DNA from: a bacterium
Lineage (GTDB): Bacteria > Krumholzibacteriota > Krumholzibacteriia > LZORAL124-64-63
Reading direction: 5' to 3'
Assembly: GCA_018814885.1 (NCBI GenBank)
Contig: JAHIYU010000072.1
Span: 2,211-66,210, forward strand
Length of the DNA: 64,000 nucleotides
Shown here: in pieces, positions 1 through 64,000 of the stretch
How positions within the stretch are numbered: position 1 is the first letter of the stretch
How the letters are laid out: every line of letters starts with the position of its first letter
The notes under the pieces: generated by a model
What the model was told of the DNA's origin: nothing
Database searches by the model: none
What the model saw: only the letters and a program-made list of their open reading frames with translations
Program-made: the position numbers and the translations under genes

Positions 1-2
1 TC

Positions 3-1376
3 ACCGTCGAGTTCGTGGTCTCCGACGACGCGGAGGCGTACCAGGCGGAGCTCCACGGCGAGCTGATCGTGGGCGACGTGGATCCCGGCGCGCCCGTCGG
101 CCCCGACGCCTACGGCTACTACGCCCTCGACAGCGCCGACATCGACTACCCGGCGGTGGTGCCGGCGTACCGCTGGACGCACCTTAATCCCGCCTACGGC
201 GGCGCGGGCGTCGAGGTGCCCTTCGCGAGCGACAACGCCTTCGCGGCGGTGGGCCTGCCCTTCGCCTTCCGGTACTACGGCCAGACCTACTCGGGGCAGA
301 TCAGGATCAGCGAGAACGGCTGGATCAGCTTCGACACCAGCGACGAATTCGAGTTCTACAACTGGCCGCTGCCCAGCAGCCACGGCAACCATTCGGTCGT
401 CGCGCCCTTCTGGGACAACTTCGATCCCACGCTGGAGGGCACCGGCGGCGTCTTCACGCGTCACGACGCCGCGGCGGGGACCTTCACTGTGGAGTGGAGC
501 AACATGCTGCACTACCTCTCGACGGTGGACGACGTCGATCCGCCCGTGGACGACGCGCAAACCTTCCAGCTCGTGCTGTTCGACCCCGCCGTCCACGCCA
601 CCCCGACCGGCGACGGCGAGATCGAGTTCCTGTACCGGCAGGTGATCAACGCCGACCATCTGCGCCAGTTCGCGACGGTCGGCCTGGAGAGCCCCGACGA
701 GACGGACGGCCTGGAGCTGACCTACGCGGGCCTCTATGCGCCGGGCGTGGCGCCCATCGGGCCCGGCCTGGCCGTCAAGCTGACCACCAAGCCGCCCGTA
801 TACGATCCCTTCGCGGTAGAGACGTTCACGGCCGAGCGGTCTGCCGCGGGCGCTACCCTCGCCTGGAGCGTCGTCGACACGCGGCCGGTCACGGGCTGGA
901 TCGTGACGCGGCGCGACGCCACCGGCGAGACCGTGCTGACCGCCGAACCGCTGGCGCCGGGCGCGCGCGAGTTCCTCGACGCCGGCGGCACCGGCGAGGG
1001 GGAGACCGCCTACCGGCTGATCTCGCTGCACCCCTACGGGCACCGCACCGACGCCGGCACGACGACCCTCGAGGCCACCGCCGGCGGCGAGGGCCGGGTG
1101 CGCTTCTCGCTGTTCCCGGTACAGCCCAATCCGGCGCGGGGTGACGCGCGCATCGGCTTCGCCCTGCCGCAGGGCGGACCCGTGATGCTGCGCGTATACG
1201 ACGTGGCCGGACGCCTGGTGCGCGTGCTGCTCGACGGCGAGATGCCCTCGGGCCCCTCGCAGCTCACCTGGGACGGCCGCACGGCAGACGGCCAGGAGGC
1301 CGCGGCCGGCGTGTACTTCACCAGGCTCGAGAGCGCCGGACGCGTGCAGACCCAGAAGCTGCTGCTGGTGAGATAG
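3..1376 (+). CDS. Secreted protein with C-terminal FlgD-Ig-like / T9SS-type sorting domain; 5' end lies outside the window
   Basis: ORF is open from the window edge. The C-terminal ~85 aa (FSLFPVQPNPARGD...VYFTRLESAGRVQTQKLLLV) matches the FlgD-like / Por-secretion tail pattern that recurs on three other proteins here. Confidence 0.55.
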   Translation, partial: TVEFVVSDDAEAYQAELHGELIVGDVDPGAPVGPDAYGYYALDSADIDYPAVVPAYRWTHLNPAYGGAGVEVPFASDNAFAAVGLPFAFRYYGQTYSGQIRISENGWISFDTSDEFEFYNWPLPSSHGNHSVVAPFWDNFDPTLEGTGGVFTRHDAAAGTFTVEWSNMLHYLSTVDDVDPPVDDAQTFQLVLFDPAVHATPTGDGEIEFLYRQVINADHLRQFATVGLESPDETDGLELTYAGLYAPGVAPIGPGLAVKLTTKPPVYDPFAVETFTAERSAAGATLAWSVVDTRPVTGWIVTRRDATGETVLTAEPLAPGAREFLDAGGTGEGETAYRLISLHPYGHRTDAGTTTLEATAGGEGRVRFSLFPVQPNPARGDARIGFALPQGGPVMLRVYDVAGRLVRVLLDGEMPSGPSQLTWDGRTADGQEAAAGVYFTRLESAGRVQTQKLLLVR

Positions 1377-1387
1377 GAGCGCGAGAC

Positions 1388-2551
1388 GTGAGGTTCATCC
1401 TGTTCTTGCTGGCCGTGATCACGATCCTCGGGCTGTGGGAGATGGCGCGGCACCGCTACATGCGTCGTCGCATACCCCTGCGCATCCACGTGAACGGCAG
1501 CCGGGGCAAATCCTCCGTTACGCGCCTGATCGCCGCGGGCCTGCATGCTGGAGGACTGCGCACGTGCGCCAAGACCACCGGTTCGGCGGCGCGCTTCATC
1601 CACGTCGACGGCAGCGAATCCCCGATCGTGAGGCACGGTTCGCCCAACATCCGCGAGCAGCTGCGCGTCTTCCGGCAGGCGGTGTCGGAGAAGGCCGAGG
1701 CGCTGGTGATCGAGTGCATGGCGGTCAGGCCGGACCTGCAGTGGACCTGCGAGCACCGCATCGTCGGCAGCACCCACGGCGTGGTCACCAACGTGCGTTC
1801 CGACCACCTGGAAGTGCAGGGCCCCCGGCTCGAGGACGTGGCGCGCGGCCTGGCGGGCACCATCCCATGCAACGCCGCCTTCTTCACGGGGGAGGAGACC
1901 TTTGCGCCCTATCTCGAGCAGCAGGCGCGGCGGCGCGGCTCCCGCTTCCAGCGGACCGTCCCCTCCACGGTGAGCGAGGAGGATCTGGCTCCCTTCACCT
2001 ATGTCGAGTTCGCGGAGAACGTGAGCCTGGCTCTCGACGTCTGCGAGGCGGCCGGCGTGCAGCGGTGCAAGGCGCTGGAGGGCATGTGGAAGGTGCGCCC
2101 CGACGTGGGCGCCCTCGACCGCGTGCGCATCGACGTGCCGGGCAAGGAGGTCCACTTCGTCAACGCCTTCGCGGCCAACGATCCCGAATCCACGGCGCGG
2201 ATCTGGGAGCACCTGGGCCTGTCGAAGAGCCCCGAAGCGGCGATCGTGCTCTACAACAACCGGGCGGACCGCATGCGGCGCGCCCGCGACCTGGCTCCCC
2301 TCTTCGGCGACACGATAACCGCCCGCCGCTACGTGCTGGTGGGCGAATCGACGGCGCAACTCTCCGATCTCTTCGGCCGGCGCGTGCCGCGCGACAGCGT
2401 CGTGGACCTGGGCGGGCTGGACGCGGCCGAGGCCTGGCGCAGACTCGTCGAGATCTGCGGCGAGCGGGCCACCGTGGTGGGCGTCGGGAACATCGGCGGG
2501 GCGGGCATGGCCCTGCTCGATCTGCTGAGGGAGAAGGAGGTGGCGCCGTGA
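1388..2551 (+). CDS. pgsB: Poly-gamma-glutamate synthase PgsB/CapB (Mur-ligase-like amide ligase)
   Basis: Short N-terminal TM helix, then the P-loop NGSRGKSSVTRLI typical of CapB/PgsB; length 387 aa. The stop overlaps the pgsC start (GTGA). Confidence 0.85.
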   Translation: MRFILFLLAVITILGLWEMARHRYMRRRIPLRIHVNGSRGKSSVTRLIAAGLHAGGLRTCAKTTGSAARFIHVDGSESPIVRHGSPNIREQLRVFRQAVSEKAEALVIECMAVRPDLQWTCEHRIVGSTHGVVTNVRSDHLEVQGPRLEDVARGLAGTIPCNAAFFTGEETFAPYLEQQARRRGSRFQRTVPSTVSEEDLAPFTYVEFAENVSLALDVCEAAGVQRCKALEGMWKVRPDVGALDRVRIDVPGKEVHFVNAFAANDPESTARIWEHLGLSKSPEAAIVLYNNRADRMRRARDLAPLFGDTITARRYVLVGESTAQLSDLFGRRVPRDSVVDLGGLDAAEAWRRLVEICGERATVVGVGNIGGAGMALLDLLREKEVAP

Positions 2552-3021
2552 TCATCCAGGCCATCGGCTTGGGGCTCGTGGTCAGCCTCGTCTTCTCTGA
2601 GATCATGGGCGTGGCGGCGGGCGGTCTCATCGTGCCGGGGTACATCGCCCTTCACCTGCACCAGCCGCTGCGCGTGGCGGGCACCATCGTCGCTGCCATG
2701 CTCACCTACGGCACCGTCCAGCTGCTGAGCCGGTTCATCCTGCTCTACGGCCGGCGCACCCTGGTCTTCAGCGTGCTGGTGGGCTTCGTCTTCGGCTATC
2801 TGACGCGCTACGTGCTGGTCTTCAACGCCATGCTCGATACGGGGCTGGACGTGTCGATCGTGCAGTCCATCGGCTACATCATCCCCGGCCTGATCGCCTA
2901 CTGGATGCATCGCCAGGGCGTGATCGAGACGATCAGCACGATGATCATGGCGGCTTTCCTGGTCCGGCTGGCGCTGGTCCTGGCACACGGAGGCAGGCTT
3001 GTTGACATGGCTATCGGCTAG
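2548..3021 (+). CDS. pgsC: Poly-gamma-glutamate biosynthesis membrane protein PgsC/CapC
   Basis: About 157-aa polytopic membrane protein (IQAIGLGLVVSLVFSEIMG...IIPGLIAYWMHRQG) directly coupled to pgsB. Only the 3' part of the long 1435..3021 ORF is taken; its GTG at 2548 is in frame. Confidence 0.8.
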   Translation: MIIQAIGLGLVVSLVFSEIMGVAAGGLIVPGYIALHLHQPLRVAGTIVAAMLTYGTVQLLSRFILLYGRRTLVFSVLVGFVFGYLTRYVLVFNAMLDTGLDVSIVQSIGYIIPGLIAYWMHRQGVIETISTMIMAAFLVRLALVLAHGGRLVDMAIG

Positions 3022-4135
3022 CCGCCGCCCCCTGATCCTGGGCGGCCTCGCGGTGCTGGCGCTCCTGCTGCAGGGGGTGCTCGAAAGGACGCGTACGCCC
3101 GTCAAGCAACGAGACTATGAGCTCAAGATGGCCGCGGCCGAGAAGGCGTATGCGGCCTATCTTGCCGTCAGACGCGACCGGCAGATGGATAACGCGACGG
3201 TGGAGCTGGAAAGCGATCCGGCCGGTACTGGGCTGATTGGCCCCGAGGAAAGCAAAATCACCAACTCGCCAGGTGATCTGGTTGCCAAGCAGACATGCCT
3301 GAATCCTAACTGGGCGGCGGTGATCGTGGACATGTTCCGACACGCCGGCCTGAAGGCGGGCGACTCCGTGGTCATCGCCGTCACGGGCTCGTTTCCCGGC
3401 CTCAACATCGCCGTCTACGCTGCGGTGGAGGCCATGGAGCTCCTGCCGGTCGTCATCACATCGGTGAGCGCGTCCCATTGGGGTGCCAGTGATCCCTTGT
3501 TCACCTGGCTCGACATGGAAAAACTCTTCATCAAGGAGGGGGTCTTTGACGTGCGATCCGCCGCTGCGACACTCGGCGCCAGCGACGACATGGGGCGGGG
3601 CCTCACCCCGACAGGGTGCCAAATGGTCCGCGCCGCCATCGACCGCAACGATATTCCCTTACTTGCCTCGAGAGATATCGAGGATGCTATAACGGTCCGC
3701 ATGGCCTTCATCGAGGAGTGCTTGGATGGACGCCGCTGTCGGGCCTATGTCAACGTGGGTGGCGGTGTGGCAAGCCTGGGTGCCACACGGAACAAGCATC
3801 TTATTAAACGCGGGTTGTCCACGACTCTCGGAGTGAAAAACTGGCCGCGAAAGGGGTGCATGGTCCGGATGTCGGACAAGGGTGTGCCGGTGATTCACCT
3901 ACTGAATATCAGCGACCTGGCCCATGATTATGGACTGCCGCAGCCACCGGACTATGATTACTTGGCGACCCCCGGCGAGGGGGACATATTCAAGCGCGAC
4001 AGCTACCGCTACTCGCTGGTGGCCGTGTTCTTCCTGGTCTATGCCGGACTATGCGCCGTTGTTCTGGCGCCGGAGGTCCGCCGCAAATTGCTTCCCCCCT
4101 TTGGCTTCGTCAGACGTGTAGGAGATGTGAAATGA
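2999..4135 (+). CDS. Membrane-anchored protein of the poly-gamma-glutamate locus; candidate PgsA substitute (poly-gamma-glutamate system protein, TIGR04332-like)
   Basis: TTG start overlaps the pgsC 3' end after a GGAGG RBS. N-terminal TM anchor. It sits where PgsA/CapA normally lies, but no metallophosphatase motifs are visible. Lower GC than its neighbours. Confidence 0.45.
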   Translation: MLTWLSASRRPLILGGLAVLALLLQGVLERTRTPVKQRDYELKMAAAEKAYAAYLAVRRDRQMDNATVELESDPAGTGLIGPEESKITNSPGDLVAKQTCLNPNWAAVIVDMFRHAGLKAGDSVVIAVTGSFPGLNIAVYAAVEAMELLPVVITSVSASHWGASDPLFTWLDMEKLFIKEGVFDVRSAAATLGASDDMGRGLTPTGCQMVRAAIDRNDIPLLASRDIEDAITVRMAFIEECLDGRRCRAYVNVGGGVASLGATRNKHLIKRGLSTTLGVKNWPRKGCMVRMSDKGVPVIHLLNISDLAHDYGLPQPPDYDYLATPGEGDIFKRDSYRYSLVAVFFLVYAGLCAVVLAPEVRRKLLPPFGFVRRVGDVK

Positions 4136-5058
4136 CCTCTCGCCTTGTTATTGCGAGCCGTCTATCCGCCGCCGTGGCTTGCTTTACGCTGCTCTGCCTT
4201 TCGGGACCCGCAACGGCTGCCATGCGTTGGCGCACCTTGGAAACCACGGTCGACCTGGGCGAGACGTGCCTGACAGTGGATGGGCGACAAGTGAACTACA
4301 AGCGTCTGGATCCTGAGGAACCTGTCGTCATTAGAATTCGCGGACCGCGGAAGGTGAAGATCATCTGCCGCTACCTCTTCGAACCGAACGAACAGGGGCG
4401 TCGCGGCTTCACCCTGCACGTGGCGATAGACGGCGCTCAGATATTGAGCAAGGTGTTCCGCGGCTCGCGGCAGAACGATGTGTTCCTTTGCGGCGAGGAA
4501 GCGACCCCCGCCGGCGACTTGCGGCGCGCCTATGTTACGGTTGGCGATGGGTGGCACGAACTGGGGGTCACCGCCATCGCCACGGAGCAACAGGGAGCGG
4601 TCGTCGCGCGGTTCTTTCGCGAGACCAAGACCCCGCCTGCAAAATTGGTCTCGTATGCTCCTGAGCAATACGCCGGCGTGACGCAAATACAGTTCGAAAG
4701 CGGCAACAGCTTCTCCTATTACACCTTCACGCCCGAGCTCCCGCTGACTTGTGAGGTGACTGGCCCCACCAAGCTCACCGTCTGGACGAGGCTCGATTTC
4801 GACCACACCATGCATAAAAGTCAGCCCTACACCTTGGAGGCCGTGATCGACGGTGACCCGTGGCAGACCTTCCACTACAACGCGAAGAAGGAGGAAGCCG
4901 CCGTGTACACGGACCGTCCGGACGTCCTGCCTGGCAAGCGCATGACAATGGAACTGCCGCTGGGCAAGGGCCGGCACCGCGTGGAGATCCGCTGTGTGCG
5001 GCCCGAGGGCTGCTGCGTGACCGCCATGATCCGCATACCCGCGAAGGACGTCAGGTAG
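4132..5058 (+). CDS. Hypothetical secreted protein (signal peptide), Cys-containing
   Basis: ATG at 4132 overlaps the upstream stop (ATGA). Signal peptide MTSRLVIASRLSAAVACFTLLCLSGPATAA. No recognisable domain. Confidence 0.5.
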   Translation: MTSRLVIASRLSAAVACFTLLCLSGPATAAMRWRTLETTVDLGETCLTVDGRQVNYKRLDPEEPVVIRIRGPRKVKIICRYLFEPNEQGRRGFTLHVAIDGAQILSKVFRGSRQNDVFLCGEEATPAGDLRRAYVTVGDGWHELGVTAIATEQQGAVVARFFRETKTPPAKLVSYAPEQYAGVTQIQFESGNSFSYYTFTPELPLTCEVTGPTKLTVWTRLDFDHTMHKSQPYTLEAVIDGDPWQTFHYNAKKEEAAVYTDRPDVLPGKRMTMELPLGKGRHRVEIRCVRPEGCCVTAMIRIPAKDVR

Positions 5059-5065
5059 GATAGAC

Positions 5066-6259
5066 ATGCACTTAATCACCAACAGGGGGATGATCCCGGG
5101 ACTGCTGCTGTTGGCGGTGCTGCTGCTCGAGACGTCCCCGTCCGTCGCCCAACAGCCGCCGGCCGGGACCAGCGCCCGGGGCCAGGGACTGGCCGCCCCC
5201 GAGTCGTTGCAGAAGAGCCCGGGCCGGAAGTCGTCGGGCGAGAAGAAGAAATCCAAGTGGAAGACCAGCGTGACCGTCGGTCTGGAGACGATCTACGACG
5301 ACAACTTCCTGCGCTATTCGGACGACTACCTGGACGACTTCCACGCGGGAACCTACCCCTACAAGTTCCAGATCGACCGCCAGGACACGCACATCCTCGC
5401 GCCCAGCATAGACATGTACGCCCAGCGCAGGCTGATCTCCTGGGGCGACACCCGCTTCCGCTTCAATTTCAAGCGCTGGCAGTACATCCAGGGGCAGATC
5501 AAGTCCAACATGGACTTCGACTACTATGTCCGGCAGTACCTGCCCGGCGGCCGCAGCGTGGAGCTCTGGTACAACTACGCGCCCGAGCAGTACATCCGCG
5601 AACTGTCGTACCGGACGCCGCTGCAGCCCCCCAGCGATCCTCTCGAGTGGGGCGAGTTCCGCTACACGCGCAACGTCTTCGGCCTGATCTGCAGGCAGAA
5701 GGTGCGCAGCAACATGAACCTCAAGCTGCTCCTGAACCGGTCCCTGCGTTATTACAACCAGGCGTTCATGGAGAACGACATCAAGGACCTCGGTCTGCGC
5801 GGCACGCTCTACTGGGACGTGCACAAGGCCTGGCGCGTGACCATGGACTACGGCTTCTCCGACGCGCCCGCCCGCGGCGCCAACGAGGTGGGGGAGACGC
5901 TCGAGACCAGCGACGACTCAGATCCCTCCTACAAGCGCGACCTCTACCAGATCGACGTCGGCTGGGCGCCCAAGTGGGCCGAGCGATACTTCGACAAGGT
6001 CTCCCTGAGCGGCCAGTACCAGATCTACTGGTTCACCTCGGCCAAGAGCCTCGCCGACGACCCCTACCACGTGGGGCGCAAGGACATGGTCTACGCGGTG
6101 CAACTGGATTTCGACCGCGAGCTCAACAAGCAGGTCGATCTTAAAATCGGCGTCAAGTACACGCGGCGGACGGTAGAGTCTCCCTGGAAGGGCGACATCG
6201 CCGAGGACAAGGACTACAACCAGCGCCGGTACTGGATCGGCCTGACGTACAAGTTGTAA
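5066..6259 (+). CDS. Putative outer-membrane beta-barrel protein
   Basis: Signal peptide (MIPGLLLLAVLLL...VAQQ). Alternating amphipathic beta-strand pattern rich in Y/W/F. Ends GLTYKL. Same strand and tight spacing behind the pgs genes. Confidence 0.5.
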   Translation: MHLITNRGMIPGLLLLAVLLLETSPSVAQQPPAGTSARGQGLAAPESLQKSPGRKSSGEKKKSKWKTSVTVGLETIYDDNFLRYSDDYLDDFHAGTYPYKFQIDRQDTHILAPSIDMYAQRRLISWGDTRFRFNFKRWQYIQGQIKSNMDFDYYVRQYLPGGRSVELWYNYAPEQYIRELSYRTPLQPPSDPLEWGEFRYTRNVFGLICRQKVRSNMNLKLLLNRSLRYYNQAFMENDIKDLGLRGTLYWDVHKAWRVTMDYGFSDAPARGANEVGETLETSDDSDPSYKRDLYQIDVGWAPKWAERYFDKVSLSGQYQIYWFTSAKSLADDPYHVGRKDMVYAVQLDFDRELNKQVDLKIGVKYTRRTVESPWKGDIAEDKDYNQRRYWIGLTYKL

Positions 6260-6268
6260 GGAGCCGGA

Positions 6269-8659
6269 ATGACGAAGCGCGACATGATGAGGTTTCCCGT
6301 GCTGGTGGCGATCGCGGCGTTGCTGGGAGGTTGCGGCGCGGCCGACCTCTACGTGGCGCCCGAGTCCCCCTTCCACATCGTCGGCAGGGTGCCCCTGCCC
6401 AGCGCCAACGAAGGCGTCGCCGCCCTCGGACAGTACGCCTACGTGGCCGGCGGGCAGGCCGGGCTGCACGTGATCGACATCTCCGATCCCGGCGACCCGC
6501 GGCTGATCGATACCATCAACACCACCAAGTACGCGGGCAGCATCGAGTTGATCCGCACCTTCGCCGACCAGACCCTGCTGGACATCGCGCTGGTCGTCGA
6601 GGGCACCGAGGGCATCACGACCTACGACGTGACCGATCCGTTCGACGTGGTCTCCTTCAACCAGGGCACCACGGCCGTGGACGGCAACCGCATCTTCGTC
6701 GAGGAAACGGACGATCCCGACGAGCCCTTCGTCGTCTACCTGGCCGAGAGCTGGAAGGGCGTGCGCATCTTCGAGTCGACGCCCGATTTCCCCGGCGTGC
6801 TGGCGTACAACGGCGTCTTCGCGGGCACGCAGGGCTACGCCATGGGCATCGCCGCCAAGGACGGCTACGCCTACGTTGCCGACGACGAGATGGGCCTGGC
6901 GGTTCTCGACGTGCGCGAGCGCGTGCTGGGCGCCGTGCGGCTCGTGAGCTGGTGCGACTCGCCGGGCAACGCCCTCGACGTGGCCGTCGACGGCGACTAC
7001 GCCTACGTGGCCGACGGCACCGAGGGCATCGCGATCTACCGCATCGACGGCGGCGAGACGCCGGTCAAGCTCGCCCAGCTCGACCTGACCGCCTACAGCC
7101 GCTCGATCGTGGTCGCCCGCGGCTACGCGCTGCTCTGCGCCGCCGACGGCGGCGTGCACGTGGTGGACGTGCGCGACCCGGAAAACCCCGCCTACGCCGG
7201 GACCGTCGAGACGGGCTACGCCTCCGATCTCTGCATCGCCCCCTCCGGTCACGTGCTCGTGGCCGACCGCCAGCAGGGCATCCTGGTGCTGGCGGGACCC
7301 GACCTGTCCAGCGACACCCGCGCACCAGCCCCCGTGACGACACTCGCCGGCGCGTTCCTGAGCTCATCCTCGGTCCGCCTCACCTGGCAGGCCACCGGCG
7401 ACGACGGCTACTACGGCACCGCCAGCGCCTACGAGATGCGCTACGCCCAGACCGCCATCCTGGACGAGGCCGACTGGGAAGCGGCGCAGCCCGTCGCCGG
7501 ACTGCCCGCCCCGACGGACGCGGGCAGCGAGCAATCGGCCGACGTGACGGGCCTGCTGCAGGAGACCACCTGGCACTTCGCCCTGAAGGTCCTCGACGAG
7601 GAAGGACACGTGTCCGACCTGTCCAACGACGCGGCCGTGACCACCCCCTCCGGCACCTTCCTGAGCGGCGCCGGCGTCGAGCCCGACTTCGGGACCCTCG
7701 CCACGGAATTCACCTTCGAGGTGACCTACTTCGACGACGACGGCGACGAACCGGTCACCCGCGACGCTGAGATCGACGGCCTGGTCTCGGCGATGGCCTA
7801 CGTGTCGGGCGAGCCCGAGACCGGCTCCCTGTATCGCCTGGCGACAACTCTCGCCGCCGGCGTCCACAGCTACCGCTTCCTCTTCGACGACGGTCAGGGC
7901 AACCTCGCGACCGCCGAGCCGGCGGACCGGCCCGTGGTCGGCACGGCCGCTTTCGTCATGGGCAGCCCGGGCGGCGAGACCGGTCGGCGCTACGACGAGG
8001 TCCAGTTCGAGGTCGCGCTGACCCGCGAAATCGTGGTCGCGCCCGTGGAGGTGACCCAGCTCGCCTGGAACGCGCTCATGCCCGTGAATCCCTCGACCTT
8101 CGTGGGCGACGATCTGCCGGTGCACAACGTCAGCTGGTTCGACGCCATCGACTACTGCAACGCCCTGTCCGACCAGGACGGCCTCGTCCTCGCCTACACC
8201 GTGGACGGTCCCTACGTGACCTGGCATCGCGGCGCCGACGGCTGGCGCCTGCCCACCGAGGCCGAGTGGGAGTACCACTGCCGCGCCGGCACCGCGACCG
8301 GCCTCTACAACGGCGAGCTCACGGAGGTCCACTGCGGCGCCGACGCCCTCCTGGACGCCGCCGGCTGGTACTGTGGCAACGCCGACGCGCCCCGAGCGAA
8401 GCAGCAGAAGGCCGCCAACGCGTTTGGCATGTACGACATGCTGGGCAACGTCCGCGAGTGGTGCTGGGACTGGTACGGCCCCTATCCCGAGGGACCGGTC
8501 CTGGACCCCGAGGGCCCCGCCGACGGCGAGCAGCGCGTAGTGCGCGGCGGCAGCTGGCACTACTACGCCCGCGACTGCCGCAGCGCGGCCCGCGGCACCT
8601 TCTATCCGACCTCGGCGGACGACTTCGTGGGCTTCCGCGTGGTGCGGACCCCGGATTAA
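6269..8659 (+). CDS. Lipoprotein with LVIVD beta-propeller repeats and a C-terminal FGE-sulfatase (formylglycine-generating-enzyme-like) domain
   Basis: Lipobox LLGGC. Repeated LHVIDISDP / YAYVADDEMGLAVLDV / YAYVADGTEGIAIY blocks (LVIVD repeat). C-terminus WRLPTEAEWEY...GNVREWCWDWY...RGGSWHYYARDCRSAARG matches SUMF1/FGE domain signatures. Confidence 0.7.
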   Translation: MTKRDMMRFPVLVAIAALLGGCGAADLYVAPESPFHIVGRVPLPSANEGVAALGQYAYVAGGQAGLHVIDISDPGDPRLIDTINTTKYAGSIELIRTFADQTLLDIALVVEGTEGITTYDVTDPFDVVSFNQGTTAVDGNRIFVEETDDPDEPFVVYLAESWKGVRIFESTPDFPGVLAYNGVFAGTQGYAMGIAAKDGYAYVADDEMGLAVLDVRERVLGAVRLVSWCDSPGNALDVAVDGDYAYVADGTEGIAIYRIDGGETPVKLAQLDLTAYSRSIVVARGYALLCAADGGVHVVDVRDPENPAYAGTVETGYASDLCIAPSGHVLVADRQQGILVLAGPDLSSDTRAPAPVTTLAGAFLSSSSVRLTWQATGDDGYYGTASAYEMRYAQTAILDEADWEAAQPVAGLPAPTDAGSEQSADVTGLLQETTWHFALKVLDEEGHVSDLSNDAAVTTPSGTFLSGAGVEPDFGTLATEFTFEVTYFDDDGDEPVTRDAEIDGLVSAMAYVSGEPETGSLYRLATTLAAGVHSYRFLFDDGQGNLATAEPADRPVVGTAAFVMGSPGGETGRRYDEVQFEVALTREIVVAPVEVTQLAWNALMPVNPSTFVGDDLPVHNVSWFDAIDYCNALSDQDGLVLAYTVDGPYVTWHRGADGWRLPTEAEWEYHCRAGTATGLYNGELTEVHCGADALLDAAGWYCGNADAPRAKQQKAANAFGMYDMLGNVREWCWDWYGPYPEGPVLDPEGPADGEQRVVRGGSWHYYARDCRSAARGTFYPTSADDFVGFRVVRTPD

Positions 8660-8673
8660 CGAGAGGAAGGCGC

Positions 8674-9771
8674 GTGGCAGAGAAGCAGCGCTTCGAGTTC
8701 ATCGACCAGTTCCGCGGGCTCGTCGGCGTCATGATGGCCCTCGGTCACAGCAACTACTACTTCAACTCGGTGTGGCTCAGCCTCGATCCGCTGGACCCGT
8801 TCTTCGGCACCGCCGGTCAGTTCTGGCTGCGCTACATGGGATACCTCTGCGCGCCGGGATTCCTGATGATGAACGGCGCGATGGTCTACTACGCCTACTG
8901 GCGCCGCATCAAGAACGGCGTCCGGGACGGGCGCGCCCGCTGGGACTTCGTGCAGCGCGGGCTCTTCCTGATCGCCGTGCAGCTCGTGTGGGTCAACGCC
9001 AGCTGGAGCGGCTTCACCCGGCTGCGCCTGGACCACTTCGGGATCATCGCCACCATCGGCGCCTCGATGCTGCTGCTGATCCTGATGGTGCGCTGGCGCT
9101 GGCAATGGCGCCTGGCGGCGGCGGCCGCGCTGTTCGCGGTCCATTTGCTGCTGCTGCGCATCCCCTACGATCACGCCTCCTGGACCCACATCCCCATGCA
9201 GCTCTTCGTGGACGCCGGCGACTACAACAAGTACCCGATCATCCCCTGGTTCGCCCTGGCGGTCGGGGGCAGCGTCATGGCCCACTTCTGGTTCGAGGCC
9301 TGGCGCGACAATGCCACCCGCGCAAACCGCAGCATGCTCATCGGCGCGGTCCTGGTGCTGGCGGCCTGGGGCGTGCGCTGGTGGGGCGGCGGCTACGGCA
9401 ACATCTTCCCCCACGGCGAATTCCTGAGCTGGGCCTTCCTGCTGGTCCAGAAATACCCGCCCAGCCTGGCGCACCAGCTGTGGTTCGCGGGCGCGGTCAT
9501 CTTCATGGTGGGCCTGTTCTGCCGCATGGGCATGTACACGAAGCTCCTGCGGCCTTTCGCCATCGTCGGGCGCGTGCCCATGTTCTTCTACGCCGTGCAC
9601 ATCCCGCTGCTGGCCATCTTCACGCGTCGCTTCGGCGTCTACTACCGCGAGGGGGAGGTGCTGGCTTCCTTCGTCGGACTGGTGGGGTTGCTGGCGGTCA
9701 TGATGCCTCTTGCGATCTGGTTCGGGGGGGTCAAGCGGCGGTCGCGGAACTGGTTCATACGCATGATTTGA
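8674..9771 (+). CDS. Polytopic membrane acyltransferase-like protein (DUF1624 / heparan-alpha-glucosaminide N-acetyltransferase-like)
   Basis: GTG start at 8674 after a GAGGAAGG RBS, 15 nt past the upstream stop. N-terminus RFEFIDQFRGLVGVMMAL resembles the DUF1624 family start. About 10 predicted TM helices. Confidence 0.55.
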   Translation: MAEKQRFEFIDQFRGLVGVMMALGHSNYYFNSVWLSLDPLDPFFGTAGQFWLRYMGYLCAPGFLMMNGAMVYYAYWRRIKNGVRDGRARWDFVQRGLFLIAVQLVWVNASWSGFTRLRLDHFGIIATIGASMLLLILMVRWRWQWRLAAAAALFAVHLLLLRIPYDHASWTHIPMQLFVDAGDYNKYPIIPWFALAVGGSVMAHFWFEAWRDNATRANRSMLIGAVLVLAAWGVRWWGGGYGNIFPHGEFLSWAFLLVQKYPPSLAHQLWFAGAVIFMVGLFCRMGMYTKLLRPFAIVGRVPMFFYAVHIPLLAIFTRRFGVYYREGEVLASFVGLVGLLAVMMPLAIWFGGVKRRSRNWFIRMI

Positions 9772-9898
9772 GCCCTCACGCCCTTGCCGGGGACGCGCGC
9801 CGGTCACCTCCTGTGACCGGCGCGCTCGACTTTCGGGGCGCTCCGCCCTCCATGGTTCCGCGCCCCCTTCAGACGTCCCGGCAAGGGCGTGAGGGCTC
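9770..9898. repeat. Nested inverted-repeat element: 22-bp perfect outer arms (9770..9791 / 9877..9898) flanking an 85-bp core that contains an 8-bp-stem hairpin (about 9800..9820)
   Basis: Read directly: GAGCCCTCACGCCCTTGCCGGG ... CCCGGCAAGGGCGTGAGGGCTC. Inner CCGGTCAC-ctcct-GTGACCGG. Begins right at the stop of the 8674..9771 gene. Confidence 0.5.
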
Positions 9899-10067
9899 GA
9901 ATCATCCATATGAACAGATCCGGGCCCCACCAAACGTCCCGGCCGGCCGGCACGGGATCAGAGCGTATCCACGCGCCGTGCCCTCATTCCACACCCGGCC
10001 CTTCGGCGGGCTTGTCACATGCAATTTATGAGTACAGTATCGTCGGACACCCGAACGAGGAGCCGAG

Positions 10068-10568
10068 ATGCGCATCCTGATCACACTCGCCCTGCTCGCG
10101 GCGCCGCTGTGGGTGGCGGCCGCCGACCTCTCAGACCTCGCCTGGCTGGAAGGCGAATGGCAGGGCTATTCGCTCATGGGCGAGACGTCCAACGTCAACC
10201 ACAAGGAGTTCCGCTTCGCGCAGGCGGGCCGCTACCTCGTCGAGCGGACGCTGGCCATGTTCCCGCCCGCCGAGCCGTCGACCGACTACGAGACGCACCA
10301 GGACATGACCGTGTTCTATGCGATCGGCGGTGAGCTGCGGTCCAAGGGGTTCTTCGCGGAGGGCTTAGTGCAGTCGTCCGCGGTGACGGTGGACGGACCC
10401 AGGGTGATCATCGAGAGCACCGAGGTCGAGGGCGGACCCCCCGGCATGCGTGCCCGCCTGGTCTACGAACGCGCGGGCTACGATCGCTTCACCGGCGTCT
10501 TCGAGGTGGACTGGTCCGGCGGCGGCTACGAGTGTTATCAGACCTACGAATTCTCGCGCCTGCGCTGA
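10068..10568 (+). CDS. Small secreted protein of unknown function
   Basis: Signal peptide MRILITLALLAAPLWVAAA. 166 aa, no known motif. Confidence 0.55.
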   Translation: MRILITLALLAAPLWVAAADLSDLAWLEGEWQGYSLMGETSNVNHKEFRFAQAGRYLVERTLAMFPPAEPSTDYETHQDMTVFYAIGGELRSKGFFAEGLVQSSAVTVDGPRVIIESTEVEGGPPGMRARLVYERAGYDRFTGVFEVDWSGGGYECYQTYEFSRLR

Positions 10569-10572
10569 CGAC

Positions 10573-11601
10573 TCAGCGGTACAGCCGCTTGACATCGCCC
10601 CAGGCGCTGCGCTCGTCTCCCGCGTCGCAGTCCGTGTCGTCGTAGGTGATGACGCCAGTGCCGGTCATGGCCGTGCGGTCCAGGACGCAGCACTGCAGCA
10701 GTACGGTGCTGCTGCCCGTCACCAGCCCCGCCTTGCCGTCGGGAGCCGCGTTGCCTTCGAACAGGACGTCCGTGGCGACGACTAGCGCGCCGAAATCCAG
10801 GTAGAGACCGCCGCCGGCCCCGGTGGCGTCGTTGTAGACCAGCTCGCAATCGCCGAGACGCGTCAGCGTACCCTTGCAGGCGATGGCGCCGCCGACTCCG
10901 GCGCGGTTGCCCGTAAAAACGCACTTGTCGAGCAGCGGCGCGTTGTCGCCGCCCGTGGCGTGGAAGCCGCCGCCCCAGCCGCCGGCGCGGTTGTTCGTGA
11001 AGATGCAGCCGCGCAGCACCGGATCCGCGAGGCGGCTGCAGAAGCCGCCGCCGGACCCCGCGTCGGCCACGTTGCCGGCGAAGACGCACCGCTCCAGCAG
11101 GGGCGCCGATTCGTTGCAGTAGAAGCCCGCGCCGTCGAGGCCCGTGATGCAGCCGATGAAGACGCAGTCGCGGAAGGCCACGTCGGCGTGGTTGCAGAAG
11201 ACGGCGCCCGCGGCCGCATCCATCCCGTTGGCGAAGGTGAGGCCTTCGACCGCCGTGGCGGCGGAGAGCCCCTCGCAGGAGAGGATGCGTCCCCGCCAGA
11301 CGGCATCCACGGTCACGCAGTCCGCCTCGCCGGTCGTGCTGCGCAGCACGACGCCTTCGGTCATCTCGAGTCCGGGTTCGGGGTAGACGCCGCAGGAGAC
11401 CAGGACGGTGTCGCCGGCGGCCGCGGCGGCGAGACCGGCCCCGATGGTGGGCAGCTCGTCCGGCACGCGCCAGGTGCGGGCGGTGGACGGTGCGGCGGCG
11501 GCGCATACGATCATCCAGATCGACAGCAGCGGCCACGCCTGTGCCGGCACGGCCAATAACCGGTTGCGATCGCTTCCGTCTTGCCTTTTTCTGGATGTCA
11601 T
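10573..11601 (-). CDS. Secreted right-handed beta-helix repeat protein carrying the conserved C-terminal WGxVKxLY tag
   Basis: Repeated GxxFxxCxFxxN-type beta-helix rungs (CVFIGC, CVFAGN, CIFTNN, CVFTGN). C-terminus ...DERSAWGDVKRLYR-stop. Start taken at the Met preceding the long hydrophobic signal region (MTSRKR...), so the start is uncertain. Confidence 0.55.
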   Translation of the reverse strand: MTSRKRQDGSDRNRLLAVPAQAWPLLSIWMIVCAAAAPSTARTWRVPDELPTIGAGLAAAAAGDTVLVSCGVYPEPGLEMTEGVVLRSTTGEADCVTVDAVWRGRILSCEGLSAATAVEGLTFANGMDAAAGAVFCNHADVAFRDCVFIGCITGLDGAGFYCNESAPLLERCVFAGNVADAGSGGGFCSRLADPVLRGCIFTNNRAGGWGGGFHATGGDNAPLLDKCVFTGNRAGVGGAIACKGTLTRLGDCELVYNDATGAGGGLYLDFGALVVATDVLFEGNAAPDGKAGLVTGSSTVLLQCCVLDRTAMTGTGVITYDDTDCDAGDERSAWGDVKRLYR

Positions 11602-11629
11602 ACCACGACCCTTACCCGGGAGACCGACG

Positions 11630-12319
11630 ATGCCCGCGATTACCAGCATGCCTCCGGAGATGCTCGCCTTCCTGTCCGACCTCGAGCGGAACAACCGGCG
11701 CGAGTGGTTCCAGTCCCAGAAGTCGCGTTACGAGATGACCGTGAAGGAACCGGCTCTGGGATTCGTCGCGGACTTCGCCCCGCGCCTGGCCAGGATCAGT
11801 CCCCACTTCGAGGCCGATCCCCGCCCGGTCGGCGGCTCGCTGTTCCGCATCTACCGCGACACGCGGTTCAGCCGCGACAAGACACCCTACAAGACCCACG
11901 TGGGCATCCAGTTCCGTCACGCGCGGGGCAAGTCGGTCCACGCCCCGGGCTTCTACCTCCACGTGGACCCCTACCGGCCCTTCGCCGGTCTCGGCGTCTG
12001 GCATCCCGACGGACCCACGCTCGCGTCGATCCGCGACGCCATCGTAGCAGATCCAGACGGTTGGCGGAAAGCCGCACACGGCAAGGCGCTGCGCCGGGTC
12101 TGGGACGTCACGGGCGATACCCTCAAGCGCCCCCCGCGCGGCTACCCGCAGGATCATCCCTTCGTCGAGGATCTCAAGCTCAAGGACTTCACCGCGATCG
12201 CCGCCCTGACGCCCGACGACCTGACCGCGCCGGATTTCGCGCGCGACCTGGCGGCTCTGTTCCGCAAGGGCGCCCCGCTGATGGGCTTCCTCTGCCGGGC
12301 CGTGGGCGTGGCGTACTGA
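11630..12319 (+). CDS. DUF2461 (TIGR02453) family protein
   Basis: N-terminus MPAITSMPPEMLAFLSDLERNNRREWF and the conserved FRIYRDTRFSRDKTPYKTH block. Confidence 0.7.
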   Translation: MPAITSMPPEMLAFLSDLERNNRREWFQSQKSRYEMTVKEPALGFVADFAPRLARISPHFEADPRPVGGSLFRIYRDTRFSRDKTPYKTHVGIQFRHARGKSVHAPGFYLHVDPYRPFAGLGVWHPDGPTLASIRDAIVADPDGWRKAAHGKALRRVWDVTGDTLKRPPRGYPQDHPFVEDLKLKDFTAIAALTPDDLTAPDFARDLAALFRKGAPLMGFLCRAVGVAY

Positions 12320-12332
12320 TCCGCGCCGGATC

Positions 12333-15179
12333 TCACTTCATGAGGGTCACGCGCCGGGTGGCCGTCCCGCCGGCGACGTCGCGGAACCGGATAAGGTAGA
12401 CGCCGCTGGGCGCCCGGTGTCCCGCGTCGTCCTCTCCCCGCCAGGTCATCGCGCCGTGGAGCGCCCGGGTGTCGCGGTCGTAGAGCCTGCGCACGAGGCG
12501 TCCGCGCGTGTCGAAGACGGTCAAGGCGACCGGGCCGGGGCGCGTCGCGCGCCAGGTGATGCGGGTCTGGGGATTGAAGGGATTGGGATAGACGGTCAAC
12601 TCGGGTCCCGCTCCCGCGTCGGGAAGCTGCGGCTCCATTTCCACGGCGACGGCATGCCTGTCGTCGGCGAAGGCGATGTCGTCGACAAAGAAGCCCTCCC
12701 CGCGCACCGCGGCATCGGAGGCGAAGACGAAGCGGAAGGTGACCGCGTCCTTGTCCCGGTCCGAGAGGTCGAACACGGCGCCCCGCCAGTCGCGGATCAC
12801 CCCGGACCAGCCGGGCCGGGAGCCCAGGGCCGAGACGCTGTCGTGGGTGTAGCCCGTCATCGGCTCCAGCAGGACCCATTCATCGTCGACCAGCAGTTCC
12901 AGGTTCACGCCGTCGAAACTCGATTCCGTGGAACACCAGTAGTGGAAGCTGAGGCGGAGCAGGTCCGTGTCCGGGTACGTGTAGGTGGCGGATGTGAGGG
13001 TGGCGTAGGCGTTGTTCAGGTATTGACCATCCAGGCCCACGGCCCAGCACCTGTGGGGCGAGAAGGCGGACTCGGGTCCCTGCGTCGGTACGCCCCAGGC
13101 CCAGTGGAGGCCGAAGGCCTGGTACCCGCCGGACATCGTGAACGACTCCACGGCGGGGGGTACGCGCACGTATTTCGTGTTGAAGCCGGTCTCGGTCGCC
13201 ACGGGCGTGATGATCTCGGCGTGCGCACCGTGCCAGGGCTTGTGGTCGTAGAGGATCGTGACTTCCTTGCCCGCGGCCAGGCCGGGCATGTCGTACGCCC
13301 CGTTCTCGCGCGTATAGGCGGGCAGGATCGGCTTGCCGGGCACCCAGACGCGGATGCCGGCGAGCTGGAGCGTGTCCATCCCGGCCACGAGCCCGGACAG
13401 GGTGACGTGTGGCAACCTGTTCAGGGAGATGTCCCGCGTCTGGTCGACGCCTGGCGTCACGTACGTCTCGATCGAGGCCATCTCGTAGAAATACTCGTCG
13501 AACTCGAGGGTCATCGGTCCGGCCGGCAGGTTGATGCTGTACAGACCGTCGGCGCCGGTGGTGATCCTCCGTTCGTGTTCCGGGAGAACGATGATTGCGT
13601 AGGGGATCGGCAGGCTCGATGTGCTGTCGGTGACCCGTCCGTTGAGGTTGCCGACGGAAATCGAGGCGAGCGACCAGGCGGCTGCGATGTCGGGGCGCGG
13701 GCCCACGTGTTGGGTGTCCGGCAGGTAGGGAGTGCCTGTCACGGTGAGCACTTCCCGCATGACTTGGGGATTCAGCGAGAAGCCGAGTTGCGCCCTGGCC
13801 ATGCCCTGCATGTCGGCCACGGCGCCGGCGATGATGGCGGACGCGCTCGAGGTGCCGCTGAACGAATCGGTGTACCACTGCTCTTCGGGGAACCCCTCGA
13901 CGGCTCCCTGCAGGTCGCCGTAGGCGCAGGTCGCGACCTCGCGGCCCCAGCAGTGTAGATCCAGGCGTTGTCCGTAGTTGGAGAACCACTCCGGTTCCAG
14001 GTCGGGGCGGGCGGCGCCGCACATGATGGCCCCGGAATTGCGATAATCGGGATCGAAGAGCGGACGGTATGCGGGGCCGTCCAGATCCTGCTGCCCGTTG
14101 CCGCCGGCCTCGCAGACGATCCGTCCGGAGGCGGTGGCGATGAGAATGGCGTCGAAGTTGTCCTGCCAGTACTCGACGGGCACGTAGCCGTATTCGCCGA
14201 TGCCGGTGGCGTTCGGTCCCGGCGCGTGCAGCTCGATCAGGATGATGTCGCCGCCGGCGATGATCTGGGCGGCCTTCAGGATGGCTTCGGGCAGGGATTG
14301 CGAGAAGATGGACGCGCCGCCGATCTGGCACGACGGAGCCACGCCCCGCACGCCGGAACCGTTGTCGGCGCCCCTGATCACTCCCTGCACGGCCGTGCCG
14401 TGATTGCGCCAGCTCTGGTCGTCGAACGGCGTGCCGCTGGTGTAGAAGGGGCTCGTCAGATCCTCGTGGTTCCACAGCCAGGACAGCTCGACGTCCACGA
14501 CCTTGACGTTCTCGCCCCGGCCGCCCGGCGTCTGCGCCACCGCGAGGGCGCCGATCCCCTCGGGCGGCGCGCCCAGATAGCCCTGCAGGAGCGAGTAATC
14601 CTGCGAATCGACGGCGTCCGGGGCGGCGTAATGGGAGTCGTCGTGATCATCATCGGAAGCGGGAGGCGTGTAGATTCCCGTGAACGCGTCGAAGCCGAGC
14701 GTGGCCGGCACGTAAGATGGTTCCAGGTAGGCCGTCTCCACGGACGGGTCCGCGAGCAGCCTCTCCACTATCCGCAGCAGGGAGGCGCGGTCCCTCGCGT
14801 CCGGCTCGATCACGCCGTAGGTGTTCAGGTCCGGCAGGTCGAGGCCGGAGCGGGCCTCCGCCGCGGCTCGCAGGGCATCGATGTCCGCCGGCTCCGTCCG
14901 GAAACGACGGCGCAACGTGCTGCCCGGCGCAGCGTTCTCGATCAGGCGCGCGATCCTGCCGGCGGAAGTCTTGTCCGTGGCGGCGACGCCGTCGCCGGTG
15001 ACTGTGATTCGCGCGGTGTCACTGAATTTCACGATCACGCGGCCGCTGGGCGCGGCCGTCTGCATGCCGGGTATTCTCTGCTTGGGCACGGCCCTGCGCG
15101 CCAGCGGCGCCGCCGCCACGGACGCAGCGGCGAGCGTCACCGCCAGCAGGAGGGTGATCGGTGCTGTGCGCAGGGTCAT
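12333..15179 (-). CDS. Secreted S8-family serine peptidase with C-terminal FlgD-Ig-like / T9SS-type sorting domain
   Basis: Signal peptide MTLRTAPITLLLAVTLAAASVAAAP. His motif HGTAVQGVI, Ser motif SGTSSASAIIAGAVADM. C-terminal tail LTVYPNPFNPQTRITW...VYLIRFRDVAGGTATRRVTLMK. Start placed at an in-frame ATG with RBS. Confidence 0.7.
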   Translation of the reverse strand: MTLRTAPITLLLAVTLAAASVAAAPLARRAVPKQRIPGMQTAAPSGRVIVKFSDTARITVTGDGVAATDKTSAGRIARLIENAAPGSTLRRRFRTEPADIDALRAAAEARSGLDLPDLNTYGVIEPDARDRASLLRIVERLLADPSVETAYLEPSYVPATLGFDAFTGIYTPPASDDDHDDSHYAAPDAVDSQDYSLLQGYLGAPPEGIGALAVAQTPGGRGENVKVVDVELSWLWNHEDLTSPFYTSGTPFDDQSWRNHGTAVQGVIRGADNGSGVRGVAPSCQIGGASIFSQSLPEAILKAAQIIAGGDIILIELHAPGPNATGIGEYGYVPVEYWQDNFDAILIATASGRIVCEAGGNGQQDLDGPAYRPLFDPDYRNSGAIMCGAARPDLEPEWFSNYGQRLDLHCWGREVATCAYGDLQGAVEGFPEEQWYTDSFSGTSSASAIIAGAVADMQGMARAQLGFSLNPQVMREVLTVTGTPYLPDTQHVGPRPDIAAAWSLASISVGNLNGRVTDSTSSLPIPYAIIVLPEHERRITTGADGLYSINLPAGPMTLEFDEYFYEMASIETYVTPGVDQTRDISLNRLPHVTLSGLVAGMDTLQLAGIRVWVPGKPILPAYTRENGAYDMPGLAAGKEVTILYDHKPWHGAHAEIITPVATETGFNTKYVRVPPAVESFTMSGGYQAFGLHWAWGVPTQGPESAFSPHRCWAVGLDGQYLNNAYATLTSATYTYPDTDLLRLSFHYWCSTESSFDGVNLELLVDDEWVLLEPMTGYTHDSVSALGSRPGWSGVIRDWRGAVFDLSDRDKDAVTFRFVFASDAAVRGEGFFVDDIAFADDRHAVAVEMEPQLPDAGAGPELTVYPNPFNPQTRITWRATRPGPVALTVFDTRGRLVRRLYDRDTRALHGAMTWRGEDDAGHRAPSGVYLIRFRDVAGGTATRRVTLMK

Positions 15180-15412
15180 CGTTTCTCCGGGCGTAGCGGT
15201 CCGTAAATCGACCGCTGGAAACAACCTCCGCTTGTGGTGATCTCGGCAGCGGTGTTATCACTATACTGACAAACGGGCACGCTTGGCAAACCTGTTGGGG
15301 CCCCTGCCGGGCCGGTTCCCGGGGTCGCTCGACTCGGTTGCGTGTCGCGGAACCCGCTCTTTGTTACGTATCTGGTCCTGTCTTCGTTACACGACTCGGG
15401 AGGTTGCATCGC

Positions 15413-17200
15413 ATGCAGAACCGCCAGAAGCTGCCCGCCCTCAGGGCGTTGATGAAAAAGCACGGCGCCGACGCCTACTACGTGCCCAGCGTGGATCCCC
15501 ACCAGAGCGAATACGTGCCGGCCTGCTGGCAGCGACGTGTCTGGCTGTCGGGCTTCACGGGATCGGCCGGCGATCTGCTGGTCACCGCCCGCAAGGCCGG
15601 CCTGTGGACCGATTCACGCTACTTCCTGCAGGCCGAGGCGCAACTGGCCGGCAGCGGCATCGAGCTGTTCCGGATAGGGCTGCCCGGCGTGCCGACGCTG
15701 CTGGCCCACGCCTGCCGGGTGCTGAAGAAGGGCCAGACCCTCGCCGTCGATCCGCAGGTGATGTCCCTGGATGCCGCCGACAGCTTCGCGGGCGCCCTGT
15801 CCGAGCGCGGCATCGAGGTCAAGTACCTGGCGCGAAACCTCGGGGACGCCCTCTGGACCGGCCGGCCCGCGCCCTCGGACGCGCCGGTCAAGCTTCACGG
15901 CCCGCGGTACAGCGGCGAGAGCACCGCCTGCAAGCTCGATCGCCTGCGCGCCGCCATGAAGGAGCACGGCGCCCGGGCCCACGTGATCGGTGCGCTGGAC
16001 GTGATCGCCTGGCTCTTCAACATCCGCAGCCGCGACATCGAGTTCACGCCCGTGGTCATCGCCTACGCGATCGTCACCGAGCGGGGCGCCACCCTCTACC
16101 TGGATCAGCGCAAGGTGGGCAAGTCCGTGCGCAAGGGGCTCGGCCGCAGCGTGAGGATCAAGTCCTACGAAGCGGTGGCCGACGATCTGCGCGCTCTCGG
16201 GCGCAGGAAGCTGCCGGTGCTCGTGGATCCCGCCACGACCAGCAAGTGGGTCTGCGACCTGCTCAAGAGCTGCGACCTGGTACGCGCGACCTCGCCGATC
16301 GTCGCCATGAAAGCCATCAAGAACGAGGTGCAGATGGGCGGCATCCGCGCAGCCCACGTCCGCGACGGCGCCGCCATGGTCAAGTTCCTCGGGTGGCTCG
16401 AGACCGCCGTGCCGTCTGGCGGCGTGACGGAGATCTCGGCCAGCGATCGCCTGACCGAGTTCCGCGCCGAGCAGCCCGGCTTCCAGGACAACAGCTTCGG
16501 CCCCATCAGCGGCTACGCGGCCCACGGCGCCATCGTGCACTACAGCGCCACGCCCGAGAGCGACGTGCCCCTGAAGCCCCGCGGCGTCTACCTGATCGAC
16601 TCGGGCGCCCAGTACCTCGACGGCACCACCGACATCACGCGGACCGTGGCCCTCGGCCCGGTGCCCAGGCGGGCGAAGACCATGTTCACCCTGGTGCTCA
16701 AGGGCAACATCAACATCACCCGCACGCCCTTCCCCCAGGGCCTGTCCGGCCAGCGGCTGGAGATCCTGGCCCGCCAGGCGCTCTTGCTGCACGGCCAGAA
16801 CTACGGCCACGGGACCGGCCACGGCGTGGGCCACTACCTGGGCGTGCATGAGGGGCCCATGAGCGTCTCGCCCCGCGACACGGCCAACGTGCCGCTGGCG
16901 CCCGGCCAGCTGCTGAGCATCGAGCCCGGCCACTACGAGGCGGGCAAGTTCGGCATCCGCATCGAGAACCTCTGCCTGGTGGTGCCCGACCCGAAGCACA
17001 CCACCGAGGAGACGGCATGGTATCGGTGGGAGCCGGTCACGCTCTGCCCCATCGATCTGTCGATGATCGACAAGGATCTGCTTGATCCCGTCGAAGTCGA
17101 CTGGCTCAACGCTTATCACAAGCGGGTCTACAAGAAGCTGGCGCCGCTGCTGGATGGATCACACCGCAAGTGGCTCAAGAGGGCCACCCGGTCCATCTGA
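15413..17200 (+). CDS. pepP: Xaa-Pro aminopeptidase (aminopeptidase P, M24B family; long eukaryote-like form)
   Basis: GGGAGG RBS before the ATG. Creatinase-like N-terminal domains and the C-terminal M24 signature HGTGHGVGHYLGVHEGP...GHYE. Confidence 0.8.
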   Translation: MQNRQKLPALRALMKKHGADAYYVPSVDPHQSEYVPACWQRRVWLSGFTGSAGDLLVTARKAGLWTDSRYFLQAEAQLAGSGIELFRIGLPGVPTLLAHACRVLKKGQTLAVDPQVMSLDAADSFAGALSERGIEVKYLARNLGDALWTGRPAPSDAPVKLHGPRYSGESTACKLDRLRAAMKEHGARAHVIGALDVIAWLFNIRSRDIEFTPVVIAYAIVTERGATLYLDQRKVGKSVRKGLGRSVRIKSYEAVADDLRALGRRKLPVLVDPATTSKWVCDLLKSCDLVRATSPIVAMKAIKNEVQMGGIRAAHVRDGAAMVKFLGWLETAVPSGGVTEISASDRLTEFRAEQPGFQDNSFGPISGYAAHGAIVHYSATPESDVPLKPRGVYLIDSGAQYLDGTTDITRTVALGPVPRRAKTMFTLVLKGNINITRTPFPQGLSGQRLEILARQALLLHGQNYGHGTGHGVGHYLGVHEGPMSVSPRDTANVPLAPGQLLSIEPGHYEAGKFGIRIENLCLVVPDPKHTTEETAWYRWEPVTLCPIDLSMIDKDLLDPVEVDWLNAYHKRVYKKLAPLLDGSHRKWLKRATRSI

Positions 17201-17309
17201 TGGGCGGGCACCGAAGAGTGTGTGTGGCGCCTGATGCGTCGAAAGGCATTCACGCCGGATTAGGCGCCCCACACACCCTTCGGTGCGGCATAGATGAAAC
17301 GAGGGCTGC

Positions 17310-18215
17310 TTGAGCCACTTGGGCGAGTTGCTTGCTGTAACGGCGGCCATCTTGTGGGCGTTTGGTGGGACGTTGTTCGGGATGGCGGGGAGGCGTAGCA
17401 GTGCGCTTCTCGTCAATGCCATTCGGTTGCCTTGCGGGGCGTTGCTGCTGTGGCTCACCTGGGTCTTGATGACCGGGACCTTGTGGCCCGAGGGTGTCGG
17501 GTGGCGGCAGCACCTGTGGCTGGGGTTGAGCGGGGCGATCGGTCTGGCGATCGGCGATTCGTTCTACTACAAGGGCATCATGCTGGCCGGGCCGCGGCGC
17601 GCATCTTTGATGCTGGCCGCTACGCCGGTGGGGGCCTCGTTGATGGCTTGGCCCGTGCTGGGCGAGACGCTGGACGTGCTGGCGGTGGCGGGCATCGCGG
17701 TGGTTATCGGAGGTATATCCCTGTCGGTGCTGGGCAAGGATACCGGCGCGGGCGAGCACCGCGACCTGCCCCGCGGGCAGATCTACCGGGGCCTGGCCTG
17801 CGCCCTGGTCTGCGCGGTCTGCACGGCGATCGGCAACGTGCTGGCCAAGCTCGGCATGCCCGGCGACACGCCGCCGCTGGCGGCGACGCTGGTGCGCGGC
17901 CTGTGGGCGGTGGCGGGCATGGCGCTTTTCGTGGCGGGACGACCCTCGGTGTGGTCCGGCCTGCGCGGTCTGCGCGAGAGCCGCGCGTGGCGACCGCTGT
18001 CGGTGGCGATCCTCATCGGCCCGTTCATCGGCATGTGGGTGGCGGTGTCGGCGCTCAAGTACACCGAGGCCGGCGTGGCGTCGGTGCTGATGAACACGGT
18101 GCCGATCACCGTGCTGCTGCCGGCCTGGATGTTCCACCGCGACAAGCCGTCGCCGGTGTCGTTGCTGGGCGTGGTGGTGGCGTTGGCGGGGGGGGCGATG
18201 CTGTTCTTGCGGTGA
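17310..18215 (+). CDS. DMT superfamily (EamA-like) transporter
   Basis: Ten TM helices arranged as two duplicated EamA halves. TTG start; true start could be slightly downstream. Confidence 0.65.
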   Translation: MSHLGELLAVTAAILWAFGGTLFGMAGRRSSALLVNAIRLPCGALLLWLTWVLMTGTLWPEGVGWRQHLWLGLSGAIGLAIGDSFYYKGIMLAGPRRASLMLAATPVGASLMAWPVLGETLDVLAVAGIAVVIGGISLSVLGKDTGAGEHRDLPRGQIYRGLACALVCAVCTAIGNVLAKLGMPGDTPPLAATLVRGLWAVAGMALFVAGRPSVWSGLRGLRESRAWRPLSVAILIGPFIGMWVAVSALKYTEAGVASVLMNTVPITVLLPAWMFHRDKPSPVSLLGVVVALAGGAMLFLR

Positions 18216-18290
18216 TGTCCGGAATGCCGAACCGGCAAGGTGGACGGGGTTATCGCGAAGGAGAATCGTCCAGGAGGGGACAGGAATATC

Positions 18291-18917
18291 ATGGACACCT
18301 CGCGCTGGGAGATCGCGTTCGTCCTGTTGACCGGCCTGGGCCATTATCTGCTGGCCGGCTGGCTGCATTTGCAGCTGGTATACATCGTCGGGGCCTGTGT
18401 TTTCTGGACAGGGTTCGTGGCGGTGCGAGCGGCCGCGGCCCCTGCGGTTCTCGCAGAGTGGGGATTCACCACCCGGAATCTCGGCCGAAGCCTCGCGCTG
18501 CTGATGCCGGTCACGCTGCTGACGGTGTCCGGCTTCGCCGTCTACGGGATGTTCACCGGGAGCATGGTGATGCATTGGCATATCGTGTTGATCTGCCTGC
18601 TCTATCCCGTCTGGGGGCTCGTCCAGCAGTTCCTTGTCGTAGCCCTGCTGGCCGGCAACATCAAAAAGCATACCCGGATCCCGGAGCGGGGAATCGTCCT
18701 CTTGACGGCTCTGGTCTTCGCCGGGGCACATGTTCCGTCCCTTCCTCTCGTCGCCGCCGCGTTCTTCTTGGCTGCGGTCACCACGACCGTCTATTTCCGC
18801 ACCAGAAACCTGTGGGCCTTGGGCCTCTTTCACGGCTGGTTCGCCACGGGCCTGTACTTCTTCGCTCTCGGTCAGGATCCCTGGAAGGAGGTGGTATTCG
18901 CTCGCCTGTGGCCGTAA
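18291..18917 (+). CDS. CPBP-family intramembrane metalloprotease (CAAX protease / Abi-like)
   Basis: Motifs LTALVFAGAHVP (motif 2, EExxxR-like context) and GLFHGWFATGLYF (motif 3, FxxxH-like). AGGAGGGGA RBS before ATG 18291. Confidence 0.7.
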   Translation: MDTSRWEIAFVLLTGLGHYLLAGWLHLQLVYIVGACVFWTGFVAVRAAAAPAVLAEWGFTTRNLGRSLALLMPVTLLTVSGFAVYGMFTGSMVMHWHIVLICLLYPVWGLVQQFLVVALLAGNIKKHTRIPERGIVLLTALVFAGAHVPSLPLVAAAFFLAAVTTTVYFRTRNLWALGLFHGWFATGLYFFALGQDPWKEVVFARLWP

Positions 18918-18960
18918 CCTTTCGCAATGGTCCCCTGTCCCGGCTGGTGTGGATACCGAG

Positions 18961-20253
18961 ATGCAAAGAGACGACTACCAACAGGAATGGCTCACTCTCG
19001 ACAACGCGGCCAGGATTTACCCCGCGTCCCTCTCTGAGTGGTCTCCGGACGTGTACCGGATCTCCGTGACGTTCGGGGCGCCCATTCGGGTCTCCGCGCT
19101 CGATTCGGCCCTGCGGACGGTGTTTCCGAGGTTTCCCTACTTTCAGGTCCATCTCCGGCGGGGTCTGTTCTGGTATTACCTGCAGCGTGACGACGAGATC
19201 CCGGAGCTGTGTCCCATGAGCGGCGTTCCTGTCTCCGTGATGCCCATGCAAAGAGGAAGCTGCCACCTTCTCCGGGTGCAGGCCAGGGGGGCGACGATAG
19301 CGGTCGATTTCTCGCACGTCCTGACCGACGGTGCGGGAGCGCTGCGTTTCCTCGGAACCCTGGCGACCCAGTATCTTCGTCTGCGGGGCGTTCGTGTCAC
19401 GCGCTGGGAGCCATTCCTCGATCCCGATGAACCGCCATCGCCGGGTGAATACGAGGATGCCTACAACAAGTATTTCGACAGGGGCTTGCCCGGGCCGTCG
19501 AGACTGTCAGCGGCCTATCATCTTCCCGGGGAGGCCCAGTCGCGTTTCCGCGTCATCACCGGACGAATGCCGGTCGGTGACATGCTCGCCCTGGCCCGCG
19601 GACACCGGGTCAGCCTGACCACCTATCTGGTCGCTCTGTACATGCACTCGCTGGCGCAGGTCCGCGATTCCGGCACGGACAAGGAGGGGAAGACCGGAAG
19701 CGGGATTCTGCGTGTCGAGGTGCCCGTCGATATGCGCCGACTCTATCCCTCCGAAACCATGCGCAACTTCTCGCTGTTCGTCTCCCCGGAGATCGACATG
19801 GGTCTTGGCGCCTACAGCTTCGATGAAATCGTCCAGAGGGTTCACCACAGCATGAGCATGCAGGTGGACCGGAAGGAGCTGGCCCGGCAGATCGCCCGCA
19901 ACGTGCGCGCCGAGCGGAATCCGTTCATTCGGATCATGCCGCTCTTTCTCAAGGACCTGCTGTTCTCGTACGTGCGGGAGCGGATCGGCGAGAGTCCGTA
20001 TTCCGGCGTGATCACGAATCTCGGCCGGATCGCGGTGCCCGAGGGCATCGATACGCACGTCGAGTCATTCGGTGTCATGCTGGGGCCGAATCCGCGGATG
20101 AAGAAGAACTGTGCGGTGCTCAGCTTCCGGGACGATCTGTACATCAACTTCGGAAGCGTGATCGAGAGCCGGGATCTGGAGAGGTTGTTCTTCGCGCATA
20201 TGGCTCGGGCTGGCGTGCGTGTGATCGTGGCCGAAAGGAGCAGTGACACATGA
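18961..20253 (+). CDS. Condensation-domain-like / WS-DGAT-like acyltransferase (HxxxDG active-site motif)
   Basis: SHVLTDGAGALRF matches the HxxxDG catalytic motif of the condensation / alcohol-acyltransferase superfamily. About 430 aa. Stop overlaps the next start (ATGA). Confidence 0.5.
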   Translation: MQRDDYQQEWLTLDNAARIYPASLSEWSPDVYRISVTFGAPIRVSALDSALRTVFPRFPYFQVHLRRGLFWYYLQRDDEIPELCPMSGVPVSVMPMQRGSCHLLRVQARGATIAVDFSHVLTDGAGALRFLGTLATQYLRLRGVRVTRWEPFLDPDEPPSPGEYEDAYNKYFDRGLPGPSRLSAAYHLPGEAQSRFRVITGRMPVGDMLALARGHRVSLTTYLVALYMHSLAQVRDSGTDKEGKTGSGILRVEVPVDMRRLYPSETMRNFSLFVSPEIDMGLGAYSFDEIVQRVHHSMSMQVDRKELARQIARNVRAERNPFIRIMPLFLKDLLFSYVRERIGESPYSGVITNLGRIAVPEGIDTHVESFGVMLGPNPRMKKNCAVLSFRDDLYINFGSVIESRDLERLFFAHMARAGVRVIVAERSSDT

Positions 20254-20951
20254 ATCTCTGCAAGCACTGCGGTGTGGAGGTCGAGGAGGATGCGCGCTAC
20301 TGTCCCCTGTGCCGCAATCCGTTCCGGCCCGGGATGGACGGCGAGAAGAAGGAACCGGCGCCACCTTCGCGCGATCCGCAGAAGGCGAATCGGCGCATCC
20401 GCCGCTGGCTGCTGGAGGTTCTCTCCCTGCTGGCCGTGACCGGCGCCCTCGTGGTGTTCGCGGCGGACTTCATCTCCGGCATGTCTCTCTCCTGGGCACA
20501 CTACCCGCTGGCCTCGATCGCGTTCCTGTGGCTTTCGGCCGTCCTGCTGATACTCTGCTCATCCCGCGCATGGATCTACCTGCCGGCCGAGATCGTTGCC
20601 GCCGGCCTGTTCATCTTCATGCTGGACCGGTTCACGCCGGGACCGGCCTGGTTTCTTCCCCTGGCCCTGCCTGTTCTGCTCCTGATCGGGACGGTTCTCG
20701 CACTCACTCTCACGATCGTACGGAAACTCGATCTCTCACCCTTCGCGACCATCGCGACGGCGATGCTGGCCGCCGGGGCATTCGCCGTGGGGCTCGAACT
20801 GCTGCTCAACCGCTACTTCGATCACCGCTGGTTCGTCAGCTGGTCTGCCTTGGCATGCGTGTGCATGTTGCCCCTCGTGCTGCTCCTGCTTTACCTGCGG
20901 AAGTGGCTCAAGGAGAGACAGGCGGAGATCCGGAAGATGCTTCATATGTAG
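20250..20951 (+). CDS. Zinc-ribbon domain membrane protein
   Basis: N-terminal CKHCG...CPLCRN (CxxC-x13-CxxC) followed by about five TM helices. Translationally coupled to the acyltransferase. Confidence 0.55.
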   Translation: MNLCKHCGVEVEEDARYCPLCRNPFRPGMDGEKKEPAPPSRDPQKANRRIRRWLLEVLSLLAVTGALVVFAADFISGMSLSWAHYPLASIAFLWLSAVLLILCSSRAWIYLPAEIVAAGLFIFMLDRFTPGPAWFLPLALPVLLLIGTVLALTLTIVRKLDLSPFATIATAMLAAGAFAVGLELLLNRYFDHRWFVSWSALACVCMLPLVLLLLYLRKWLKERQAEIRKMLHM

Positions 20952-21089
20952 GGCGCGTGAATCGACCCTCCTGGACATCCCGGATGTGCTATGCCCAGTA
21001 GAGGTGTTGGGATGATCCGCGCGAGTGACGGAAAGAGAATCGACCCCGTCCTCGCCAGGAGAACGGGGCCATGATCAAACTCGAGCCGC

Positions 21090-21105
21090 CGGGCCGTCAG
21101 GCCCG
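21090..21105 (-). terminator. Possible intrinsic terminator hairpin after the RRM gene
   Basis: CGGGCC-gtca-GGCCCG stem-loop 12 nt past the stop. Only a weak T-tract on the transcribed strand. Confidence 0.25.
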
Positions 21106-21116
21106 ATCGACCGCGT

Positions 21117-21386
21117 TTACCATTGGGAACCGCTGCGCGGTTCGCGCGGGCGCGCCTCGTTGACGTTCAACGCGCGACCTTCGACTTCCTTGCCGTTGAG
21201 GGCCTGGATGGCCTGCATGGCGGCGTTGTCGTCGGTCATCTCCACGAAGCCGAAGCCCCGGGAGCGATCGGTGTCGCGGTCCATGACTACCTTGGCGCTC
21301 ATGACTTCACCGTGCGGGGCGAAGACGGCGGCAAGATCGCGGTCGTTGCTGTTGAAGCTGAGGTTACCCACATAGATCTTCTTCAC
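21117..21386 (-). CDS. RRM-type RNA-binding protein (glycine-rich Rbp-like)
   Basis: RNP-2 IYVGNL and RNP-1 RGFGFVEM motifs. 89 aa. Preceded by a long AT-richer leader. Confidence 0.85.
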   Translation of the reverse strand: MKKIYVGNLSFNSNDRDLAAVFAPHGEVMSAKVVMDRDTDRSRGFGFVEMTDDNAAMQAIQALNGKEVEGRALNVNEARPREPRSGSQW

Positions 21387-21623
21387 AAAACACTTCCTTG
21401 GAACGTGCGGGGATCGGCTTCGTATCCATTATCGGTTCTTTGGGCCGTATCCCAACAAAAAGGGACTGGCGGGGTCGCCAGTCCACAGGCCCAAGTTAAG
21501 GGATCTTCCAGGCGGCGCAAGGCGTATCTTATTTATTTTCAAACAATTTTACGAGACGCCCGCCCGTTGCGGAGCTAACGTGTTGGTGTCAAGCAAGACC
21601 GGCGATCCAGATCGGAGCCTACC

Positions 21624-23096
21624 TTGAACATCCTGCTGGTGGAGCCCCGCACACCGGAAACCTTCTGGAGCCTGCGCCACGCGCTGCGCTTCGTGGGCAA
21701 GCGAGCGGCCAATCCCCCCCTCGGGCTGCTGACTGTGGCCGGTCTGCTGCCGCGCGACTGGTCGTACCGGCTCGTGGACCAGAACACCAACGACCTCGCC
21801 GACGCGGACATCCGCTGGGCCGACTACGTGCTCGTCAGCGCCATGGTGATCCATCGCGACGAGGTGAGCGAACTCGTCCGGCGCTGCCGCGCTGCCGGCA
21901 GGCCGCTGATCGGCGGCGGCCCGTTGTTCCATGCCGAGGCCGATGACGATCTGGGTGTCGAGCACGTGGTGGTGGGAGAGGCCGAGGAGTTGGCCGCCGA
22001 GCTGGCCGCCGACATGGACGGTGGCCGAGTCAAGTCGCTCTACCGGGCGCCGCGGTTCCCCGACCTCGCGCTCACGCCGCCGCCGCGGTGGGATCTGGTC
22101 GATCTGCGCCACTACGCCACTCTGTCCGTGCAGTCGTGTCGCGGCTGTCCATACGATTGCGAGTTTTGCGACGTGGTGGCGCTCAACGGCCACAAGCCGC
22201 GCCACAAGTCGGCGGTCCAATTCATCGCCGAATTGGAATGCTTGCGTACCAAGGGGTGGCGCGGACCCGTGTTCATCGTGGACGACAACTTCATCGGCGA
22301 CAAGCGGCGTTGCCGCGAACTACTGCACGCCCTTGTCGACTGGCGGACGCGCACGGGTGCACGCATGACTTTCCTTACCGAGGCCTCGGTCAACATGGCC
22401 GGCGAACCCGAGTTGCTGGAGCTCATGGTCGCCGCCGGCTTCAAGAAGGTCTTTCTGGGCCTGGAGACGCCCAGCACCGAGAGCCTGCGCGAGTGCCGAA
22501 AGCTGCAGAACCTGCGCGGCGACCTCGCCGAGAGCGTGCGGACCATCCAAGAGGCCGGCCTGGAGGTCATGAGCGGCTTCATCGTGGGCTTCGACAGCGA
22601 CGAGACGGACATCTTTCAGCGCCAGTTCGAGTTCATCCAGAACGCCGGTGTCGTTACCGCCATGGTGGGTCTGCTGCAGGCGCTGCCACGCAGCCGCCTT
22701 TATCGGCGGCTGGCCGGCGAAGGGCGGTTGCGCAGCGTCAGCCGGGGCGACAATACGAGCGCCGTCTTCAATTTCGCGCCGCGACTTGATCCCGAATTCC
22801 TGGTGGAGAATTACCGGCGTCTCATGTGCCGGCTCTACGAGCCGCGCAACTATTATCGGCGCATTCGCACTTTTCTCGCCGCGCATCGCATGCGCGGACC
22901 GCCTGAAGTGCTGACGTGGCGGGATGTAGGAGCGATCTTCAAGTCGTTCTGGATCATAGGCGTCATCCACCGCGGCCGCCGCGCCTACTGGCACTTCCTG
23001 GCTGCGACGCTCGTGCGTCACCCCGGTCAGATCGGCGTGGCCATCACGCTCGCCATCACGGGCCATCACTTTCGCCTGGTGGCTGCGGGGCTTTAG
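21624..23096 (+). CDS. B12-binding domain radical SAM protein (DUF4070-containing)
   Basis: N-terminal cobalamin-binding Rossmann-like region. CRGCPYDCEFC supplies the CxxxCxxC 4Fe-4S motif. Conserved C-terminal extension. TTG start. Confidence 0.75.
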   Translation: MNILLVEPRTPETFWSLRHALRFVGKRAANPPLGLLTVAGLLPRDWSYRLVDQNTNDLADADIRWADYVLVSAMVIHRDEVSELVRRCRAAGRPLIGGGPLFHAEADDDLGVEHVVVGEAEELAAELAADMDGGRVKSLYRAPRFPDLALTPPPRWDLVDLRHYATLSVQSCRGCPYDCEFCDVVALNGHKPRHKSAVQFIAELECLRTKGWRGPVFIVDDNFIGDKRRCRELLHALVDWRTRTGARMTFLTEASVNMAGEPELLELMVAAGFKKVFLGLETPSTESLRECRKLQNLRGDLAESVRTIQEAGLEVMSGFIVGFDSDETDIFQRQFEFIQNAGVVTAMVGLLQALPRSRLYRRLAGEGRLRSVSRGDNTSAVFNFAPRLDPEFLVENYRRLMCRLYEPRNYYRRIRTFLAAHRMRGPPEVLTWRDVGAIFKSFWIIGVIHRGRRAYWHFLAATLVRHPGQIGVAITLAITGHHFRLVAAGL

Positions 23097-23552
23097 GTCG
23101 CATTTGCGTGATCATGATCCTCGTGGCAATCACGGCGCTCGCGTGTCCATACGCTCCATGGTATTCCGACCGGCTGGGGCGTCGGCAGTTACCTGAGCCG
23201 GGCATTCTGGCGTCCGTTCTTAACACCATCTCAGATCCGGGTTCTATGTGCGTCCCACCCGTGGAGAGTGCTAAAACCCGACTCGTGGATCCAAGGCAGT
23301 CTTGAAATCGAAGAGGGTCTGCCCGGGCGTCTCGGCAAGTACGATCTGGCTTTGCATCCGGACAAGGCCTGGCTGGTGGACTTCCTGCGACATGACCGGG
23401 GAAACCCGGCAATAACGATCACAGCAACGACTGGACTAACAGTGGTGGCCCGACCACAGGGGAACGCCCTCTGCGCGGGGAGAATGATCCCCAGGGTGTG
23501 CTATACTGTCGCCGAAACCAGATCAGTCGCTACGAACCGGTTCACGGTCTGA

Positions 23553-24803
23553 GTGCAGAAAATGGAAGCCATGGCGTCGGTCGGAAACTCGCATGTTGCC
23601 AAGCTGAGCCGGAAAAAGCGTTTCCTTTATTCCGTTACCTTGGTCGTCATTCCCGTGCTTGCGCTGGAACTGGGATTGAGAGCTGTATTCGCCTATCACG
23701 AGGGGTCCAGCATCCTGTTCTACGGCACCAGCTTCTATCGCAATCAGATGAACGGGGATCCACATTTGGAAACCATGAACCACCGGGAAGCTTACTGGAA
23801 GTATTATCCTCACCAGCAAAGATATACACGAGACAAGGAGACCGGGAAGCGCATATCCATCACGATTAATAATCATGGCTTCCGGGGTGAGGATTTCTCC
23901 GTTCAGAAACCGCCTCACACGATACGCATCATCACCCTGGGGGCCTCGTCAACGTTCGGTTTTTCCGATCGGGATGAAGAGACTTACCCTTGTTACATGG
24001 AACAGATGTTGAATAGTCAATGTGATGGAGCCGATCGCTACGAGGTCATAAACCTCGGCATACCTCACCTGAAGTCCGATCAGATCCTGGCGCTGTTCCT
24101 GGGCGAGGGACTGGCGCTACAGCCTGACGTGGTCACGTTTTACGAGGGGGTGAATGACAGTTGGGACAGCCCGGTCAGGTGGAGGGTTTTGAAGAACTCG
24201 GTCCCAGGTATCCGAAATCGTGCGCGGCGTTTCCCCATCCCGCATCGTTTCTACCTTGTCTTGCGGGATCATTTCATGGTCATCCTGCTCGCGGATCAGC
24301 TGTTCAGGAACCGTGACATGCGATTCACCGATGATGATTTCGAGGCACACGCCAAGGGTAAGAGTGATTACTTCGTGCAGAATCTAGCCGGGATCCGCAA
24401 GGCGTGCCTGCAGAACGACATTCTCTTCATCGTCGCGAGCCAGCAGGCGAAATCGTTCATCGTCGATCGGGATGACATACGCGGAATGACCTACGAGCAG
24501 GAAGGGGGAATAGTGGGGAGAAAGCTCGCCCGGGAGCACCACATCACGGACCATGAACTCTACTTCTTGACCCACACGAAAATCATGCAGGCTGAAGCGG
24601 AATGGGCTCGAGCCAACGCCGTGCATTACGTCGACATCATCAGGACCCTGGATCAACGCCGGGATGTGCTGCTGAGCTGGGTGCATCTCAGCGCCGAGGG
24701 CAATCGTCTCGTCGCGGAAGCCCTCACGTCCGAAATCATGGAGCTCATGTGCCAGGAAGCCGACACGCTGAACCGAAAGACGCATGGCAGCCAGCTTCCA
24801 TGA
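23553..24803 (+). CDS. SGNH/GDSL-family hydrolase (predicted membrane-anchored); low-GC gene
   Basis: N-terminal TM helix. Block I ITLGASSTFG (GDS-like Ser). Late HLSAEGN block (DxxH-like). GC about 50% against about 70% background. Confidence 0.55.
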   Translation: MQKMEAMASVGNSHVAKLSRKKRFLYSVTLVVIPVLALELGLRAVFAYHEGSSILFYGTSFYRNQMNGDPHLETMNHREAYWKYYPHQQRYTRDKETGKRISITINNHGFRGEDFSVQKPPHTIRIITLGASSTFGFSDRDEETYPCYMEQMLNSQCDGADRYEVINLGIPHLKSDQILALFLGEGLALQPDVVTFYEGVNDSWDSPVRWRVLKNSVPGIRNRARRFPIPHRFYLVLRDHFMVILLADQLFRNRDMRFTDDDFEAHAKGKSDYFVQNLAGIRKACLQNDILFIVASQQAKSFIVDRDDIRGMTYEQEGGIVGRKLAREHHITDHELYFLTHTKIMQAEAEWARANAVHYVDIIRTLDQRRDVLLSWVHLSAEGNRLVAEALTSEIMELMCQEADTLNRKTHGSQLP

Positions 24804-24885
24804 TGTCCCGGTCGAATTGAACATGCCCTGGCTTCGCGGACACCAGACCGCGCCGGGTTCTGATCCGCTTGACGATGCGCGGCCG

Positions 24886-25365
24886 TCACTGCCGATGCAG
24901 ATGCTCCGTGTCGTAGTGGACGCTCAGGGCGTCGAGCGCCGTCCGCAGGGCCGCCACGTAATCCAGGCTCGTATTCTGCTTCGTCTTCATGGCGGCGGCC
25001 ATAACCGCGTGGTGGTCGGCCAGCCCGGCCAGGTAGGCGTCGCGGCCCTCCTGCCCGGCGGCCACGGGCTTGACCTTCTGGGTCAGGAAGTACTCGGACA
25101 CGACGGAGATGATGTTCGACGCGTGCTCCTCCTTGGTGGCGACCCAGCGGGCGAGCTGGTTGGCGCTCTGGACTTCGATATTTCCCGCCAACTCCGCCAT
25201 CTGGGCCATGGCCTTCTCGATGGTCGCGGCGTCCTCGTACATGCGGGCGATGCGCGCGGCGTCGTCGTAGATGCCGCAGGGCACCTGGCAGTGCGCGCTC
25301 GCGAGGCCGGGGGCGGCGGCGAGCAGGACGAGGGCGAGCAGGATCGTCACGGTCGTTCTGGACAT
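24886..25365 (-). CDS. sodN: Nickel-containing superoxide dismutase (NiSOD) with Sec-type signal peptide
   Basis: Ni-hook HCQVPCGIYDD (compare HCDLPCGVYDP of Streptomyces SodN) immediately after an AxA signal-peptidase site (LASA|HC). Start chosen at the Met with an AAGGAGAAG RBS. Confidence 0.85.
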   Translation of the reverse strand: MSRTTVTILLALVLLAAAPGLASAHCQVPCGIYDDAARIARMYEDAATIEKAMAQMAELAGNIEVQSANQLARWVATKEEHASNIISVVSEYFLTQKVKPVAAGQEGRDAYLAGLADHHAVMAAAMKTKQNTSLDYVAALRTALDALSVHYDTEHLHRQ

Positions 25366-25471
25366 ATTCTTCTCCTTCATCTCGGAATTGCGCCGGATGG
25401 TACGGTGGCGGTCACAATGTAGGCCCAAGCCGGTTTCCGGCCAGGGATCGTCGTGCGGGGTCGTCGCTGCC

Positions 25472-25490
25472 GCGCGCGCCGGGCGCGCGC
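25472..25490. promoter_or_regulatory. 19-bp perfect GC palindrome (GCGCGCGCC-G-GGCGCGCGC) in the sodN / porin divergent intergenic region
   Basis: Read directly from the sequence. About 107 bp upstream of the sodN start and about 134 bp upstream of the divergent porin-like gene. Confidence 0.3.
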
Positions 25491-25623
25491 CAGTTGCGCC
25501 GGCGGGTATGACGGTGCTTCTTTGCAGCTGATCTTCCAGCCGCGCAGGGATTCACGGTCTCGCGGGTACAGAGACGTGCCGCTTCCTGCTCGGACCCGGC
25601 TCCCCGATTCCGGAGTAACGATC

Positions 25624-26349
25624 ATGTCGAGAACCAGCCTCACGATCGCCCTGCTGACCGCCCTCGGTCACGCCGGCGGCGCGGCCCGGGCCCAGATCGA
25701 GTTCGACTTCGGCTTCCTGGCCGGGGCCAGCCTGAGCACCATCTCCGGCGACACCGGTCTGATCTTCGCGGGACCGGAGTTCGACGACTTCGACAACCTG
25801 ACCGGCGATCTCGACGGGGCCAAGCTGGGGATGACCATGGGTGTCTTCATGGCCGCGAACATCGACCGTGATGTGAGCGTCCGCATCGAAGCCCTCTACA
25901 ACGAGCTGGGCGGCAAGGGCTCGTACGCGGGCTCGACATTCATCGACGGGCTGGGCGACACCGATCTCTCGGGCAACGTGTCGATGAAGACGGCCTACCT
26001 GGAGTTCCCCGCGCTGGTACTCTTCCCGCTGCCCGTCCTGCCGCCGCAGCAGTGGCGGGGGATGCTGGGCATGGCGATCTGTTTCGCGGCGACTTCCGAG
26101 CTGCGGGTCGATTCGGCGATCAACGGCTACGCCTACTCGGATCCGCTGTCCTACGACGACCGCGTCCAGGACGTGACGTATCACGGAATCGTGGGGCTCG
26201 AGTACACCGCCTACGTGAAGGAAACCCCCTTCCTGCTGGGCTTGCGCTACGAGATCGGACTCAGGAGGTTCGACACCGGCATCGGCGGCGACCCCGACCA
26301 GGAGTACATGCATCGGAGCTTCGTCGCGACGCTGGGGATCCCCTTCTGA
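25624..26349 (+). CDS. Outer-membrane beta-barrel protein (OmpW/OmpA-like barrel family)
   Basis: Signal peptide MSRTSLTIALLTALGHAGGAARAQ. Alternating-strand pattern. C-terminal ...FVATLGIPF ending in Phe. Confidence 0.6.
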   Translation: MSRTSLTIALLTALGHAGGAARAQIEFDFGFLAGASLSTISGDTGLIFAGPEFDDFDNLTGDLDGAKLGMTMGVFMAANIDRDVSVRIEALYNELGGKGSYAGSTFIDGLGDTDLSGNVSMKTAYLEFPALVLFPLPVLPPQQWRGMLGMAICFAATSELRVDSAINGYAYSDPLSYDDRVQDVTYHGIVGLEYTAYVKETPFLLGLRYEIGLRRFDTGIGGDPDQEYMHRSFVATLGIPF

Positions 26350-26414
26350 GTCGCCGGCGGTTCGCCGCTCCCGCCCCGACGTCCGGTTTGCCATGATCCC
26401 GTCCGCTTGCTAGG

Positions 26415-29000
26415 ATGGTGGCCGCCATCACTCGCGGTCGAGACGAGCCACCACCCTCCGGAGCGACGAAGCGCATGCCATCCCAGAGCAGGACCGGGAC
26501 CGCCGCGGCCCGGACCGTCATCTTCCTGGCCGGTTTCACCTTCCTGCTCTACGAGGTCAGCTGGCACCGCCTGCTGTCTCTGGTGCTGGGCGCGACCGTC
26601 ACCGCCGCCACCATCGTCCTGGCCGCCTTCATGGCCGGCTTCGGGGCGGGAGCCTACATCCTGGGCCGCGCCGCCGACCGCCGGCCCGGCCAGGGACGGA
26701 TGCTCGCCGTCCTCCTCGCAGGCCTCGGCCTCTTCAACGCGCTCGACTACGTCCTGATCACCCGGACGATCCCCCGGCTCTACGCGTCGCTCGCGGGCGG
26801 CGGCCTGTCCCCCGGCGCGACAGAAACGCTGGTCTTCGCCTTCGCGGCGCTGCTGCTTTTCGTGCCGGCGTTCCTGATGGGCGGGGTCTTTCCGCTGATC
26901 AGCAAGGCCGCGCTCGGCGGCGGCGGGTCGATCACGACGATCCTGGGCCGGCTCTACGCCCTGGAGACACTGGGCAGCGCCGTCGGCGGGCTGGTGACGG
27001 GCTTCGTGCTGCTGGGCGTGCTCGGCCAGCGCGACACGATCTTCCTGGCGGTCGCCGCCAACCTGGCGCTGGGATCCTGGGTGCTCGCCTCCGGCGCGTT
27101 CGGCCGGGCGGCCGAGCCGGCGCCGTAGACCGAACCGCACAAGACCGGCCGCAAGGCGCGCAAGACGGTCAAGGCCGATCCCGCGGCGCTCAGGGCCACG
27201 GCCCTGGTCGGCGCCTTCGCCTGCGGTTTCTGCATCCTGGCCCTGCAGGTGCTCTGGCTGCGCATGTTCCGCATCTACCTGACCAACACCAGCTACACCT
27301 TCGCCCTGATCACGTCGCTGGTCATCCTGGGCATGTGCGCCGGCAGTTCGATTTTCGCTCGGCGCGGCCGGGGCATCGTGGATCGCCAGAGGTCCATGTA
27401 CCGGGTCCTGCTGCTGCTGTGCGTCGCGACGGGACTGGGCCTGCTGCTGCTGGTCAAGCTGCCGGAAGTCCTGATGTTCCCCTTCCAGTCCGTGCTGGGC
27501 AGCCCGCTGGCGCGGGTGCTGCTGCTGCCCTGCGTCGCCGCCCTGCTGATCGTCTTCCCGCCCGCGGTCTGCTCCGGCTTCGCGTTCCCCCTGGCCTGCC
27601 GCATGTACACCGCGGGCCGCGGCAGCATCGGCGGGGACGTCGGCGTCGTGCTGATGGTCAACACGGCCGGCGCGGTGCTCGGTCCGGTCGCCGCCGCCTT
27701 CGTCCTGCTGCCGACCCTCGGCGCCGGCCTGTCGGTGCTGCTGGTCGTCGCACTGCTGGCCGGCGCGGCCCTGTACTCGCTCCATCGCCGCAAGCCCACC
27801 CGCGGCGCGGACATCGCAAGGCCCGCGCTGGTCACCGTGCTGGCCGTGCTGGTCGTGGTGATCGTGGTGGGCCCGGACATCCGCATCCTGCCGCCCTCGT
27901 TCAGCCGCTTCGACCGCGACGTGCTGTTCTACCGGGAATCGGTCGAGGGCACGCTATCGGTGGGGCGGGACCGGGGCGCGCGCACGGAATCGAAGTACAC
28001 CTTCGTCAACAACAGCGCCGTGATCGGATCGACCTACGACGCCATCAAGGTCGTCAAGATGGTCGGCCACTTCCCGTTCCTGCTGGGGCTCGACTGCCGG
28101 GACGTGCTGGTGATCGGCTTCGGCATCGGAGTGACCACCTCGGCCATCGCCTCGCATCCCGAGGTGGCGTCGATCACCTGCGTGGAGCTGGTGACGGGGC
28201 TGAAGGACGCGGCGGTCTACTATCGCGACCTGAACCGGAACGTGACGGCCGACCCGCGCCTGGAGATCGTCTCCGGCGACGGGCGGCATTACCTGCAGCG
28301 GACGCCCGACACGTACGACCTGATCTCCTGCGACCCGACCCACCCCATCCTGGGCTCGGGCAACCTCTACACGCGGGAGTACTTCGCCCTGTGCCGCGCG
28401 CACCTCAACCCCGGCGGCATGGTGTCGCAGTACCTGCCCCTGCACAAGCTGCGCACCGAGGAGCTGATGGGCCTGATCGCCACCTTCCGCGACGTCTTCC
28501 CCCACAGCACGGTCTGGCTCGGCCACTACCACGCCGTCCTGCTGGGCGCGCTCGATCCCCTCGCGGTGGATTTCGCGGCGTGGTCGCAACGGGTCGCGGC
28601 GCTCGGCCAGGACGCGCATTTCTACGTCGATCCCCATCACCTCGCGGCGACCCTAGTGCTGGACGGCGCCAGGATCGCCGAGCTGACACCCGGGCCCTGG
28701 CTCAACACGGACGACCGCTCCTACACCGAGTTCTTCGCGCCGGCGTGCCTGGACGAGGGGAACGTCGCCCGCAACCTGCGCTACCTGCTGGACAACCGCT
28801 GCGGCGTCGACGCGGTCTTCCGCGGGATCGGCGACTCCGGCCGCATGGAACGCTTCGTCGAGGGCAACCGTCTGCTGGGGGAGAGTCTCTACCTGAAGTT
28901 CGCCGGCGACGTCCGGGGCAGCCTGCAGGCCTTGCAGCGCGCCTGCGAAGCGAATCCGGAGGACCAGGAGTATCCGTTCCTGATCAAGCTGGATTACTGA
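26415..29000 (+). pseudogene. Fused MFS / spermidine-synthase family membrane protein (polyamine aminopropyltransferase-like) interrupted by a single in-frame TAG at 27126..27128
   Basis: ORFs 26415..27128 and 27249..29000 are in the same frame (834 nt apart). The 120 nt between them also read open, and a TM helix (ALVGAFACGFCILALQVLWL) runs across the second ORF's Met. N-terminus FLLYEVSWHRLLSLVLGAT is the family hallmark. The C-terminal Spermine_synth fold carries a GxG(xG)-type SAM-binding motif (DVLVIGFGIG) and DLISCDPTHP. Confidence 0.55.
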
Positions 29001-29007
29001 GCGGGAT

Positions 29008-30351
29008 CTACTTCACCAGGGAGATGAGCGCGGCGGACGACCCGGCGCGCGTCACCGCCCGCGCGAGATAGCTCCCGGACGGCGCCGTCCCGCCGCCGCC
29101 GATGTCACCGTCCCACACCAGGTCGATGGTTCCGGTGGTCGATACGTCGTCCCACAAGCACCGGATCATGCGTCCGTGCAGATCGTAGATGGCCACTTTC
29201 ACGCGCGCCGGCGCGTCGATCCGCACCGGGATCGTCACCCGCGGATTCCCCGGGTTAGGGAACGGCGGCAGCAGGTTCACCATGCCCGCGACCGGCGGCG
29301 CGTCGCCGGCCCCCACGCTCGGATCGTCCCACCGCCCGACGTGCCGGCTGGGCAGACCCCCCGCGTACCCGAACGCGCCGCCGGCGAAGACGGCGCCGCC
29401 CAGGCCCGCCACCGCGCGCACCATGTCGTTCACGCCGTCGCCCAGGGGTCCCCAGCCGCCGCCGTCCAGCAGGCCGATGCGGTTCATCAGCGTGCCGCCG
29501 GAGCCGGTGATGTCGCCGCCGGCGACCAGGCGGCCGCTCCACTCGTCCAGGGCGATCACGAACGCCCCGTCCAGGCCGCCGCCGGGGGCGTACCAGGCGG
29601 CGCCGGTCCAGCCCGCGACCAGATGGCCCGGGGAGGAGAAGACGCCGCCCGCGACCAGGTCGTCGCCGTGGGGTGACAGGGCGTAGACGGTGCCGTTGGT
29701 CCCGGAACCGACGGGCGCCCACGCGACCCCCTCCCAGCACGCGAGGTTGGCGGCCGCGACGGCGCCGCCGCCGGGGTTGGTGATCGACGCGAAGGCGCCG
29801 CCCGCGTAGAGCGCGCCGCCGCAGGAAACCAGGGCGAAGACGTCGCCCGCGAACCCCGCGCCGGTGACCGCCGACCAGGCCAGCCCGTCCCACCGTGCCA
29901 CGTAGCCGCTGCCGCCCGCGTAGAGGTCGCCGTCGTGCTCGGCGAGGGACAGGACGTATCCCCACGTCCAGGCCGCGGGCAGGCCCACCGGCGACCACTG
30001 CTGTCCGTCCCAGCTCGCGACGTACTCCACGGTAACGCCGCCAGCTTCGGTGAAGCGTCCGCCGGCGATCAGTTCATCCTTGTGGGAGCAGAGGGCGTCG
30101 ACGCGGTTGTTCGTGCCCGTGTCCAGGTCGTGCCAGGCGGTGCTGTCCCAGCGCGCCACGTACCGGGCCGCGACGCCGCCCGCGTCGTTGAAGCTGCCGC
30201 CGGCGAAGAGGTCGCCGTCGTGCACGTGCAGGACGCGCACCACATCGTCGACGCCCTGTCCGGCCGGGGGGGCGGCGAACCCCTCCCACCAGCCGCACCG
30301 CGCGGCCGGGGCGTACAGGATGAGGGCGAGCAGTGCGACGGCGAATCTCAT
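29008..30351 (-). CDS. Secreted repeat (beta-propeller-like, W-D-G-x-x-W repeats) protein with C-terminal FlgD-Ig-like / T9SS-type sorting domain
   Basis: Signal peptide MRFAVALLALILYAPAARC. Seven or more roughly 45-aa repeats (YVARWDSTAWH, YVASWDGQQWSPVG, YVARWDGLAWSAV...). Tail LLPPFPNPGNPRVTIPV...YLARAVTRAGSSAALISLVK. Confidence 0.6.
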   Translation of the reverse strand: MRFAVALLALILYAPAARCGWWEGFAAPPAGQGVDDVVRVLHVHDGDLFAGGSFNDAGGVAARYVARWDSTAWHDLDTGTNNRVDALCSHKDELIAGGRFTEAGGVTVEYVASWDGQQWSPVGLPAAWTWGYVLSLAEHDGDLYAGGSGYVARWDGLAWSAVTGAGFAGDVFALVSCGGALYAGGAFASITNPGGGAVAAANLACWEGVAWAPVGSGTNGTVYALSPHGDDLVAGGVFSSPGHLVAGWTGAAWYAPGGGLDGAFVIALDEWSGRLVAGGDITGSGGTLMNRIGLLDGGGWGPLGDGVNDMVRAVAGLGGAVFAGGAFGYAGGLPSRHVGRWDDPSVGAGDAPPVAGMVNLLPPFPNPGNPRVTIPVRIDAPARVKVAIYDLHGRMIRCLWDDVSTTGTIDLVWDGDIGGGGTAPSGSYLARAVTRAGSSAALISLVK

Positions 30352-30431
30352 GGGGCTCCGTTTCGGGATCGCGTCGGGAGAGGATAGCATAGACCAGAGG
30401 CGCCGGGAGACGAAGGAAGGAAAGGGCGGGG

Positions 30432-32177
30432 TCAAATGTACGCGTTGCAGCGGGCGAGCAGTTCGCGCGCCGTGGCGAGCAGGGCCGCCCTCTCCTCCGG
30501 GGCCAGCCCGACGGCCGTCCTTATCCGGTTCAAGAAGTCGCCCGCGTTGCGCCGCAGGGCTTCGGGGGACGCCGGCAGCTGGGTCTCGTCGAACACGAAG
30601 GCCATGGTGCGGCGGGAATTGCGCATGCCCCGAGCGAGATGTCCGACCGCCTCGTCGTGGCGCCCATGGGCGATCTCGGTCAGCGTCTGGTAGATGAAGG
30701 CCTGCGGCACGGGCCCCCAGAAGAGCAGTCGGGGTCCCGCGTCGGCGAAGACCAGGGCGTCCAGGGGGACGTCCTCCAGGCGGCGTACCCAGGCCACGCC
30801 CCGCTCGCCGGCGCCGAAGACCTCGAGTCCGAGTTCACCGGCGAGCGCTGCGTACAGGACCGTCGGCAAGGGCAGATCGTCCGGCGCGGCGAGGCGGTCG
30901 CGCCTGCGGCCGGCGTCCTCGACCTGCAGGATGACGATCCGCCGGGACCGGTCGGCGTCGAACGAATCGAGGAGACGCAGCGCCTCGTGGGAGACGGCCG
31001 TGTGCAGGACCAGCGGGTCGGTGGGGTGCCCGTCGACGCCCCGGGCGGAGAGTCGGGCCTCGAACGCCGTCCAGCCCGCGGCCGCGGCGACGACCGCCAG
31101 GCACGCCGCCACGAGCGGGCGGAGTCGGCGGCGGACGCCCAGCAAGAGCTGGCCCAGCAGCAGAGCGACCGGCGCGAAGGCCAGGTAGGCCAACCGGGGT
31201 TCGACGCGGAATTCCACGGTCAGGACCGGGGCCAGGGACAGCAGGGCGGCCGCCAGCCAGGCGGCGGGACGCCTGTCGCCGGCGCGCCACCGATGCCGGG
31301 ACCAGAACATCCAGAGGGTCCACACCAGCAGGCCGGCCGCGAGCGCGGGCAGGTTGCCGTCCGGCACGAAGAAGGGCCACGGCGTCGCCAGCCACCAGCC
31401 GAAGGTGACCAGGTTCATCGGCAAAGCGGACAGGGGGTCCAGCACGTAGCCCGTGCCCGCGCCGTGGGGGAAGCCGCGCCACAGCAGCAGGGACTCGCCC
31501 GCGGCGGCGGCCGCCAGCACGACCGCGACGACCAGACGCCGGCGACGGCGGTCCCGCGCCCCCCCCCAGGCGAGCGGCCCCGCGAACAGGGGCAGGCACA
31601 GCGCGTTCTCCTTGGCGAAGATCGCCAGCACACCGGCGAGGGCACCGATGAAGAGGGCCCCCTTGCCGCCGGCCAGCAGGCGCTCGACCGCCAGCAGCAC
31701 CAGCGTGGCGCCCAGCAGTTCCTGCACGCCGGCGGCCCAGTAGAGGGGGGCGAACGCGAGGGGTGTGGCCGCGAACAGGAGTCCGGCCAGCAGGGCGGCC
31801 GGAGCGGACAGGCCGCAACGCCGGGCGATGCGTCTCACCAGGACGGCGGCGGCGGCGTGCAGCAGCAGCCGGGTCCAGGCCCAGGGGTCCGTCGCCAGGC
31901 CGAAGACGGGGTACAGCAATCGCCAGTACAGGACCTGGCTGACCGCGCGCGCGGGGAAGCCGTCGCCCCCGAGCAGGCCGGAGGCGCGGGCGAGCAGGGT
32001 CCAGTCGTCGCGGTTCCAGAAGGCGCCGAGGGCGGGCAGACGGCCCAGGACGGCGGCGGCCAGCACCAGCAGCGCGTCGCGTTGGGAGTCTGCGGCGACC
32101 GCGGTGCCGGTCTGGCGCGAATCCTGGATTCCGAAGCTGTCCGGCTTCTCCGGCAAGGTCACCTCCGACCATGACAA
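30432..32177 (-). CDS. Polytopic membrane protein, possibly a GT-C-fold glycosyltransferase (ArnT/PMT-like), with a C-terminal soluble domain
   Basis: About 11 TM helices in the first ~330 aa with an early NRDDW loop motif, then a ~230-aa soluble domain. Family assignment is tentative. Confidence 0.35.
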   Translation of the reverse strand: MSWSEVTLPEKPDSFGIQDSRQTGTAVAADSQRDALLVLAAAVLGRLPALGAFWNRDDWTLLARASGLLGGDGFPARAVSQVLYWRLLYPVFGLATDPWAWTRLLLHAAAAVLVRRIARRCGLSAPAALLAGLLFAATPLAFAPLYWAAGVQELLGATLVLLAVERLLAGGKGALFIGALAGVLAIFAKENALCLPLFAGPLAWGGARDRRRRRLVVAVVLAAAAAGESLLLWRGFPHGAGTGYVLDPLSALPMNLVTFGWWLATPWPFFVPDGNLPALAAGLLVWTLWMFWSRHRWRAGDRRPAAWLAAALLSLAPVLTVEFRVEPRLAYLAFAPVALLLGQLLLGVRRRLRPLVAACLAVVAAAAGWTAFEARLSARGVDGHPTDPLVLHTAVSHEALRLLDSFDADRSRRIVILQVEDAGRRRDRLAAPDDLPLPTVLYAALAGELGLEVFGAGERGVAWVRRLEDVPLDALVFADAGPRLLFWGPVPQAFIYQTLTEIAHGRHDEAVGHLARGMRNSRRTMAFVFDETQLPASPEALRRNAGDFLNRIRTAVGLAPEERAALLATARELLARCNAYI

Positions 32178-32305
32178 ACCCGTGCGGTGTATGCTATCTT
32201 GTCGCCTCGGTCGTATCCGCTCGCACAGAGCGGGAATCTAACCCGGATCAATGACGAAGGGAAGCGGCGGTCGCGCGCGTTTCCCGTCGACGAGGTGAAC
32301 CAGAA

Positions 32306-32959
32306 ATGAAGCGTACCCACGCTCTTTGGACGATCGCGTGCCTCTGCAGCCTGGCCGTCGTGGGCGGTTGCGGCGAACGGGCGCCCGGACCGGTGACCAT
32401 GGACGACGCGGAGCAGGAAGCCTGGGAGATCCGTCTGGTCGAGATGCGCATCGACAAGAACGAGCGCTTCACCGACCCGGAACAGACCCCGTTGATGGAG
32501 CAGGACCTGCCCGGCTTCGAGGGGCTCAACTACTACTACCCCGTGCCCGAATTGCGTTTCCGCGTGCCCTTCGTGGAGACGGCCGCCGCCGACACGGTGA
32601 CGCTGGTCAAGCGCCAGGGCGAATCGGTGAGATACCTGCGCAAGGGCCACGTCGCTTTCAAGCACGAAGGGTCCGTCTACAAGCTCCAGGCCTTCGGCCC
32701 GGTGGGCGCCGCGCCGGACGGCGATTATCTCTGGCTGCCCTTCTACGACGAGACGTCGGGGGAGGAGACCTTCGGCGGCGGTCGCTACCTGGACCTCGAG
32801 GTCGACGACGAGGGCATCGCGGAACTGGACTTCAACTTCGCCTACAACCCCCTCTGCGACTACAACCACGAACGCTACAACTGCACCCTGCCGCCCGAGG
32901 AGAACCGCCTGGAGATCCCCGTGCGCGCCGGCGAGAAGCTCTTCCGCCTGGAGGAATGA
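32306..32959 (+). CDS. DUF1684 domain lipoprotein
   Basis: Lipobox VVGGC. Motifs ETFGGGRYLDL and FNFAYNPLCDYN...YNCTLPP are characteristic of DUF1684. Confidence 0.75.
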   Translation: MKRTHALWTIACLCSLAVVGGCGERAPGPVTMDDAEQEAWEIRLVEMRIDKNERFTDPEQTPLMEQDLPGFEGLNYYYPVPELRFRVPFVETAAADTVTLVKRQGESVRYLRKGHVAFKHEGSVYKLQAFGPVGAAPDGDYLWLPFYDETSGEETFGGGRYLDLEVDDEGIAELDFNFAYNPLCDYNHERYNCTLPPEENRLEIPVRAGEKLFRLEE

Positions 32960-32969
32960 CAAGGACGCC

Positions 32970-33515
32970 GTGGAGGCCGTGCTGGACACGTTGGGCGACA
33001 TCGGCGTCTGGATCGCCTTCGGGGTCTGGACGATGCTGCTGCTCTGCGGCGCGCTGATGACGATCCTCGGCCTGAGCGGCAACTTCATCATCGTCGGTCT
33101 GGGGCTCGTCCACGCGCTGGTGACCGGCTTCGATCCCATCTCCTGGCAACTGCTGCTGCTGCTGCTCGGCCTGGCCATCGTCGGCGAGGTGGTCGAATCC
33201 GTGCTCGGGGTCGTCTACGTGGCGCGCAAGGGCGCCACGCGTTACGGCGTGCTGGGGGCGTTCCTGGGCGGTCTGGCGGGCGCGGCGCTGGGCAGCGGCG
33301 TCGTGCCGGTGATCGGCACGGTCGTCGGCAGCTTCGTCGGCGCTTTTGCCGGGGCGGTGGCGGGGGAGTACCTGCGGGAGCGGCGGACCGACGCCAGCGT
33401 GCGCATCGGCTGGCACGCCTTCGCCGGCAAGATGCTGGCCAGCGGCTTCAAGTTCGCCCTGGCTTTGGCCATGATCGCGCTGCTGCTGCAGCGGGCGTGG
33501 CCGGGCTCGGCCTGA
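32970..33515 (+). CDS. DUF456 family membrane protein
   Basis: Four TM helices. Gly-rich GAFLGGLAGAALGSG...GSFVGAFAGAVAGE pattern typical of DUF456. Confidence 0.7.
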   Translation: MEAVLDTLGDIGVWIAFGVWTMLLLCGALMTILGLSGNFIIVGLGLVHALVTGFDPISWQLLLLLLGLAIVGEVVESVLGVVYVARKGATRYGVLGAFLGGLAGAALGSGVVPVIGTVVGSFVGAFAGAVAGEYLRERRTDASVRIGWHAFAGKMLASGFKFALALAMIALLLQRAWPGSA

Positions 33516-34589
33516 TCACTCCGACGACACGCCCGCCGCCCCGTAGGCCATCTGCTCGGTGGCCGCGACGCCCCAGCCTTCCCTTCCCACGGCGATCAGC
33601 CCCAGCGACCAGTCCTCCGGGAAATTCGCCACACCCCTCTCGACCGCCTCCCGCGCCGACAGGCCGTCGGCCAGCCAGCCGTAGACCGTGCGGGCCATGG
33701 CCGCGCGGATGATCTCCTCGCCGTGCCCCGTGCAGGCCACCGCGCCCGCGGGGCCGGCGAAGCAGCCGCAGCCGTAGATGGGCACGTCGCCCACGCGTCC
33801 GTTCAGGGTGATCGAGGTGCCGCCGGTGGACAGGGTGGCCGCGAAGGAGCCGTCGGCGGCGCGGGTCACCGTGCCGACGGTGTCGAAGATGTCGCGGGGG
33901 GTCAGGGGCAGGCCGGTATCGGGGTCGGCCTCTTCGGCGGGCAGCGACGGCGGGGGGCCGGGGAAATTCCAGGCCCGCCGCCAGTCGAAGGTGTCGTAGC
34001 CGCCGCCCGCCTCGCCGCGCAGCAGCCTGGCGATGCGCTGGCGATACTTGGCTGCGGCCTGTTCGCAGGTGGGCGTCTCGTCGGCGAAGCCCATGGCGTG
34101 GGCGAAGCGCGTGGCGCCGTCGCCGGCCAGCAGGCGGTGCGGCGTGTCGAGCACCGCCCGCGCCACCAGGATGGGATTGCGCACGTGTTCGATCACCGCC
34201 ACCGCCGCGAACGCGCCGTCGGAGGTCATCAGGGCCGCGTCCATCTGGATGGTGCGCCCGTCGAGGCGGATGTTGGCGCCGGTGCCGGCGTTCAGCAGCG
34301 GGTTGTCCTCCAGGACCAGGGTGCCGACCAGGGCGCCGGCTAGCGCGTCGCCGGTCGCCGCGGTCTCGGCCAGGGCGGCTCCCGCGGCCGACTGGATGTC
34401 CTCGGTCCAGGTCGAAGGCGACCCGACGCCGCCGTGGGTCACGGCGAGGGGGCCGTCGCGATCCTGCCCTCCGGCGAGCAGGACCACCTCGCGGCCGCCC
34501 GGATACCGGTCATCGTGGGAGTCGCCGCAGCCGCACAGCGACGCGGCGGTCGCCAGCAACAGCGAGAAGACGAACGGGCGGGGTCTCAT
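33516..34589 (-). CDS. Isoaspartyl peptidase / L-asparaginase (Ntn-hydrolase, plant-type asparaginase family) lipoprotein
   Basis: Lipobox SLCGCG. Autoproteolysis / active-site block DTVGTV (Thr nucleophile). GRVGDVPIYGCG block. AGGAGA RBS before ATG 34589. Confidence 0.8.
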   Translation of the reverse strand: MRPRPFVFSLLLATAASLCGCGDSHDDRYPGGREVVLLAGGQDRDGPLAVTHGGVGSPSTWTEDIQSAAGAALAETAATGDALAGALVGTLVLEDNPLLNAGTGANIRLDGRTIQMDAALMTSDGAFAAVAVIEHVRNPILVARAVLDTPHRLLAGDGATRFAHAMGFADETPTCEQAAAKYRQRIARLLRGEAGGGYDTFDWRRAWNFPGPPPSLPAEEADPDTGLPLTPRDIFDTVGTVTRAADGSFAATLSTGGTSITLNGRVGDVPIYGCGCFAGPAGAVACTGHGEEIIRAAMARTVYGWLADGLSAREAVERGVANFPEDWSLGLIAVGREGWGVAATEQMAYGAAGVSSE

Positions 34590-34597
34590 GGGGTCTC

Positions 34598-35200
34598 CTA
34601 CGGTTCGATGTTCAGGGCGAGGGTCAGGCTGGTCAGCGAGGCCCAAACTTCCAGGTCGCGCGTGGCGAAGGCGGCGTGCGAGATCTGAGGCGACAGCGAA
34701 AGCGCGCCGCCGAGGTGCAGTTCGTAGCCGCAGGCCAGCAGGTAACAGGTGCCGGTGTCGTGCATGATCTCCTGGCGGCCGCGTTCCAGGTAGTCGAGGC
34801 GGGCCGAGCCCAGGCCGTAACCCAGGCGTGCGAACAGGCCGCCTCGCCAGGGATGCCAGGTGACGGCCACGGCCGCGGTGATCAGATCGAGACGCGCCGA
34901 GGCGAGATCGTCGTCGGCCCGTCGCGACCAGGCGAGCAGCTCGACGCCGACGGTCAGATCGTCGAGCAGCCTGCAGCCGGCGCCCAGCTGCAGGGACGTG
35001 CCCGCCTCCCGGTCGTCCAGCCGCGGGATGCGGGCGTAATCGTCGTAGAGGCGCAGCACGTTGTCGGCCGTCCGACCCCAGCCCACGCCGGCTCCCAGCA
35101 CGAACAGCACGCCGGGGCCGCCGTCCGCCTCGATCGGCGCGGGCGCGCTCCGGGCGAAGGACGCGATCGACAGCAAGATCATCAGCAGGCACGTGCGCAT
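34598..35200 (-). CDS. Small secreted beta-rich protein, possibly an 8-strand outer-membrane barrel
   Basis: Signal peptide MRTCLLMILLSIASFARSAPA. About 180 aa with an alternating hydrophobic pattern. Stop lies 9 nt upstream of the asparaginase start. Confidence 0.4.
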   Translation of the reverse strand: MRTCLLMILLSIASFARSAPAPIEADGGPGVLFVLGAGVGWGRTADNVLRLYDDYARIPRLDDREAGTSLQLGAGCRLLDDLTVGVELLAWSRRADDDLASARLDLITAAVAVTWHPWRGGLFARLGYGLGSARLDYLERGRQEIMHDTGTCYLLACGYELHLGGALSLSPQISHAAFATRDLEVWASLTSLTLALNIEP

Positions 35201-35249
35201 CGGCCGATGCTAGGCGGTGGGGCGGGGCGCGTCAATCGGCGCGGTCGAC

Positions 35250-38200
35250 TCAGCGCCAGTTCCCGATGAGGATGAACGGCGCCCAGTAGTAAGGATGGGC
35301 GTAGTCGTCGCTGTTGCGCAGGGCGAGCTGGGCCTGCCGGAGCGCCTCGACCTTGGTCGTGCCGCCCTCGTGCAGGATGCGGTAGAGGTGCGTCATGAGC
35401 TGCGACGTGCTCTCGTCGTTGACCATCCACAGGCTGGCGATGACCGCCGCCGCGCCCGTCTGCTCGAAGTTGTAGGCCAGGCCGGCGATCTCCTTGCCCT
35501 CGCCGTGGTCGCCGACGGCCGTCTCGCAGGCCGAGAGCACGGCCAGGTCCACGTCGAAGAGTTCGAGCAGGACGATGTCGCGGAAGGTGAGGCGGGCGCT
35601 GTCGTCCTCGCCGGCCAGCACCAGGTAGGAAGCTTCGGGGCGATCGTTGAGCAGGACGCCGTGGGTGGCCAGGTGCAGGATGTTGTGGGTGCCGACCTCG
35701 TCGCGCAGCCGCGCCTTGGTGGCGTCCTCGCCGTAGACGGCCGTGACGGGCGCCGGCTGCCAGATCTCCTCCAGCTCGTTCACCTCGAGCTCGGCCCCGG
35801 CGAGCGTGCTGTCGGGGTTGCCGAAGGCGAGCAGGGCCGCGTCGGTCGGGACCGGCCGGCGCGATGTCAGCGTACCGGCCTGGGTCAGCACGCAGAGGCG
35901 ATAGCGTTCCAGCAGGTAGCGCTCGCCGTCGTAGAGGGCGGCGAAGGGGATGTAGCGCAGGCGCCCGCTCGGGCTGACGATCAGGGTCTCCACGCCGATC
36001 AGGTCGCCGGCCAGGGGGTCGATCAGCAGGGCGTGCAGCTCCCGCGCCGGTATGCTGGGATCGATACGCTCGGCTGGCGGCGCAGGCATGCCGGCCAGGC
36101 GCGCCGTGCGCGCGGTCTCCCAGTCGTCGTCGGGATGCTCCAGCCCGGCGCGCATCTCGCGGATCAGCTCGTCGACGCGAGCCTGTGCCACGGGCACCTC
36201 GCGGTAGATCAGCGGATCCTCGTCCCCGCGCACCACGAAGACGACGATCCGGTCGGGCAGGACCACCGGCTCCACGAAGGCCTCGGTCACGAGCAGGCCG
36301 CGCCGGAGCTGGTTGAAGGACACCGGCTCCACCTCCAGACGCTCGTAGGCCTGCGGGTGGTCGCGGCGCAGGGAGCGCGTGAAGTCGTGGAAGTGCAGCT
36401 TCAGGGAATCGATCTCCGTCTGCCAGACCGTGACGAGCTCCGGGCGCTGCTGCTCAACGGGCCGGGCCAGCTCCTCGCGCAGGAGGCGCACGAGGCGGGT
36501 CTCGTGGGAGCGCAGGCCCGCGGCCTCGTCCACCAGTGCCTGGTCGTCGTCGTTGAGGCGGGGGCCGCCGGCGCCCATCTCCCTGGCCTCCGAGGACTTC
36601 ATCAGGCCCAGGATCTCCCAGGCCTCCTCCTCGCGGCCGAGCTCCATCAGCACGTCGACCAGCTCGCGGTACACGTCCCCGTGCTTCTCCTGGAAGCCGC
36701 TGGCCACGTCCTCGTCTTCGATGCCCTGGCGCACCTGCTCCAGCGTGTCGATGGCCTCGCGGAAGGCGTCGACGGCGGGCTCGGGTTCGCCCCGGTCGCG
36801 CTGGATCCGGCCCAGGTAGAACAGGGGCTCCCACAGGAGGATCGGGTTGCGCATCTCGCGCAGCTGGGGGATGACCTCGCGCAGTCGCGACTCGGCTTCG
36901 GCGTGGCGGCCGCGCTTCCAGTCCACGGCGCCCAGCTTCGCGCCCATCTTCATGGTGGCCACGGTGGTGCCCATGGGTGCGGCGATCGTCAGGCCCTCCC
37001 GGATGGCCGTCGCCGCCTCGTCCAGCTCGTCCAGCTCGAAGAGCAGGTCCGCCCGGAAGATGTGCATGTCGATGATGCGCGGCGGCACGCCCACGCTCCG
37101 GGCCAGTTCCAGGCCGCGGTCGATCAGGTCCAGTGCCTCGTCGGTGCGGCCCAGTTCGTGGTAGCAGCGGGCCAGGTTGCCGGCGGTGATGGTCATGACG
37201 TCCACGTAGCCGATCCGCTCGCCGATCTCCAGGGCCTCGCGGAAGTGCTCCACGGCGGTTTCGCAGTCGCCCAGCTGGCGGTAGACGTCGCCCATGTTGT
37301 TGTGGGAGGCGGCCATGCCGTAGGGGTCGCCCCAGGCCTCGCGGATCTCCAGGGACAGGCGGTACAGGCCGAGGGAGTCTTCGTACAGGCCCTGGCCCCC
37401 GCGCGCCGAGCCCAGGGTGTTGTAGAGGTCGGCCAGCGCCCAGTCGTTGTCCTGTTCCTTGTAGATGTCGTAGGCGTCCTTGGCGGTCTGGAAGGCTATC
37501 TCCTCCTCCCCGTACAGGTGCTGCAACCAGGCCATGGCGCTCAGGATGCCCGCGACGCTGCCCTGCAGGTCGGCGGCCTCGGCGACGGCCATGGCCTCGG
37601 AGTAGGCGGCGACGGCCTCGTCGTAATCGCCGCGGGCGGCGTGGAGGCGCCCGAGTGCGGTCTGCGAGTCGGCGATGCCCGCCTGGTCCCCGGTCTCCCG
37701 GAAGAGGTCCAGGGCCGCGCGCATCCGCGCGAAGGCGTCGTCGATCCGGCCCGCATTGAACAGGCCCGTGGCGAGCATGGTCAGGGCCTGGGCCTCGTGC
37801 TGCTTGCTCGGCATGCTGCGGGCGATCTCCAGGGAGCGACCGGCGGCGGCGATGCCCGCCTCGTGGTCGCCGTCGAGACCGGTGTAGAGGTTGCTCAGGA
37901 CGCGCCAGATGTCCGCCTGGCCGCCGAGATTGCCGGCAGCCTCGCTCAGGGCCAGCGCGGTTTCGAGTTTGTCGCGGGCGGCAGCGGTCTCCTTGCGGCC
38001 GATGAGGCTGTAGCCCCACCACTCCAGCACCTTGGCCTCGCCGCCGGTGTCGCCCGCGCGGTGGTAGTCCGCCAGGGCCAGGGCGTAGACGCTGTCCGAC
38101 CGGGCGGGGTGCCCCATGCCCTCGTAGACCTCGGCGATCTCCAGCTCGGTCGCCGCGGCGTCCGCCGTCCAGTCGTCCCGGGCGAAGGTCTCCAGGGCCG

Positions 38201-39986
38201 AGCCGAGCAGCTCCAGGGCCCGGGGGTGGTTGCCCTTCTGGCGTTCGTCCTTGCCCATGCGCTTCAGCACGTCGGCCACGTCCCACCACTCCTCGCGGGC
38301 CTCGTGCACGGCCAGGGCCGACTGGTAGCGCTCCCGGGCGCTCGCGGCGTCCCCGAGCTGCCAGTAGATGGACCCGAGGTTGGTGTTGGCGATGGCGAGA
38401 TCGCGGTCGGCGCCCAGTTCCGTGTAGATGCGGACCGACTCCAGGCGCTCGTCAACGGCTTTCTGCAGCTCGCCCAGGTTCCAGAAGCCGTCGCTCATGT
38501 CGTCGTGGGCCGCGGCGACCGTCGCCGCCCAGTCGAGTTCCTCGGCCACGTACAGCTCGAGGGTCCAGGCGTCGATGGCCTCGCGGTAACGGCCGACCGC
38601 TTCGTAGGCGTCGCCCAGCTCGGAGAAGGTGCCGCACCGGCGCTGGATGTCCATCAGGCCGCCGCGACGGGCGAAGAGCTCGGCGGCCGCCGTCAGGGCC
38701 GCCGCCGCGGGTTCGGTCCGGCCCAGCCGGGTGAGGCACTGGCCCGCGCCGCGCCAGGATTCGGCGGCCTCCGGGTCGACGAGGGTGTCCTGCAGGGCAC
38801 CGTAGTGGTCCAGGGAGGCCTCGTAGCTGGCCAGGGCCTCCTCGTATTGCCCGTCGCTCTGCAGGACGTTGCCCAGGTTGTTGTGGGAGACGGCGCGGGA
38901 AACGGAGCCCGGCTCCGCGGCGGCGATCGCTTCCCGCCAGCAGCTTATGGACGCGCTCCATTCCTCGCGTCTCTGGTGCAGGTTCGCCTTGGCGCTCCAG
39001 TAGAGGTCCCAGAATCTTGGCACGTCGACGGCCTCGGCCAGCACGCCCATGGCGTCGATCACGGCCTCCTGTTCTTCCTCGCGCCACTCGGACTGGAAGC
39101 GCAGCGCTTCGGTGTACCACTCGTCGACGATCATCAAGTCGAGGGTGAAGTCGCGCTGCGCCGCCAGGTAGGCCAGGGCGTCCCCGCGCGCCATGTTCCG
39201 GGTCGCGTCCAGCAGTTCCAGCGACGAGGGGGGGGCCTCCGACAGGACCCAGTCGGCGAAGCTCTCCTCGACATACACGTTCCGCGCCGTGTACCAGCCG
39301 AAGTAGGAGGCCACGTACAAGAAGAAGATGCGGATGTCCTCGGGCGCGGTTTCGCCCATGACCTGTTGCGTGGTCTTGCCGGCGTAACGCCCCTGCTGGA
39401 GGGCCGCGTAGGCGTTCGGGTACTCCTCGACGGTCAGCCGCGCAGCCAGTTCCCGCACCGCGCGCGCGCAGGTGTCGAAGGTGCGCGCGTCGGGATCGTC
39501 ACCGGTGTCGGCGATCACGTCGTGATAGTCGAAGAGCACGTTCTGGTCAAGATCGTGGAACACGATGGCCTTGCGGGCTATCTGCCAGGTCAGGTAGTCC
39601 CGCTCGGGGCGGGGGCGCTCGAGACGCATCTCCACCACGTCGCCCAGGCGGATGGTGTCGCCCTCGGCGGGAAAGAGCAGGACGACGGAGACCGTGTCGG
39701 CGACGGCGGTCAGCTCCGCCTTGCCCACCACGCGGGAGCCCGTGTCGGCGGCGCCCCGGTAGACGTCGCGCAGGCCGCCGAGGACCACGCCGTGGATTTC
39801 GCCGACCTCGATCAGGCCGAACAGGCCTTGCTCGTCTGGCTCCAGGTAGGTGATGGGGATCATGATGTCGATCTCGAAGGTCGCGACATCGTCCCCGGCG
39901 ACGAGGCCGGCAGCCGGCAGGCAGGTGGCGAGGGCGACGAGCCAGGCAGCTGCACGTTTCCGGAGATCTCGTCCGCCAGCGATCAT
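35250..39986 (-). CDS. Giant TPR-repeat protein with C-terminal CHAT (caspase-HetF-associated) protease domain and N-terminal signal peptide
   Basis: Start at the Met of MIAGGRDLRKRAAAWLVALATCLPAAGLVAG; ATGA overlap with the upstream caspase gene. More than 15 TPR-like units (...NNLGNVLQSDGQYEEALASYEASL...). C-terminal CHAT blocks HLATHG, LAVLSACETAVGD, HPYYWAPFILIGNW. Confidence 0.8.
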   Translation of the reverse strand: MIAGGRDLRKRAAAWLVALATCLPAAGLVAGDDVATFEIDIMIPITYLEPDEQGLFGLIEVGEIHGVVLGGLRDVYRGAADTGSRVVGKAELTAVADTVSVVLLFPAEGDTIRLGDVVEMRLERPRPERDYLTWQIARKAIVFHDLDQNVLFDYHDVIADTGDDPDARTFDTCARAVRELAARLTVEEYPNAYAALQQGRYAGKTTQQVMGETAPEDIRIFFLYVASYFGWYTARNVYVEESFADWVLSEAPPSSLELLDATRNMARGDALAYLAAQRDFTLDLMIVDEWYTEALRFQSEWREEEQEAVIDAMGVLAEAVDVPRFWDLYWSAKANLHQRREEWSASISCWREAIAAAEPGSVSRAVSHNNLGNVLQSDGQYEEALASYEASLDHYGALQDTLVDPEAAESWRGAGQCLTRLGRTEPAAAALTAAAELFARRGGLMDIQRRCGTFSELGDAYEAVGRYREAIDAWTLELYVAEELDWAATVAAAHDDMSDGFWNLGELQKAVDERLESVRIYTELGADRDLAIANTNLGSIYWQLGDAASARERYQSALAVHEAREEWWDVADVLKRMGKDERQKGNHPRALELLGSALETFARDDWTADAAATELEIAEVYEGMGHPARSDSVYALALADYHRAGDTGGEAKVLEWWGYSLIGRKETAAARDKLETALALSEAAGNLGGQADIWRVLSNLYTGLDGDHEAGIAAAGRSLEIARSMPSKQHEAQALTMLATGLFNAGRIDDAFARMRAALDLFRETGDQAGIADSQTALGRLHAARGDYDEAVAAYSEAMAVAEAADLQGSVAGILSAMAWLQHLYGEEEIAFQTAKDAYDIYKEQDNDWALADLYNTLGSARGGQGLYEDSLGLYRLSLEIREAWGDPYGMAASHNNMGDVYRQLGDCETAVEHFREALEIGERIGYVDVMTITAGNLARCYHELGRTDEALDLIDRGLELARSVGVPPRIIDMHIFRADLLFELDELDEAATAIREGLTIAAPMGTTVATMKMGAKLGAVDWKRGRHAEAESRLREVIPQLREMRNPILLWEPLFYLGRIQRDRGEPEPAVDAFREAIDTLEQVRQGIEDEDVASGFQEKHGDVYRELVDVLMELGREEEAWEILGLMKSSEAREMGAGGPRLNDDDQALVDEAAGLRSHETRLVRLLREELARPVEQQRPELVTVWQTEIDSLKLHFHDFTRSLRRDHPQAYERLEVEPVSFNQLRRGLLVTEAFVEPVVLPDRIVVFVVRGDEDPLIYREVPVAQARVDELIREMRAGLEHPDDDWETARTARLAGMPAPPAERIDPSIPARELHALLIDPLAGDLIGVETLIVSPSGRLRYIPFAALYDGERYLLERYRLCVLTQAGTLTSRRPVPTDAALLAFGNPDSTLAGAELEVNELEEIWQPAPVTAVYGEDATKARLRDEVGTHNILHLATHGVLLNDRPEASYLVLAGEDDSARLTFRDIVLLELFDVDLAVLSACETAVGDHGEGKEIAGLAYNFEQTGAAAVIASLWMVNDESTSQLMTHLYRILHEGGTTKVEALRQAQLALRNSDDYAHPYYWAPFILIGNWR

Positions 39987-42052
39987 CGGTCCTCCTGTGC
40001 AGGTCCGTCGGTCACGATGAAGCTCACCGTGGCGGTGGCCCACTTGCCCGGCGCGACGCTCGTCGTGCTGCGTTCGCCCAGGGTAGCCGCTCGCAGCAGC
40101 TGTCCCAAGGGGGATTCGTCGTCGCGCGGCCCGGCGCTGCGGTTTCGTTCCAGGTCGCGGATGGCGTCGCGGTCCAGCAGCGGGCTGAAATCGGCGGGCT
40201 CGGCCGTGGCGATGGCCTTGAACATCTCGGCGCCGCTGGGTCCGTCGATGCGGAAGATGAACGGCGCCGGGATGCGCACCCACTGTCCGTCGGCGACGAT
40301 GCGGTTGTCCTGGACCCGCAGTCCGGGATAGGGCCACAACGGCCCGATCTCGCCCTCGCCGCGCAGGTCCAGCACCGTCACGTAGGCGTCCAGGAAGCCG
40401 GTGTTGCGCAGCTCGAGCATGACGTGGGTGCCGGCCGGTATCTCCCGGAGGCCGCCGTCGCCCGGAGGCAGGTCCAGGTCGCCGAGCACCTCCTGGGCGT
40501 AACCGGCGGCGGCGAGGCGCACTTCCACCGGCGCCAGGCGCAGCTCGATGTCCACCTGGGCGTAGGGATCGTCGTTCTCGAGGCCGCTGACGAACCGCCA
40601 GCGCGATTCGCCCTCCAGGGCGCGCGCGATCCTTGCGGACAGCTCCGGGCCCACCGGTGCGGCCGCCAGCTCCGATCCGTCCCGCCGCTCGAGGCGGATG
40701 GCGTCGCCCGTGGGGGCGTCGAGGCGCACGTCCCAGCGCTCGGCGGCGCCGGGTCCCGTGTCCAGCAGGGGCAGGTCGGAGAGGGTCTCGCGCAGGCCGT
40801 CCCAGGACGCGCTCGCGTCTAGGGCCGACAGGTCCACCTTGAGCCGATTGTCGCCGTAGCTGTGCTCGACCTCGATGGCCCGCGCGGCGCGCAGATCCTC
40901 GATCGATACGGTCGCCTCCGGCGCCAGGGCGAGCTGAGCGTAGCTGAGATCGACCCGCGAGACGACGGCCTCGGCCAGCGGCGCGGCCGAGGCGAAGTCG
41001 CGGGTGCCGGCGGGGAAGAGGGCGTAGCGCGAGTCGCGGGTGATCCCCTGCAGGGAGCCGGCCTCCAGGAAGACGCCGCCGCCGGGGTCGCCGGTGACTG
41101 GGATGTAGGCCGGCGGCGTCACGCCCGCGCCGGCGAAGAGCAGCCGGTCGAGCTCGCCTTCGACCTGGGGCGTCTGTCGCCGGTTGCGACGCAGCATGAG
41201 GTCGCCCATGCGCTCGTAGAGGTCGCGGTAGGTGGTCGCGGCGTCAGCCTCCTGCGCGGCGGCGATCAGGGCGTAGGTGAACAGGCCCATCACGTTCCCG
41301 TCGTCGTCCTCCGTCTCCGCGGCGAGCTGTCCCTGGCTGGTGGCCGATATCACGACGTAGCCCCTGGCCGCGGGGTGGCTGGCCGGGGCGATGCCGCTGC
41401 CGCCGTCCGGGACGCCATCTGTCACGGGCGGCCGCCGCGACCCGCCGTCGTCCCCGGGCCACGACTGGCCCCTGACGAGCATGCGCCCGGCGCGCGTGGC
41501 GGTGCCCGAGTAGCAGCAGTCGAAGGTCAGGGTGACGTTGCCCGGATGCTTCTCGCTCAGGTCCTCCAGCAGCCGGGCGATCTCGTCGTCGCGGATGTTG
41601 CGCGAGCCGTCCCGCTTGGACACGTAGTCCGACGGGACCAGCGACTCGTCCAGGCCGTCCAGCTCGTCGCCGTCGTCGTCGGGCACGGTGGTGCCGTGGC
41701 CGGAATAGTGGAAGTAGACGATGTCGTCCACGCCCGTCGGCGCGATCAGCCACGCGCGGAAGGCGCCGACGATCGCTTCGTGGGTGGTTTTCTCGGGCGC
41801 GGACAGGATCTTCACGTCGTCGGGGGAAAAACCGAAGCGCCGGGTGAGCATGGTGGCGATCGCCGCCACGTCGGCGCCGCTGTGCAGGTCGGCCATGTCG
41901 TCTGGCCCGCCCCGCTTGTACTGGGAGATGCCAACGAGCAGGGCGCGCTTGCCCGGCTCGGCGGCGGCGTGCGGGGGGAAGCCCCGCGCGACGGCGGCAG
42001 AGGCCGCCGTCGCGCAGGCCAGCAGGAAGATCGAGAGGCGACGCGTCTTCAT
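39983..42052 (-). CDS. Caspase-family (peptidase C14) domain protein with signal peptide and a ~400-aa C-terminal extension
   Basis: Signal peptide MKTRRLSIFLLACATAASAAVA. Catalytic dyad context YFHYSGHG (His) and FDCCYSG (Cys), as in caspases / metacaspases. Confidence 0.75.
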   Translation of the reverse strand: MKTRRLSIFLLACATAASAAVARGFPPHAAAEPGKRALLVGISQYKRGGPDDMADLHSGADVAAIATMLTRRFGFSPDDVKILSAPEKTTHEAIVGAFRAWLIAPTGVDDIVYFHYSGHGTTVPDDDGDELDGLDESLVPSDYVSKRDGSRNIRDDEIARLLEDLSEKHPGNVTLTFDCCYSGTATRAGRMLVRGQSWPGDDGGSRRPPVTDGVPDGGSGIAPASHPAARGYVVISATSQGQLAAETEDDDGNVMGLFTYALIAAAQEADAATTYRDLYERMGDLMLRRNRRQTPQVEGELDRLLFAGAGVTPPAYIPVTGDPGGGVFLEAGSLQGITRDSRYALFPAGTRDFASAAPLAEAVVSRVDLSYAQLALAPEATVSIEDLRAARAIEVEHSYGDNRLKVDLSALDASASWDGLRETLSDLPLLDTGPGAAERWDVRLDAPTGDAIRLERRDGSELAAAPVGPELSARIARALEGESRWRFVSGLENDDPYAQVDIELRLAPVEVRLAAAGYAQEVLGDLDLPPGDGGLREIPAGTHVMLELRNTGFLDAYVTVLDLRGEGEIGPLWPYPGLRVQDNRIVADGQWVRIPAPFIFRIDGPSGAEMFKAIATAEPADFSPLLDRDAIRDLERNRSAGPRDDESPLGQLLRAATLGERSTTSVAPGKWATATVSFIVTDGPAQEDR

Positions 42053-42066
42053 GACTGCGGCGATCC

Positions 42067-44226
42067 CTACGGCGACGGGGTCGCCCTGAGGGCCGCCTCG
42101 GGGTTCACCTTGCCGTGGCCCCACAGCTCGTTGGGCACCGCGCCGGTCTGCCGGTCGGAGGTGGCCGAACGAACGAGGATCTCTTTCACCGCCGCAGCGT
42201 CCAGTCCGGGATTCTTGTCCAGCATCAGCGCGACCAGCCCCGACACATAGGGCGCCGAGGCGCTAGTGCCCTCCCAGGCCAGGTGGAGGCCGTCGGAGGT
42301 GGTGTGCTCGCTGCCACCGGAAAGAGCCATCTCGCTGGCGGCGGCCTTGGCCGAGATGGCGAACCGGCCCGGCGCGACCAGATCGGGCTTGATCACGCCG
42401 TCGATGCGGTAGCCCGGGCTGCTGTAGTCCGAGATGCCGCCCAGTTCCAGGTTGTAACGGGTGGACGTGTCGCTCCAGTTGGTCCACTCGTTGCGGAAGT
42501 CGTAGGAGCCGACCGTGATCACGCCGTCGGCGTTGCCGGGCGAGCCGACCATCCGCGTGTGGACGGCGCCTCGCCCGAAGCTCGCCTGGAAGTACAGGGG
42601 CAGGTAGAAGTCGAAACTGCCGTCGACCACGTCCCAGGTGGTGCCGAAGGCACAGACCTGATAGCTGCCGGGCAGCACGGGCACGGCGACGACCTCGCGC
42701 TCGTTGCTGGCGTCGGCGAAGGTGATGGCGGCGAACCACTCGCTCAGATCGGTGGTCGCCAGGTTGTCGCTGACGACCATGCTCAGGGAGTCGTCGACGT
42801 TCTTCAGGTAGACCACGCCCGGATTGCCGTACTCGTCGGTCAGGAAGTTGTTCAGGCCGGCGATGGCGAAGCCCCAGTCGTCCTCGGCGTCGAAGTAGGC
42901 GTGGAGCTGTGTGGTTTCGCTGACGAAGAGCTCCACCGGGGCGCTCTCCACGTCCATCTGTCCCTCGGCGCGGGGGCCGAAGCGCCCGCTGGTGTGGAAG
43001 CTCATGCGGCCTTCGTTGCCTGCGGAGACGCAGATCACCACGCCGGGCTGCCGCACCAGTTCGTTGAAGAGTTGCTCCTCGGCGGCGTTGCCGTCGTGGG
43101 CGCTGCCGTGCCCGCCCAGGCTCAGGTTGATGACGCAGGGACGGCCCAGACCGCGCGCGGTCTCGGCGATCCACTCCACGGCCTTCACGTATTCGCTCTC
43201 GAAGGAGCCGTCGCCCGCGCGACAGATCATCAGGTCGGCCTCGGGCGCCAGACCCGCCCAGGTGCCGGCCGGCACGCCGTAGGCGGTGGCCAGTCCGTTG
43301 CCCGCGGCGATCGACGCGCAGGCCGTGCCGTGGCCCACCACGTCGACCGAGTTGCAGACGCCGCTGCCGGCGAGGGCGGCGTTCAGTTGATCCCGTGTGT
43401 AGAGGGTGCCCTGCTTGATATCGAGGTCCAGGCCCATGTATTCGATGCCCACCGGCGCCTCGTTGCCGATGGTGCCGCCGCTGTCGTCGTAGCTCGAATC
43501 CAGCATGTCCCAGAGGTACATGATGCGCGATTCGCCGTCCTCGTTCACGAAATCGCCGTGACGCCAGTCGATGCCGGAATCGACCACGCCGACGATGACG
43601 CCCTCGCCCGTCAGGCCCTGGTGGTCGAATCCGCCCTCGCCGCGCATGCCGAGCACCTTGTCGGCGAAGCTCGCCTTGGCGCGGGTCGGCGGTTCGGGAA
43701 TGCGCGTGGGCTTGACGACGTCGACGTCCTGGACGGCCTCGATGCGGGCCAGCCGCAGCAGACCCGCCACCGGCACGTCCGCCATCACACGGTTCCCGTG
43801 CACGCTGTACACGGCGATGCCGGCGTTGGCCAGGGCGGAAACGTCGTGCCCGTCCGCCAGGGCGATGGAGACCCGCACCAGCGGCTGGGGATCGTCGCCC
43901 GCGATGCCGAAGATGAGGTCCAGCTGCTCGTCGCTGTACGCGAAATCCGAAGGATTGCGCCTGTCCCCGGTGAACTGCGCGTAAAGATTGCGCAGCTCCG
44001 GCGCGAGCTTGTCCAGTTCCGACTCGCCGCGGGTCAGGAAGGGGGTGGTCTTCAGGGTGTCGGTGGGGTAGGGGAACCTGTCCAGCCCCTTCGCTCCCCC
44101 GGCGCAAGCGCTGTCGAGGGACGGCGACACCAGGGCGGCGATCGTCAGGACGGCCGCCGCGGCGAAGATCAATCCGCGCCTCCCGCCGGACGAACGATGA
44201 TGATTCGGCCTCATTGTCAACGACAT
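42067..44226 (-). CDS. Secreted S8-family subtilisin-like serine peptidase
   Basis: Asp motif VGVVDSGID, His motif VGHGTACASIAAG, Ser motif GTSASAPYVSGLVALM. AAGGAGAA RBS before ATG 44226. N-terminal signal-like hydrophobic segment. Confidence 0.85.
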   Translation of the reverse strand: MSLTMRPNHHRSSGGRRGLIFAAAAVLTIAALVSPSLDSACAGGAKGLDRFPYPTDTLKTTPFLTRGESELDKLAPELRNLYAQFTGDRRNPSDFAYSDEQLDLIFGIAGDDPQPLVRVSIALADGHDVSALANAGIAVYSVHGNRVMADVPVAGLLRLARIEAVQDVDVVKPTRIPEPPTRAKASFADKVLGMRGEGGFDHQGLTGEGVIVGVVDSGIDWRHGDFVNEDGESRIMYLWDMLDSSYDDSGGTIGNEAPVGIEYMGLDLDIKQGTLYTRDQLNAALAGSGVCNSVDVVGHGTACASIAAGNGLATAYGVPAGTWAGLAPEADLMICRAGDGSFESEYVKAVEWIAETARGLGRPCVINLSLGGHGSAHDGNAAEEQLFNELVRQPGVVICVSAGNEGRMSFHTSGRFGPRAEGQMDVESAPVELFVSETTQLHAYFDAEDDWGFAIAGLNNFLTDEYGNPGVVYLKNVDDSLSMVVSDNLATTDLSEWFAAITFADASNEREVVAVPVLPGSYQVCAFGTTWDVVDGSFDFYLPLYFQASFGRGAVHTRMVGSPGNADGVITVGSYDFRNEWTNWSDTSTRYNLELGGISDYSSPGYRIDGVIKPDLVAPGRFAISAKAAASEMALSGGSEHTTSDGLHLAWEGTSASAPYVSGLVALMLDKNPGLDAAAVKEILVRSATSDRQTGAVPNELWGHGKVNPEAALRATPSP

Positions 44227-44372
44227 GGTCTTCTCCTTAGCGATGTTCCAGGATCGATGGTTTCTGTCAGGCTAGCCGGAATCCAACATTTTGTCGTCCA
44301 TTTCTGTCGAACTGAGTGTTTAGCTCGTTTCCTTTCCGGCACTCGCGGGCGCGGGGCGGGTCTGGGACCGTC

Positions 44373-44389
44373 GATAAATTTGATTTATC
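44373..44389. promoter_or_regulatory. AT-rich perfect inverted repeat GATAAAT-ttg-ATTTATC in the divergent intergenic region between the S8 peptidase and the MFS transporter
   Basis: Read directly. An AT palindrome stands out in about 70% GC DNA. Candidate operator site. Confidence 0.3.
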
Positions 44390-44469
44390 ATGAACATGGC
44401 CGGTAAACAGGCCGGCCGTTGCCGAGTTCCCGCGTTGTGGACGGTCCGGCGGGATGCCATCTTACGGTC

Positions 44470-45798
44470 ATGCGCGACGAAGTGTCCCGGGAATCGCGCG
44501 AGGATGCGGTCCTCGCCAGCCTCACGACCCGCCGTTACCTGCTGGGCATGGTTTTCCAGGGGGTGTGGTGGGCCGGCTACCTGCTGTTCCCCTTCGTCCT
44601 CGCCAAGTCCCTGCACGCGCCCGGAGCCCTGGTCACCCTGGCGGTGACCATGGACACCGCCGGCATGCTGTTGGCCCTGTACTGGGGACACCTGATGGCC
44701 CGCCGCGGCCGGCGGCGCTGGCTCCTGCGGGGCGGTCTCGGCGGCCGCCTGATCCTGCTGCTGACGCCCCTGGCGACCACTCCCGTCGCCTTCGTGGCGC
44801 TCCTGGCGGTCGTGCATTTCTTCGGCTCGCTGGTCTATCCCGCCGTCAACGGCATCCTGCAGGCCAACCTGCCCGCGGACAGGCGGGGGCGGGTCTTCGG
44901 CCAGGGCGCCCTGATCCAGAACCTCACGACGGCGGCGATCAGCCTCGCGGTGGGCGCCCTGCTGGAGCGGGATGCCGGGCTGTACCGCGCGATCTTCCCC
45001 GTCATGGGCACGTCGGGCTTCGTCTACCTCTGGATCCTCAGCCGCCTGCCGCGGCCCGCGGGAGATACCGCCGTGGATCCGCCGGCGGGCTTCGCCGACA
45101 TCTTCACGGTGCCACGCCTGCCCCTGGGACCGGTCCGCTGGCGGAGGCTGGCGGCCGCGCTGGCGACTCCCTTCCGCCAGGCGCTGCAGACCTACCGGGA
45201 GGACCGGGCCTATCTCTGGTACGAGATCAACTTCATGATCTACGGCACGGCCTTCATGATGCTCAATCCCGTGGTGCCGCTGTACTTCACCGAACGCCTG
45301 GATCTGGGCTACGCGCAGATCACCAACGCCCGCGTCCTGATCGCCTCGCTGGGTGTGGCGGTACTGGGCCCGCTGACCGGACGCCTCATGGACCGCTTCC
45401 ACCCGGTGCGTCTCTGCACGATCGCCTTCGCGGTGCTGGTCCTGTATCCGGCGGCCCTGGCCCTCGCGGGCCGGTTCTCCGTCCTGTCGCCGGCGGCGGC
45501 GGCCTATCTCGCCTTCGGCGTCTACGCCCTAGGCATGTCGGGGGTCAACGTCGCCTGGCACGTCGGATCGATCTCCTTCGCGCCGCCCGGTCAGGGGGGA
45601 TACTACCAGGGCATACACGTGACCATGGTGGGCGTGCGCGGCGTGGTCGGACCGCTGGCCGGGTACGCCGTGCTGAGGCTGCTGGGCTACCTGGAGGTCT
45701 TCGTCGCGGCGGCTATCTTCTTCCTGCTGGCGTCGTTCTCGTCGGTTTTCCTGTGGCGGTGGATGAAACGAGCGGCGGACGCGTCCGGCGAGGTCTGA
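44470..45798 (+). CDS. MFS transporter
   Basis: Twelve predicted TM helices. MFS-like loop motif GHLMARRGRRRW between TM2 and TM3. Confidence 0.7.
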   Translation: MRDEVSRESREDAVLASLTTRRYLLGMVFQGVWWAGYLLFPFVLAKSLHAPGALVTLAVTMDTAGMLLALYWGHLMARRGRRRWLLRGGLGGRLILLLTPLATTPVAFVALLAVVHFFGSLVYPAVNGILQANLPADRRGRVFGQGALIQNLTTAAISLAVGALLERDAGLYRAIFPVMGTSGFVYLWILSRLPRPAGDTAVDPPAGFADIFTVPRLPLGPVRWRRLAAALATPFRQALQTYREDRAYLWYEINFMIYGTAFMMLNPVVPLYFTERLDLGYAQITNARVLIASLGVAVLGPLTGRLMDRFHPVRLCTIAFAVLVLYPAALALAGRFSVLSPAAAAYLAFGVYALGMSGVNVAWHVGSISFAPPGQGGYYQGIHVTMVGVRGVVGPLAGYAVLRLLGYLEVFVAAAIFFLLASFSSVFLWRWMKRAADASGEV

Positions 45799-45808
45799 CG
45801 GGTCCCGG

Positions 45809-47338
45809 TCATTCGTAGTCGAGGCGGCTGGGATCGTCGGCCGGCCGCTGCCGCGAGGACGTCCAGAGGTCCAGGAAGAGCCGATACACCCCCTGTCGAT
45901 ACAGGATCGATTCCGCGTAACGCACGGACATGTCGCCGCGATAATAGCCGTGCCGCGCCTGCGGATAGTGGATGCGCTCGCGCTTGCGCTTGAGCCCCAC
46001 CTCCACGTTGTCGCGCCACTTGTTGGGATCGAGTTCGGCGTCCATGGCCAGCCGGCGCGCGTCGTTCATGTGCCCGAAACCGGCGTGGTACGTGGCCAGG
46101 GTGAAGTACCAGCGGTCCTCTTCGTCCAGGTATTGGTAGCTGCGGTGGATCTCGGCCAGATGGGCCACGCCCGCGCGTATGTTCGTCTCCGGGTCGAGGA
46201 GGGCGGCCGAGTCGGCGTCGGAGAACCTGGGCAGCAGCTGCATCAGGCCCACCGCGCCGGCGCCGCTGTGGGCGTCGGGGTCGAACCGCGATTCCTGAAA
46301 GATCAGCGAGGCCACGAGAATCCAGTCCAGCCCGTGGCTCGCGCTGACCTCGCGGATCACGTCGTCCCAGGGAGAGAGCCTTCCCGTGCGGTCGGGCCGG
46401 AGCTCGTCCTGACGATAGTAGCGCACCTGGCGCGGGTCGTTGAAATACCTGTCTTCGAGCACGCCGTAGGCCTGGCTGCGCTTGGCGCCGTCGGGCGACG
46501 GCCGGTAGTGACGTCTCAGGAAACGATCCAGCGCGGCCTTCAGGTCGGGGCTGTTGCGTCTGACGACCCAGCACTGGGCCACTTCCCCGGTCAGGGCCGG
46601 GCCCAACCGCAGGTCAGGATGCATGATGCGCGCGGCCTCCACCGCCCTGGCGCTGGCCACGGTGGCGGTGATCTGTCCGCTGGCGACCCGGCGCAGGAGT
46701 TCTTCCTCGCTCCACCTGGGCCTGGCCGTCACGATGCGCAGTTCGAGCCCCCGCTCGTCCCGGATTTTGCGGAGCAGGTCCACCATCGGGGAGCGGGGCT
46801 GCACGTGGATGACGAGTCCGTTCAGGTCGTCGAGCGACGTCATCTCGCCCGCCGACGCGTTGAGCACGACGTGCTCCCGGGTATGGGCATAGGCTCTGGT
46901 CAGATCGCCGCGCCGCTTGAGATCGTTGCTGGCGGTGAAGCCGCCGGACACCAGGTCGCCCCGACCCTCGTTGAGCAGTGTGAACGGCCCCTCGCCGGGA
47001 CCGGGCGTGACGACCTCCAGCCTCAGGTTCCACTCGCGGGCGAAGATCGCCGCCAGTTCGTATTCGAAGCCGGTCTCCTCGCCGTTGAGCACGAGGTACG
47101 AGGGGGGGCCGGGAAAGGTGATGATCCTCAGCACGCCCTCGGCCTGGATGTTCGACAGGTCCCTGTTCAGCTGCGGCGTCCAGACGCGCTTCACGACGTC
47201 GCCCGCGGCGGGCAGAGTGCGCGCGTCATCGACGGGCTGCTGGCAACCGGCCACGGCCAGGCTCAGCACGGCCACGATCCCCGCTCGACGGGCGAGGGAT
47301 CGACCGGCGCAGGTATGTTTCGTCGCGATGGTCTTCAT
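45809..47338 (-). CDS. mltF: Membrane-bound lytic murein transglycosylase F (solute-binding domain + SLT domain lipoprotein)
   Basis: Lipobox LAVAGC. N-terminal SBP_bac_3-like domain. C-terminal SLT block ESRFDPDAHSGAGAVGLMQLLP. Confidence 0.8.
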   Translation of the reverse strand: MKTIATKHTCAGRSLARRAGIVAVLSLAVAGCQQPVDDARTLPAAGDVVKRVWTPQLNRDLSNIQAEGVLRIITFPGPPSYLVLNGEETGFEYELAAIFAREWNLRLEVVTPGPGEGPFTLLNEGRGDLVSGGFTASNDLKRRGDLTRAYAHTREHVVLNASAGEMTSLDDLNGLVIHVQPRSPMVDLLRKIRDERGLELRIVTARPRWSEEELLRRVASGQITATVASARAVEAARIMHPDLRLGPALTGEVAQCWVVRRNSPDLKAALDRFLRRHYRPSPDGAKRSQAYGVLEDRYFNDPRQVRYYRQDELRPDRTGRLSPWDDVIREVSASHGLDWILVASLIFQESRFDPDAHSGAGAVGLMQLLPRFSDADSAALLDPETNIRAGVAHLAEIHRSYQYLDEEDRWYFTLATYHAGFGHMNDARRLAMDAELDPNKWRDNVEVGLKRKRERIHYPQARHGYYRGDMSVRYAESILYRQGVYRLFLDLWTSSRQRPADDPSRLDYE

Positions 47339-47537
47339 GGCCCGATGTTAACGGCAGCGCCGAGCGCGGGGAAGGCCGGAAGTCGTTGAAATCCGTGATC
47401 AAATCGGGACAAATGTACGGTATTATATATACTGGTGAAGATTGGTCATGTGCTCGCATGGTCGCCGCGGCGGCATCCCATTGGTGTGCCCGGGGAAGGC
47501 TGCGGGCTGTAAGGTGTCAATTTGCAGGAGGTTGAAA

Positions 47538-50500
47538 ATGCACCGCAGGTTCCTCACACTCGTACTCTTGAGCGCGGCTCTCGTCGTATCCGGCTCTTCT
47601 TTCGCCGGGGGCCACGAAGGTTACGCCTTCCTGGATCGTCTGGATGAAGCCCGTGAATCCGGCGCCCTCTCGGCGGACGAGGCTCTGCTCTACAAGTTCT
47701 ATTACGTGTTCGATCAGGACAAGCTGCCTGTCGACTACCGCCCGGACAGCTTTCCGCCCCTGAAGTGCGCCACGCCCCTGATCCAGGAATTCGAGCAGTC
47801 CCGCGGCTCACTGCAGGACGCCACGGTCGCCTCGGTGGAAGCCATGCTGGCGCCCAAGGGCGGCGACAAGGCCACGTACATCAGTCCGTCCGGGATCTTC
47901 CGCTTCACCTACCTGACGACCGGCGGCGACGCCGTGCCGTCGACCGACACCAATCCCGCCAACGGCATCCCGGATTTCGTGGAGTGGTGTGCCGGCTATA
48001 TGGATTATTCCTGGGATTTCGAGATCACCACGATGGGCTTCACCGCGCCCCCGCTGAGCCCCTACTACGAGATGAACTTCGAGAGCATGGGCGCCTACGG
48101 CTACACGCAAGTCGTCACCGGCACGAGAACGCGGATCACGCTCCACAACACCTTCCTGGGCTTCCCGGCCAATGACGACCCCGAGGGCAACCAGAAGGGC
48201 GCCGCCAAGGTCACCTGCGCCCACGAGTTCAAGCACGCCTCCCAGCGCGCCCAGTCCGGCTGGTCCGAGGGCGGCTGGGTCGAGCTGGATGCGACCTGGA
48301 TGGAGGACATCGCCTACGACGTGGTCAACGACTACTACAACTACCTCTGGTCGGGCTGCGGCATCACCTCCCCGCAGCTGTCCCTCGACGACGGGGGCAG
48401 CGGCTCCTACGAGGACTGCATCTGGCAGCACTGGATGAGCGAGACCTTCGGCAACCAGATCATCATCGACTTCTGGAACTGGCGTTCGTCGCATACGTCC
48501 CAGTTGGTGCTGTCCTCGTACAACGCCATCCTGGCCACGTACGGCTCCTCGCTGGCGGAGGGCTACGGTCTATTCAGCGGCTGGAACTTCCCCACCAACA
48601 TCCGTGCCCTGCCCGGGATCGGCTACGAGGAGGCCGCCGACTTCCCGAACAGCTCGGTAACCTCGCACGCCTCCTATCCCTACACCACGAACGGCACGCT
48701 GGACCACCTGGCCGCCAAGATGCTCTATCTCGGCGGGTTCCAGGCCGGCGAGCCGGGAACGCTGCACATCGCGTTCGACGGCGACGACGCCACTTCCATG
48801 CGGCTGGTCGCCGTGATCAGGAAACGGGATGGTACGGGCGTGTTCGAGCCGATTCCCCTGGACTTCTTCATGGACGCCGACGTGGAACTCAGCGTCCCCT
48901 TAGCCGAGATCTACACGGTCGGCATCGTCGCCTCCAACACAGCCCAAACGGGAACGGCCCGCCCCTGGTCGATCACCATCAGCAAGAACCTGCCCGACCC
49001 CCTGGTCGACCTGAGCAGCCCGACCCTCGACGCGGAGCTGGACATCGACGCGACCGGCATGCAGGGCCTGACCATCACCAACGTCGGCGCTGCGGGCTCG
49101 ATCCTCGCCTACGACGTCGTCCTGATGCAGGATTCGCCCGTGGCCAAGACCGCCGCTCCCCGCAGCCTGTCCGTGCCCAGCCGCGAGCAGACCCGCGCCA
49201 TGCCCGAACTGCAGCGGGGAGGCGAGCTCGCGCCCTCGCGCTACGCCGGCGACTGCGAGTTCGGCAACACCGACCTGGGCAGCGTCCAGGGCTATTACGG
49301 TACGTGGTGGTACGGCAACGAGGTCTATGCCTACCGCATCAACCCGGCGGACTACGACTGCAGCATCTGCGACGCCGGCTTCAACGTGCGGGCCATGCAC
49401 ATGGTGCTCTACCTCGAGCCGACCTCGACGCCCGGCATGGTGGCCCACCTGATGGAGGCCTCCGGCGACTGCACCACGCCCGGCGCGATCATCGACAGCT
49501 CCGCTCCGATGACCGTCTCCGGCATCGCGGCGGCGGGACTGTACATCATCGAGATCCCCTGCGATTTCGTCTGCTCCGACATGGGCGCCGAGTACTTCCT
49601 GGCCGTGGAGTTCACCGACACCAACGGCCCGGTGGGCATCGCCATCGACACCACGCCGCAGAGCTGCGTCTGCTACAACGACTGGGGTTCCGGCTGGGTG
49701 GACGTCGTGTCCCAGTACAGCTTCGCCGGCGACTTCTTCATCTATGCCGACGTGGACTGCTGCGGCGAACCCGACCCCGAGGTCACGGTGATCCAGCCCA
49801 ACGGCGGCGAGTTCGTGGCCGTGGGCGCGTCGCTCGACATGAGCTGGACCGCCACGCTCCTGACCGACGTCAAGATCGACCTGAGCCGCAACAACGGCGG
49901 CGTCTGGGAGACGGTGCTGGCCACGACGCCCAACGACGGCGCCCAGTCCGACATCGCCACCGGACCCACCTCGAACCAGTGCCTGCTCCGCGTCAGCAGC
50001 CTCGACGACCTGTACACCGACGTCAGCGACGCGGTCTTCACCATCTACGACACGGTCCCCTGGCTGTCCGTGGACATCGACAACGGCGACCTGGGCCTGG
50101 GCGAGAACGACCTGCTGACCTTCACCTTCGACGCGACGGGACTGGCCGAAGGCGTCTACACCGGCTACGCGGTGTTCTTCAGCAACGCCGCGTCCTCGCC
50201 GGACGTGGTCACCGCCACCCTGACCGTCAACGACCCGGGCACCGCCGTGGGCGACTCGCCCCACGTCTTCGCCCTGAAGGGCAACTATCCCAACCCGTTC
50301 AACCCGTCCACCAAGGTGAGCTTCGCCATCCCGGAGGCCGGGCAGGTCACCATCGACGTGCTCGACCTGCAGGGCCGCGTCGTGCGTACGCTGCATTCCG
50401 GACACCTCGACGCCGGCTTCGCCAGTGTGGTCTGGGACGGTACCGACGTCGACGGCCGCCAGATGGCGTCCGGCACCTACATGGCGCGCCTGAGCGCCGC

Positions 50501-50540
50501 CGGCCGCACGGCCACCCACAAGATGACCCTGGCCAAGTAG
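47538..50540 (+). CDS. Secreted ~1000-aa putative zinc metalloprotease (HExxH) with C-terminal FlgD-Ig-like / T9SS-type sorting domain
   Basis: AGGAGG RBS before ATG 47538. Signal peptide MHRRFLTLVLLSAALVVSGSSFAGG. CAHEFKHASQ supplies HExxH. Tail LKGNYPNPFNPSTKVSFAIP...YMARLSAAGRTATHKMTLAK. Confidence 0.6.
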   Translation: MHRRFLTLVLLSAALVVSGSSFAGGHEGYAFLDRLDEARESGALSADEALLYKFYYVFDQDKLPVDYRPDSFPPLKCATPLIQEFEQSRGSLQDATVASVEAMLAPKGGDKATYISPSGIFRFTYLTTGGDAVPSTDTNPANGIPDFVEWCAGYMDYSWDFEITTMGFTAPPLSPYYEMNFESMGAYGYTQVVTGTRTRITLHNTFLGFPANDDPEGNQKGAAKVTCAHEFKHASQRAQSGWSEGGWVELDATWMEDIAYDVVNDYYNYLWSGCGITSPQLSLDDGGSGSYEDCIWQHWMSETFGNQIIIDFWNWRSSHTSQLVLSSYNAILATYGSSLAEGYGLFSGWNFPTNIRALPGIGYEEAADFPNSSVTSHASYPYTTNGTLDHLAAKMLYLGGFQAGEPGTLHIAFDGDDATSMRLVAVIRKRDGTGVFEPIPLDFFMDADVELSVPLAEIYTVGIVASNTAQTGTARPWSITISKNLPDPLVDLSSPTLDAELDIDATGMQGLTITNVGAAGSILAYDVVLMQDSPVAKTAAPRSLSVPSREQTRAMPELQRGGELAPSRYAGDCEFGNTDLGSVQGYYGTWWYGNEVYAYRINPADYDCSICDAGFNVRAMHMVLYLEPTSTPGMVAHLMEASGDCTTPGAIIDSSAPMTVSGIAAAGLYIIEIPCDFVCSDMGAEYFLAVEFTDTNGPVGIAIDTTPQSCVCYNDWGSGWVDVVSQYSFAGDFFIYADVDCCGEPDPEVTVIQPNGGEFVAVGASLDMSWTATLLTDVKIDLSRNNGGVWETVLATTPNDGAQSDIATGPTSNQCLLRVSSLDDLYTDVSDAVFTIYDTVPWLSVDIDNGDLGLGENDLLTFTFDATGLAEGVYTGYAVFFSNAASSPDVVTATLTVNDPGTAVGDSPHVFALKGNYPNPFNPSTKVSFAIPEAGQVTIDVLDLQGRVVRTLHSGHLDAGFASVVWDGTDVDGRQMASGTYMARLSAAGRTATHKMTLAK

Positions 50541-50670
50541 ACGGCCCCGGCCATCGCATCGGACGGCGCCCCCCGCGGGGGGCGCCGTTTTCGGTGACGC
50601 CCGGGCGTGCAGGATGTATCCTGTGGACCGTCCGACGCCAGTCCGGATCATTCACGGGGGGCCGCGCGAC

Positions 50671-50985
50671 ATGGAGGACATCCGCGCCTACACGGGCACG
50701 CTGGTGCTGGATCTGTCCCTGCCGCACGCCGCGAGCCTGAAGGACCGGCGCAAGAGCCTGCGTTCGCTGATCGACCGTCTGCTCCAGATGGATTTCGCGG
50801 TGGCCCAGATCGGCCCCGCGGACCTCGCGCAGCGCGCCTTCGTGGCCGTGAGCGCCGTCACCGGCAACGCCTCGAGGCTGGACGAGCGCCTCGACGAGGC
50901 GGAGCGCATCGTCTTCCAGTCGGAGTTCGACGTCCGCGTCCGGTACCGTGACACCGCGAGCTGGTCGGATTCGTCCCGCAGCTAG
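50671..50985 (+). CDS. DUF503 (YlxP-like) family protein
   Basis: About 104 aa. GTLVLDLSLPHAASLKDRRKSLRSLIDRL matches the DUF503 N-terminal pattern. Start chosen at the internal Met of the longer ORF. Confidence 0.55.
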   Translation: MEDIRAYTGTLVLDLSLPHAASLKDRRKSLRSLIDRLLQMDFAVAQIGPADLAQRAFVAVSAVTGNASRLDERLDEAERIVFQSEFDVRVRYRDTASWSDSSRS

Positions 50986-51014
50986 CCGTCCATTCCCGAC
51001 ACAGAAAGCCGAGC

Positions 51015-51632
51015 ATGAAAGCGATCGATCTCAGCCATACCCTGTTTGCCGGCATGGACGTCTATCCCGGCGACGAGACCGTGCCCGCCATCGACCGCCT
51101 GTCCGATCACGGGGACGGGCAGCACCGCAGCTCTGCGTTCGGCATGGGGTGCCACACCGGTACGCACATCGACCTGCCGCTCCATTTCAAGGCGGGGGAG
51201 CCGGCGCTCGAGTCCTTTCCCCTGGAGGGCTGCTTCGGCCGGGCGCGCGTCTTCGCGGCGCCGCCGGGCCGGATCACGGCCGCCGCCCTCGACGGCGCCG
51301 ACCTCTCCGGCCTCGACTTCGTGCTGCTGCGCACCGGCTGGGAACGGCACTGGGGCACGCCCCGCTACTACCGGGACTGGCCGTGGCTGGATCCCGGTCT
51401 GGCCGACCTGCTCGCCGGCGCCGGGTTGCGCGGCGTGGGCCTGGACAGCCCCAGCGTCGATCCGCTCGGGGCACGGGCCTCCCACGAGAGGCTCGCCGCG
51501 GCGGGGCTGGTCAACGTCGAGAACCTGGCGAATCTCGACCGCCTGCCGGATGAGGGTTTCCTGTTCGCGGCGTTGCCACTTAGACTCGAGGGGGCCGAGG
51601 CGTCGCCGGTACGCGCCGTGGCCCTGATCTGA
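51015..51632 (+). CDS. Cyclase-family protein (kynurenine formamidase-like, PF04199)
   Basis: Metal-binding block CHTGTHIDLPLHF typical of the putative cyclase / arylformamidase family. Confidence 0.7.
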   Translation: MKAIDLSHTLFAGMDVYPGDETVPAIDRLSDHGDGQHRSSAFGMGCHTGTHIDLPLHFKAGEPALESFPLEGCFGRARVFAAPPGRITAAALDGADLSGLDFVLLRTGWERHWGTPRYYRDWPWLDPGLADLLAGAGLRGVGLDSPSVDPLGARASHERLAAAGLVNVENLANLDRLPDEGFLFAALPLRLEGAEASPVRAVALI

Positions 51633-51647
51633 ACGACGGGAGAGGCC

Positions 51648-52589
51648 TTGCTGCTCGGACTGCTCCATTCGGCGCTCGGTATCGTCCTGCTGGTGGGCGG
51701 CGCCACGCTGCTGGTCAAGGGCAGTTCCAAGCTCGCCGACCTGCTGGGCGTGCCGCCGGTGCTGATCGGCCTGACGGTGGTCGCCTGGGGAACCTCGGTC
51801 CCGGAACTGGTCGTCGCCCTGGCGGCGGCGGCGCAAGGCAGCTCGGGGATCGTGCTGGGCAACGTGGTCGGCTCCAATCTCGCCAACACGGGCCTGATCC
51901 TGGGCCTGGCCGCCATGCTCATGGCGCCCCGGGTGGAGCGCCGCCTGTGGACCTTCGACGTGCCGGCGCTGCTGGCCTCGACGGCTCTGTTCGTCATCTT
52001 CCTGGCCGACGGCGACATCGACGGTCTGGAAGGGGGCGTGTTGATGGCGGTGTTCGGATTCGTGACCTTCATGACCGTGCGCAAAGCGTTCCTCCACCCC
52101 CGCGCGATCGAGCTTCCGGAGGAGCCGAAGCCCCTGGCCAAGGGCGTGACGGTCAATCTCCTGATCGCGGTGCTGGGCGTGGCGGGACTGGTGGTCGGCG
52201 GTCAGCTGCTCGTCAAGGCGGCGATCCGGCTCGCCGAGGCCCTGGGCGTCTCCGACATGGTGATCGGACTGACTCTGGTGGCCGTGGGTACGAGCCTGCC
52301 CGAACTGGCCACGACGCTGGTTGCCGCCGTGCGCCGCGAATGCGGTATCGCCCTGGGCAACGTGATAGGTTCCAACATCTTCAACCTGCTGGCCGTGTCC
52401 GGTCCGGCCGCCCTGATCCGGCCCATCGTCCTCGGCGAGGGCGGCGTGTGGCGCGAGACGGGGGGCCTGATCGCGATCACGCTGCTCCTGCCGCTCCTGC
52501 TGGTCGGACGCGAGCGGATGACCCGCGCCGGCGGTCTGGCCCTGCTGCTGCTCTACTGTGCGTTCATCACCTGGCGCATCGTCGCTTGA
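51648..52589 (+). CDS. Calcium/sodium antiporter (CaCA family, YrbG-like)
   Basis: Two alpha-repeat motifs GTSVPEL and GTSLPEL. Ten TM helices. TTG start. Confidence 0.8.
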   Translation: MLLGLLHSALGIVLLVGGATLLVKGSSKLADLLGVPPVLIGLTVVAWGTSVPELVVALAAAAQGSSGIVLGNVVGSNLANTGLILGLAAMLMAPRVERRLWTFDVPALLASTALFVIFLADGDIDGLEGGVLMAVFGFVTFMTVRKAFLHPRAIELPEEPKPLAKGVTVNLLIAVLGVAGLVVGGQLLVKAAIRLAEALGVSDMVIGLTLVAVGTSLPELATTLVAAVRRECGIALGNVIGSNIFNLLAVSGPAALIRPIVLGEGGVWRETGGLIAITLLLPLLLVGRERMTRAGGLALLLLYCAFITWRIVA

Positions 52590-52603
52590 ATCCGGGAGAA
52601 GGC

Positions 52604-53389
52604 ATGCCGTCAAACAAGAATGACAAGCGGGGCGAACCGGTCGTCGCCAAGGCAGGCGATGCCAAGCCGGATTCCCGGGGGCTGGCCCGCAGGATCGCCA
52701 AGGCCGGCTACGCGACGCGCCGGCAGGCCGAGGAGATGGTACGCTCGGGCCGCGTGCGCGTGGACGGCAAGCGGCGTCTGGATCCCTACATGTCCATCGC
52801 GCAGGACCAGGAAATCCTGATCGATGGCGTGCCCATGGCCGAGGTCATCCGTTCGTACTTCGCCTTCTACAAGCCCGACGACATGTCCACCAATCCCACG
52901 GCAGGACATCGCACCCGCCTTCTGGGCGAGTTCATCCCGCGGGACGTGCCCGGTATCCGGGCGGCCGGACGTCTGGACGCCGGCACCACGGGTCTGCTGC
53001 TGCTCTCGAACGACAGCGCCTGGAACGCCGCGGCCGCCAGCGGCCACGGCTTCGACAAGGAGTTCCTGGTGACGGTGACCGGCGCCATCTCTGACGACCA
53101 GATCGAGGTCATGGCCGCGGGCGTGCAGCTGCCGCGCGTGGGCCACCTGCACCCGTCGCTGGTGCGCGTCGAGAGTCGTTTCGACCACAATACGGTCTTC
53201 CGCATCGCCCTGGGCGGCGGCAAGGTCCGCCAGATCCGGGCGCTGTGCGCGGCGATGCACCTGAAGATCGAGAAGATACACCGCGTGCGCATCGGTCCCG
53301 TCAAGCTGGGCCTGCTCAAGCCGGGCCGCTATCGCCCGCTGTCGAAGGCCGAGATCGAGGGGATCCGGGAGGGGGCGGGTAGTCGATGA
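52604..53389 (+). CDS. Pseudouridine synthase (RsuA/RluB family, S4 RNA-binding domain)
   Basis: GGGAGAAGG RBS. S4 domain region, then catalytic block GRLDAGTTGLLLLSND with the conserved Asp. Confidence 0.8.
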   Translation: MPSNKNDKRGEPVVAKAGDAKPDSRGLARRIAKAGYATRRQAEEMVRSGRVRVDGKRRLDPYMSIAQDQEILIDGVPMAEVIRSYFAFYKPDDMSTNPTAGHRTRLLGEFIPRDVPGIRAAGRLDAGTTGLLLLSNDSAWNAAAASGHGFDKEFLVTVTGAISDDQIEVMAAGVQLPRVGHLHPSLVRVESRFDHNTVFRIALGGGKVRQIRALCAAMHLKIEKIHRVRIGPVKLGLLKPGRYRPLSKAEIEGIREGAGSR

Positions 53390-54135
53390 GGGCGCATGGT
53401 AATAGCGTCCGCTCCGTCGCACCCGGTAAACCTGCCGAAACCGGTGACTTCCTCTTGAAGCGCAGATATAGACTCGTTTCGTCTTGGCTACCCGGTGATA
53501 TCGATACGATGCTAGATTTCGGTTGTGGCAATGGCGCGCAGACGATCCTGTTTGCTGACCACGCCAGGAAAATCTATGGTCTGGATGTTTCTGAAAGTTA
53601 TCTAAATGACTTCCGCAAGCATGCTCGTGAGTTGGGATTGGAGAACAGCCTGGAGGCAGTGCATTATGATGGTCGGAACATACCTGTTTCAGATGGCTCC
53701 ATCGATTGTCTGACGACCTTCGAGGTGCTCGAGCACGTACCGGATGAAATGCATGCGTTATCTGAAATCTATAGAGTTCTTGCGCCCGGAGGCCTGCTTT
53801 TCATCACCGTTCCCAACCGATGGTGGATCTTCGAAACCCATGGCGCCGACCTTCCGCTTCTGCCCTGGAATCGTGTCCCATTCTTCAGCTGGCTACCCAA
53901 GCGAATTCATGATCGATATGCAAGAGCAAGAATCTATGGGCGCGATGAGATCGTGAGGGAACTGGTCGAAGCGGGGTTTCTGATCCGGGACGTCATGTAC
54001 ATCACCGCTCCAATGGATGTCGTCAAATGGCGCAGGCTCAGGGATTTTCTCAGAAAAACGGTTTTCAGGGGAGATACGACGAGAGTTCCCATCTTGGCGA
54101 CAGCTATACTTGCTGTAGCCATGAAGCCCGAATAG
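53386..54135 (+). CDS. Class I SAM-dependent methyltransferase; low-GC gene
   Basis: Motif I LDFGCGNG and motif post-I IYGLDVS. ATGA overlap with the upstream gene. GC about 48%. Confidence 0.7.
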   Translation: MRAHGNSVRSVAPGKPAETGDFLLKRRYRLVSSWLPGDIDTMLDFGCGNGAQTILFADHARKIYGLDVSESYLNDFRKHARELGLENSLEAVHYDGRNIPVSDGSIDCLTTFEVLEHVPDEMHALSEIYRVLAPGGLLFITVPNRWWIFETHGADLPLLPWNRVPFFSWLPKRIHDRYARARIYGRDEIVRELVEAGFLIRDVMYITAPMDVVKWRRLRDFLRKTVFRGDTTRVPILATAILAVAMKPE

Positions 54136-54221
54136 GGTTTATTGTTGAAAATGTATCTCTAATAGGGTATTCTAATCACGATTGATCCTCGCCCATATTT
54201 ATTGTCAGAAAGGAAAGCACT

Positions 54222-55319
54222 ATGCGTACGATCATCTCGATCGGTCTTATGGTTTTCTTGCTCCCGGTTTTCACGGCGAGTGCCCTGCTGGCGACTACCA
54301 TCGTCGTTGATCATGCTGGCAGCGGCGACTACACGACCATCGGTGAGGCGGTGACAGCCGCTCCCTCCGGTGCGGAGATCGTCATCATGCCAGGCACATA
54401 TCCGGAGTTCGTGATCGTCGCGAAGTCGCTGACGTTCACAGCCAATGGCCTACCGGGCTCTGTCATCTGGGATGGTGAGAACAGCCACCGCATCCTCAAG
54501 GTGCGCACGCCGATCGCGGTCTCGTTCACTGGTATCGAATTCCGTGATGGCTTCGACCCGATCGAGGATGGATGCGGAGTCGCCATTCACATCGACACCG
54601 GAGCGGTTGTGACGATCGACCAGTGCCGTTTCATCAATAATCACGCGAGCTGGGATGGCGCCGTGTTTGCGGGCCTGAGTGGTACATCGGTCACGATCAC
54701 CAACAGCCACTTCGAGGATAATTATGCCTATCATAATTGCCCCGCGGCCGGCGTGCTTCTCGATGCGGAAATGGTGATCGACAACTGCACATTCATCGAC
54801 AATATCTGTTCAAACATCTCGGGAGCCGTCGCATCATGGCAAGCCGATCTCTCGGTTCAGCATTGTCTATTCGCGGGGAATACGGGTGGAACTGCGGGTG
54901 CAATCCTCGTGAGTGGTGGCGGTGGGGATATCTACAACAACACATTTCACGACAACCACGGCGGTAATGTCGTCCTCATCTCGACCTCCTCTCCTTATTC
55001 GTACCATCACAATATCATGACCATCAACACCTCGGGTGGGGGACTTTACATGTCCAGCGGTATAACCCACGGCTGCAACCTGTTCTATGAAATCGCTGGA
55101 GACGAGGTGTCCGGAGGCCTGGCACCCGACGAGATCGTCGCCGATCCGTTGTATTGCGATTATACCGTCGGGGATTTCAACCTGTGCTACATGTCTCCGG
55201 CCCTGCCGGAGAACAACGGTTGTGGCATGATGGGGGCGTTCTCCATGGGATGTACGACATGTGGGCCTATCGCCAACGAAGATAGGGCCTGGGGTGACGT
55301 CAAGAAGATGTACGACTGA
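54222..55319 (+). CDS. Secreted right-handed beta-helix repeat protein carrying the conserved C-terminal WGxVKxLY tag (paralog of 10573..11601)
   Basis: Signal peptide MRTIISIGLMVFLLPVFTASA. Beta-helix rungs (CRFINN, SHFEDN, CTFIDN, CLFAGN, NTFHDN). C-terminus ...NEDRAWGDVKKMYD-stop. AT-rich promoter-like leader 54136..54221. Confidence 0.6.
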   Translation: MRTIISIGLMVFLLPVFTASALLATTIVVDHAGSGDYTTIGEAVTAAPSGAEIVIMPGTYPEFVIVAKSLTFTANGLPGSVIWDGENSHRILKVRTPIAVSFTGIEFRDGFDPIEDGCGVAIHIDTGAVVTIDQCRFINNHASWDGAVFAGLSGTSVTITNSHFEDNYAYHNCPAAGVLLDAEMVIDNCTFIDNICSNISGAVASWQADLSVQHCLFAGNTGGTAGAILVSGGGGDIYNNTFHDNHGGNVVLISTSSPYSYHHNIMTINTSGGGLYMSSGITHGCNLFYEIAGDEVSGGLAPDEIVADPLYCDYTVGDFNLCYMSPALPENNGCGMMGAFSMGCTTCGPIANEDRAWGDVKKMYD

Positions 55320-55382
55320 TCTCCGGTGCAATGGGATCGATAAAGGCGGCCGATATCTGGCCGCCTTTTCCTTGGCAGCTGC

Positions 55383-56837
55383 CTACAACCCCACCATCCC
55401 GTTGAACTCCCTGATCCGCTCGTCCCAGCCCTCGGCCTCGGCGAACATCTCCGGCCAGAAGTCGCGGTCCCAGAGCCGGCGCAGATCGTCCACGTCGCGC
55501 TGCTGTTGCTCGACCCAGGTGAAGTACTTGAAGTTGTGGAGCTGCTTGCGGTCCTGGTAGCTCAGCTCGCGCACGTGATCGGGCGTGACCCCGACGAGCC
55601 AGCGCTCCCGGTGGCGCAGGGCGTCCTCGCGCGCGTAGGGTCCGTGCGCGTCGTTCAGCTCGGCCAGGCGCGACGCGTAGAGCTCGGTGGAGTCGGTCAG
55701 CGGCGTGAAGATCACGTCACGCCCGTCCATTTCGTAGTGGCGGGCGGTCTTGATCGCCGAGACCAGGTTGCCGATGGACGAGATGCCCAGAAGGTGGAGC
55801 TGGTCGACCAGGTCGATGGGCACACCCTCGCGCTCGAGGGTCGCGCGGCCCGCGGGCTCGTTGAACAGGCGCAGCAGGTCCATGCACTGCTGGTCGTCGA
55901 CGGCGACCACGAAGTCGGTGTTGCGCACGTTGTGGATCCAGGGCACGTGCTTGTCGCCGATGCCCTCGATGCGGTGGCCGCCGAAGCCGCAGCGCAGCAG
56001 GGTCGGGCACTGCAGCGCCTCGCTGGCGGCGATCAGGGCGCCGGGATGGCGGTCCTTCAGGTAGTCGCCGGCGGCCAGCGTCCCGGCCGAGCCGGTGGCC
56101 GAGACCCAGGCGGCGAAGCGGTCGCGCGGGCCCGCGAGGCGCGCGAAGATCTCGTCGACGATGCCGCCGGTCAGGTGGTAGTGCCACTGGGCGTTGCCCC
56201 ACTCCTCGAACTGGTTGAAGATCACGCATTCGGGGCGCGTGCGTCGGATCTCCCAGCACTTGTCGTAGATCTCCTTGACGTTCGACTCGCAGCCGGGCGT
56301 GGCGATGACCTCGGTGGCCACGTCCTGGAGCCATTCGAAGCGCTCGCGGCTCATCTCCTCGGGCAGGATGGCCACCGAATCGCAGGCCAGCAGCTTCGAG
56401 TCGAAGGCGCCGCCGCGGCAGTAGTTGCCGGTGCTCGGCCACACGGCCTTCTGCGCGGTGGGATCGAAGGCGCCGGTCACCAGGCGCGGCACCAGGCAGC
56501 CGTAGGCCGCGCCCACCTTGTGCGCGCCGGTGGGGAAGTACCTGCCCACCAGGCCGACGATGCGCGCCGGGACGCCCGTCAACTCGGGCGGGAATTCGAG
56601 CCAGTTGCCATCGTTGAACAGCCCGCTCTGCGGGTCGTTCTTCCAGGTGATGCGGAAGAGGTTGACCGGGTCGATGTCCCACAGTCCCACCTCGCGCAGC
56701 CGCTCCTTGATCCGGCCGGGGACCAGCGACGGGTCCTTCATCTCCGCCAGGGTGGGCAGGACGATGTTGCGCTCGCGCGCGCGCGCGGCGGCCTTGTCCA
56801 GGACGGCGGGGTCCACGATATCGAGTGTGTGCGGCAT
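55383..56837 (-). CDS. Pyridoxal-phosphate-dependent enzyme, fold type II (Trp-synthase-beta / cysteine-synthase superfamily), 484 aa
   Basis: PLP-lysine block FPTGAHKVGAAYG. Overall fold-II pattern. GAGGA RBS before ATG 56837. Only the 3' 1455 nt of the long 55383..59174 ORF are used. Confidence 0.55.
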   Translation of the reverse strand: MPHTLDIVDPAVLDKAAARARERNIVLPTLAEMKDPSLVPGRIKERLREVGLWDIDPVNLFRITWKNDPQSGLFNDGNWLEFPPELTGVPARIVGLVGRYFPTGAHKVGAAYGCLVPRLVTGAFDPTAQKAVWPSTGNYCRGGAFDSKLLACDSVAILPEEMSRERFEWLQDVATEVIATPGCESNVKEIYDKCWEIRRTRPECVIFNQFEEWGNAQWHYHLTGGIVDEIFARLAGPRDRFAAWVSATGSAGTLAAGDYLKDRHPGALIAASEALQCPTLLRCGFGGHRIEGIGDKHVPWIHNVRNTDFVVAVDDQQCMDLLRLFNEPAGRATLEREGVPIDLVDQLHLLGISSIGNLVSAIKTARHYEMDGRDVIFTPLTDSTELYASRLAELNDAHGPYAREDALRHRERWLVGVTPDHVRELSYQDRKQLHNFKYFTWVEQQQRDVDDLRRLWDRDFWPEMFAEAEGWDERIREFNGMVGL

Positions 56838-56981
56838 GGATTTGTCCTCGGCTGGTCCAGGGGCTTTATTATCCGTCGGGCAACTGATAGACTGCCATCG
56901 CTTCGTTTCGACTAGAATGCGAGACCAGACGCTTCCGGTCAACCCGGCTGTTGCCGGCCCACGCCTCCGAAGGATGAGATC

Positions 56982-59246
56982 ATGGTCATCGAGACGACAC
57001 GCGAGATGGTGCAGCAGGTTTACGAGAAGTCCCGCGCACGGCTGGCGGTCGTCCGCGCCAGGCTGGGCCGGCCGCTGACCCTGGCCGAGAAGATCCTCTT
57101 CGGCCACCTGGACGATCCGGCCGGTCAGGAGCTGGCCCGCGGCGAGGCCACGCTGGCCCTGCGTCCCGATCGCGTCGCCATGCAGGACGCCACCGCGCAG
57201 ATGGCCATCCTGCAGTTCATGCAGGCCGGGCGCGACGAGACCGCCGTGCCGACCACCGTCCACTGCGACCATCTGCTGCTGGCCCACAAGGGCGCCGCGT
57301 ACGACAAGGCCCACGCCCTGGACGCGAACAGGGAGGTCTACGACTTCCTGAGCTCCGCGGCCGACCGCTACGGCATGGGCTTCTGGAAGCCCGGCAGCGG
57401 CATCATCCACCAGATCGTCCTGGAGAATTACGCGCTGCCCGGCGGCCTGATCATCGGTACCGACAGCCACACGCCCAACGGCGGCGGCCTGGGCATGGTG
57501 GCCTGCGGCGTGGGCGGCGCCGACGCCGTCGACGTGATGGTGGGCATGCCCTGGGAGGTCAAGCACCCGAAGCTGATCGGCGTCAAGCTGACCGGGGCGC
57601 CGAGCGGCTGGACCGCCCCCAAGGACGTCATCCTCAAGCTCTGCGGCATCCTCACGGTCAAGGGCGGCACCAACGCCATCGTGGAGTACTTCGGCGACGG
57701 CTGCGCCGCGCTGAGCTGCACCGGCAAGGCGACGATCACCAACATGGGCGCCGAGCTGGGCGCGACGACCAGCGTCTTCCCCTACGACGAGCGCATGGCG
57801 ACCTATCTGCGGGCCACCCGGCGCGCCGACCTGGCGGATCTGGCCGACGCCAACACTGACCTGCTGACCGCCGACCCCGAGGTCGCCGTGGACCCCGGGA
57901 CGTTCTACGACCGGATCGTCGAGATCGACCTGACGACCCTCGAGCCGCACCTGGTCGGCCCCCACTCGCCCGACATCGCCCATCCCGTGGGGCGCATGGC
58001 CGCCGACACGGAGCGCGAGGGCTATCCCGAGAAGCTGACGGCCGCGCTGATCGGCAGCTGCACCAACTCGTCCTACGAGGACATCTGCCGCACCGCCGAC
58101 GTGGCCCGGCAGGCCCTCGACAAGGGTCTGAGGATGAGGACCAGCCTGTGGGTCTCGCCGGGCAGCGACCAGATCTACGAGACGATCAAGCGCGACGGCC
58201 AGCTCGCAGTCCTGGAGGAGGTGGGCGCCACGGTGCTGACCAACGCCTGCGGCCCCTGCATCGGCCAGTGGAAGCGCGACGACATCGCCGAGGGCGAGGC
58301 CAACAGCATCGTCACCTCCTTCAACCGCAACTTCGCCAAGCGCAACGACGGCAATCCCCGGACCCACGCCTTCATCGGCAGCCCGGAGGTGGTCATGGCC
58401 TACGGCCTGGCCGGCACCCTGAAGTTCAATCCGTTGAGCGATACCCTGGTCAACGCAGAGGGCGAACGGGTGAGGCTCGATCCGCCCGCGGTCGCCGACG
58501 AGTTGCCGCCCGACGGCTTCGTCGTCGCGACCGGCGGCTACCAGGCGCCGGGCGCCGGCGCCGGGGGGGAGGTCGTGGTCGATCCCGGCAGCGAGCGCCT
58601 GGCCCTGCTGGAGCCGTTCTCGCGGTGGCACGGCGGCGACTACGAGGAGCTGCCCCTGCTGATCAAGGCCCTGGGCAAGTGCACCACCGACCACATCTCC
58701 ATGGCCGGCCCGTGGCTGAAGTACCGCGGCCACCTGGACAACATCAGCGACAACATGCTCATCGGCGCGGTCAACGCCTTCACCGGGCAGACCAACAGCG
58801 TCAAGAATCTGGTGACGGGCGAATACGGCGCCGTGCCGGCCACCGCGCGCGACTACAAGGCCCGCGGCCTGCGCTGGGTAGTGGTCGGCGACGAGAACTA
58901 CGGGGAGGGATCGTCCCGCGAGCACGCGGCCATGGAGCCGCGGCACCTGGGCTGCGCCGCGGTGCTCGTGCGCAGCTTCGCCCGCATCCACGAGACGAAC
59001 CTGAAGAAGCAGGGCGTCCTGCCGCTGACCTTCGCCGACCCCGCCGACTACGACAAGGTCCGCGAAGACGACCGTGTCTCGATCCGCGGCCTGGCCTCGC
59101 TCGCGCCGGGCGAGCCGTTGCAGGTGGAGTTGAAGCACGCCGACGGGACGGCGGATGCTTTCGCCGTGAACCACACGTTCACGGCGGAGCAGATCGGGTG
59201 GTTCGCGGCGGGCTCGGCCCTGAACAGGATCAAGGCGGGCGTCTAG
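56982..59246 (+). CDS. Aconitate hydratase (754 aa, mitochondrial-type / short aconitase)
   Basis: Fe-S ligand contexts, including [32 protein letters not shown] and the CGPCIGQW / SCTNSSYED cysteine motifs. SREHAA near the C-terminal swivel domain. Confidence 0.85.
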
Positions 59247-59321
59247 CCGGATCGATCATCGGCAACAAGCAGCCCCGCCGCTCGGCGAGCGGCGGGGCTG
59301 TTCCGTGCGGCGCGGTCCGGC

Positions 59322-59936
59322 TTACTTGTACAGGCTCTTCACGCCGCCCCAGTTCGCGTTTTCGCCGACCACGGGATTCTGGTTGGGGAACCAGATCCCG
59401 GCGTGGTCCGGGGCGGTGACGATGACGTCGTCGCACCAGTAGCCGTCCTCGACGGCAACGCTGTACATGCGGAACTCCACCATCAGGCCCAGGTGATTAG
59501 GGTCCGTGCCGTCGAAAGTCCACGTCCAGGTCAGCTGCTCCCAGCCGGTCCCGGCCGAGTAGGTCCCGCTGCCGCCTGCCGACCCCGTGTAGTTCAAGTG
59601 GTCGTTGTCGGTGTAGTGGCCCCAGATCCGGGAACTCGGCGACACGCCCGCGGAGGTGTCGTACGTCCAGAAGCTGGCCGTGACCACGTCGCCGTTCTGC
59701 AGGTCCGAGATCCAGGCGACGTACATCTGGGGCGTGCCGCCGAGGGGATCCTCGTAACCGAAGAGGGCGCTTGCGCCGGTGTGGACGACATCGGTCACGT
59801 TCGCCCCCCCGCCGACGTTGCCGTCGGTGCCGAAGACCGTCGAGTACCCGTCTTCCCATCCGAAGGAGCGGGTGTGCTGGGCCACCGCGCCGGTGGCCAT
59901 CGCGGCGATCAGCGCCGCGATCGTCAATAACTTCAT
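59322..59936 (-). CDS. Small secreted protein, tandem paralog A, with the C-terminal WGxVKxLY tag
   Basis: GGAGGA RBS before ATG 59936. Signal peptide MKLLTIAALIAAMATGAVA. Conserved YGWEDG and LGGTPQ.Y.AWI blocks shared with the neighbour. C-terminus ...ENANWGGVKSLYK-stop. Confidence 0.6.
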   Translation of the reverse strand: MKLLTIAALIAAMATGAVAQHTRSFGWEDGYSTVFGTDGNVGGGANVTDVVHTGASALFGYEDPLGGTPQMYVAWISDLQNGDVVTASFWTYDTSAGVSPSSRIWGHYTDNDHLNYTGSAGGSGTYSAGTGWEQLTWTWTFDGTDPNHLGLMVEFRMYSVAVEDGYWCDDVIVTAPDHAGIWFPNQNPVVGENANWGGVKSLYK

Positions 59937-60103
59937 GCCATCTATCCTCCTCGCCTCGCACTTTGGAAGCCGGTTGATCACGTCCCTATTATTTTGACAT
60001 ATAATCATGGATTTGGCAAGTTCTCGTCTGGCTTGGCGGGCAAGTGGAAGCCCCGCCGCTTTAGGAGCGACGGGGCCTTCGTGATACCAGCGAAACTTTC
60101 CGC

Positions 60104-60748
60104 TTACCTGAACAGGTTCTTCACAGCGCCCCAGGAGGAGTCCTCGTTGCCGACGGGCTCGCGGTCGGGGAAGTAGATCGTCGCATTATCGGGAGCGGTG
60201 ATGGTGATGTCATCCACCCAGGTATCGGTGTCGCCGGGCGGCGTGACACCGGTGCCGCTGTAGATGCGGAACTCGATCACCAGCGCGGTCGCGTCGGGGT
60301 CGGGAGTGCCGGAGACGCCGTAGGTCCAGCTGTCGGCGATGTTCTCCCAGCCGATGCCGGTCGTGTAGGGGCCGAGGCCGCTGGCCGTGCCGGCATAGTC
60401 GTTGATGTCATTGGTGCTGTAGTGGCCCCACAGGCGGAAGCGGGGGTAGTAGTCGGGGTCTGGCGTGTCGTCGAAGACCCAGCAGTCCACATTGACCACG
60501 TCGTTGAGCTGCAGGCCCGTGATCCAGGCCAGATAGACCTGGGGCGTGCCGCCCAGGGGCTCTTCCCACGTGTACAGGGACCGGTCGCCGCTGTGGGAGA
60601 AGTCCCCCACGTTCACGGTACCACCCACGTTGCCGTAGATGCCATGAGCTGTGCCGACACCGTCTTCCCAGCCGTAGCTGAGAGTCTGATCCGCCATCGC
60701 GCCGGTGGCCGCCACGGTGAGAACCAGCATAATTGTCAATAGCCTCAT
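60104..60748 (-). CDS. Small secreted protein, tandem paralog B, with the C-terminal WGxVKxLY tag
   Basis: GAGGAGGA RBS about 9 nt before ATG 60748. Signal peptide MRLLTIMLVLTVAATGAMA. C-terminus ...NEDSSWGAVKNLFR-stop. Preceded by a roughly 340-bp AT-rich leader / promoter region. Confidence 0.6.
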   Translation of the reverse strand: MRLLTIMLVLTVAATGAMADQTLSYGWEDGVGTAHGIYGNVGGTVNVGDFSHSGDRSLYTWEEPLGGTPQVYLAWITGLQLNDVVNVDCWVFDDTPDPDYYPRFRLWGHYSTNDINDYAGTASGLGPYTTGIGWENIADSWTYGVSGTPDPDATALVIEFRIYSGTGVTPPGDTDTWVDDITITAPDNATIYFPDREPVGNEDSSWGAVKNLFR

Positions 60749-61203
60749 GTTTCTCATCCTCCTCATTGCTCGAGTGGACTCGGGTGTAAGTGGGAGCTCC
60801 TCGGTGTCTCGCCACCTGTTGTGTTGCTTCTGAATGCACAGAAGCGGCAGCCGCACGCGACGGCCACCAGGACCAGAAACGAAGTCTCTTGTTCAGAATC
60901 CCGTAGATCACTCACGATTACAAACTTATATCCAGGATTCTTCAAGAGGACCTAAGTGTATCACGAAATACTACATTATTCAACATTCTAACTCCCGAAA
61001 ACGAAAATTTAATATATAAGCCGTGCTGATCGATCCGTCGCAGCGCAAAATCACCTGGGGGAGCCGCACGCCGCATAAAGCACCAGGAAAATCAACCGAT
61101 TGCAACAGGATGGAATGAGTTGATGCGCCTGCGGCCGCGTCGTGACACTATGGGACGCGGCGACATATCGCCGCGATCGCTCACCGCTGGAGGGGACGGA
61201 GCG

Positions 61204-61743
61204 ATGCCGGTCTTAAGATCGATCATCCTGGTTGCCCTGCTGGCCGTGCTGGCCGGCTGCGCCGGCGGGCGTCCGTCGCGCGATCGGGCTCCGGTGGTCC
61301 ATGACGACGTTCCCGCCACTCCGGGGGCTTTGCCTCGCGCCGCCGGCTGGTTCGGCGATTCCGCCGATGACGTCTCGGGGAAAGCCGCCCGCTGCCACAT
61401 GCTGCGCACCGCCCTGGCCGACACCACCCATTCCTGGCTGTGGCTCGAACTGGACCTGTCCGGGGACGCGTCGGTGCGGGTCTCCGGTCCTGGCGCGCTG
61501 GTCTTCGTCCTCGCGACCGGCGATGTCGTCCGCGAGGTCCGGGACGCCGGGTTGTTCGTCGCCCTCAGCCTCGACGCGAACACCTTCCTCAACTCCACGA
61601 GCGGGCCCATCACCATCCGGTCCGGCCACGCGACCGCCGGCTCCGGCTGCGTGAGGCTTCTCGCCAGGTTGCCGGCGGTAGACACCAGGCGGACCGTGGT
61701 CGATCATGTGAGTCCGGTACCGGGGCGCTGGATCCAGAAATAA
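61204..61743 (+). CDS. Hypothetical lipoprotein
   Basis: Lipobox LLAVLAGC after MPVLRSIILVA. The antisense ORF 61092..61685 has no such features. Confidence 0.5.
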   Translation: MPVLRSIILVALLAVLAGCAGGRPSRDRAPVVHDDVPATPGALPRAAGWFGDSADDVSGKAARCHMLRTALADTTHSWLWLELDLSGDASVRVSGPGALVFVLATGDVVREVRDAGLFVALSLDANTFLNSTSGPITIRSGHATAGSGCVRLLARLPAVDTRRTVVDHVSPVPGRWIQK

Positions 61744-61755
61744 TAGGGGAACGCC

Positions 61756-63054
61756 ATGGCGTTGAACTGGGAAGACATCCGCTATCGCGGCGATATCCGC
61801 GATGTCCAGGAACTCTACGACAGCTACCGTATCGAGGATTACCTCGAGGCCTTCGAGGCGAACCGCCACCACCAGGACGAGGGGGTGCGCGAGAACCTGC
61901 TGAAGCACGGCATCCGCCTGACCGGGCAGCTCTCGCCCCGCATCTTCCGCCTGCACGCCGAAACCGCGGCGGCGCTCGAGGTAGCGGGCGACGCCGAGAT
62001 CTTCTGCCTGCCCGACAGCGACATGAACGCCTTCGCCGTGCTCGACATCCGCGAGGACAGGACACATTCGCTGATCGGCATCACCGCCGGCGCCCTCGAA
62101 CATCTGGAGGACGCGGAGATCAAGTTCATCCTGGGCCACGAGATGGGCCACTTCCTCTGCGGCCACAACCGCCTCAACGCGGTCTTCTCCACGGACGAGC
62201 GGAACCCCAAGGCCACCGTGCTGCCGCCCTTCGGCGAGAGCCTGTTCCTGCGCTGGCGCAAGAAGGCCGAGGTGAGCGCGGACCGGGCGGGCCTGCTGGT
62301 GTGCCGCGACTTCCACGCCGCCGCGCGCGCGCTGCTGAAGATCACCTTCGGCCTGACCGAGAAGAACCTCAACCTGGAGATCGACGCCCTGGTCGCCCAG
62401 ATCGACGAGATCAGCGGCTCGACGGAGATGATCGAGGAGGCCTTCGCCTCGCATCCGCTGCTGCCGGTGCGCCTGAAGGCCCTCGAGCTTTTCGCGGGCA
62501 GCGAGCGGGCCAAGCGCAACGGCTGCGACGTCCTGCCGGGCACGCTCGCCGACGACGCGCTCGAGGACGGCGTGGACCGCCTGGTCGTCCTCAGCCGACG
62601 CTACCCGACCAAGCCCCTCGACGTGGCCATGATGCACGTCCTGGCCATGGCCGGCGTGCTGGTCCTGGGCGCCGACGCCGACGTGAGCGACGAGGAGGTC
62701 AAGCTGCTGGTGCAGCAGCTGCACACCGTGTTCACCGACGAGCCCGAGGATGTCATCGTCACCGACCGCGAGGAGATCGCGCGCCGCCTGCCCGAGGCGT
62801 GCCGGGTGATCGTCGAGCAGGGGGACGACGACGCCAAGCAGTTCCTGCTGTCGCGGATCGCGGAGATCGCCCTGGCCGACGGGGCGCTCATGGACAGCGA
62901 GGCCGAGCAGATCCACGAGGTGGCCAAGATGCTCGAGGTGCCCGAGAAGGTGACCTACGCCGTCATCGTCGGCGCGGCGCAGTCGGTGGGTTTCCGGGCC
63001 GACGCCAAGCTCAACCGCATCGCCGCGCAGCTGCGGCGGTCGCTGTCCCCGTGA
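61756..63054 (+). CDS. M48-family zinc metallopeptidase fused to a C-terminal TerB-like domain
   Basis: HEXXH as ILGHEMGHFLCGH. C-terminal ~140 aa with a TerB-like acidic helical pattern (DEEVKLLVQQL...AKQFLLSRIAEIALADGALMDSEAEQI). Confidence 0.65.
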   Translation: MALNWEDIRYRGDIRDVQELYDSYRIEDYLEAFEANRHHQDEGVRENLLKHGIRLTGQLSPRIFRLHAETAAALEVAGDAEIFCLPDSDMNAFAVLDIREDRTHSLIGITAGALEHLEDAEIKFILGHEMGHFLCGHNRLNAVFSTDERNPKATVLPPFGESLFLRWRKKAEVSADRAGLLVCRDFHAAARALLKITFGLTEKNLNLEIDALVAQIDEISGSTEMIEEAFASHPLLPVRLKALELFAGSERAKRNGCDVLPGTLADDALEDGVDRLVVLSRRYPTKPLDVAMMHVLAMAGVLVLGADADVSDEEVKLLVQQLHTVFTDEPEDVIVTDREEIARRLPEACRVIVEQGDDDAKQFLLSRIAEIALADGALMDSEAEQIHEVAKMLEVPEKVTYAVIVGAAQSVGFRADAKLNRIAAQLRRSLSP

Positions 63055-63064
63055 AGGATCCGGG

Positions 63065-64000
63065 CTAGGCGGGCAGGGCGGCCAGCAGGGCCTCGTTGTC
63101 GGGGTACTTCTCCAGCGTGGTGATCAGCGAGCCCAGGGCGTCGCGGGGGCTGCGCTCGGCCAGCATGCCGCGCATGCGGTTTATGCGGCTCACCGTGGCC
63201 TCGTCGTAGAGACGGTCCTCGCGGCGGGTGCCGCTCTCGGTGATGCTGATGGCGGGGAAGAGGCGCAGGTCCGCCAGCTGGCGGTCCAGCACGATCTCGC
63301 TGTTGCCCGTCCCCTTGAACTCCTGGAAGATCAGCTCGTCCATGCGCGACCCGGTGTCCACCAGGGCGGTGGCCAGGATCGTCACCGAGCCGCCGTTCTC
63401 GATGTTGCGCGCCATGCCGAAGAAGCGCCGCGGCGTCTCCAGGGCGCCGACCTCCATGCCGCCGGACATGACCCGCCCCTTGCCGCTGCCCATCAGGTTG
63501 AAGGCGCGCCCGATGCGCGTGAGGCTGTCGACGACCACCACCACGTCGTGCCCGCATTCGAGCTCCACCTGGACGTGGGCCATCATCATGCGCGTCAGCT
63601 CCACGTGCTCCTGGTACGGCTGGTCGTTGGTGCTGGCGAAGACGTCGGCCTGCACGTTGCGCCGGAAGTGGGTGACCTCCTCGGGACGCTCGTCCACCAG
63701 CAGCGCCAGCACGCGCGTGCCGGGTTCGGCGGCGCTGATGGCGTTGCAGAGCTTCTCCAGGATGGTGGTCTTGCCGGCCTTCGGCGGCGAGACGATCAGG
63801 CCGCGGGTGCCCTTGCCGATGGGCGCGATCAGGTCGACGATGCGCATGGTCATGTCGCCGCTGTCGGCCAGCCGCAGCCGTTCGTCGGGGCTGATCACGA
63901 CCAGGTCGCGCATGGGCGTGCGGCGCGCGAAGTCCTCCGTCGTCAGGCCGCAGACCTCCATGATCGTGTCCATCACGTACCCGTTGCGCGTCTTCGTCAG
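63065..64000 (-). CDS. rho: Transcription termination factor Rho (C-terminal ATPase portion; N-terminus beyond window end)
   Basis: Walker A GKGTRGLIVSPPKAGKTT, VLALLVDERPEEV and the C-terminal ...LLAALPA. ORF is open to the window edge. Confidence 0.9.
   Translation of the reverse strand: MTKTRNGYVMDTIMEVCGLTTEDFARRTPMRDLVVISPDERLRLADSGDMTMRIVDLIAPIGKGTRGLIVSPPKAGKTTILEKLCNAISAAEPGTRVLALLVDERPEEVTHFRRNVQADVFASTNDQPYQEHVELTRMMMAHVQVELECGHDVVVVVDSLTRIGRAFNLMGSGKGRVMSGGMEVGALETPRRFFGMARNIENGGSVTILATALVDTGSRMDELIFQEFKGTGNSEIVLDRQLADLRLFPAISITESGTRREDRLYDEATVSRINRMRGMLAERSPRDALGSLITTLEKYPDNEALLAALPA

Follow-up and report, generated by a model that had tools for sequence, protein, structure and literature searches.

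A Conserved Gene Cluster Around pgsBC and a TIGR04332 Gene as a Candidate Poly-Gamma-Glutamate Synthesis and Export Operon of Diderm Bacteria

The genes surrounding pgsB and pgsC in the 64-kb stretch of DNA analyzed in this work (the window) are functionally linked: PgsB, PgsC and the gene 3 product belong to recognized families, the products of genes 3 to 6 have predicted localizations and folds, genes 3 and 4 are fused in a number of related loci, and the cluster is syntenic across distant lineages. We lean, with moderate confidence, towards the idea that this cluster represents an envelope-spanning operon for the synthesis and export of poly-gamma-glutamate (PGA) in a diderm bacterium.

Results

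Extent and Organization of the Cluster

The earlier note had described a PGA locus of five ORFs, spanning positions 1388-6259. All five were found on the + strand, exactly where they had been placed; the span is real, but it represents only the middle of a larger conserved unit, which also takes in a truncated gene upstream (gene 0) and genes 6 and 7 downstream (Table 1). The translational coupling proposed for pgsB and pgsC is borne out by a 4-nt overlap (GTGA, with GTG as the pgsC start), and so are the overlaps or short gaps suggested from gene 3 onward: pgsC and gene 3 overlap by 23 nt and genes 3 and 4 by 4 nt (ATGA), while 7 nt separate gene 4 from gene 5 and 9 nt gene 5 from gene 6. An upstream ATG at position 4051 was rejected as the start of gene 4, the real one being the ATG at 4132. 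No promoter-like or terminator-like signals above shuffled expectation were found in the interior of the cluster; the overlaps and small gaps between genes, together with the absence of internal terminators, point to an operon structure.

Table 1. Position in the window and description of the features of the cluster.
Feature	Position	Strand	Description
gene 0	3..1376	+	C25-like protein, 3' end only (final ~457 codons); FlgD_ig, NIDO and Por_Secre_tail matches
pgsB	1388..2551	+	amide ligase of poly-gamma-glutamate synthase, Mur-ligase fold; TIGR04012, Mur_ligase_M
pgsC	2548..3021	+	integral-membrane synthase subunit; TIGR04011, Caps_synth_CapC
gene 3	2999..4135	+	TIGR04332 'poly-gamma-glutamate system protein'
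low-GC3 tract	2999..5058	.	exact extent of genes 3 and 4 combined
gene 4	4132..5058	+	Sec-secreted periplasmic protein (predicted), two beta-sandwich (jelly-roll/CBM-like) domains
gene 5	5066..6259	+	predicted outer-membrane beta-barrel, ~14 strands, residues 66-396
gene 6	6269..8659	+	lipoprotein (lipobox LLGGC), LVIVD beta-propeller repeats, fn3-like region, C-terminal FGE-sulfatase domain
gene 7	8674..9771	+	polytopic membrane protein, HGSNAT_cat (DUF1624) transmembrane acyltransferase domain

Synteny in Related Genomes

The organization of the cluster was compared in 80 loci from metagenome-assembled genomes of uncultured organisms (Krumholzibacteria, Eisenbacteria, Ignavibacteria-type and Bacteroidales). 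The conserved order is g0-pgsB-pgsC-g3-g4-g5-g6-g7, and it is retained in ~70 loci, from 88% down to ~25% identity and in lineages whose GC content ranges from 30% to 73%. The secreted protein and the barrel, whose synteny with pgsBC had been proposed as a check, are indeed linked to it: gene 4 follows gene 3 in 77/80 loci, the other three lying at or near contig ends, and gene 5 was found in ~69/80 loci from several phylum-level lineages, its most distant detectable homologues (26-32% identity) still lying within pgsBC clusters. Gene 6 is invariably the next gene after gene 5; conservation ends with gene 7, which follows gene 6 in the majority of loci, distant ones among them. At the other end, gene 0 adjoins the 5' side of pgsB in almost every locus from Krumholzibacteria, and the loci of the Ignavibacteria-type, Bacteroidales and Eisenbacteria also have it inside the cluster.

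In three rearranged loci (L075, L079 and L082) the genes are split into the blocks pgsB-pgsC-g3-g4 and g5-g6, with gene 0 and/or gene 7 beside the latter, an arrangement that fits a division into one module for the inner membrane and another for the outer. In five loci, genes 5 and 6 were not found in the 9-10 kb downstream of gene 3, which is their usual side; hence, the barrel is not obligatory beside the synthase.

The Synthase and the TIGR04332 Protein

PgsB and PgsC had been recognized as such in the earlier note, and both pass the NCBIfam equivalog cut-offs (413.7 bits against TIGR04012, cut-off 222.7, and 123.1 bits against TIGR04011, cut-off 96.45, respectively), PgsC also matching the Pfam family Caps_synth_CapC at 113 bits. 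The hydrophobic residues 1-22 of PgsB are predicted to form an N-terminal membrane anchor.

The assignment of gene 3 to TIGR04332 rather than to CapA/PgsA, which had been advanced from motifs, stands: its score against TIGR04332 (291.4 bits) is nearly three times the cut-off of 100, whereas it has no Pfam match, CapA/PGA_cap included, and no sequence relative in the PDB. Homology to PGA_cap (CapA/PgsA) was rejected on the basis of an hhalign probability of 0.2%. The predicted topology places transmembrane helices near the two ends of the protein (residues 10-30 and 336-361) and, between them, an alpha/beta domain of ~300 aa in the periplasm. An alignment of 21 diverse orthologues has ~50 invariant columns; many of the invariant residues are Ser, His, Asp or Arg, and the protein may thus have a catalytic function instead of being a passive counterpart of PgsA. 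The proposal that this family replaces PgsA holds only in part: tblastn with PGA_cap proteins found no PGA_cap gene in the window, but five related loci harbor TIGR04332 alongside a large secreted PGA_cap-domain protein.

As a family, TIGR04332 exists as a bioinformatic definition only; in a full-text literature search the accession gave no match, the name came up once, in passing, in a Francisella paper on another subject, and no paper studying the family was found.

Gene 4, Its Fusion to Gene 3 and the Low-GC3 Tract

The description of the gene 4 product as a secreted, Cys-containing protein proved to be correct, since it carries a Sec signal peptide and four conserved cysteines (Cys46, Cys120, Cys288 and Cys294), the latter being consistent with a periplasmic location. 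In the structural model, two CBM-like sandwiches lie in tandem; Foldseek matched it to CBM22 tandems, PNGase F and BcsB, the likeness to BcsB being weak (TM about 0.11). No curated family of NCBIfam or Pfam includes this protein. Its own family comprises 690 representatives at 50% clustering, nearly all of them either standalone proteins of ~300 aa or fusions of ~670 aa. Indeed, genes 3 and 4 form a single ORF in 16/77 related loci and also in P0063, and ~13 of the 120 homologues listed are such fusions, in which the order of TM2, an Arg-rich loop and a signal-like TM3 would keep the gene 4 part in the periplasm, according to the predicted topology. As judged from fusion and adjacency, gene 4 is the partner of gene 3. 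Neither this partnership, nor the fusions, nor the linked outer-membrane module was found described in Pfam, NCBIfam or the literature searched.

The two genes also share a distinct base composition. The lower GC previously noticed in them is real: gene 3 has 61.3% and gene 4 has 61.8%, compared with 69.8% for pgsB. It corresponds to a drop in GC3, which is 0.75 and 0.77 in genes 3 and 4, respectively, and 0.92-0.94 in every flanking gene. Measured per 40 codons, GC3 is 0.60-0.90 inside the tract, with sharp edges, compared with 0.88-1.00 in pgsC, gene 5 and gene 6 and 0.80-0.97 in pgsB; the lower total GC of gene 5 is due to its amino-acid composition, because its GC3 is 0.93. The dip is missing in most orthologous loci, and genes 3 and 4 of the window are long-branch outliers with respect to the loci L001-L005, whereas pgsB, gene 0 and gene 6 are not. 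Of the mosaic origin that had been hinted at, what remains is that the gene 3-gene 4 segment looks replaced; the operon itself does not appear to be mosaic, and its gene order is ancestral. These data point to an allelic replacement of the gene 3-gene 4 module, in which homologous sequence was probably exchanged with a relative of lower GC, and the exact coincidence of the tract with the two genes suggests that the pair was exchanged as a unit.

The Outer-Membrane Genes and Their Neighbors

The outer-membrane beta-barrel predicted for gene 5 is supported by a confident AlphaFold2 model (mean pLDDT 89.2, pTM 0.81) and by Foldseek, whose PDB matches are all outer-membrane barrels (OmpG, CymA, Omp32, PgaA, BcsC, AlgE and FadL), although at the level of generic porin folds only (TM-scores 0.2-0.64, 7-12% identity). 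Members of the family weakly match OMP_b-brl, BBP2_2, DUF2490, OMP_myx_plus and EpsL. The barrel is preceded by a signal peptide and a disordered Lys/Ser/Pro-rich linker of ~35 residues, and the protein has no TPR or periplasmic domain. A crude count of the lumen-facing charges gives 22 K/R vs. 18 D/E, so that the lumen is nearly neutral and an electropositive conduit is not evident. By eye, the C-terminus (WIGLTYKL) is similar to the OMP beta-signal.

Gene 6 matches the Pfam families LVIVD (85.8 bits) and FGE-sulfatase (C-type-lectin-like; 130.8 bits), and gene 7 matches HGSNAT_cat (59 bits), a type of transmembrane acyltransferase that modifies extracytoplasmic amines or hydroxyls. Gene 0 is truncated by the start of the window; the whole protein, of ~1,250 aa, comprises C25-like (gingipain-fold), NIDO-like and FlgD_ig domains and a T9SS C-terminal sorting domain (CTD), and a full-length orthologue (L003:4641-8375) matches Peptidase_C25 at 185 bits. 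In its orthologues the catalytic Cys is retained and the catalytic His is changed to Trp or Glu; without the canonical His, a role as protease or transpeptidase is doubtful. T9SS-CTD proteins are always present in the cluster: besides the C25-like protein, the Krumholzibacteria loci have a beta-helix protein of this kind.

Discussion

According to the reading that we favor, PGA would be the product of this cluster: PgsB and PgsC would polymerize glutamate at the inner membrane with ATP, and the gene 3 protein, anchored through its two near-terminal helices, with its conserved alpha/beta domain in the periplasm, would occupy the place of the Bacillus PgsA/CapA. The gene 4 protein, working with it, might bind or guide the nascent anionic chain, in a manner comparable to that of BcsB for cellulose, so that genes 3 and 4 together may stand in for PgsA. 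The gene 5 barrel, as a putative export pore, and the gene 6 lipoprotein would constitute the exit site at the outer membrane, where the gene 7 acyltransferase and the T9SS-secreted gene 0 protein might act on the surface polymer by modifying, processing or tethering it. Localization, fold and synteny are consistent with such an export or anchoring route across the outer membrane.

As in the Bacillus PgsBCA(E)/CapBCA(DE) systems, PgsB and PgsC are equivalog-level orthologues encoded by adjacent, translationally coupled genes, and the third protein is membrane-anchored with its bulk outside the cytoplasmic membrane; moreover, gene 3 adjoins pgsC, in line with the name of its family. The cluster departs from those systems in that its third gene is something other than pgsA/capA, five extra conserved genes (genes 0, 4, 5, 6 and 7) are present, and it belongs to a diderm; neither a pgsE-like nor a CapD/GGT gene was found. 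The presence in one operon of an inner-membrane synthase, a periplasmic handler, an outer-membrane barrel and an acyl-modifier recalls the synthase-dependent systems for cellulose (BcsA/B/C), alginate (Alg8/44/K/E) and PNAG (PgaA-D), which are also those reached by the weak Foldseek matches of gene 4 (BcsB) and gene 5 (PgaA, BcsC and AlgE). However, the polymer would be a polyamide made by an ATP-dependent ligase instead of a glycosyltransferase product, the cluster showed no PilZ/c-di-GMP module, and there is no sequence homology to the components of these systems. Known synthase-dependent exporter barrels have 16-18 strands, whereas gene 5 has ~14 and lacks the TPR scaffold.

The most serious alternative, which we consider unlikely although not negligible, is that the product is a periplasmic or membrane-tethered gamma-glutamyl polymer rather than a free capsule (serving, e.g., in osmoprotection or cation buffering, or modifying an envelope lipid or protein). 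In that case, gene 5 would be a common porin or a channel for substrates, and the action of genes 6 and 7 would be on the envelope instead of in export. Indeed, the barrel is as close to the porins OmpG, CymA and Omp32 as to polymer exporters, or closer, and its lumen charge is roughly neutral; the enzyme-like invariant residues of gene 3, the type of chemistry expected of gene 7, and the five loci in which pgsBC-g3-g4 occur and the barrel was not found in the sequence fetched fit this possibility as well. Nevertheless, the barrel-lipoprotein pair is linked to the synthase over phylum-level distances, unlike housekeeping porins, even the most distant barrel homologues remain in pgs clusters, and the T9SS-secreted partners point to a process at the cell surface.

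It appears improbable that the outer-membrane half of the cluster (gene 0, the barrel and gene 6) is an analogue of the T9SS attachment complex, with PGA tethering T9SS cargo in the role of A-LPS in Porphyromonas. In the T9SS, PorU combines C25 and CTD, PorV/PorQ are outer-membrane barrels, PorZ consists of beta-propellers, and PorK/GldK is an FGE-fold lipoprotein; the constant presence of CTD proteins, the C25 fold, the barrel, the beta-propeller, the FGE-fold lipoprotein and an anionic surface polymer, whose free terminal amine could in principle accept the transpeptidation product, find a parallel there. Yet the weak partial matches of gene 6 to GldK/PorK (64 bits) and of gene 0 to PorU (39 bits) are far under the curated cut-offs (350 and 420, respectively), the curated cut-offs of the T9SS families are not attained by any other component either, neither gene 5 nor gene 6 matches PorV, PorQ or PorZ, sortase-like chemistry would require the catalytic His that is missing from the C25 domain, and the lipoprotein encoded by gene 6 has no CTD.

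A cluster that takes up and degrades PGA or related polyamides from the environment, with the barrel as importer and gene 0 and the beta-helix proteins as depolymerases, has very little probability: secreted beta-helix (Pel9A-like) and peptidase-fold proteins do lie beside it, and the directionality of a barrel is unreadable from sequence, but PgsB and PgsC are synthase rather than catabolic subunits, the missing His applies here too, and the cluster was found to contain neither a glutamate/oligopeptide transporter nor a gamma-glutamyl hydrolase (GGT/CapD, PgdS). The least credible possibility is that genes 4-7 and gene 0 are unrelated neighbors of a pgsB-pgsC-TIGR04332 cassette, since, even though no family known to act in PGA metabolism includes genes 4, 5 or 6, and the last two are missing from five loci, the fusions effectively refute it for gene 4, and the order kept over such distances in identity and GC, the linkage of the blocks after rearrangement and the start/stop overlaps speak against it for the rest.

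In Bacillus, PgsA is believed to serve in the removal or transport of the PGA chain (PMC4928254); for the Gram-negative F. nucleatum, the same paper documents PGA production and describes no outer-membrane route (PMC4928254). If the synthesis-and-export reading is correct, this cluster would provide the first concrete candidates for the passage of PGA across two membranes in bacteria with an outer membrane.

Organization of the Locus

The predicted poly-gamma-glutamate (PGA) genes lie in a single, tightly packed string on the forward strand (positions 1-9771), whose members are collected in the table. The coordinates assigned in the earlier note to pgsB, pgsC and the three following genes proved correct, but the interval that it treated as the unit (1388-6259) is only the centre of a larger operon. 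The first gene, g0, which encodes a C25-like T9SS cargo protein, is separated from pgsB by 11 nt; pgsB and pgsC overlap by 4 nt (GTGA), pgsC and gene 3 by 23 nt, and gene 3 and gene 4 by 4 nt (ATGA), while gaps of 7, 9 and 14 nt separate gene 4 from gene 5, gene 5 from gene 6 and gene 6 from gene 7, respectively. Every start codon in the string is preceded by a purine-rich ribosome-binding sequence, and no internal promoter-like or terminator-like site was found in it above shuffled expectation.

Genes of the predicted PGA operon and the families or features assigned to their products
Gene	Position	Strand	Family or feature
g0	3-1376	+	FlgD_ig and T9SS sorting domains; gene cut by the window start
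pgsB	1388-2551	+	TIGR04012
pgsC	2548-3021	+	TIGR04011 and Caps_synth_CapC (PF14102)
gene 3	2999-4135	+	TIGR04332
gene 4	4132-5058	+	Signal peptide, conserved Cys; no curated family matched
gene 5	5066-6259	+	Modelled outer-membrane beta-barrel; no curated family matched
gene 6	6269-8659	+	Lipobox, followed by LVIVD repeats and an FGE-sulfatase domain
gene 7	8674-9771	+	HGSNAT_cat transmembrane acyltransferase domain

The Synthase Core and the TIGR04332 Protein

The view that pgsB and pgsC are clear and translationally coupled was confirmed, since besides overlapping both pass the NCBIfam cut-offs at the equivalog level: PgsB scores 413.7 bits against a cut-off of 222.7 over residues 4-379 of 387, and PgsC 123.1 bits against 96.45, with a further 113 bits to Caps_synth_CapC. 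The synthesis of PGA by this locus appears very probable.

It had also been supposed that the product of gene 3 lacks the CapA/PgsA metallophosphatase motifs and might belong to TIGR04332 ("poly-gamma-glutamate system protein"), and both expectations were borne out. The protein scores 291.4 bits against a cut-off of 100, its residues 17-317 covering positions 6-303 of the 307 of the model, and the gene lies directly 3' of pgsC in the window and in all the fetched loci that reach far enough upstream. It contains no Pfam domain; PGA_cap (PF09587), the domain of PgsA/CapA, found no match in gene 3 and 13 homologues even at E<=5, and hhalign gave a probability of 0.2% for the gene 3 profile against the PGA_cap proteins of related loci, and a remote PgsA/CapA homologue was accordingly rejected. 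No sequence relative was found in the PDB. Compared with the classical PgsBCA/CapBCA systems, PgsB and PgsC are present here whereas PgsA, as defined by PGA_cap, was not found: tblastn with a PGA_cap protein detected no gene for this domain in the 64-kb window, matching only a T9SS C-terminal sorting domain (CTD).

The idea that TIGR04332 replaces PgsA finds only partial support. In five related loci (L062, L078, L082, L054 and L074) we found a secreted protein of about 1,000 aa combining PKD, PGA_cap and a T9SS CTD (L082:6749-9799), so that TIGR04332 and PGA_cap are not mutually exclusive. An extracellular CapA-like domain of this kind would be unexpected if CapA were purely a synthase subunit.

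Hydrophobic helices are found at residues 10-30 and 336-361 of the gene 3 protein, the latter followed by an Arg/Lys-rich tail, so that the domain of about 300 aa between them is expected to lie on the periplasmic side. AlphaFold2, applied to a fused homologue, gives this domain an alternating beta-alpha fold, with block pLDDT values mostly above 80 except for a few loops. In orthologues as distant as 38% identity, some 50 alignment columns do not vary, among them Ser131, Ser155, Ser159, Asp172, Glu174, Arg216 and His300; conservation of this degree is more typical of an enzyme or of a tightly interacting surface than of a protein that acts as a passive anchor.

Gene 4 and Its Coupling to Gene 3

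Gene 4, previously described as encoding a secreted Cys-containing protein, does specify a cleavable signal peptide and four conserved cysteines. The protein folds into two beta-sandwich domains, which among solved structures come nearest to tandem CBM22 modules, PNGase F and malectin-like ectodomains; its likeness to BcsB, the periplasmic cellulose-synthase subunit, is weak. Clustered at 50%, the family counts 690 representatives (348 at E<=1e-10), nearly all of them either standalone proteins of about 300 aa or fusions of about 670 aa. Gene 3 homologues of 650-660 aa account for about 13 of the 120 listed; one of them, P0063, joins a gene 3 moiety (58% identity) to a gene 4 moiety (39% identity), and in 16 of 77 loci the two genes form one uninterrupted ORF. 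The gene 4 product is periplasmic by prediction and, in some species, physically coupled to that of gene 3. That both are functionally coupled to the PGA synthase is, in our opinion, highly likely.

A Base Composition Anomaly in Genes 3 and 4

The lower GC content reported for the third and fourth genes proved real and sharper than first described. At third codon positions GC falls to 0.75 and 0.77 in genes 3 and 4, respectively (about 0.76 over the two), versus 0.92-0.94 in g0, pgsB, pgsC, gene 5, gene 6 and gene 7, and the tract (2999-5058) has sharp edges at the start of gene 3 and the end of gene 4; the lower total GC of gene 5 derives only from amino-acid composition. The dip is absent from most orthologous loci and faint in the closest ones. 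In pairwise matrices, gene 3 and gene 4 of the window are 71-77% and 61-67% identical, respectively, to those of the related loci L001-L005, which among themselves share 78-90% and 65-79%. Both genes of the window are long-branch outliers; pgsB, g0 and gene 6 sit normally beside L001 and L004.

The mosaic origin suggested on the basis of this dip is thus only partly upheld. An operon assembled as a mosaic of foreign genes is ruled out, the gene order being ancestral, whereas the segment comprising genes 3 and 4 does look replaced. The simplest reading of these comparisons is that the module was exchanged for a homologous allele from a relative of lower GC; alternatively, the same dip might reflect locally accelerated, AT-biased divergence. 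In both cases, the operon architecture is ancestral and genes 3 and 4 behave as a unit.

Conservation of the Gene Order

The distribution of the locus was analyzed in 80 loci obtained by a genome scan with a gene 3 alignment and labelled as Krumholzibacteria, Eisenbacteria, Latescibacterota, Ignavibacteriales/Melioribacteraceae and Bacteroidales/Lentimicrobiaceae; some of the labels given to MAGs ("Fibrobacteraceae" and "Gemmatimonas", for instance) can probably not be trusted. According to tblastn, gene 4 is present in 77 of the 80 (the three misses lying at or near contig ends), gene 5 in about 69 and gene 6 in about 65; most loci have g0 and gene 7 as well. The order is usually identical, in loci with GC contents between 30% and 73%. 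The same synteny emerges from gene calls that were made independently and carry precomputed Pfam hits. Even the most distant detectable relatives of gene 5 (26% and 32% identity) are clustered with pgsB, pgsC, gene 3, gene 4, a C25 peptidase and an LVIVD protein. Hence, the secreted protein and the barrel are indeed syntenic with pgsBC in relatives, and the barrel and the lipoprotein encoded by gene 6 travel together with the PGA synthase.

Three rearranged loci (L075, L079 and L082) contain two separate blocks, pgsB-pgsC-gene 3-gene 4 and gene 5-gene 6, the second accompanied by g0 and/or gene 7, a split that we read as an inner-membrane/periplasm module and an outer-membrane (OM)/surface module. 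In five others (L060, L061, L062, L076 and L078) pgsBC, gene 3 and gene 4 occur with neither gene 5 nor gene 6 in the 9-10 kb downstream of gene 3, on the usual side. An AAT/C45-like (Ntn-hydrolase-type) protein is encoded in three of the latter (L062, L076 and L078) and in L082, next to the PKD and PGA_cap protein in L082, L062 and L078. In the distant locus L081 (6179-9807) the gene 3 homologue is apparently split (286 and 100 aa) and is separated from the gene 4 homologue by two mobile-element-type genes (DUF1016_N and ORF6N).

The Outer-Membrane Barrel and the Proposed Export of the Polymer

The prediction that gene 5 encodes an OM beta-barrel finds clear support in its structural model (mean pLDDT 89.2, pTM 0.81), which consists of a signal peptide, a disordered basic linker and a barrel of about 14 strands (strand pLDDT above 90) ending in a hydrophobic/aromatic C-terminal strand (...WIGLTYKL). 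The top 50 of the 321 Foldseek matches in the PDB (E<=0.001) are all OM barrels; the matches include OmpG, CymA, Omp32, PgaA, BcsC, AlgE and FadL, at 7-12% identity and none of them close. Some relatives of gene 5 weakly match the generic models OMP_b-brl, BBP2_2, DUF2490, OMP_myx_plus and EpsL. Many orthologues (P0128, P0132 and P0142 among them) have 500-540 aa versus 397 aa here, and the extra length may sit N-terminally, where the window protein has its disordered Lys/Ser/Pro-rich linker (residues 29-65). Among the assignments considered, a TonB-dependent receptor was discarded, the partial match of 18 bits against a cut-off of 310 being noise, and PorV, PorQ and DUF3570 were unsupported in family searches, PorV and PorQ finding no match at E<=1 in gene 5 and 59 homologues.

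The known exopolymer exporters of the OM (AlgE, PgaA and BcsC) have 16-18 strands. Gene 5, in contrast, has about 14, lacks TPR repeats and matches none of their families, its likeness to them being that of a generic fold (TMq 0.34-0.36, 8-11% identity). We can only tentatively propose, at somewhat less than even chances, that it is the export pore for PGA.

As for the overall mechanism, we suggest that PgsBC would polymerise glutamate, that the products of genes 3 and 4 would assume the role of the Bacillus PgsA, passing the chain across the periplasm, that those of genes 5 and 6 would provide the exit through the outer membrane, and that gene 7 and the T9SS cargo proteins would modify or organise PGA at the surface. 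In Bacillus, PgsA is credited with taking the growing chain off the active site and with passing it outward (PMC4928254). Such a mechanism would be like that of the Gram-negative synthase-dependent exopolymer systems (Bcs, Alg and Pga); as for families, the locus belongs only to those of PgsB, PgsC and TIGR04332. Taken as a whole, from synthesis to surface modification, this model seems to us slightly favoured. Its main rival is that the polymer is not exported but stays associated with the envelope, gene 5 being a porin. The barrel has no exporter-specific features, and a crude count of its lumen charges from an estimated strand register comes out neutral, so that no electropositive pore is evident; both leave room for this less probable alternative. 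The earlier reading of a diderm synthesis and export-type locus is supported and extended.

Surface Proteins and the T9SS

The full-length orthologue of g0 is a Peptidase_C25 protein of about 1,250 aa (L003:4641-8375). As the catalytic domain falls outside the window, its residues were read in 54 orthologues aligned to gingipain R (RgpB, PDB 1cvr). The catalytic Cys244 is kept in all 54, and Arg342, Cys389, Glu392 and His418 are likewise invariant; in place of the catalytic His211, however, Krumholzibacteria have Trp, and the Ignavibacteria-type and Bacteroidales loci Glu. Given this loss, which weakens the case for an active gingipain-type protease or PorU, and a score of 39.4 bits for the full-length orthologue to PorU (NF033707; cut-off 420), g0 qualifies neither as a canonical gingipain nor as a recognisable PorU. 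It may serve in binding or in non-canonical catalysis. The match of gene 6 to GldK (64 bits against a cut-off of 350) is confined to the FGE domain, and none was found to PorZ; overall, the locus fails every cut-off tested for the T9SS components PorU, PorV, PorQ, PorZ and PorK(GldK).

One might imagine that PGA is the anionic surface polymer to which T9SS cargo is anchored in these FCB-group bacteria, and that the OM half of the locus links secreted proteins to it as a divergent machine for their attachment, a reading that we consider very improbable. Such a machine would consist of the His-less C25-like CTD protein, the 14-strand barrel and the beta-propeller/FGE lipoprotein. If true, it would represent a polyamide counterpart of the Porphyromonas A-LPS/PorU-PorV-PorQ-PorZ system.

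Krumholzibacteria loci also encode, before g0, a conserved 540-aa right-handed beta-helix (Pel9A/NosD-like) protein with a T9SS CTD (L003:3028-4644 and L084:2789-4435), a position that falls just upstream of the left edge of the window, and further upstream, in at least one locus, a second C25 peptidase, with a propeptide of gingipain type, is transcribed divergently (L084:1-2319). Both could be polymer-processing enzymes.

Further predicted surface or secreted proteins are encoded elsewhere in the window: a beta-helix/PMP-repeat protein (10573-11694, reverse strand), an S8 subtilase with CarboxypepD_reg and MAM-like domains (12333-15224, reverse strand) and a protein of 1,032 aa carrying a T9SS sorting domain (47442-50540, forward strand). 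This organism evidently makes heavy use of T9SS-type cargo. At 35250-44226, on the reverse strand, three consecutive large genes encode a 1,695-aa TPR and CHAT protein (CHAT 220 bits), a caspase-domain (Peptidase_C14) protein with DUF4384, and an S8 subtilase; a set so rich in proteases might act as a module for signalling or defence.

Significance

The biology of PGA is known almost entirely from the monoderm Bacillus. Our full-text searches retrieved no paper studying TIGR04332, the name being mentioned once in passing in an unrelated Francisella paper, and none on PGA export across the outer membrane or on PGA in Krumholzibacteriota. Fusobacterium nucleatum is cited as the first Gram-negative bacterium shown to make PGA (PMC4928254), and no description of an OM route was found.

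On the basis of the comparative data, we regard the locus as a putative conserved, multi-phylum PGA locus of diderm type, the phyla that share it being poorly studied. At least two of its protein families are absent from Pfam and NCBIfam, that of gene 4 (about 690 clusters at 50% identity) and that of the gene 5 barrel. The locus offers named candidates for the missing steps, that is, a PgsA substitute (TIGR04332 and the previously unannotated gene 4), a dedicated OM barrel with its lipoprotein, and surface-acting accessory proteins; with a candidate gene for each step, the question of OM export becomes directly testable. Krumholzibacteria, Eisenbacteria and Ignavibacteria-type organisms of sediments, sludge and soils may wear or release a polyanionic polyamide and, if this is true, it would bear on metal binding, on desiccation and salt tolerance and on the chemistry of the biofilm matrix.

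Follow-up and report, generated by a model that had tools for sequence, protein, structure and literature searches.

A short C-terminal W-G-x-V-K-x-L-[YF]-R tail as a candidate envelope-anchoring tag on exported proteins of uncultured FCB bacteria

Introduction

C-terminal sorting tags are the main route to predicting the surface proteome of uncultured bacteria, and LPXTG, PEP-CTERM and the T9SS CTD each opened the way to a secretion or anchoring machine. To our knowledge, the non-covalent anchors described in bacteria are folded repeats or domains and not helices of nine residues. For the T9SS, work on P. gingivalis has established the need for motif C-t with its conserved Lys and the sufficiency of the last 22 residues of Hbp35 for the export of GFP, and P. 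intermedia contains three-strand CTDs of 40-55 residues (PMC11285876, PMC11969387). For tripartite C-terminal sorting domains, Haft has formulated a set of criteria, which we have applied attribute by attribute (10.1101/2023.06.07.544157). Here, we describe a short tail on exported proteins that fits neither known architecture, being neither a tripartite signal with a transmembrane segment nor a folded CTD, that is not covered by any model in Pfam or NCBIfam and that is absent from the literature searched.

Results

Four exported proteins share a C-terminal tail

The analysed DNA, a stretch of 64 kb termed the window, contains four open reading frames in which a sequence-only reading had found a common terminal motif. 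All four are present with the ends described, which are ...DERSAWGDVKRLYR-stop, ...NEDRAWGDVKKMYD-stop, ...GENANWGGVKSLYK-stop and ...NEDSSWGAVKNLFR-stop (Table 1). In a six-frame translation of the window, the pattern WG.[VIL][KR]..[YFW] has exactly four matches, each in a long, high-GC3 reading frame and exactly one residue short of the stop codon, and no further copies were found in the window with a looser C-terminal regular expression. As a DNA pattern that includes the stop codon, the motif has three matches in the window compared to 0.00 expected from 100 dinucleotide shuffles. Sec-type signal peptides, read directly from the sequence, are found in all four proteins, with cleavage between AVA and QHT or AMA and DQT in the small proteins and mature chains starting near TWRVP and TTIVVD in the beta-helix proteins. 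Contrary to the earlier claim, the four proteins are not unrelated, since the small pair are paralogs (46% identity) and the beta-helix pair are remote homologs (24% identity, E 8e-9).

Table 1. Tail-bearing proteins of the window, and proteins with a T9SS-type CTD listed for context.
Feature	Position	Strand	Length (aa)	Signal peptide	C-terminal end	Remarks
Right-handed beta-helix protein	10573..11601	-	342	yes	...CDAGDERSAWGDVKRLYR-stop	tail codons and stop 10573-10602
Beta-helix protein	54222..55319	+	365	yes	...CGPIANEDRAWGDVKKMYD-stop	motif W..Y 55290-55313
Small CBM-like beta-sandwich protein	59322..59936	-	204	yes	...NPVVGENANWGGVKSLYK-stop	tail and stop 59322-59351
Paralog of the 59322..59936 protein, 46% identical	60104..60748	-	214	yes	...EPVGNEDSSWGAVKNLFR-stop	tail and stop 60104-60133
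FlgD_ig / Por_Secre_tail CTD protein	3..1376	+				context; alternative tag, not part of the tail tag
FlgD_ig / Por_Secre_tail CTD protein	12333-15254	-				context
FlgD_ig / Por_Secre_tail CTD protein	29008-30834	-				context
FlgD_ig / Por_Secre_tail CTD protein	47439-50540	+				context

The tail is retained in homologs of both beta-helix proteins. For the minus-strand protein, which matches the Pfam families Beta_helix / Chlam_PMP, it is found in P0065, P0079 and P0129. Orthologs of the plus-strand protein, whose gene has a GC3 of 0.69 compared to about 0.9 in its neighbours, keep the end WGxVKx[LM][YF]D-stop, and its remoter homologs terminate in ...SWGRVKSFYR-stop, ...SWGSIKAMFR-stop or ...TWGGIKARYK-stop. 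The product of the longer small gene is identical to NCBI MBU1073598.1. As noted before, the same genome also encodes FlgD-like T9SS-type CTDs, with four such proteins in the window; T9SS core components (SprA/Sov, PorV, PorU and others) were not seen among the window genes scanned.

Sequence and position of the tail

The motif proposed initially is real but too short, as the conserved unit extends over about 18 residues with the consensus G-[PVA]-[VT]-[PA]-[TVA]-E-x-[TS]-[ST]-W-G-x-V-K-x-L-[YF]-R. This unit, about 18-20 residues in all, is built from a linker rich in Pro and Thr, in which V-P-T-E is conserved, and a subsequent segment [ST]-W-G-x-[VI]-K-x-[LM]-[YF]-R. The unit contains at least three nearly invariant residues (W, G and K, the Lys being invariant in the data gathered) in addition to V/I, L/M and Y/F. 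Positions outside the search pattern are conserved as well ([ST] at -10 with 2.6 bits, V/T at -16, P/A at -15 and E at -13), and the aligned tails show no conservation upstream of about -18. Among the matches listed, the terminal residue is R in 143 cases (90%), Q in 7, K in 4, N in 3, and H and D in one each. In line with the earlier claim of a tail devoid of a transmembrane segment or basic cluster, the 8-9 residues following the conserved Trp, Lys and Arg among them, leave no room for a transmembrane helix, and a single terminal residue is found in place of a basic cluster of 2-5 residues.

The distance to the stop codon is exactly one residue in 159 of 170 occurrences and at most two in 164 of 170 among the loci listed, and 35 of the 40 occurrences that were not selected by the search pattern also end within two residues of the stop. 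Codons vary synonymously at the G, V, K, Y/F and R of the tail, thus indicating selection on the peptide. That exactly one residue so consistently follows [YF] suggests a role for the free C-terminus in most proteins, and this register fits a receptor or enzyme reading the C-terminus better than a position-independent ligand.

The assumption that the tail always occupies the extreme C-terminus holds for most families, but exceptions are found mainly in one NTF2-like family, whose members contain tandem arrays in which two to five copies recur about every 20 aa, copies at internal positions, and N-terminal copies located directly after the signal peptide in place of the lipobox cysteine. Such an N-terminal copy is present in all 13 members without a lipobox and in none of the nine lipobox members, a swap that may reflect a single evolutionary event retained in one clade. 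Together, the tandem, internal and N-terminal copies argue against a sortase-like cleaved C-terminal signal and for a peptide that docks or anchors non-covalently.

Predicted structure

In AF2 models, the tail lies outside the passenger fold as a short helix following a disordered linker and does not form a folded domain. The model of the 214-residue protein comprises a beta-sandwich to about residue 192, which resembles CBM22/4/16/27 in a fold search, a disordered linker (193-205) and a tail helix (206-212); this helix is predicted with low confidence (pLDDT 56-59) in the CBM-like protein. For the tail of the NTF2-like family, the mean pLDDT of the last ten residues is 91. The helical hydrophobic moment is 0.5-0.7 in three of the four tails for which it was computed.

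Distribution, passengers and export

A DNA scan of species-representative genomes, which is biased to high-GC genomes using CTG for Leu, provided at least 120 loci. The matches listed reside almost exclusively in MAGs of Eisenbacteria, Krumholzibacteriota, Latescibacterota, Gemmatimonadota, and "Fibrobacteraceae"-labelled or unclassified bacteria. All tail carriers are MAGs, and their genomes belong to FCB lineages rich in FlgD_ig/Por_Secre_tail CTD proteins. An independent, codon-independent exhaustive profile search of 1.84e9 proteins retrieved 82 hits, 76 of them with a C-terminal copy. Besides the four copies in the window, we found up to six tail genes in a single 8-kb block (L087) and several blocks per MAG.

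The 133 complete tail proteins from the loci listed fall into 63 BLAST clusters with CBM-like, lamin-tail, beta-helix, PPC, cupredoxin, cytochrome c and other passengers. About 110 of them have no match in Pfam; the families matched include LTD, DUF7451, Beta_helix, PPC, PD40, FG-GAP, CHRD, cytochrome c7, CBM_4_9, cupredoxin and cohesin, and matches in NCBIfam include choice_anch_R, floc_PepA and the FxDxF PEP-CTERM family. By a strict heuristic, signal peptides were assigned to 67% of the tail proteins; the share was 56% for CTD cargo, the positive control, and 24% for other genes. Most carriers are small, with a median of 241 aa compared to 590 aa for CTD cargo. The proposal of a dedicated modular terminal tag is thus supported, as over 90% of the copies are at the very C-terminus and the tail is found on signal-peptide proteins from at least 63 sequence-unrelated families with several copies per genome. 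Tail genes adjoin CTD genes in 27 of 138 cases compared to 19 +/- 2.9 in within-locus shuffles, usually on the same strand and with short gaps. No conserved neighbouring gene, receptor or co-located enzyme gene was found at the at least 120 loci.

Exchange with other anchors

Comparison of homologous sequences shows that the tail takes the place otherwise occupied by PEP-CTERM, by FlgD_ig/T9SS-type CTDs or, in a single family, by an N-terminal lipid anchor. Homologs of the two small paralogs carry PEP-CTERM or MYXO-CTERM-like ends in its place, and the beta-helix homolog P0056 carries a FlgD_ig CTD. In the locus L013, two adjacent genes encode proteins with 70% identity over 170 aa, of which one carries the tail and the other a CTD, and a tail/CTD pair in L057/L110 is 58% identical.

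Discussion

Our analysis demonstrates that the tail is a tag defined at the peptide level and by its position, that it occurs irrespective of the passenger family and that it can be multiplied in tandem. We see about an even chance that it serves as a modular, non-covalent anchoring or docking peptide of the envelope that is read by a putative conserved partner. The tail is appended to Sec-exported proteins, sometimes lipoproteins, in a group of uncultured bacteria within the FCB superphylum. Once a protein is exported, its flexible linker would present W-G-x-V-K-x-L-Y-R as a short amphipathic helix, one face of which is formed by W, V, L and Y/F and bordered by K and R. Such a helix might bind non-covalently to a conserved envelope component, either a receptor protein or possibly the membrane interface, so that redox proteins and small modules with a binding function are kept at the envelope, and several copies would confer higher avidity. 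The invariance of W, G and K across phyla points to a specific reader rather than to generic amphipathicity.

Other explanations account for parts of these observations. That the carriers of the window constitute only two homologous pairs would be in line with chance, simple paralogy or an annotation artefact, a possibility of practically no weight, as it is refuted by the 0.00 matches in shuffled DNA, the 63 unrelated clusters, the C-terminal register and the recovery by the independent profile search, and as the reading frames that contain the tail are long, have a high GC3 and run on to real stop codons. A role as minimal signal read by the type IX machinery, such as the PorV shuttle, appears unlikely to us. 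The tail could still feed into the T9SS, and the earlier notion of two independent C-terminal targeting systems is not supported by the data. The tail could be an ultra-short direct substitute of a CTD, or its small carriers could hitch-hike on CTD cargo. [quoted passage not shown] Moreover, both the tail and the local CTDs have L-hydrophobic-[KR] at their end and, a few positions before it, a conserved basic residue, the last three positions of V-K-x-L-[YF]-R and [RK]-[KR]-[LMIV]-x-L-[LV]-[KR] being common, but this basic residue is one out of register (-5 in the tail, -6 in CTDs). The tail also lacks GxY (motif D), motif B and the beta-hairpin, it is predicted as helix instead of strand, and its internal, tandem and N-terminal copies and its replacement of a lipid anchor are unexpected for a translocation signal. 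A CTD HMM built from the same loci matches none of 138 tail proteins and Pfam Por_Secre_tail / FlgD_ig (PF18962 / PF13860) none of 133, whereas the genuine CTD proteins of the window do match, which together with the lack of conservation beyond about -18 excludes the last strand of a known CTD, the case named at the outset as refuting a new tag. Finally, an intact folded CTD was argued to be required for the type IX route (PMC11285876).

We consider it distinctly improbable that the tail is a sorting signal cleaved by a putative periplasmic or outer-membrane transpeptidase recognising W-G-x-V-K-x-L-Y-R, with covalent linkage to LPS, peptidoglycan or a polymer. The invariant Lys would offer a site for such linkage, and Lpp is linked through its C-terminal Lys; the terminal residue of the tail is predominantly Arg and not Lys. 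The fixed register to the C-terminus is compatible with cleavage, as are five of the seven attributes that Haft lists for small C-terminal sorting domains, namely C-terminal location, several copies per genome, at least three invariant residues, signal peptides and unrelated passengers (10.1101/2023.06.07.544157). Conversely, known intramembrane sortase-type enzymes could not act in their usual way on a tail without transmembrane helix and Arg cluster, no co-located enzyme gene was found at the loci listed, and the copies in tandem, internal and N-terminal positions are conserved without obviously being cleavage sites. We are more doubtful still about a non-localising peptide for oligomerisation or partner binding, or a C-terminal degron for a periplasmic tail-specific protease. 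The fixed register would suit PDZ-type recognition, small carriers are in line with this function and the high pLDDT of the NTF2-like tail hints at packing on its domain, but the exchange with PEP-CTERM, T9SS CTD and a lipid anchor points to localisation, and conservation on more than 60 unrelated exported families and tandem multiplication are hard to rationalise for a degron.

Extending the anchoring reading, we tentatively propose, as a possibility held with less than even confidence, that Eisenbacteria, Krumholzibacteriota, Latescibacterota and related uncultured FCB bacteria possess an envelope-anchoring system which has escaped notice so far and is defined by this tail, with a 9-residue amphipathic helix on a flexible leash acting as universal ligand of a dedicated receptor. 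Possible receptors are a T9SS shuttle or the NTF2-like lipoproteins, a family with one to five copies of its own, whose members might assemble head to tail into multivalent networks. If so, cells would display small lectin-like, adhesin-like and redox modules with no need for a lipid, a transmembrane segment or a folded sorting domain. Exported proteins with this tail constitute a large class that lacks annotation, and the several candidate phyla in which they occur are common in soil, groundwater, sediments and activated sludge. A simple HMM of the tail would improve the annotation of thousands of 'hypothetical proteins' and provide a handle for phylogenetic profiling of its reader. Being very short and found on many folds, the tail could become a compact display tag if its receptor were identified.

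Among described systems, the tail resembles PEP-CTERM/exosortase, LPXTG, GlyGly-CTERM, MYXO-CTERM and PGF-CTERM as a short modular C-terminal tag on unrelated signal-peptide proteins with many copies per genome, and it is interchangeable with PEP-CTERM on the CBM-like family of the window and on the floc_PepA, FxDxF and choice-of-anchor R families. Unlike these tripartite signals of about 25-35 residues, it spans about 18, has a single terminal R (or K, Q, D) instead of helix and Arg cluster, also occurs internally, N-terminally and in tandem, and no cognate multi-pass membrane enzyme was found for it at the loci listed. With T9SS type A CTDs it shares the FCB-superphylum distribution, the genomes, often the loci and the extreme C-terminal position, but it lacks their Ig-like beta-sandwich fold of 40-100 residues, which contains motifs B, D (GxY) and E, is two to five times shorter than the shortest described CTDs, including the 40-55-residue CTDs of Prevotella intermedia, and resides on much smaller proteins. 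As in the OMP beta-signal (...x-Phi-x-F), an aromatic C-terminal motif is found on Sec-exported proteins, and the Aegiribacteria variant ends in ...TWGxIKxxF-stop, but the passengers are soluble (beta-sandwich/CBM-like, beta-helix, NTF2-like) and not beta-barrels, the last residue is usually Arg and the alternating hydrophobic pattern is missing. In its logic, the tail is akin to PTS1 -SKL / PEX5 and KDEL, where a receptor, putative in the case of the tail, recognises a short linear peptide located at a set distance from the free C-terminus, and to choline-binding repeats, GW modules and dockerin-cohesin, where a unit is repeated. It has no sequence relationship to any of these and its compartment is the envelope of diderm FCB bacteria, where the repetition of the unit in some proteins suggests anchoring based on avidity.

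A common tail in four exported proteins of the window

The sequence-only reading had described a short motif at the extreme C-terminus of four signal-peptide proteins and proposed it as a sorting tag. [quoted passage not shown] Their characterization as four unrelated proteins had to be revised to two homologous pairs, one consisting of small paralogs sharing 46% identity and the other of beta-helix proteins that are remote homologues (24% identity, E 8e-9). In a six-frame translation of the 64-kb window, the core expression WG.[VIL][KR]..[YFW] finds exactly four matches, all one residue ahead of a stop in long ORFs with coding-type GC3. A looser C-terminal expression did not identify further copies in the window, and a search for the motif plus stop as DNA yielded three matches compared to 0.00 expected from shuffles. 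In searches against Pfam and NCBIfam (release of June 2026), the two large carriers match Beta_helix and Chlam_PMP only, the two small paralogs match nothing and the tail of the four proteins is covered by no model. The small paralogs were assigned a CBM22/4/16/27-like beta-sandwich by AlphaFold2 and fold search.

The beta-helix gene on the forward strand shows a GC3 of 0.69, compared to about 0.9 in its neighbours, in a region with a GC content of 0.585-0.634 (window positions 52000-56000), and all its orthologues have Asp in place of Arg as the last residue (...K[KM][ML][YF]D-stop). The low GC3 and the Asp ending suggest that this gene, with its variant tail, has moved horizontally. A syntenic relative identified in our genome scan (L063) holds both a gene of this type and a small paralog.

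The claim that the genome also uses a second type of tag was confirmed by four genuine FlgD_ig / Por_Secre_tail proteins in the window, carrying C-terminal domains (CTDs) of the T9SS type and ending in K/R-hydrophobic-x-L-hydrophobic-K/R-stop. Besides the short tail, the genome therefore uses a tag of the T9SS type. Further genes of the window encode a 1997-aa protein combining many TPR repeats with a caspase-like CHAT domain at its C-terminus, an adjoining 203-aa protein with a signal peptide and a weak match to an Autotransporter beta-domain and, flanked by secreted-protein genes, a 409-aa signal-peptide protein without Pfam match and with an OMP-like end (...RYWIGLTYKL-stop), which may be an uncharacterised outer-membrane barrel.

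Positions of features in the window and in loci of the genome scan (L-numbers)
Sequence	Feature	Position	Strand
Window	Tail protein, beta-helix	10573-11601	-
Window	Tail protein, beta-helix	54222-55319	+
Window	Tail protein, small paralog	59322-59936	-
Window	Tail protein, small paralog	60104-60748	-
Window	FlgD_ig / Por_Secre_tail CTD protein (large, secreted)	3-1376	+
Window	FlgD_ig / Por_Secre_tail CTD protein, S8 subtilase	12333-15254	-
Window	FlgD_ig / Por_Secre_tail CTD protein (large, secreted)	29008-30834	-
Window	FlgD_ig / Por_Secre_tail CTD protein (large, secreted)	47439-50540	+
Window	OMP-like signal-peptide protein	5030-6259	+
Window	Protein with weak Autotransporter match	34598-35209	
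Window	TPR/CHAT protein	35250-41243	-
Window	Peptidase_M48	61747-63054	
L013	Adjacent paralogs, one tail-ended and one CTD-ended	5773-6414, 6447-7454	both +
L010	BLAST cluster 0 and CTD-protein pair	1104-7752	
L031	BLAST cluster 0 and CTD-protein pair	2384-7790	
L075	BLAST cluster 0 and CTD-protein pair	135-6278	
L103	Multi-copy or displaced motif, NTF2-like family	519-3850	

Anatomy of the tail

Aligning one representative per cluster of tail proteins defines the conserved unit G-[PVA]-[VT]-[PA]-[TVA]-E-x-[TS]-[ST]-W-G-x-V-K-x-L-[YF]-R. This unit, of about 18 residues, is longer than the motif initially proposed and reaches upstream of the Trp. Outside the search pattern, S/T at -10 contributes 2.6 bits and V/T at -16, P/A at -15 and E at -13 contribute 1.3-1.9 bits each. 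Conservation stops upstream of about -18, which leaves no room for a hidden domain, and the last residue is Arg in 143 of 159 cases. In the AlphaFold2 model of a 214-aa paralog (mean pLDDT 87), the beta-sandwich ends around residue 192, followed by a disordered stretch (193-205) and a short low-confidence helix spanning the Trp to Leu positions (206-212). In a helical-wheel projection, W, V, L and Y/F line up on the same side, bordered by K and R, with a helical hydrophobic moment of 0.5-0.7 in three of the four tails computed. These models hint, at low confidence, at a helical tail.

Proteins of Candidatus Aegiribacteria (P0026, P0029, P0034 and P0037 of our homology searches) carry the variant ...R-x-T-W-[GA]-x-I-K-x-x-F-stop, which ends on Phe without a terminal basic residue and contains a basic instead of an acidic residue upstream. 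A Cys is found at -18 to -20 in about 30% of cluster representatives, in the context (G)DCP[VI]A[TV]E (tails L008-L127), and about half of them have one no more than 25 residues ahead of the Trp, a 2.7-fold enrichment in the linker; it could form a disulfide with the passenger or serve as modification site.

Distribution across genomes

We have scanned the DNA of 185,579 species-representative genomes for TGGGGNNNNGTNAARNNNCTGTWYMRNTRR, corresponding to WGxVKxL[YF]x-stop, where fixing Leu as CTG biases the search towards high-GC genomes, and found at least 120 matching loci. By record titles, the matches listed include 21 loci from Eisenbacteria, 20 from 'uncultured Fibrobacteraceae' or Fibrobacter sp., 14 from Krumholzibacteri-, 6 from Gemmatimonad-, 5 from Latescibacter-, 49 from unclassified 'bacterium' and 5 under other names, the latter probably chance matches or mis-binned contigs. 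No cultured isolate is found among the matches listed, all carriers originating from metagenome-assembled genomes (MAGs). The information content of the pattern leads us to expect about 35 chance matches across the entire genome collection, and these should scatter over phyla that are well sampled.

In the 909 kb from the matches listed, a protein-level expression occurs 170 times, in 159 cases exactly one residue before the stop and in 164 within two residues, and this proximity extends to 35 of the 40 occurrences not picked by the DNA pattern. An exhaustive, codon-blind profile search (E ≤ 1e-3), which covered 1.84 billion representative proteins and was independent of the DNA scan, yielded 82 matches; in 76 of these, a copy is located no more than two residues from the C-terminus. 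At the G, V, K, Y/F and R positions, synonymous codons are freely exchanged, indicating that the peptide, rather than a DNA or RNA element, is under selection; a 3' element at either level was rejected on this basis. All four matches in a viral collection (IMG/VR contigs L004-L007) are typical tail-ending ORFs of 259-285 codons (e.g. ...STWGQVKSLYR-stop), suggesting either misclassified bacterial contigs or phage-carried envelope proteins.

Passengers, export and gene neighbourhoods

The matches listed contain 133 complete tail proteins, which form 63 BLAST clusters. About 110 of them have no Pfam match, and the remaining passengers include LTD, DUF7451, Beta_helix, PPC, PD40 propeller, FG-GAP, CHRD, cytochrome c7, CBM_4_9, cupredoxin and cohesin domains. 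NCBIfam matches comprise choice-of-anchor R, floc_PepA, the FxDxF PEP-CTERM family and the DVUA0089 family, and in neither database is the tail of the 133 proteins matched by a model. Tail carriers, often organized in tandem paralog arrays, are shorter than CTD-bearing proteins of the same loci (median 241 aa vs 590 aa, p = 9e-18). A strict heuristic, for which CTD proteins served as positive control, assigns signal peptides to 67% of tail proteins, 56% of CTD proteins and 24% of all other genes.

The gene neighbourhoods of the loci listed did not contain a dedicated enzyme, receptor or candidate reader, and the neighbouring families are all generic (ABC ATPases, kinases, TPR proteins, transposase-like genes). 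The Peptidase_M48 gene located two genes away from the small paralogs was rejected as processing enzyme, as it lacks a signal peptide and its linkage does not recur in other loci. In three different MAGs, a gene of BLAST cluster 0, a tail family of about 200 aa with an N-terminal DPDxDGIGVYFD motif, is located beside or near a gene for a FlgD_ig-CTD protein of 1462-1470 aa; this conserved pair might reflect a functional partnership.

Exchange with known anchors

The 43 homologues of the small paralog share one passenger domain but differ in their ends. Besides ...WGxVKxL[YF]R-stop and the Aegiribacteria variant ...TWGxIKxxF-stop, we find the PEP-CTERM end FAPEPxSLxLLxLGxLxLLRRR-stop (Pfam PF07589, e.g. 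in Nitrogeniibacter) and MYXO-CTERM-like ends. Similarly, a beta-helix homologue (P0056) carries a FlgD_ig CTD in place of the tail. In two adjacent L013 genes, whose passengers are 70% identical over 170 aa, one continues into a 21-residue linker and the tail, the other into about 95 residues of linker and FlgD_ig CTD, and this natural tag swap would provide ideal experimental material. Further tail/CTD pairs show identities of 58% (L057/L110) and 37% (L030). No tail protein is matched by an HMM derived from CTDs of the same loci, indicating that the two endings are mutually exclusive. In these comparisons the tail behaves as a modular tag and, judged from homologous passengers, it is interchangeable with known anchors. 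Its reading as a degenerate PEP-CTERM (V-P-x-E vs VPEP) was rejected because the likeness is too weak, as was its assignment to the first CTD strand from the L013 alignment, where the likeness is weak and not reproduced in other pairs.

An NTF2-like family as exception

The proposal that the motif always resides at the extreme C-terminus holds for most proteins and fails in one NTF2-like family (assigned by fold search), consisting mostly of lipoproteins, where tandem, internal and N-terminal copies are found. Its members contain 2-5 copies repeated about every 20 aa at the C-terminus (P0064, P0069, P0070, P0072, P0081), domain-motif-domain-motif duplications (P0063, P0067, P0096, P0113) or a copy located 10-20 residues past the signal peptide. 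Multi-copy or displaced motifs are also found in P0084, P0100 and L103. Among 22 homologues of P0084 with readable N-terminus, an N-terminal copy (...ASWG[SA]IKAMYRG...) is present in all 13 proteins without lipobox cysteine and in none of the nine bearing a lipobox. This exchange, which may be a single event kept in one clade, persists across less than 50% identity. Internal, N-terminal and tandem copies indicate that the motif would also work away from a free carboxylate, can be multiplied and can replace a lipid anchor, properties that are more in line with a peptide that anchors or docks non-covalently than with a sorting signal that is cleaved.

The mini-ORFs P0076 (48 aa) and P0091 (73 aa) contain a signal peptide or lipobox plus only one or two motif copies, and could be free anchor peptides, competitors or gene fragments. 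In AlphaFold2 models, the mean pLDDT of the C-terminal motif is 91 in the NTF2-like P0084 (model m193772f1ec05) vs 56-59 on a CBM-like protein, hinting at packing of the tail onto the NTF2-like domain; this domain itself might be a receptor or self-assembling unit.

Proposed mechanism

We propose that the passenger would first be exported by Sec, after which a flexible Pro/Thr-rich linker would present W-G-x-V-K-x-L-Y-R in the form of a short amphipathic helix, which would dock non-covalently on a conserved envelope component. Small modules with binding or redox functions would so be tethered at the envelope, where we infer both the docking and the compartment. W, G and K hardly vary across phyla, which favours recognition by a specific reader over a generic membrane affinity. 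That copies strongly prefer a position one residue from the C-terminus suggests a reader which would usually touch the terminus as well.

A link of the tail to T9SS is plausible, as both endings share phyla, genomes and often operons and finish with L-hydrophobic-[KR], and as tail genes are adjacent to CTD genes in 27 of 138 cases compared to 19 ± 2.9 in shuffles. Known T9SS signals can also be short, the last 22 residues of Hbp35 being sufficient and CTDs of P. intermedia comprising 40-55 residues (PMC11969387, PMC11285876). However, the tail contains neither motifs B and D nor a beta-hairpin. A cleaved signal leading to covalent attachment is less likely, since the tail lacks a TM segment and an Arg cluster, the neighbourhoods of the loci listed did not contain a linked enzyme gene and internal motif copies are conserved.

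Comparison with known systems

With small C-terminal sorting domains as delineated by Haft (10.1101/2023.06.07.544157), the tail shares location, multiplicity, an invariant signature, the signal peptide and unrelated passengers, but neither the TM helix nor the basic cluster. It equally lacks the fold, motifs and HMM matches that define T9SS CTDs and the defining features of the OMP beta-signal. Full-text literature searches, by motif string or for sorting signals of these phyla, did not retrieve a description of the tail, which is also covered by no Pfam or NCBIfam model. We therefore consider the tail a modular C-terminal tag whose architecture is unlike that of either described class.

Follow-up and report, generated by a model that had tools for sequence, protein, structure and literature searches.

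Three proteases of the S8, C14 and TPR-CHAT types are encoded side by side in an uncultured high-GC bacterium. Do they act together outside the cytoplasm? A sequence-only reading of the window (the whole 64-kb stretch of DNA analysed) had suggested that they may form an extracytoplasmic activation cascade with a developmental, fratricidal or anti-phage role. Gene and Pfam domain calls confirmed the run of five closely packed minus-strand genes that it had described at 33516-44226, in the order S8 subtilase, C14 caspase with DUF4384, TPR-CHAT, small OM beta-barrel and Asparaginase_2 lipoprotein. The features are as follows.

44227..44453, no strand: intergenic region between the S8 gene and the divergent plus-strand gene (sequence read)
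42067..44226, minus: Csp-like S8 subtilase, predicted exported, 719 aa (PF00082 Peptidase_S8, E 5e-37)
44098..44226, minus: S8 signal-like peptide MSLTMRPNHHRSSGGRRGLIFAAAAVLTIAALVSPSLDSACAG, RR pair present (hydrophobicity/charge heuristic)
39983..42052, minus: metacaspase-like C14 protease, predicted exported, 689 aa (Peptidase_C14, E 5e-20)
41984..42052, minus: predicted C14 signal peptide MKTRRLSIFLLACATAASAAVA, followed by R (hydrophobicity/charge heuristic, alignment)
41696..41698, minus: C14 catalytic His119, SGHG motif (invariant in 24 sequences; codon checked)
41513..41515, minus: C14 catalytic Cys180, D-C-C-Y-S-G motif (invariant in 24 sequences; codon checked)
41366..41509, minus: predicted disordered C14 linker, residues 182-229, directly past the catalytic Cys (pLDDT <50, AF2 model)
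40196..40390, minus: DUF4384 domain, residues 555-619, inside the C14 C-terminal extension (Pfam)
35250..39986, minus: TPR-CHAT protease, predicted exported, 1578 aa (Pfam TPR array and CHAT)
39894..39986, minus: TPR-CHAT signal-like peptide MIAGGRDLRKRAAAWLVALATCLPAAGLVAG (hydrophobicity/charge heuristic)
36591..38894, minus: TPR array, about residues 365-1132, ~770 aa (TPR_12, TPR_1, TPR_2, TPR_MalT)
35259..36050, minus: C-terminal CHAT domain, residues 1313-1576 (PF12770, E 5.5e-65)
34598..35200, minus: small OM beta-barrel-like protein, 200 aa, with predicted signal peptide (weak PF13505, PF03797)
33516..34589, minus: Asparaginase_2 (isoaspartyl peptidase / L-asparaginase, Ntn hydrolase), lipoprotein-like N-terminus (PF01112, E 3e-53)

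A translationally coupled unit and its accessory genes

The junctions between the protease genes were read directly, and both couplings claimed earlier were found: 14 nt separate the S8 stop codon (TAG) from the C14 ATG, and the C14 TGA overlaps the CHAT ATG as ATGA. AAGGAG stands ahead of the S8 ATG, and AGGAGG lies 5 nt upstream of the CHAT ATG. The S8, C14 and TPR-CHAT genes are one translationally coupled unit. According to the ORF coordinates, 49 nt separate the CHAT gene from the beta-barrel gene and 8 nt, not 9 as first given, separate the latter from the asparaginase gene; the length of TPR-CHAT was likewise corrected from 1579 to 1578 aa. No convincing terminator was found within the operon. 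Codon-position GC analysis set its upstream limit at a divergent plus-strand gene (44454-45798) and its downstream limit at convergent plus-strand genes (32306-32959 and 32970-33515). Since 44227..44453 held no match to a promoter consensus, we only infer the operon promoter, which this region probably contains.

The last two genes do not belong to the core. The beta-barrel product gave weak OMP beta-barrel and autotransporter-like matches, but neither a gasdermin nor a PADLOC match, and its orthologue in the 81%-identical relative (locus L001) matches PF13505 and is annotated OMP_b-brl. The asparaginase matched the NCBIfam beta-aspartyl-peptidase family below its cut-off. Among the examined loci, both genes lie in the operon only here and in L001; a sequence search recovered them in just 1 of 86 loci, and they were missing from every more distant locus with genes listed. 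Therefore, the five-gene unit of the sequence-only reading stands for this operon and its close relative, but not as a conserved whole. As a separate observation, an isoaspartyl peptidase in the operon suits peptide catabolism and counts against a relay.

Domains, catalytic residues and predicted export

In the S8 protein, PF00082 matched in two stretches split by a ~140-aa insert, and the ~160-aa N-terminal region ahead of the catalytic domain, without a Pfam match, is possibly a propeptide. Its catalytic residues (D216, H299, N404 and S655) are intact, with the triad conserved to at least 95% across 32 orthologues. The nearest solved relatives were the clostridial germination subtilases CspB, CspA and CspC (E about 1e-24), and all scores of the NCBIfam CspBA and CspC matches lay far under the family cut-offs. 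The protein falls in an orthologue subfamily with sharp limits. A comparable N-terminus, basic and hydrophobic, was present in the orthologues of L001, L002, L003, L005, L009, L087 and L089; the L088 orthologue had no signal-like N-terminus, and the genes of that locus appear fragmented.

The C14 protein gave its best PDB profile matches with the metacaspases Yca1, MCA2 and AtMC4/9, and its homologues comprise 171 full-length sequences and at least 570 matches in GTDB species genomes. Within the linker at residues 182-229, T186, R187, R194 and G195 are invariant; the comparison with caspase and metacaspase p20-p10 linkers makes it a candidate activation or cleavage loop. The C-terminal extension of ~380 aa contains three beta-rich domains, DUF4384 included, and gave no informative fold match; this C-terminal module was matched by 285 clusters (50% identity) at E<=1e-30. 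A hydrophobic N-terminal segment was seen in 109 of the 117 homologues having a Met start. To our knowledge, the C14-DUF4384 subfamily has no characterised member.

The catalytic His1442 (ATHG) and Cys1487 (SACET) of the CHAT domain are intact, and CHAT neighbours keep the His in 37/39 and the Cys in 39/39 cases. The sole PDB sequence match of the domain, 8rot_B, which we take to be the periplasmic TPR-CHAT of DdvA, was weak (E 0.009), with the His-Cys dyad aligned. The N-terminal domain of ~310 aa had no PDB or Pfam match, and only about seven full-length orthologues (48-79% identity) were found. A signal-like peptide was common to five of six of these (P0122-P0127, the exception being P0126), to 16 of 18 inspected CHAT neighbours and to 42 of 74 TPR-CHAT homologues. 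Judging by these N-termini, exported TPR-CHAT proteins are not exceptional.

At the N-terminus, all five operon products have a basic n-region and then a hydrophobic h-region. The signal calls combine the hydrophobicity/charge heuristic with conservation, by which a signal anchor and a cleaved signal are indistinguishable. Secreted proteins encoded nearby and generic S8 relatives carry T9SS sorting domains, which are absent from the S8, C14 and CHAT proteins. The export of all three proteases proposed earlier thus held up, on this heuristic, through N-termini that are conserved in orthologues, and no catalytic residue was substituted in S8, C14 or CHAT, either here or as a rule in relatives. 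From their sequences, the three look exported and catalytically competent, and they presumably reside in the periplasm.

Linkage across genomes and a possible protease relay

The C14-DUF4384 family was surveyed in 84 non-redundant loci centred on C14, from Acidobacteriota, Armatimonadota, Myxococcota, Planctomycetota, Gemmatimonadota, Bacteroidota, Gammaproteobacteria and Nitrospirota. A TPR-CHAT gene lay within 10 kb in 32/84 (38%), often next to C14 and co-directional with it, and S8 was linked in only 7/84. The three genes are therefore separable, and in most genomes the C14 protein clearly acts alone or with other partners. Around the S8 subfamily (11 loci, the window included), TPR-CHAT was found in 9/11 and C14-DUF4384 in 9/11, and two loci carried three or four tandem TPR-CHAT paralogues without C14. 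As a control, 80 loci around S8 relatives outside the orthologue subfamily gave one weak CHAT match and one weak C14 match. Synteny is thus kept in relatives across phyla, and this linkage points to what is probably an envelope protease relay.

Our best explanation, an exported module together with a relay, receives a blended probability of about 0.5. It is very likely that S8, C14-DUF4384 and TPR-CHAT form a functionally coupled exported module, acting jointly at the cell envelope, probably in the periplasm. That a zymogen-activation relay operates as described below is a tentative proposal, which we hold at slightly under even odds. TPR-CHAT would bind a protein or peptide cue via its long TPR array. 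Outside the cytoplasm, CspB acts as a convertase that turns the zymogen pro-SleC into its active form, and the Csp-like subtilase may serve as a convertase in a comparable way. TPR-CHAT, the subtilase or both would cut C14 in the linker 182-229, with its invariant R187 and R194-G195, and activated C14 would cut envelope targets, in some lineages probably including a transmembrane anti-sigma factor. Because it is metacaspase-like, C14 would be expected to have Arg/Lys specificity. No sequence evidence for who cleaves whom was found among the three proteases, and no effector or substrate gene was identifiable in the window; we infer which protease cuts which, the cue, and the output (stress/danger signalling or cell death).

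One alternative is a specific sub-case of this explanation with a defined output. The proteases would be site-1 enzymes in envelope-stress or danger signalling, and a periplasmic cue would lead to the cutting of a transmembrane anti-sigma factor encoded elsewhere in the genome and so free an ECF sigma factor, as has been proposed for DdvA/DdvS. ECF sigma and zf-HC2 anti-sigma genes stand directly beside C14-DUF4384 in at least 12/84 loci (with CHAT too in L055, L058 and L075), and in L004 an ECF sigma gene lies upstream, two genes away. DdvA is the nearest solved relative of the CHAT domain (PMC11506125); the TPR-CHAT protein Csx29 cleaves the anti-sigma-like Csx30, whose C-terminal domain is DUF4384 in some variants (10.1101/2022.08.17.504292); and PCaspase, once activated, cuts other proteins, a sigma-factor fusion among them (10.1101/2023.06.23.546230). 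Against these precedents, no ECF sigma or anti-sigma gene occurs anywhere in the 64-kb window or in the gene lists of six S8-orthologue loci (L001, L002, L003, L005, L087 and L089), and the exported TPR-CHAT here stands free, with no anti-sigma domain fused to it. We regard this sub-case as unlikely in its specific form.

Less probable still is scavenging, in which co-regulated exported degradative enzymes would work without any cascade, the three endopeptidases digesting protein outside the cell or in the periplasm, the isoaspartyl peptidase clearing beta-aspartyl peptides and the small barrel serving uptake; this reading seems to us quite improbable. S8 enzymes are typically scavenging proteases, the operon ends with Asparaginase_2 and OM barrel genes, and the window is rich in further exported hydrolases and peptidases, among them a second S8, an M24 and an M48. 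Yet the barrel and asparaginase are not kept with the proteases beyond the close relative, and S8, C14 and CHAT lack the T9SS sorting domains of the organism's secreted proteins. Digestion also fits poorly with clan CD proteases, which are processing enzymes of narrow specificity, and with the 770-aa TPR array, the tandem TPR-CHAT arrays and the ECF/anti-sigma neighbourhoods. The three-way linkage also recurs across phyla and is missing from the S8 loci of the control.

It is hardly credible that the operon is a cytoplasmic module for abortive infection or cell death (Craspase, CBASS-CHAT or gasdermin-protease type) whose apparent signal peptides are start-codon artefacts: TPR-CHAT, C14 and S8 do occur in such systems (PMC8851545; 10.1101/2023.06.23.546230; PMC10028731) and PADLOC gave generic 'caspase', 'subtilase' and 'TPR' matches, but the hydrophobic N-termini are kept in orthologues whose starts were called independently, strong ribosome-binding sites precede the chosen starts, neither a CRISPR array nor tandem repeats occur in the window, the five operon proteins did not match SAVED, STAND NTPase, Cas or gasdermin, and the checked flanking genes appear ordinary chromosomal.

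Relation to known protease systems

We found no description of an exported S8, C14-DUF4384 and TPR-CHAT module in the literature. To that extent the operon is, as first claimed, not a described system, but activation of a caspase by CHAT has been described (10.1101/2023.06.23.546230).

Bacterial and fungal gasdermin-protease pairs (PMC8851545) use the same protease types (S8, caspase-like and TPR-CHAT); there, the proteases are cytoplasmic, without signal peptides, and their substrate is encoded adjacently, whereas the operon has no gasdermin gene. Craspase shares the TPR and CHAT architecture, and DUF4384 occurs both in some Csx30 variants and in C14 here. It is, however, cytoplasmic, RNA-guided and CRISPR-associated, with a Csx29 far shorter than the present TPR-CHAT, and the window lacks Cas7-11, a CRISPR array, Csx30, Csx31 and RpoE.

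Orthocaspases and metacaspases (C14B; Yca1, MCA2 and cyanobacterial members) have in common with C14 here the p20-like domain, the SGHG His and the D-x-C-x-SG Cys, but the present subfamily has in addition a predicted signal peptide and the conserved ~380-aa extension; DUF4384 is an accessory domain in some cyanobacterial orthocaspases (PMC7475262). The Csp subtilases (CspB, CspA and CspC; PDB 4i0w and others) likewise have an insert that divides the catalytic domain. They match S8 here at only ~30% identity, in parts of the sequence, and belong to a different organism and context, with a different presumed substrate.

TPR-CHAT proteins had been placed only in Craspase or cytoplasmic modules by the sequence-only reading, which overlooked the Myxococcus xanthus anti-sigma factor DdvA: its periplasmic TPR-CHAT has been structurally characterised, and its proposed role is that of a site-1 protease in envelope signalling that detects a protein cue in the periplasm (PMC11506125). 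Both proteins have the His-Cys dyad, and the location outside the cytoplasm is shared as far as predicted here. DdvA (~990 aa) continues through a TM helix to a cytoplasmic zinc anti-sigma domain and has the partner ECF sigma factor DdvS, whereas TPR-CHAT here is free, 1578 aa long, with an unrelated N-terminal domain and no ECF/anti-sigma gene nearby.

In Haliangium ochraceum, SAVED-CHAT of a type III-B CRISPR / CBASS system cleaves and so activates PCaspase (Steens et al., bioRxiv 10.1101/2023.06.23.546230). As in the present operon, CHAT and caspase-like C14-type proteases are encoded side by side, and that system is the direct mechanistic precedent for the CHAT and C14 gene pair. It is cytoplasmic, lies in a CRISPR/CBASS island and is triggered by cA3 on the SAVED domain. 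The operon described here, in contrast, lacks a SAVED domain, a nucleotide sensor and a CRISPR array; the place of SAVED is taken by a TPR array, all the proteins carry signal-like peptides, and the Csp-like S8 subtilase is an extra conserved partner.

Operon layout and the three proteases

We derived the gene set of the window (G+C ~68%) from codon-position GC analysis and an ORF listing, and found five minus-strand genes in a single run at 33516-44226. These five genes, with their Pfam assignments, and the genes that flank them are as follows.

42067-44226, minus strand, Peptidase_S8 gene
39983-42052, minus strand, Peptidase_C14 + DUF4384 gene
35250-39986, minus strand, TPR array + CHAT gene, 1578 aa
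34598-35200, minus strand, outer-membrane beta-barrel gene (weak signal)
33516-34589, minus strand, Asparaginase_2 gene
44454-45798, plus strand, divergent flanking gene
32306-32959, plus strand, convergent flanking DUF1684 gene
32970-33515, plus strand, second convergent flanking gene

An AAGGAG ribosome-binding site precedes the S8 ATG. Direct reading of the junctions showed 14 nt between the S8 stop and the C14 ATG, and a CHAT ATG overlapped by the C14 TGA with AGGAGG just 5' of it. No credible terminator was found inside the operon, and the neighbouring genes checked looked to be of ordinary chromosomal type (aconitase, M24 peptidase, MltF-like transglycosylase, spermidine synthase-like). 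The sequence-only reading had described this run of five genes with the same domains, and it was confirmed because the Pfam domains, every one of which was reproduced, and the re-read junctions agreed. Only two trivial corrections arose: the TPR-CHAT gene stood with a product of 1578 rather than 1579 aa, and the tight packing held with one intergenic gap of 8 nt instead of 9 nt.

The catalytic residues of all three proteases were in place, as that reading had supposed. S8 carries the triad and the oxyanion Asn in subtilase order (D216, H299, N404, S655; PF00082, E 5e-37), with at least 95% conservation of these residues among 32 orthologues; its catalytic domain is interrupted by an insert and preceded by an N-terminal region of ~160 aa. 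The closest relatives were the clostridial Csp germination subtilases (E ~1e-24). Membership of the Csp family proper (CspB, CspBA or CspC) was rejected, since S8 scored far under the NCBIfam cut-offs (116 bits vs 1250 for NF040809, 94 bits vs 675 for NF040808), and S8 is a relative of these subtilases by structure and sequence only. Its own orthologue subfamily is sharply bounded, comprising ~35 clusters before scores fall from ~348 to 258 bits. The NCBI record of S8 (P0201) is 701 aa long and implies a start 18 codons downstream, which deletes the basic n-region. A second S8 subtilase of the window (12333-15224, minus strand, 963 aa, with a CarboxypepD_reg domain) is of a different kind, because the profile of the CHAT-linked S8 subfamily missed it.

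The C14 protein has a p20-like domain (PF00656, E 5e-20) whose top PDB matches were metacaspases, and its dyad, H119 (SGHG) and C180 (DCCYSG), is intact and invariant in 24 homologues. In the full-length AF2 model (pLDDT 77.5) a single long disordered segment, residues 182-229, follows directly after the catalytic Cys and holds the invariant T186, R187, R194 and G195. Disorder at this predicted position together with invariant residues is the combination that would be expected of an activation loop. An acidic D-x-D-G-x-D-E stretch and D178 are also conserved in the family; these residues are only suggestive of metacaspase-type specificity, that is, Arg/Lys cleavage and Ca2+ dependence. A lipoprotein assignment from the LLAC motif was rejected, because its Cys is not conserved among homologues and basic residues lie too near to it.

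The CHAT domain of the third protease covers profile positions 3-289 of 289 (PF12770, E 5.5e-65). Its dyad, H1442 (ATHG) and C1487 (SACET), is unsubstituted, and in neighbouring CHAT proteins the His was present in 37 of 39 and the Cys in all 39. The N-terminal domain of ~310 aa had no match in Pfam or PDB. The CHAT domain had one PDB match, 8rot_B, a 991-aa 'CHAT domain-containing protein' with which both dyad residues align. We take this entry to be the structure of DdvA, a Myxococcus xanthus anti-sigma factor that its entry name does not mention, because DdvA His862 and Cys907 fall within the aligned range, consistent with the ATHG and AACE motifs. A public TPR-CHAT record with 100% identity (P0121) is a 1234-aa partial protein on a 3.7-kb contig.

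Elsewhere in the window there was no second copy of the S8, C14-DUF4384 or TPR-CHAT family. G+C content was 0.60-0.63 at 18000-26000 and 0.585 at 54000-56000, vs ~0.69 elsewhere. The former stretch includes a B12-binding radical SAM/DUF4070 gene (21624-23096) and a GDSL lipase-like gene (23553-24803), the latter a beta-helix protein gene (54222-55319), and both may have been horizontally acquired. A 796-aa protein at 6269-8659 (plus strand) has both LVIVD repeats and a domain of the FGE-sulfatase (formylglycine-generating enzyme-like) type. The sole tandem repeat, a 30-bp unit in 1.9 copies at 25218-25274, is probably insignificant.

Linkage of the three protease families in relatives

Synteny of S8, C14 and TPR-CHAT, which the sequence-only reading had left to comparison with relatives, was kept. 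The order of all five genes was identical in one related locus, L001, whose caspase is 81% identical, and the three proteases occurred together but rearranged in L002, L003 and L005 (40-52% identity); in L004 only C14 and TPR-CHAT of the three were left. The beta-barrel and asparaginase genes accompanied the unit, among the loci examined, only in the window and L001, and are for this reason accessory rather than core parts.

For the linkage count, 80 loci were retrieved from GTDB species genomes by C14 family alignment, and all loci were scanned with purpose-built profile models. A TPR-CHAT gene lay within 10 kb in 32 of 84 non-redundant C14-centred loci, often adjacent and co-directional, and the loci belong to Acidobacteriota, Armatimonadota, Myxococcota, Planctomycetota, Gemmatimonadota, Bacteroidota, Gammaproteobacteria and other phyla. 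Strains of Aquisphaera (L019), Leeuwenhoekiella (L053) and Pseudomarimonas (L044) are examples of cultured relatives with the module. For S8, three further subfamily members were taken from long contigs. Its orthologue adjoins four tandem TPR-CHAT genes in L087 and three in L089, and in L088 it is clustered with WD40-C14, C14-DUF4384 and another C14 gene, as well as with genes for TPR and CHAT proteins. Altogether 9/11 S8-orthologue loci contained TPR-CHAT and 9/11 contained C14-DUF4384. The 80 control loci, centred on non-orthologous S8 relatives (distant S8 proteins among the metagenome matches listed), gave one weak CHAT match and one weak C14 match. On these counts, conserved linkage joins the three families pair by pair into a network, and the unit is not a mere accident of gene order. 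In most genomes the three protease genes are separable. The tandem paralogous TPR-CHAT proteins beside S8 in L087 (12272-22136) and L089 (1-9866) are predicted to be exported. Neither locus has a C14-DUF4384 gene, and the two have one gene cluster in common (GAF, small S8, cNMP-binding HTH and LanKC-like kinase/cyclase).

The neighbouring ORFs of the C14-centred loci were clustered and then annotated with Pfam. In at least 12 loci, from Nitrospirota, Gammaproteobacteria and Acidobacteriota, C14-DUF4384 had genes for an ECF sigma factor and a zf-HC2 anti-sigma factor beside it, and some of these loci also had CHAT; neither kind of sigma-related gene occurs in the window. WD40-C14 paralogues were frequent near C14-DUF4384, and in several loci WD40-repeat proteins, some of them fused to C14, lay nearby. 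Nitrospirota loci carry DUF4384 lipoprotein-like genes in tandem. Up to three such genes, with long Q/G/Y/D/P-rich repeats (~10 copies of DPYANQQGYDPNQGGYGQ), adjoin the ECF sigma, zf-HC2 anti-sigma and C14-DUF4384 genes (L081, 2842-8185, minus strand; also L071, L083, L069, L072 and L085). Ten Bacteroidota loci encode a ~470-aa protein that bears a signal peptide and matches no Pfam family; its gene always directly adjoins the C14-DUF4384 gene (L068, 8579-9976, plus strand; L030, L035, L050, L053, L054, L059, L060, L062 and L077). Genes with CHASE2, an extracellular sensor domain, were found near C14-DUF4384 in L003 (1-1042) and L006 (8545-9960).

Predicted export and possible functions of the module

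All five operon products start with a basic n-region followed by a hydrophobic h-region. AXA-like sites also occur, and all these features are conserved. A simple test of hydrophobicity and charge, which does not separate a cleaved signal from a signal anchor, found signal-like N-termini in 109/117 C14 homologues, 5/6 full-length TPR-CHAT orthologues and 16/18 CHAT neighbours inspected. The S8 orthologues of seven loci also had one; that of L088, where the genes look fragmented, did not. The signal peptides noticed earlier on all three proteases are thus supported by this heuristic and by their conservation in orthologues, and export of the three proteases is likely from their sequences. None of the three carries a T9SS sorting domain (FlgD_ig or Por_Secre_tail), whereas neighbouring secreted proteins of the same organism and generic S8 relatives do, from which we infer a location in the periplasm or outer membrane, not the medium. 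C-termini of this type occur in the window on the large exported proteins at 47442-50540 (plus strand) and 29008-30435 (minus strand). The organism thus secretes with such tags, unlike the three proteases, and the tags hint at an FCB-group candidate phylum.

We consider it highly probable (roughly 85%) that S8, C14 and TPR-CHAT form a functionally coupled exported module. A specific relay within it is proposed tentatively, and may well not hold. TPR-CHAT and/or the Csp-like S8 would process the C14 zymogen within the linker that is conserved yet disordered; the metacaspase-like C14, once activated, would cut envelope targets, plausibly including an anti-sigma factor where a lineage has ECF/anti-sigma genes alongside. 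The window contains no identifiable substrate or effector gene; this, the separability of the genes and the isoaspartyl peptidase are reasons not to over-read the relay. The same peptidase would suit peptide catabolism. Tandem arrays of TPR-CHAT paralogues, a long, sensor-like TPR array, ECF neighbourhoods in other lineages and the missing outer-membrane secretion tags argue against a purely digestive role of the three proteases. An unlikely reading is that of an innate-immune or danger cascade acting in the envelope, a bacterial counterpart of the complement or Toll-Spaetzle protease cascades. In such a cascade, diversifying exported TPR-CHAT paralogues would be receptors for foreign periplasmic proteins (phage, predator, toxin), a Csp-like convertase and CHAT would unleash an extracytoplasmic, caspase-like executioner, and cell suicide or ECF-sigma-driven defence would follow before foreign nucleic acid enters the cytoplasm.

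To our knowledge, bacterial caspase-like and CHAT proteases have been studied almost entirely as cytoplasmic anti-phage effectors. This locus and related ones from at least eight phyla suggest that the CHAT/caspase-like pairing also exists in an exported form, which has a subtilase partner of its own and, in other lineages, neighbouring ECF sigma/anti-sigma genes. The module is widespread and unstudied, and could serve as an experimental entry point to periplasmic sensing and to DUF4384. If the relay were true, it could act as a simple model of periplasmic threat or stress detection, of clan CD zymogen activation outside the cell, and of the role of the widespread DUF4384 domain.

Comparison with known systems

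No known defence system was matched by the operon proteins, PADLOC and PHROGs giving only generic protease and TPR matches. A CRISPR association was rejected, as neither a CRISPR array nor a tandem repeat array occurs in the window. Type III-E Craspase has a Cas7-11 (gRAMP) gene and a CRISPR array, whereas scans of the five operon products and of 18 ORFs around them gave no Cas domain. Its protease Csx29 is cytoplasmic and accompanied by Csx30, Csx31 and RpoE, unlike the window TPR-CHAT with its signal-like peptide and no ECF sigma gene in the window. Csx30 is the anti-sigma-like substrate of Csx29, and the variants of its C-terminal domain include DUF4384 (Kato et al., bioRxiv 10.1101/2022.08.17.504292), which is only a lead tying together DUF4384, TPR-CHAT proteolysis and ECF sigma control. 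Fungal and bacterial gasdermins are paired with S8 and TPR-CHAT protease types (PMC8851545). No gasdermin was matched by Pfam or PADLOC, and the 200-aa gene was rejected as a candidate because its product resembles a signal-peptide-bearing beta-barrel of the outer membrane.

The direct precedent for a CHAT/C14 relay is SAVED-CHAT, which cleaves and activates a neighbouring prokaryotic caspase that in turn cuts further proteins, among them a sigma-factor fusion (Steens et al., bioRxiv 10.1101/2023.06.23.546230). That relay is cytoplasmic and triggered by cyclic nucleotides, and SAVED-CHAT (CBASS, type III-B) has a SAVED sensor, with a cyclic-oligonucleotide synthase or Cas10 encoded nearby, whereas the window protein is TPR and CHAT only by Pfam, and PADLOC found no CBASS or CRISPR components among the five operon proteins. 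What the window offers for this comparison is conserved gene adjacency and a conserved disordered C14 linker.

Outside the cytoplasm, TPR-CHAT already has one described example in DdvA, whose solved structure revealed an anti-sigma factor with a periplasmic TPR-CHAT and a His-Cys dyad, proposed to sense a periplasmic protein cue and then self-cleave as the site-1 step (Bernal-Bernal et al., PMC11506125). DdvA has an N-terminal zinc anti-sigma domain, a transmembrane helix and an adjacent ECF sigma gene; the window TPR-CHAT has no zf-HC2 domain and the window neither an ECF sigma nor an anti-sigma gene, so that the two share only a TPR-CHAT outside the cytoplasm, a location that is likely for the window protein. 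The module offers a setting in which the idea put forward for DdvA, of a periplasmic TPR-CHAT as a protease activated by a signal, can be tested.

The sequence-only reading had called the cascade not a described system. This stands for the exported S8, C14-DUF4384 and TPR-CHAT module itself, of which no description was found in the literature searched, but not for two of its elements, TPR-CHAT outside the cytoplasm (DdvA) and the CHAT-to-caspase relay (SAVED-CHAT). The module, whose function we infer, is best filed as a probably exported, subtilase-associated version of the CHAT/caspase-like relay, neither categorically new nor already known.
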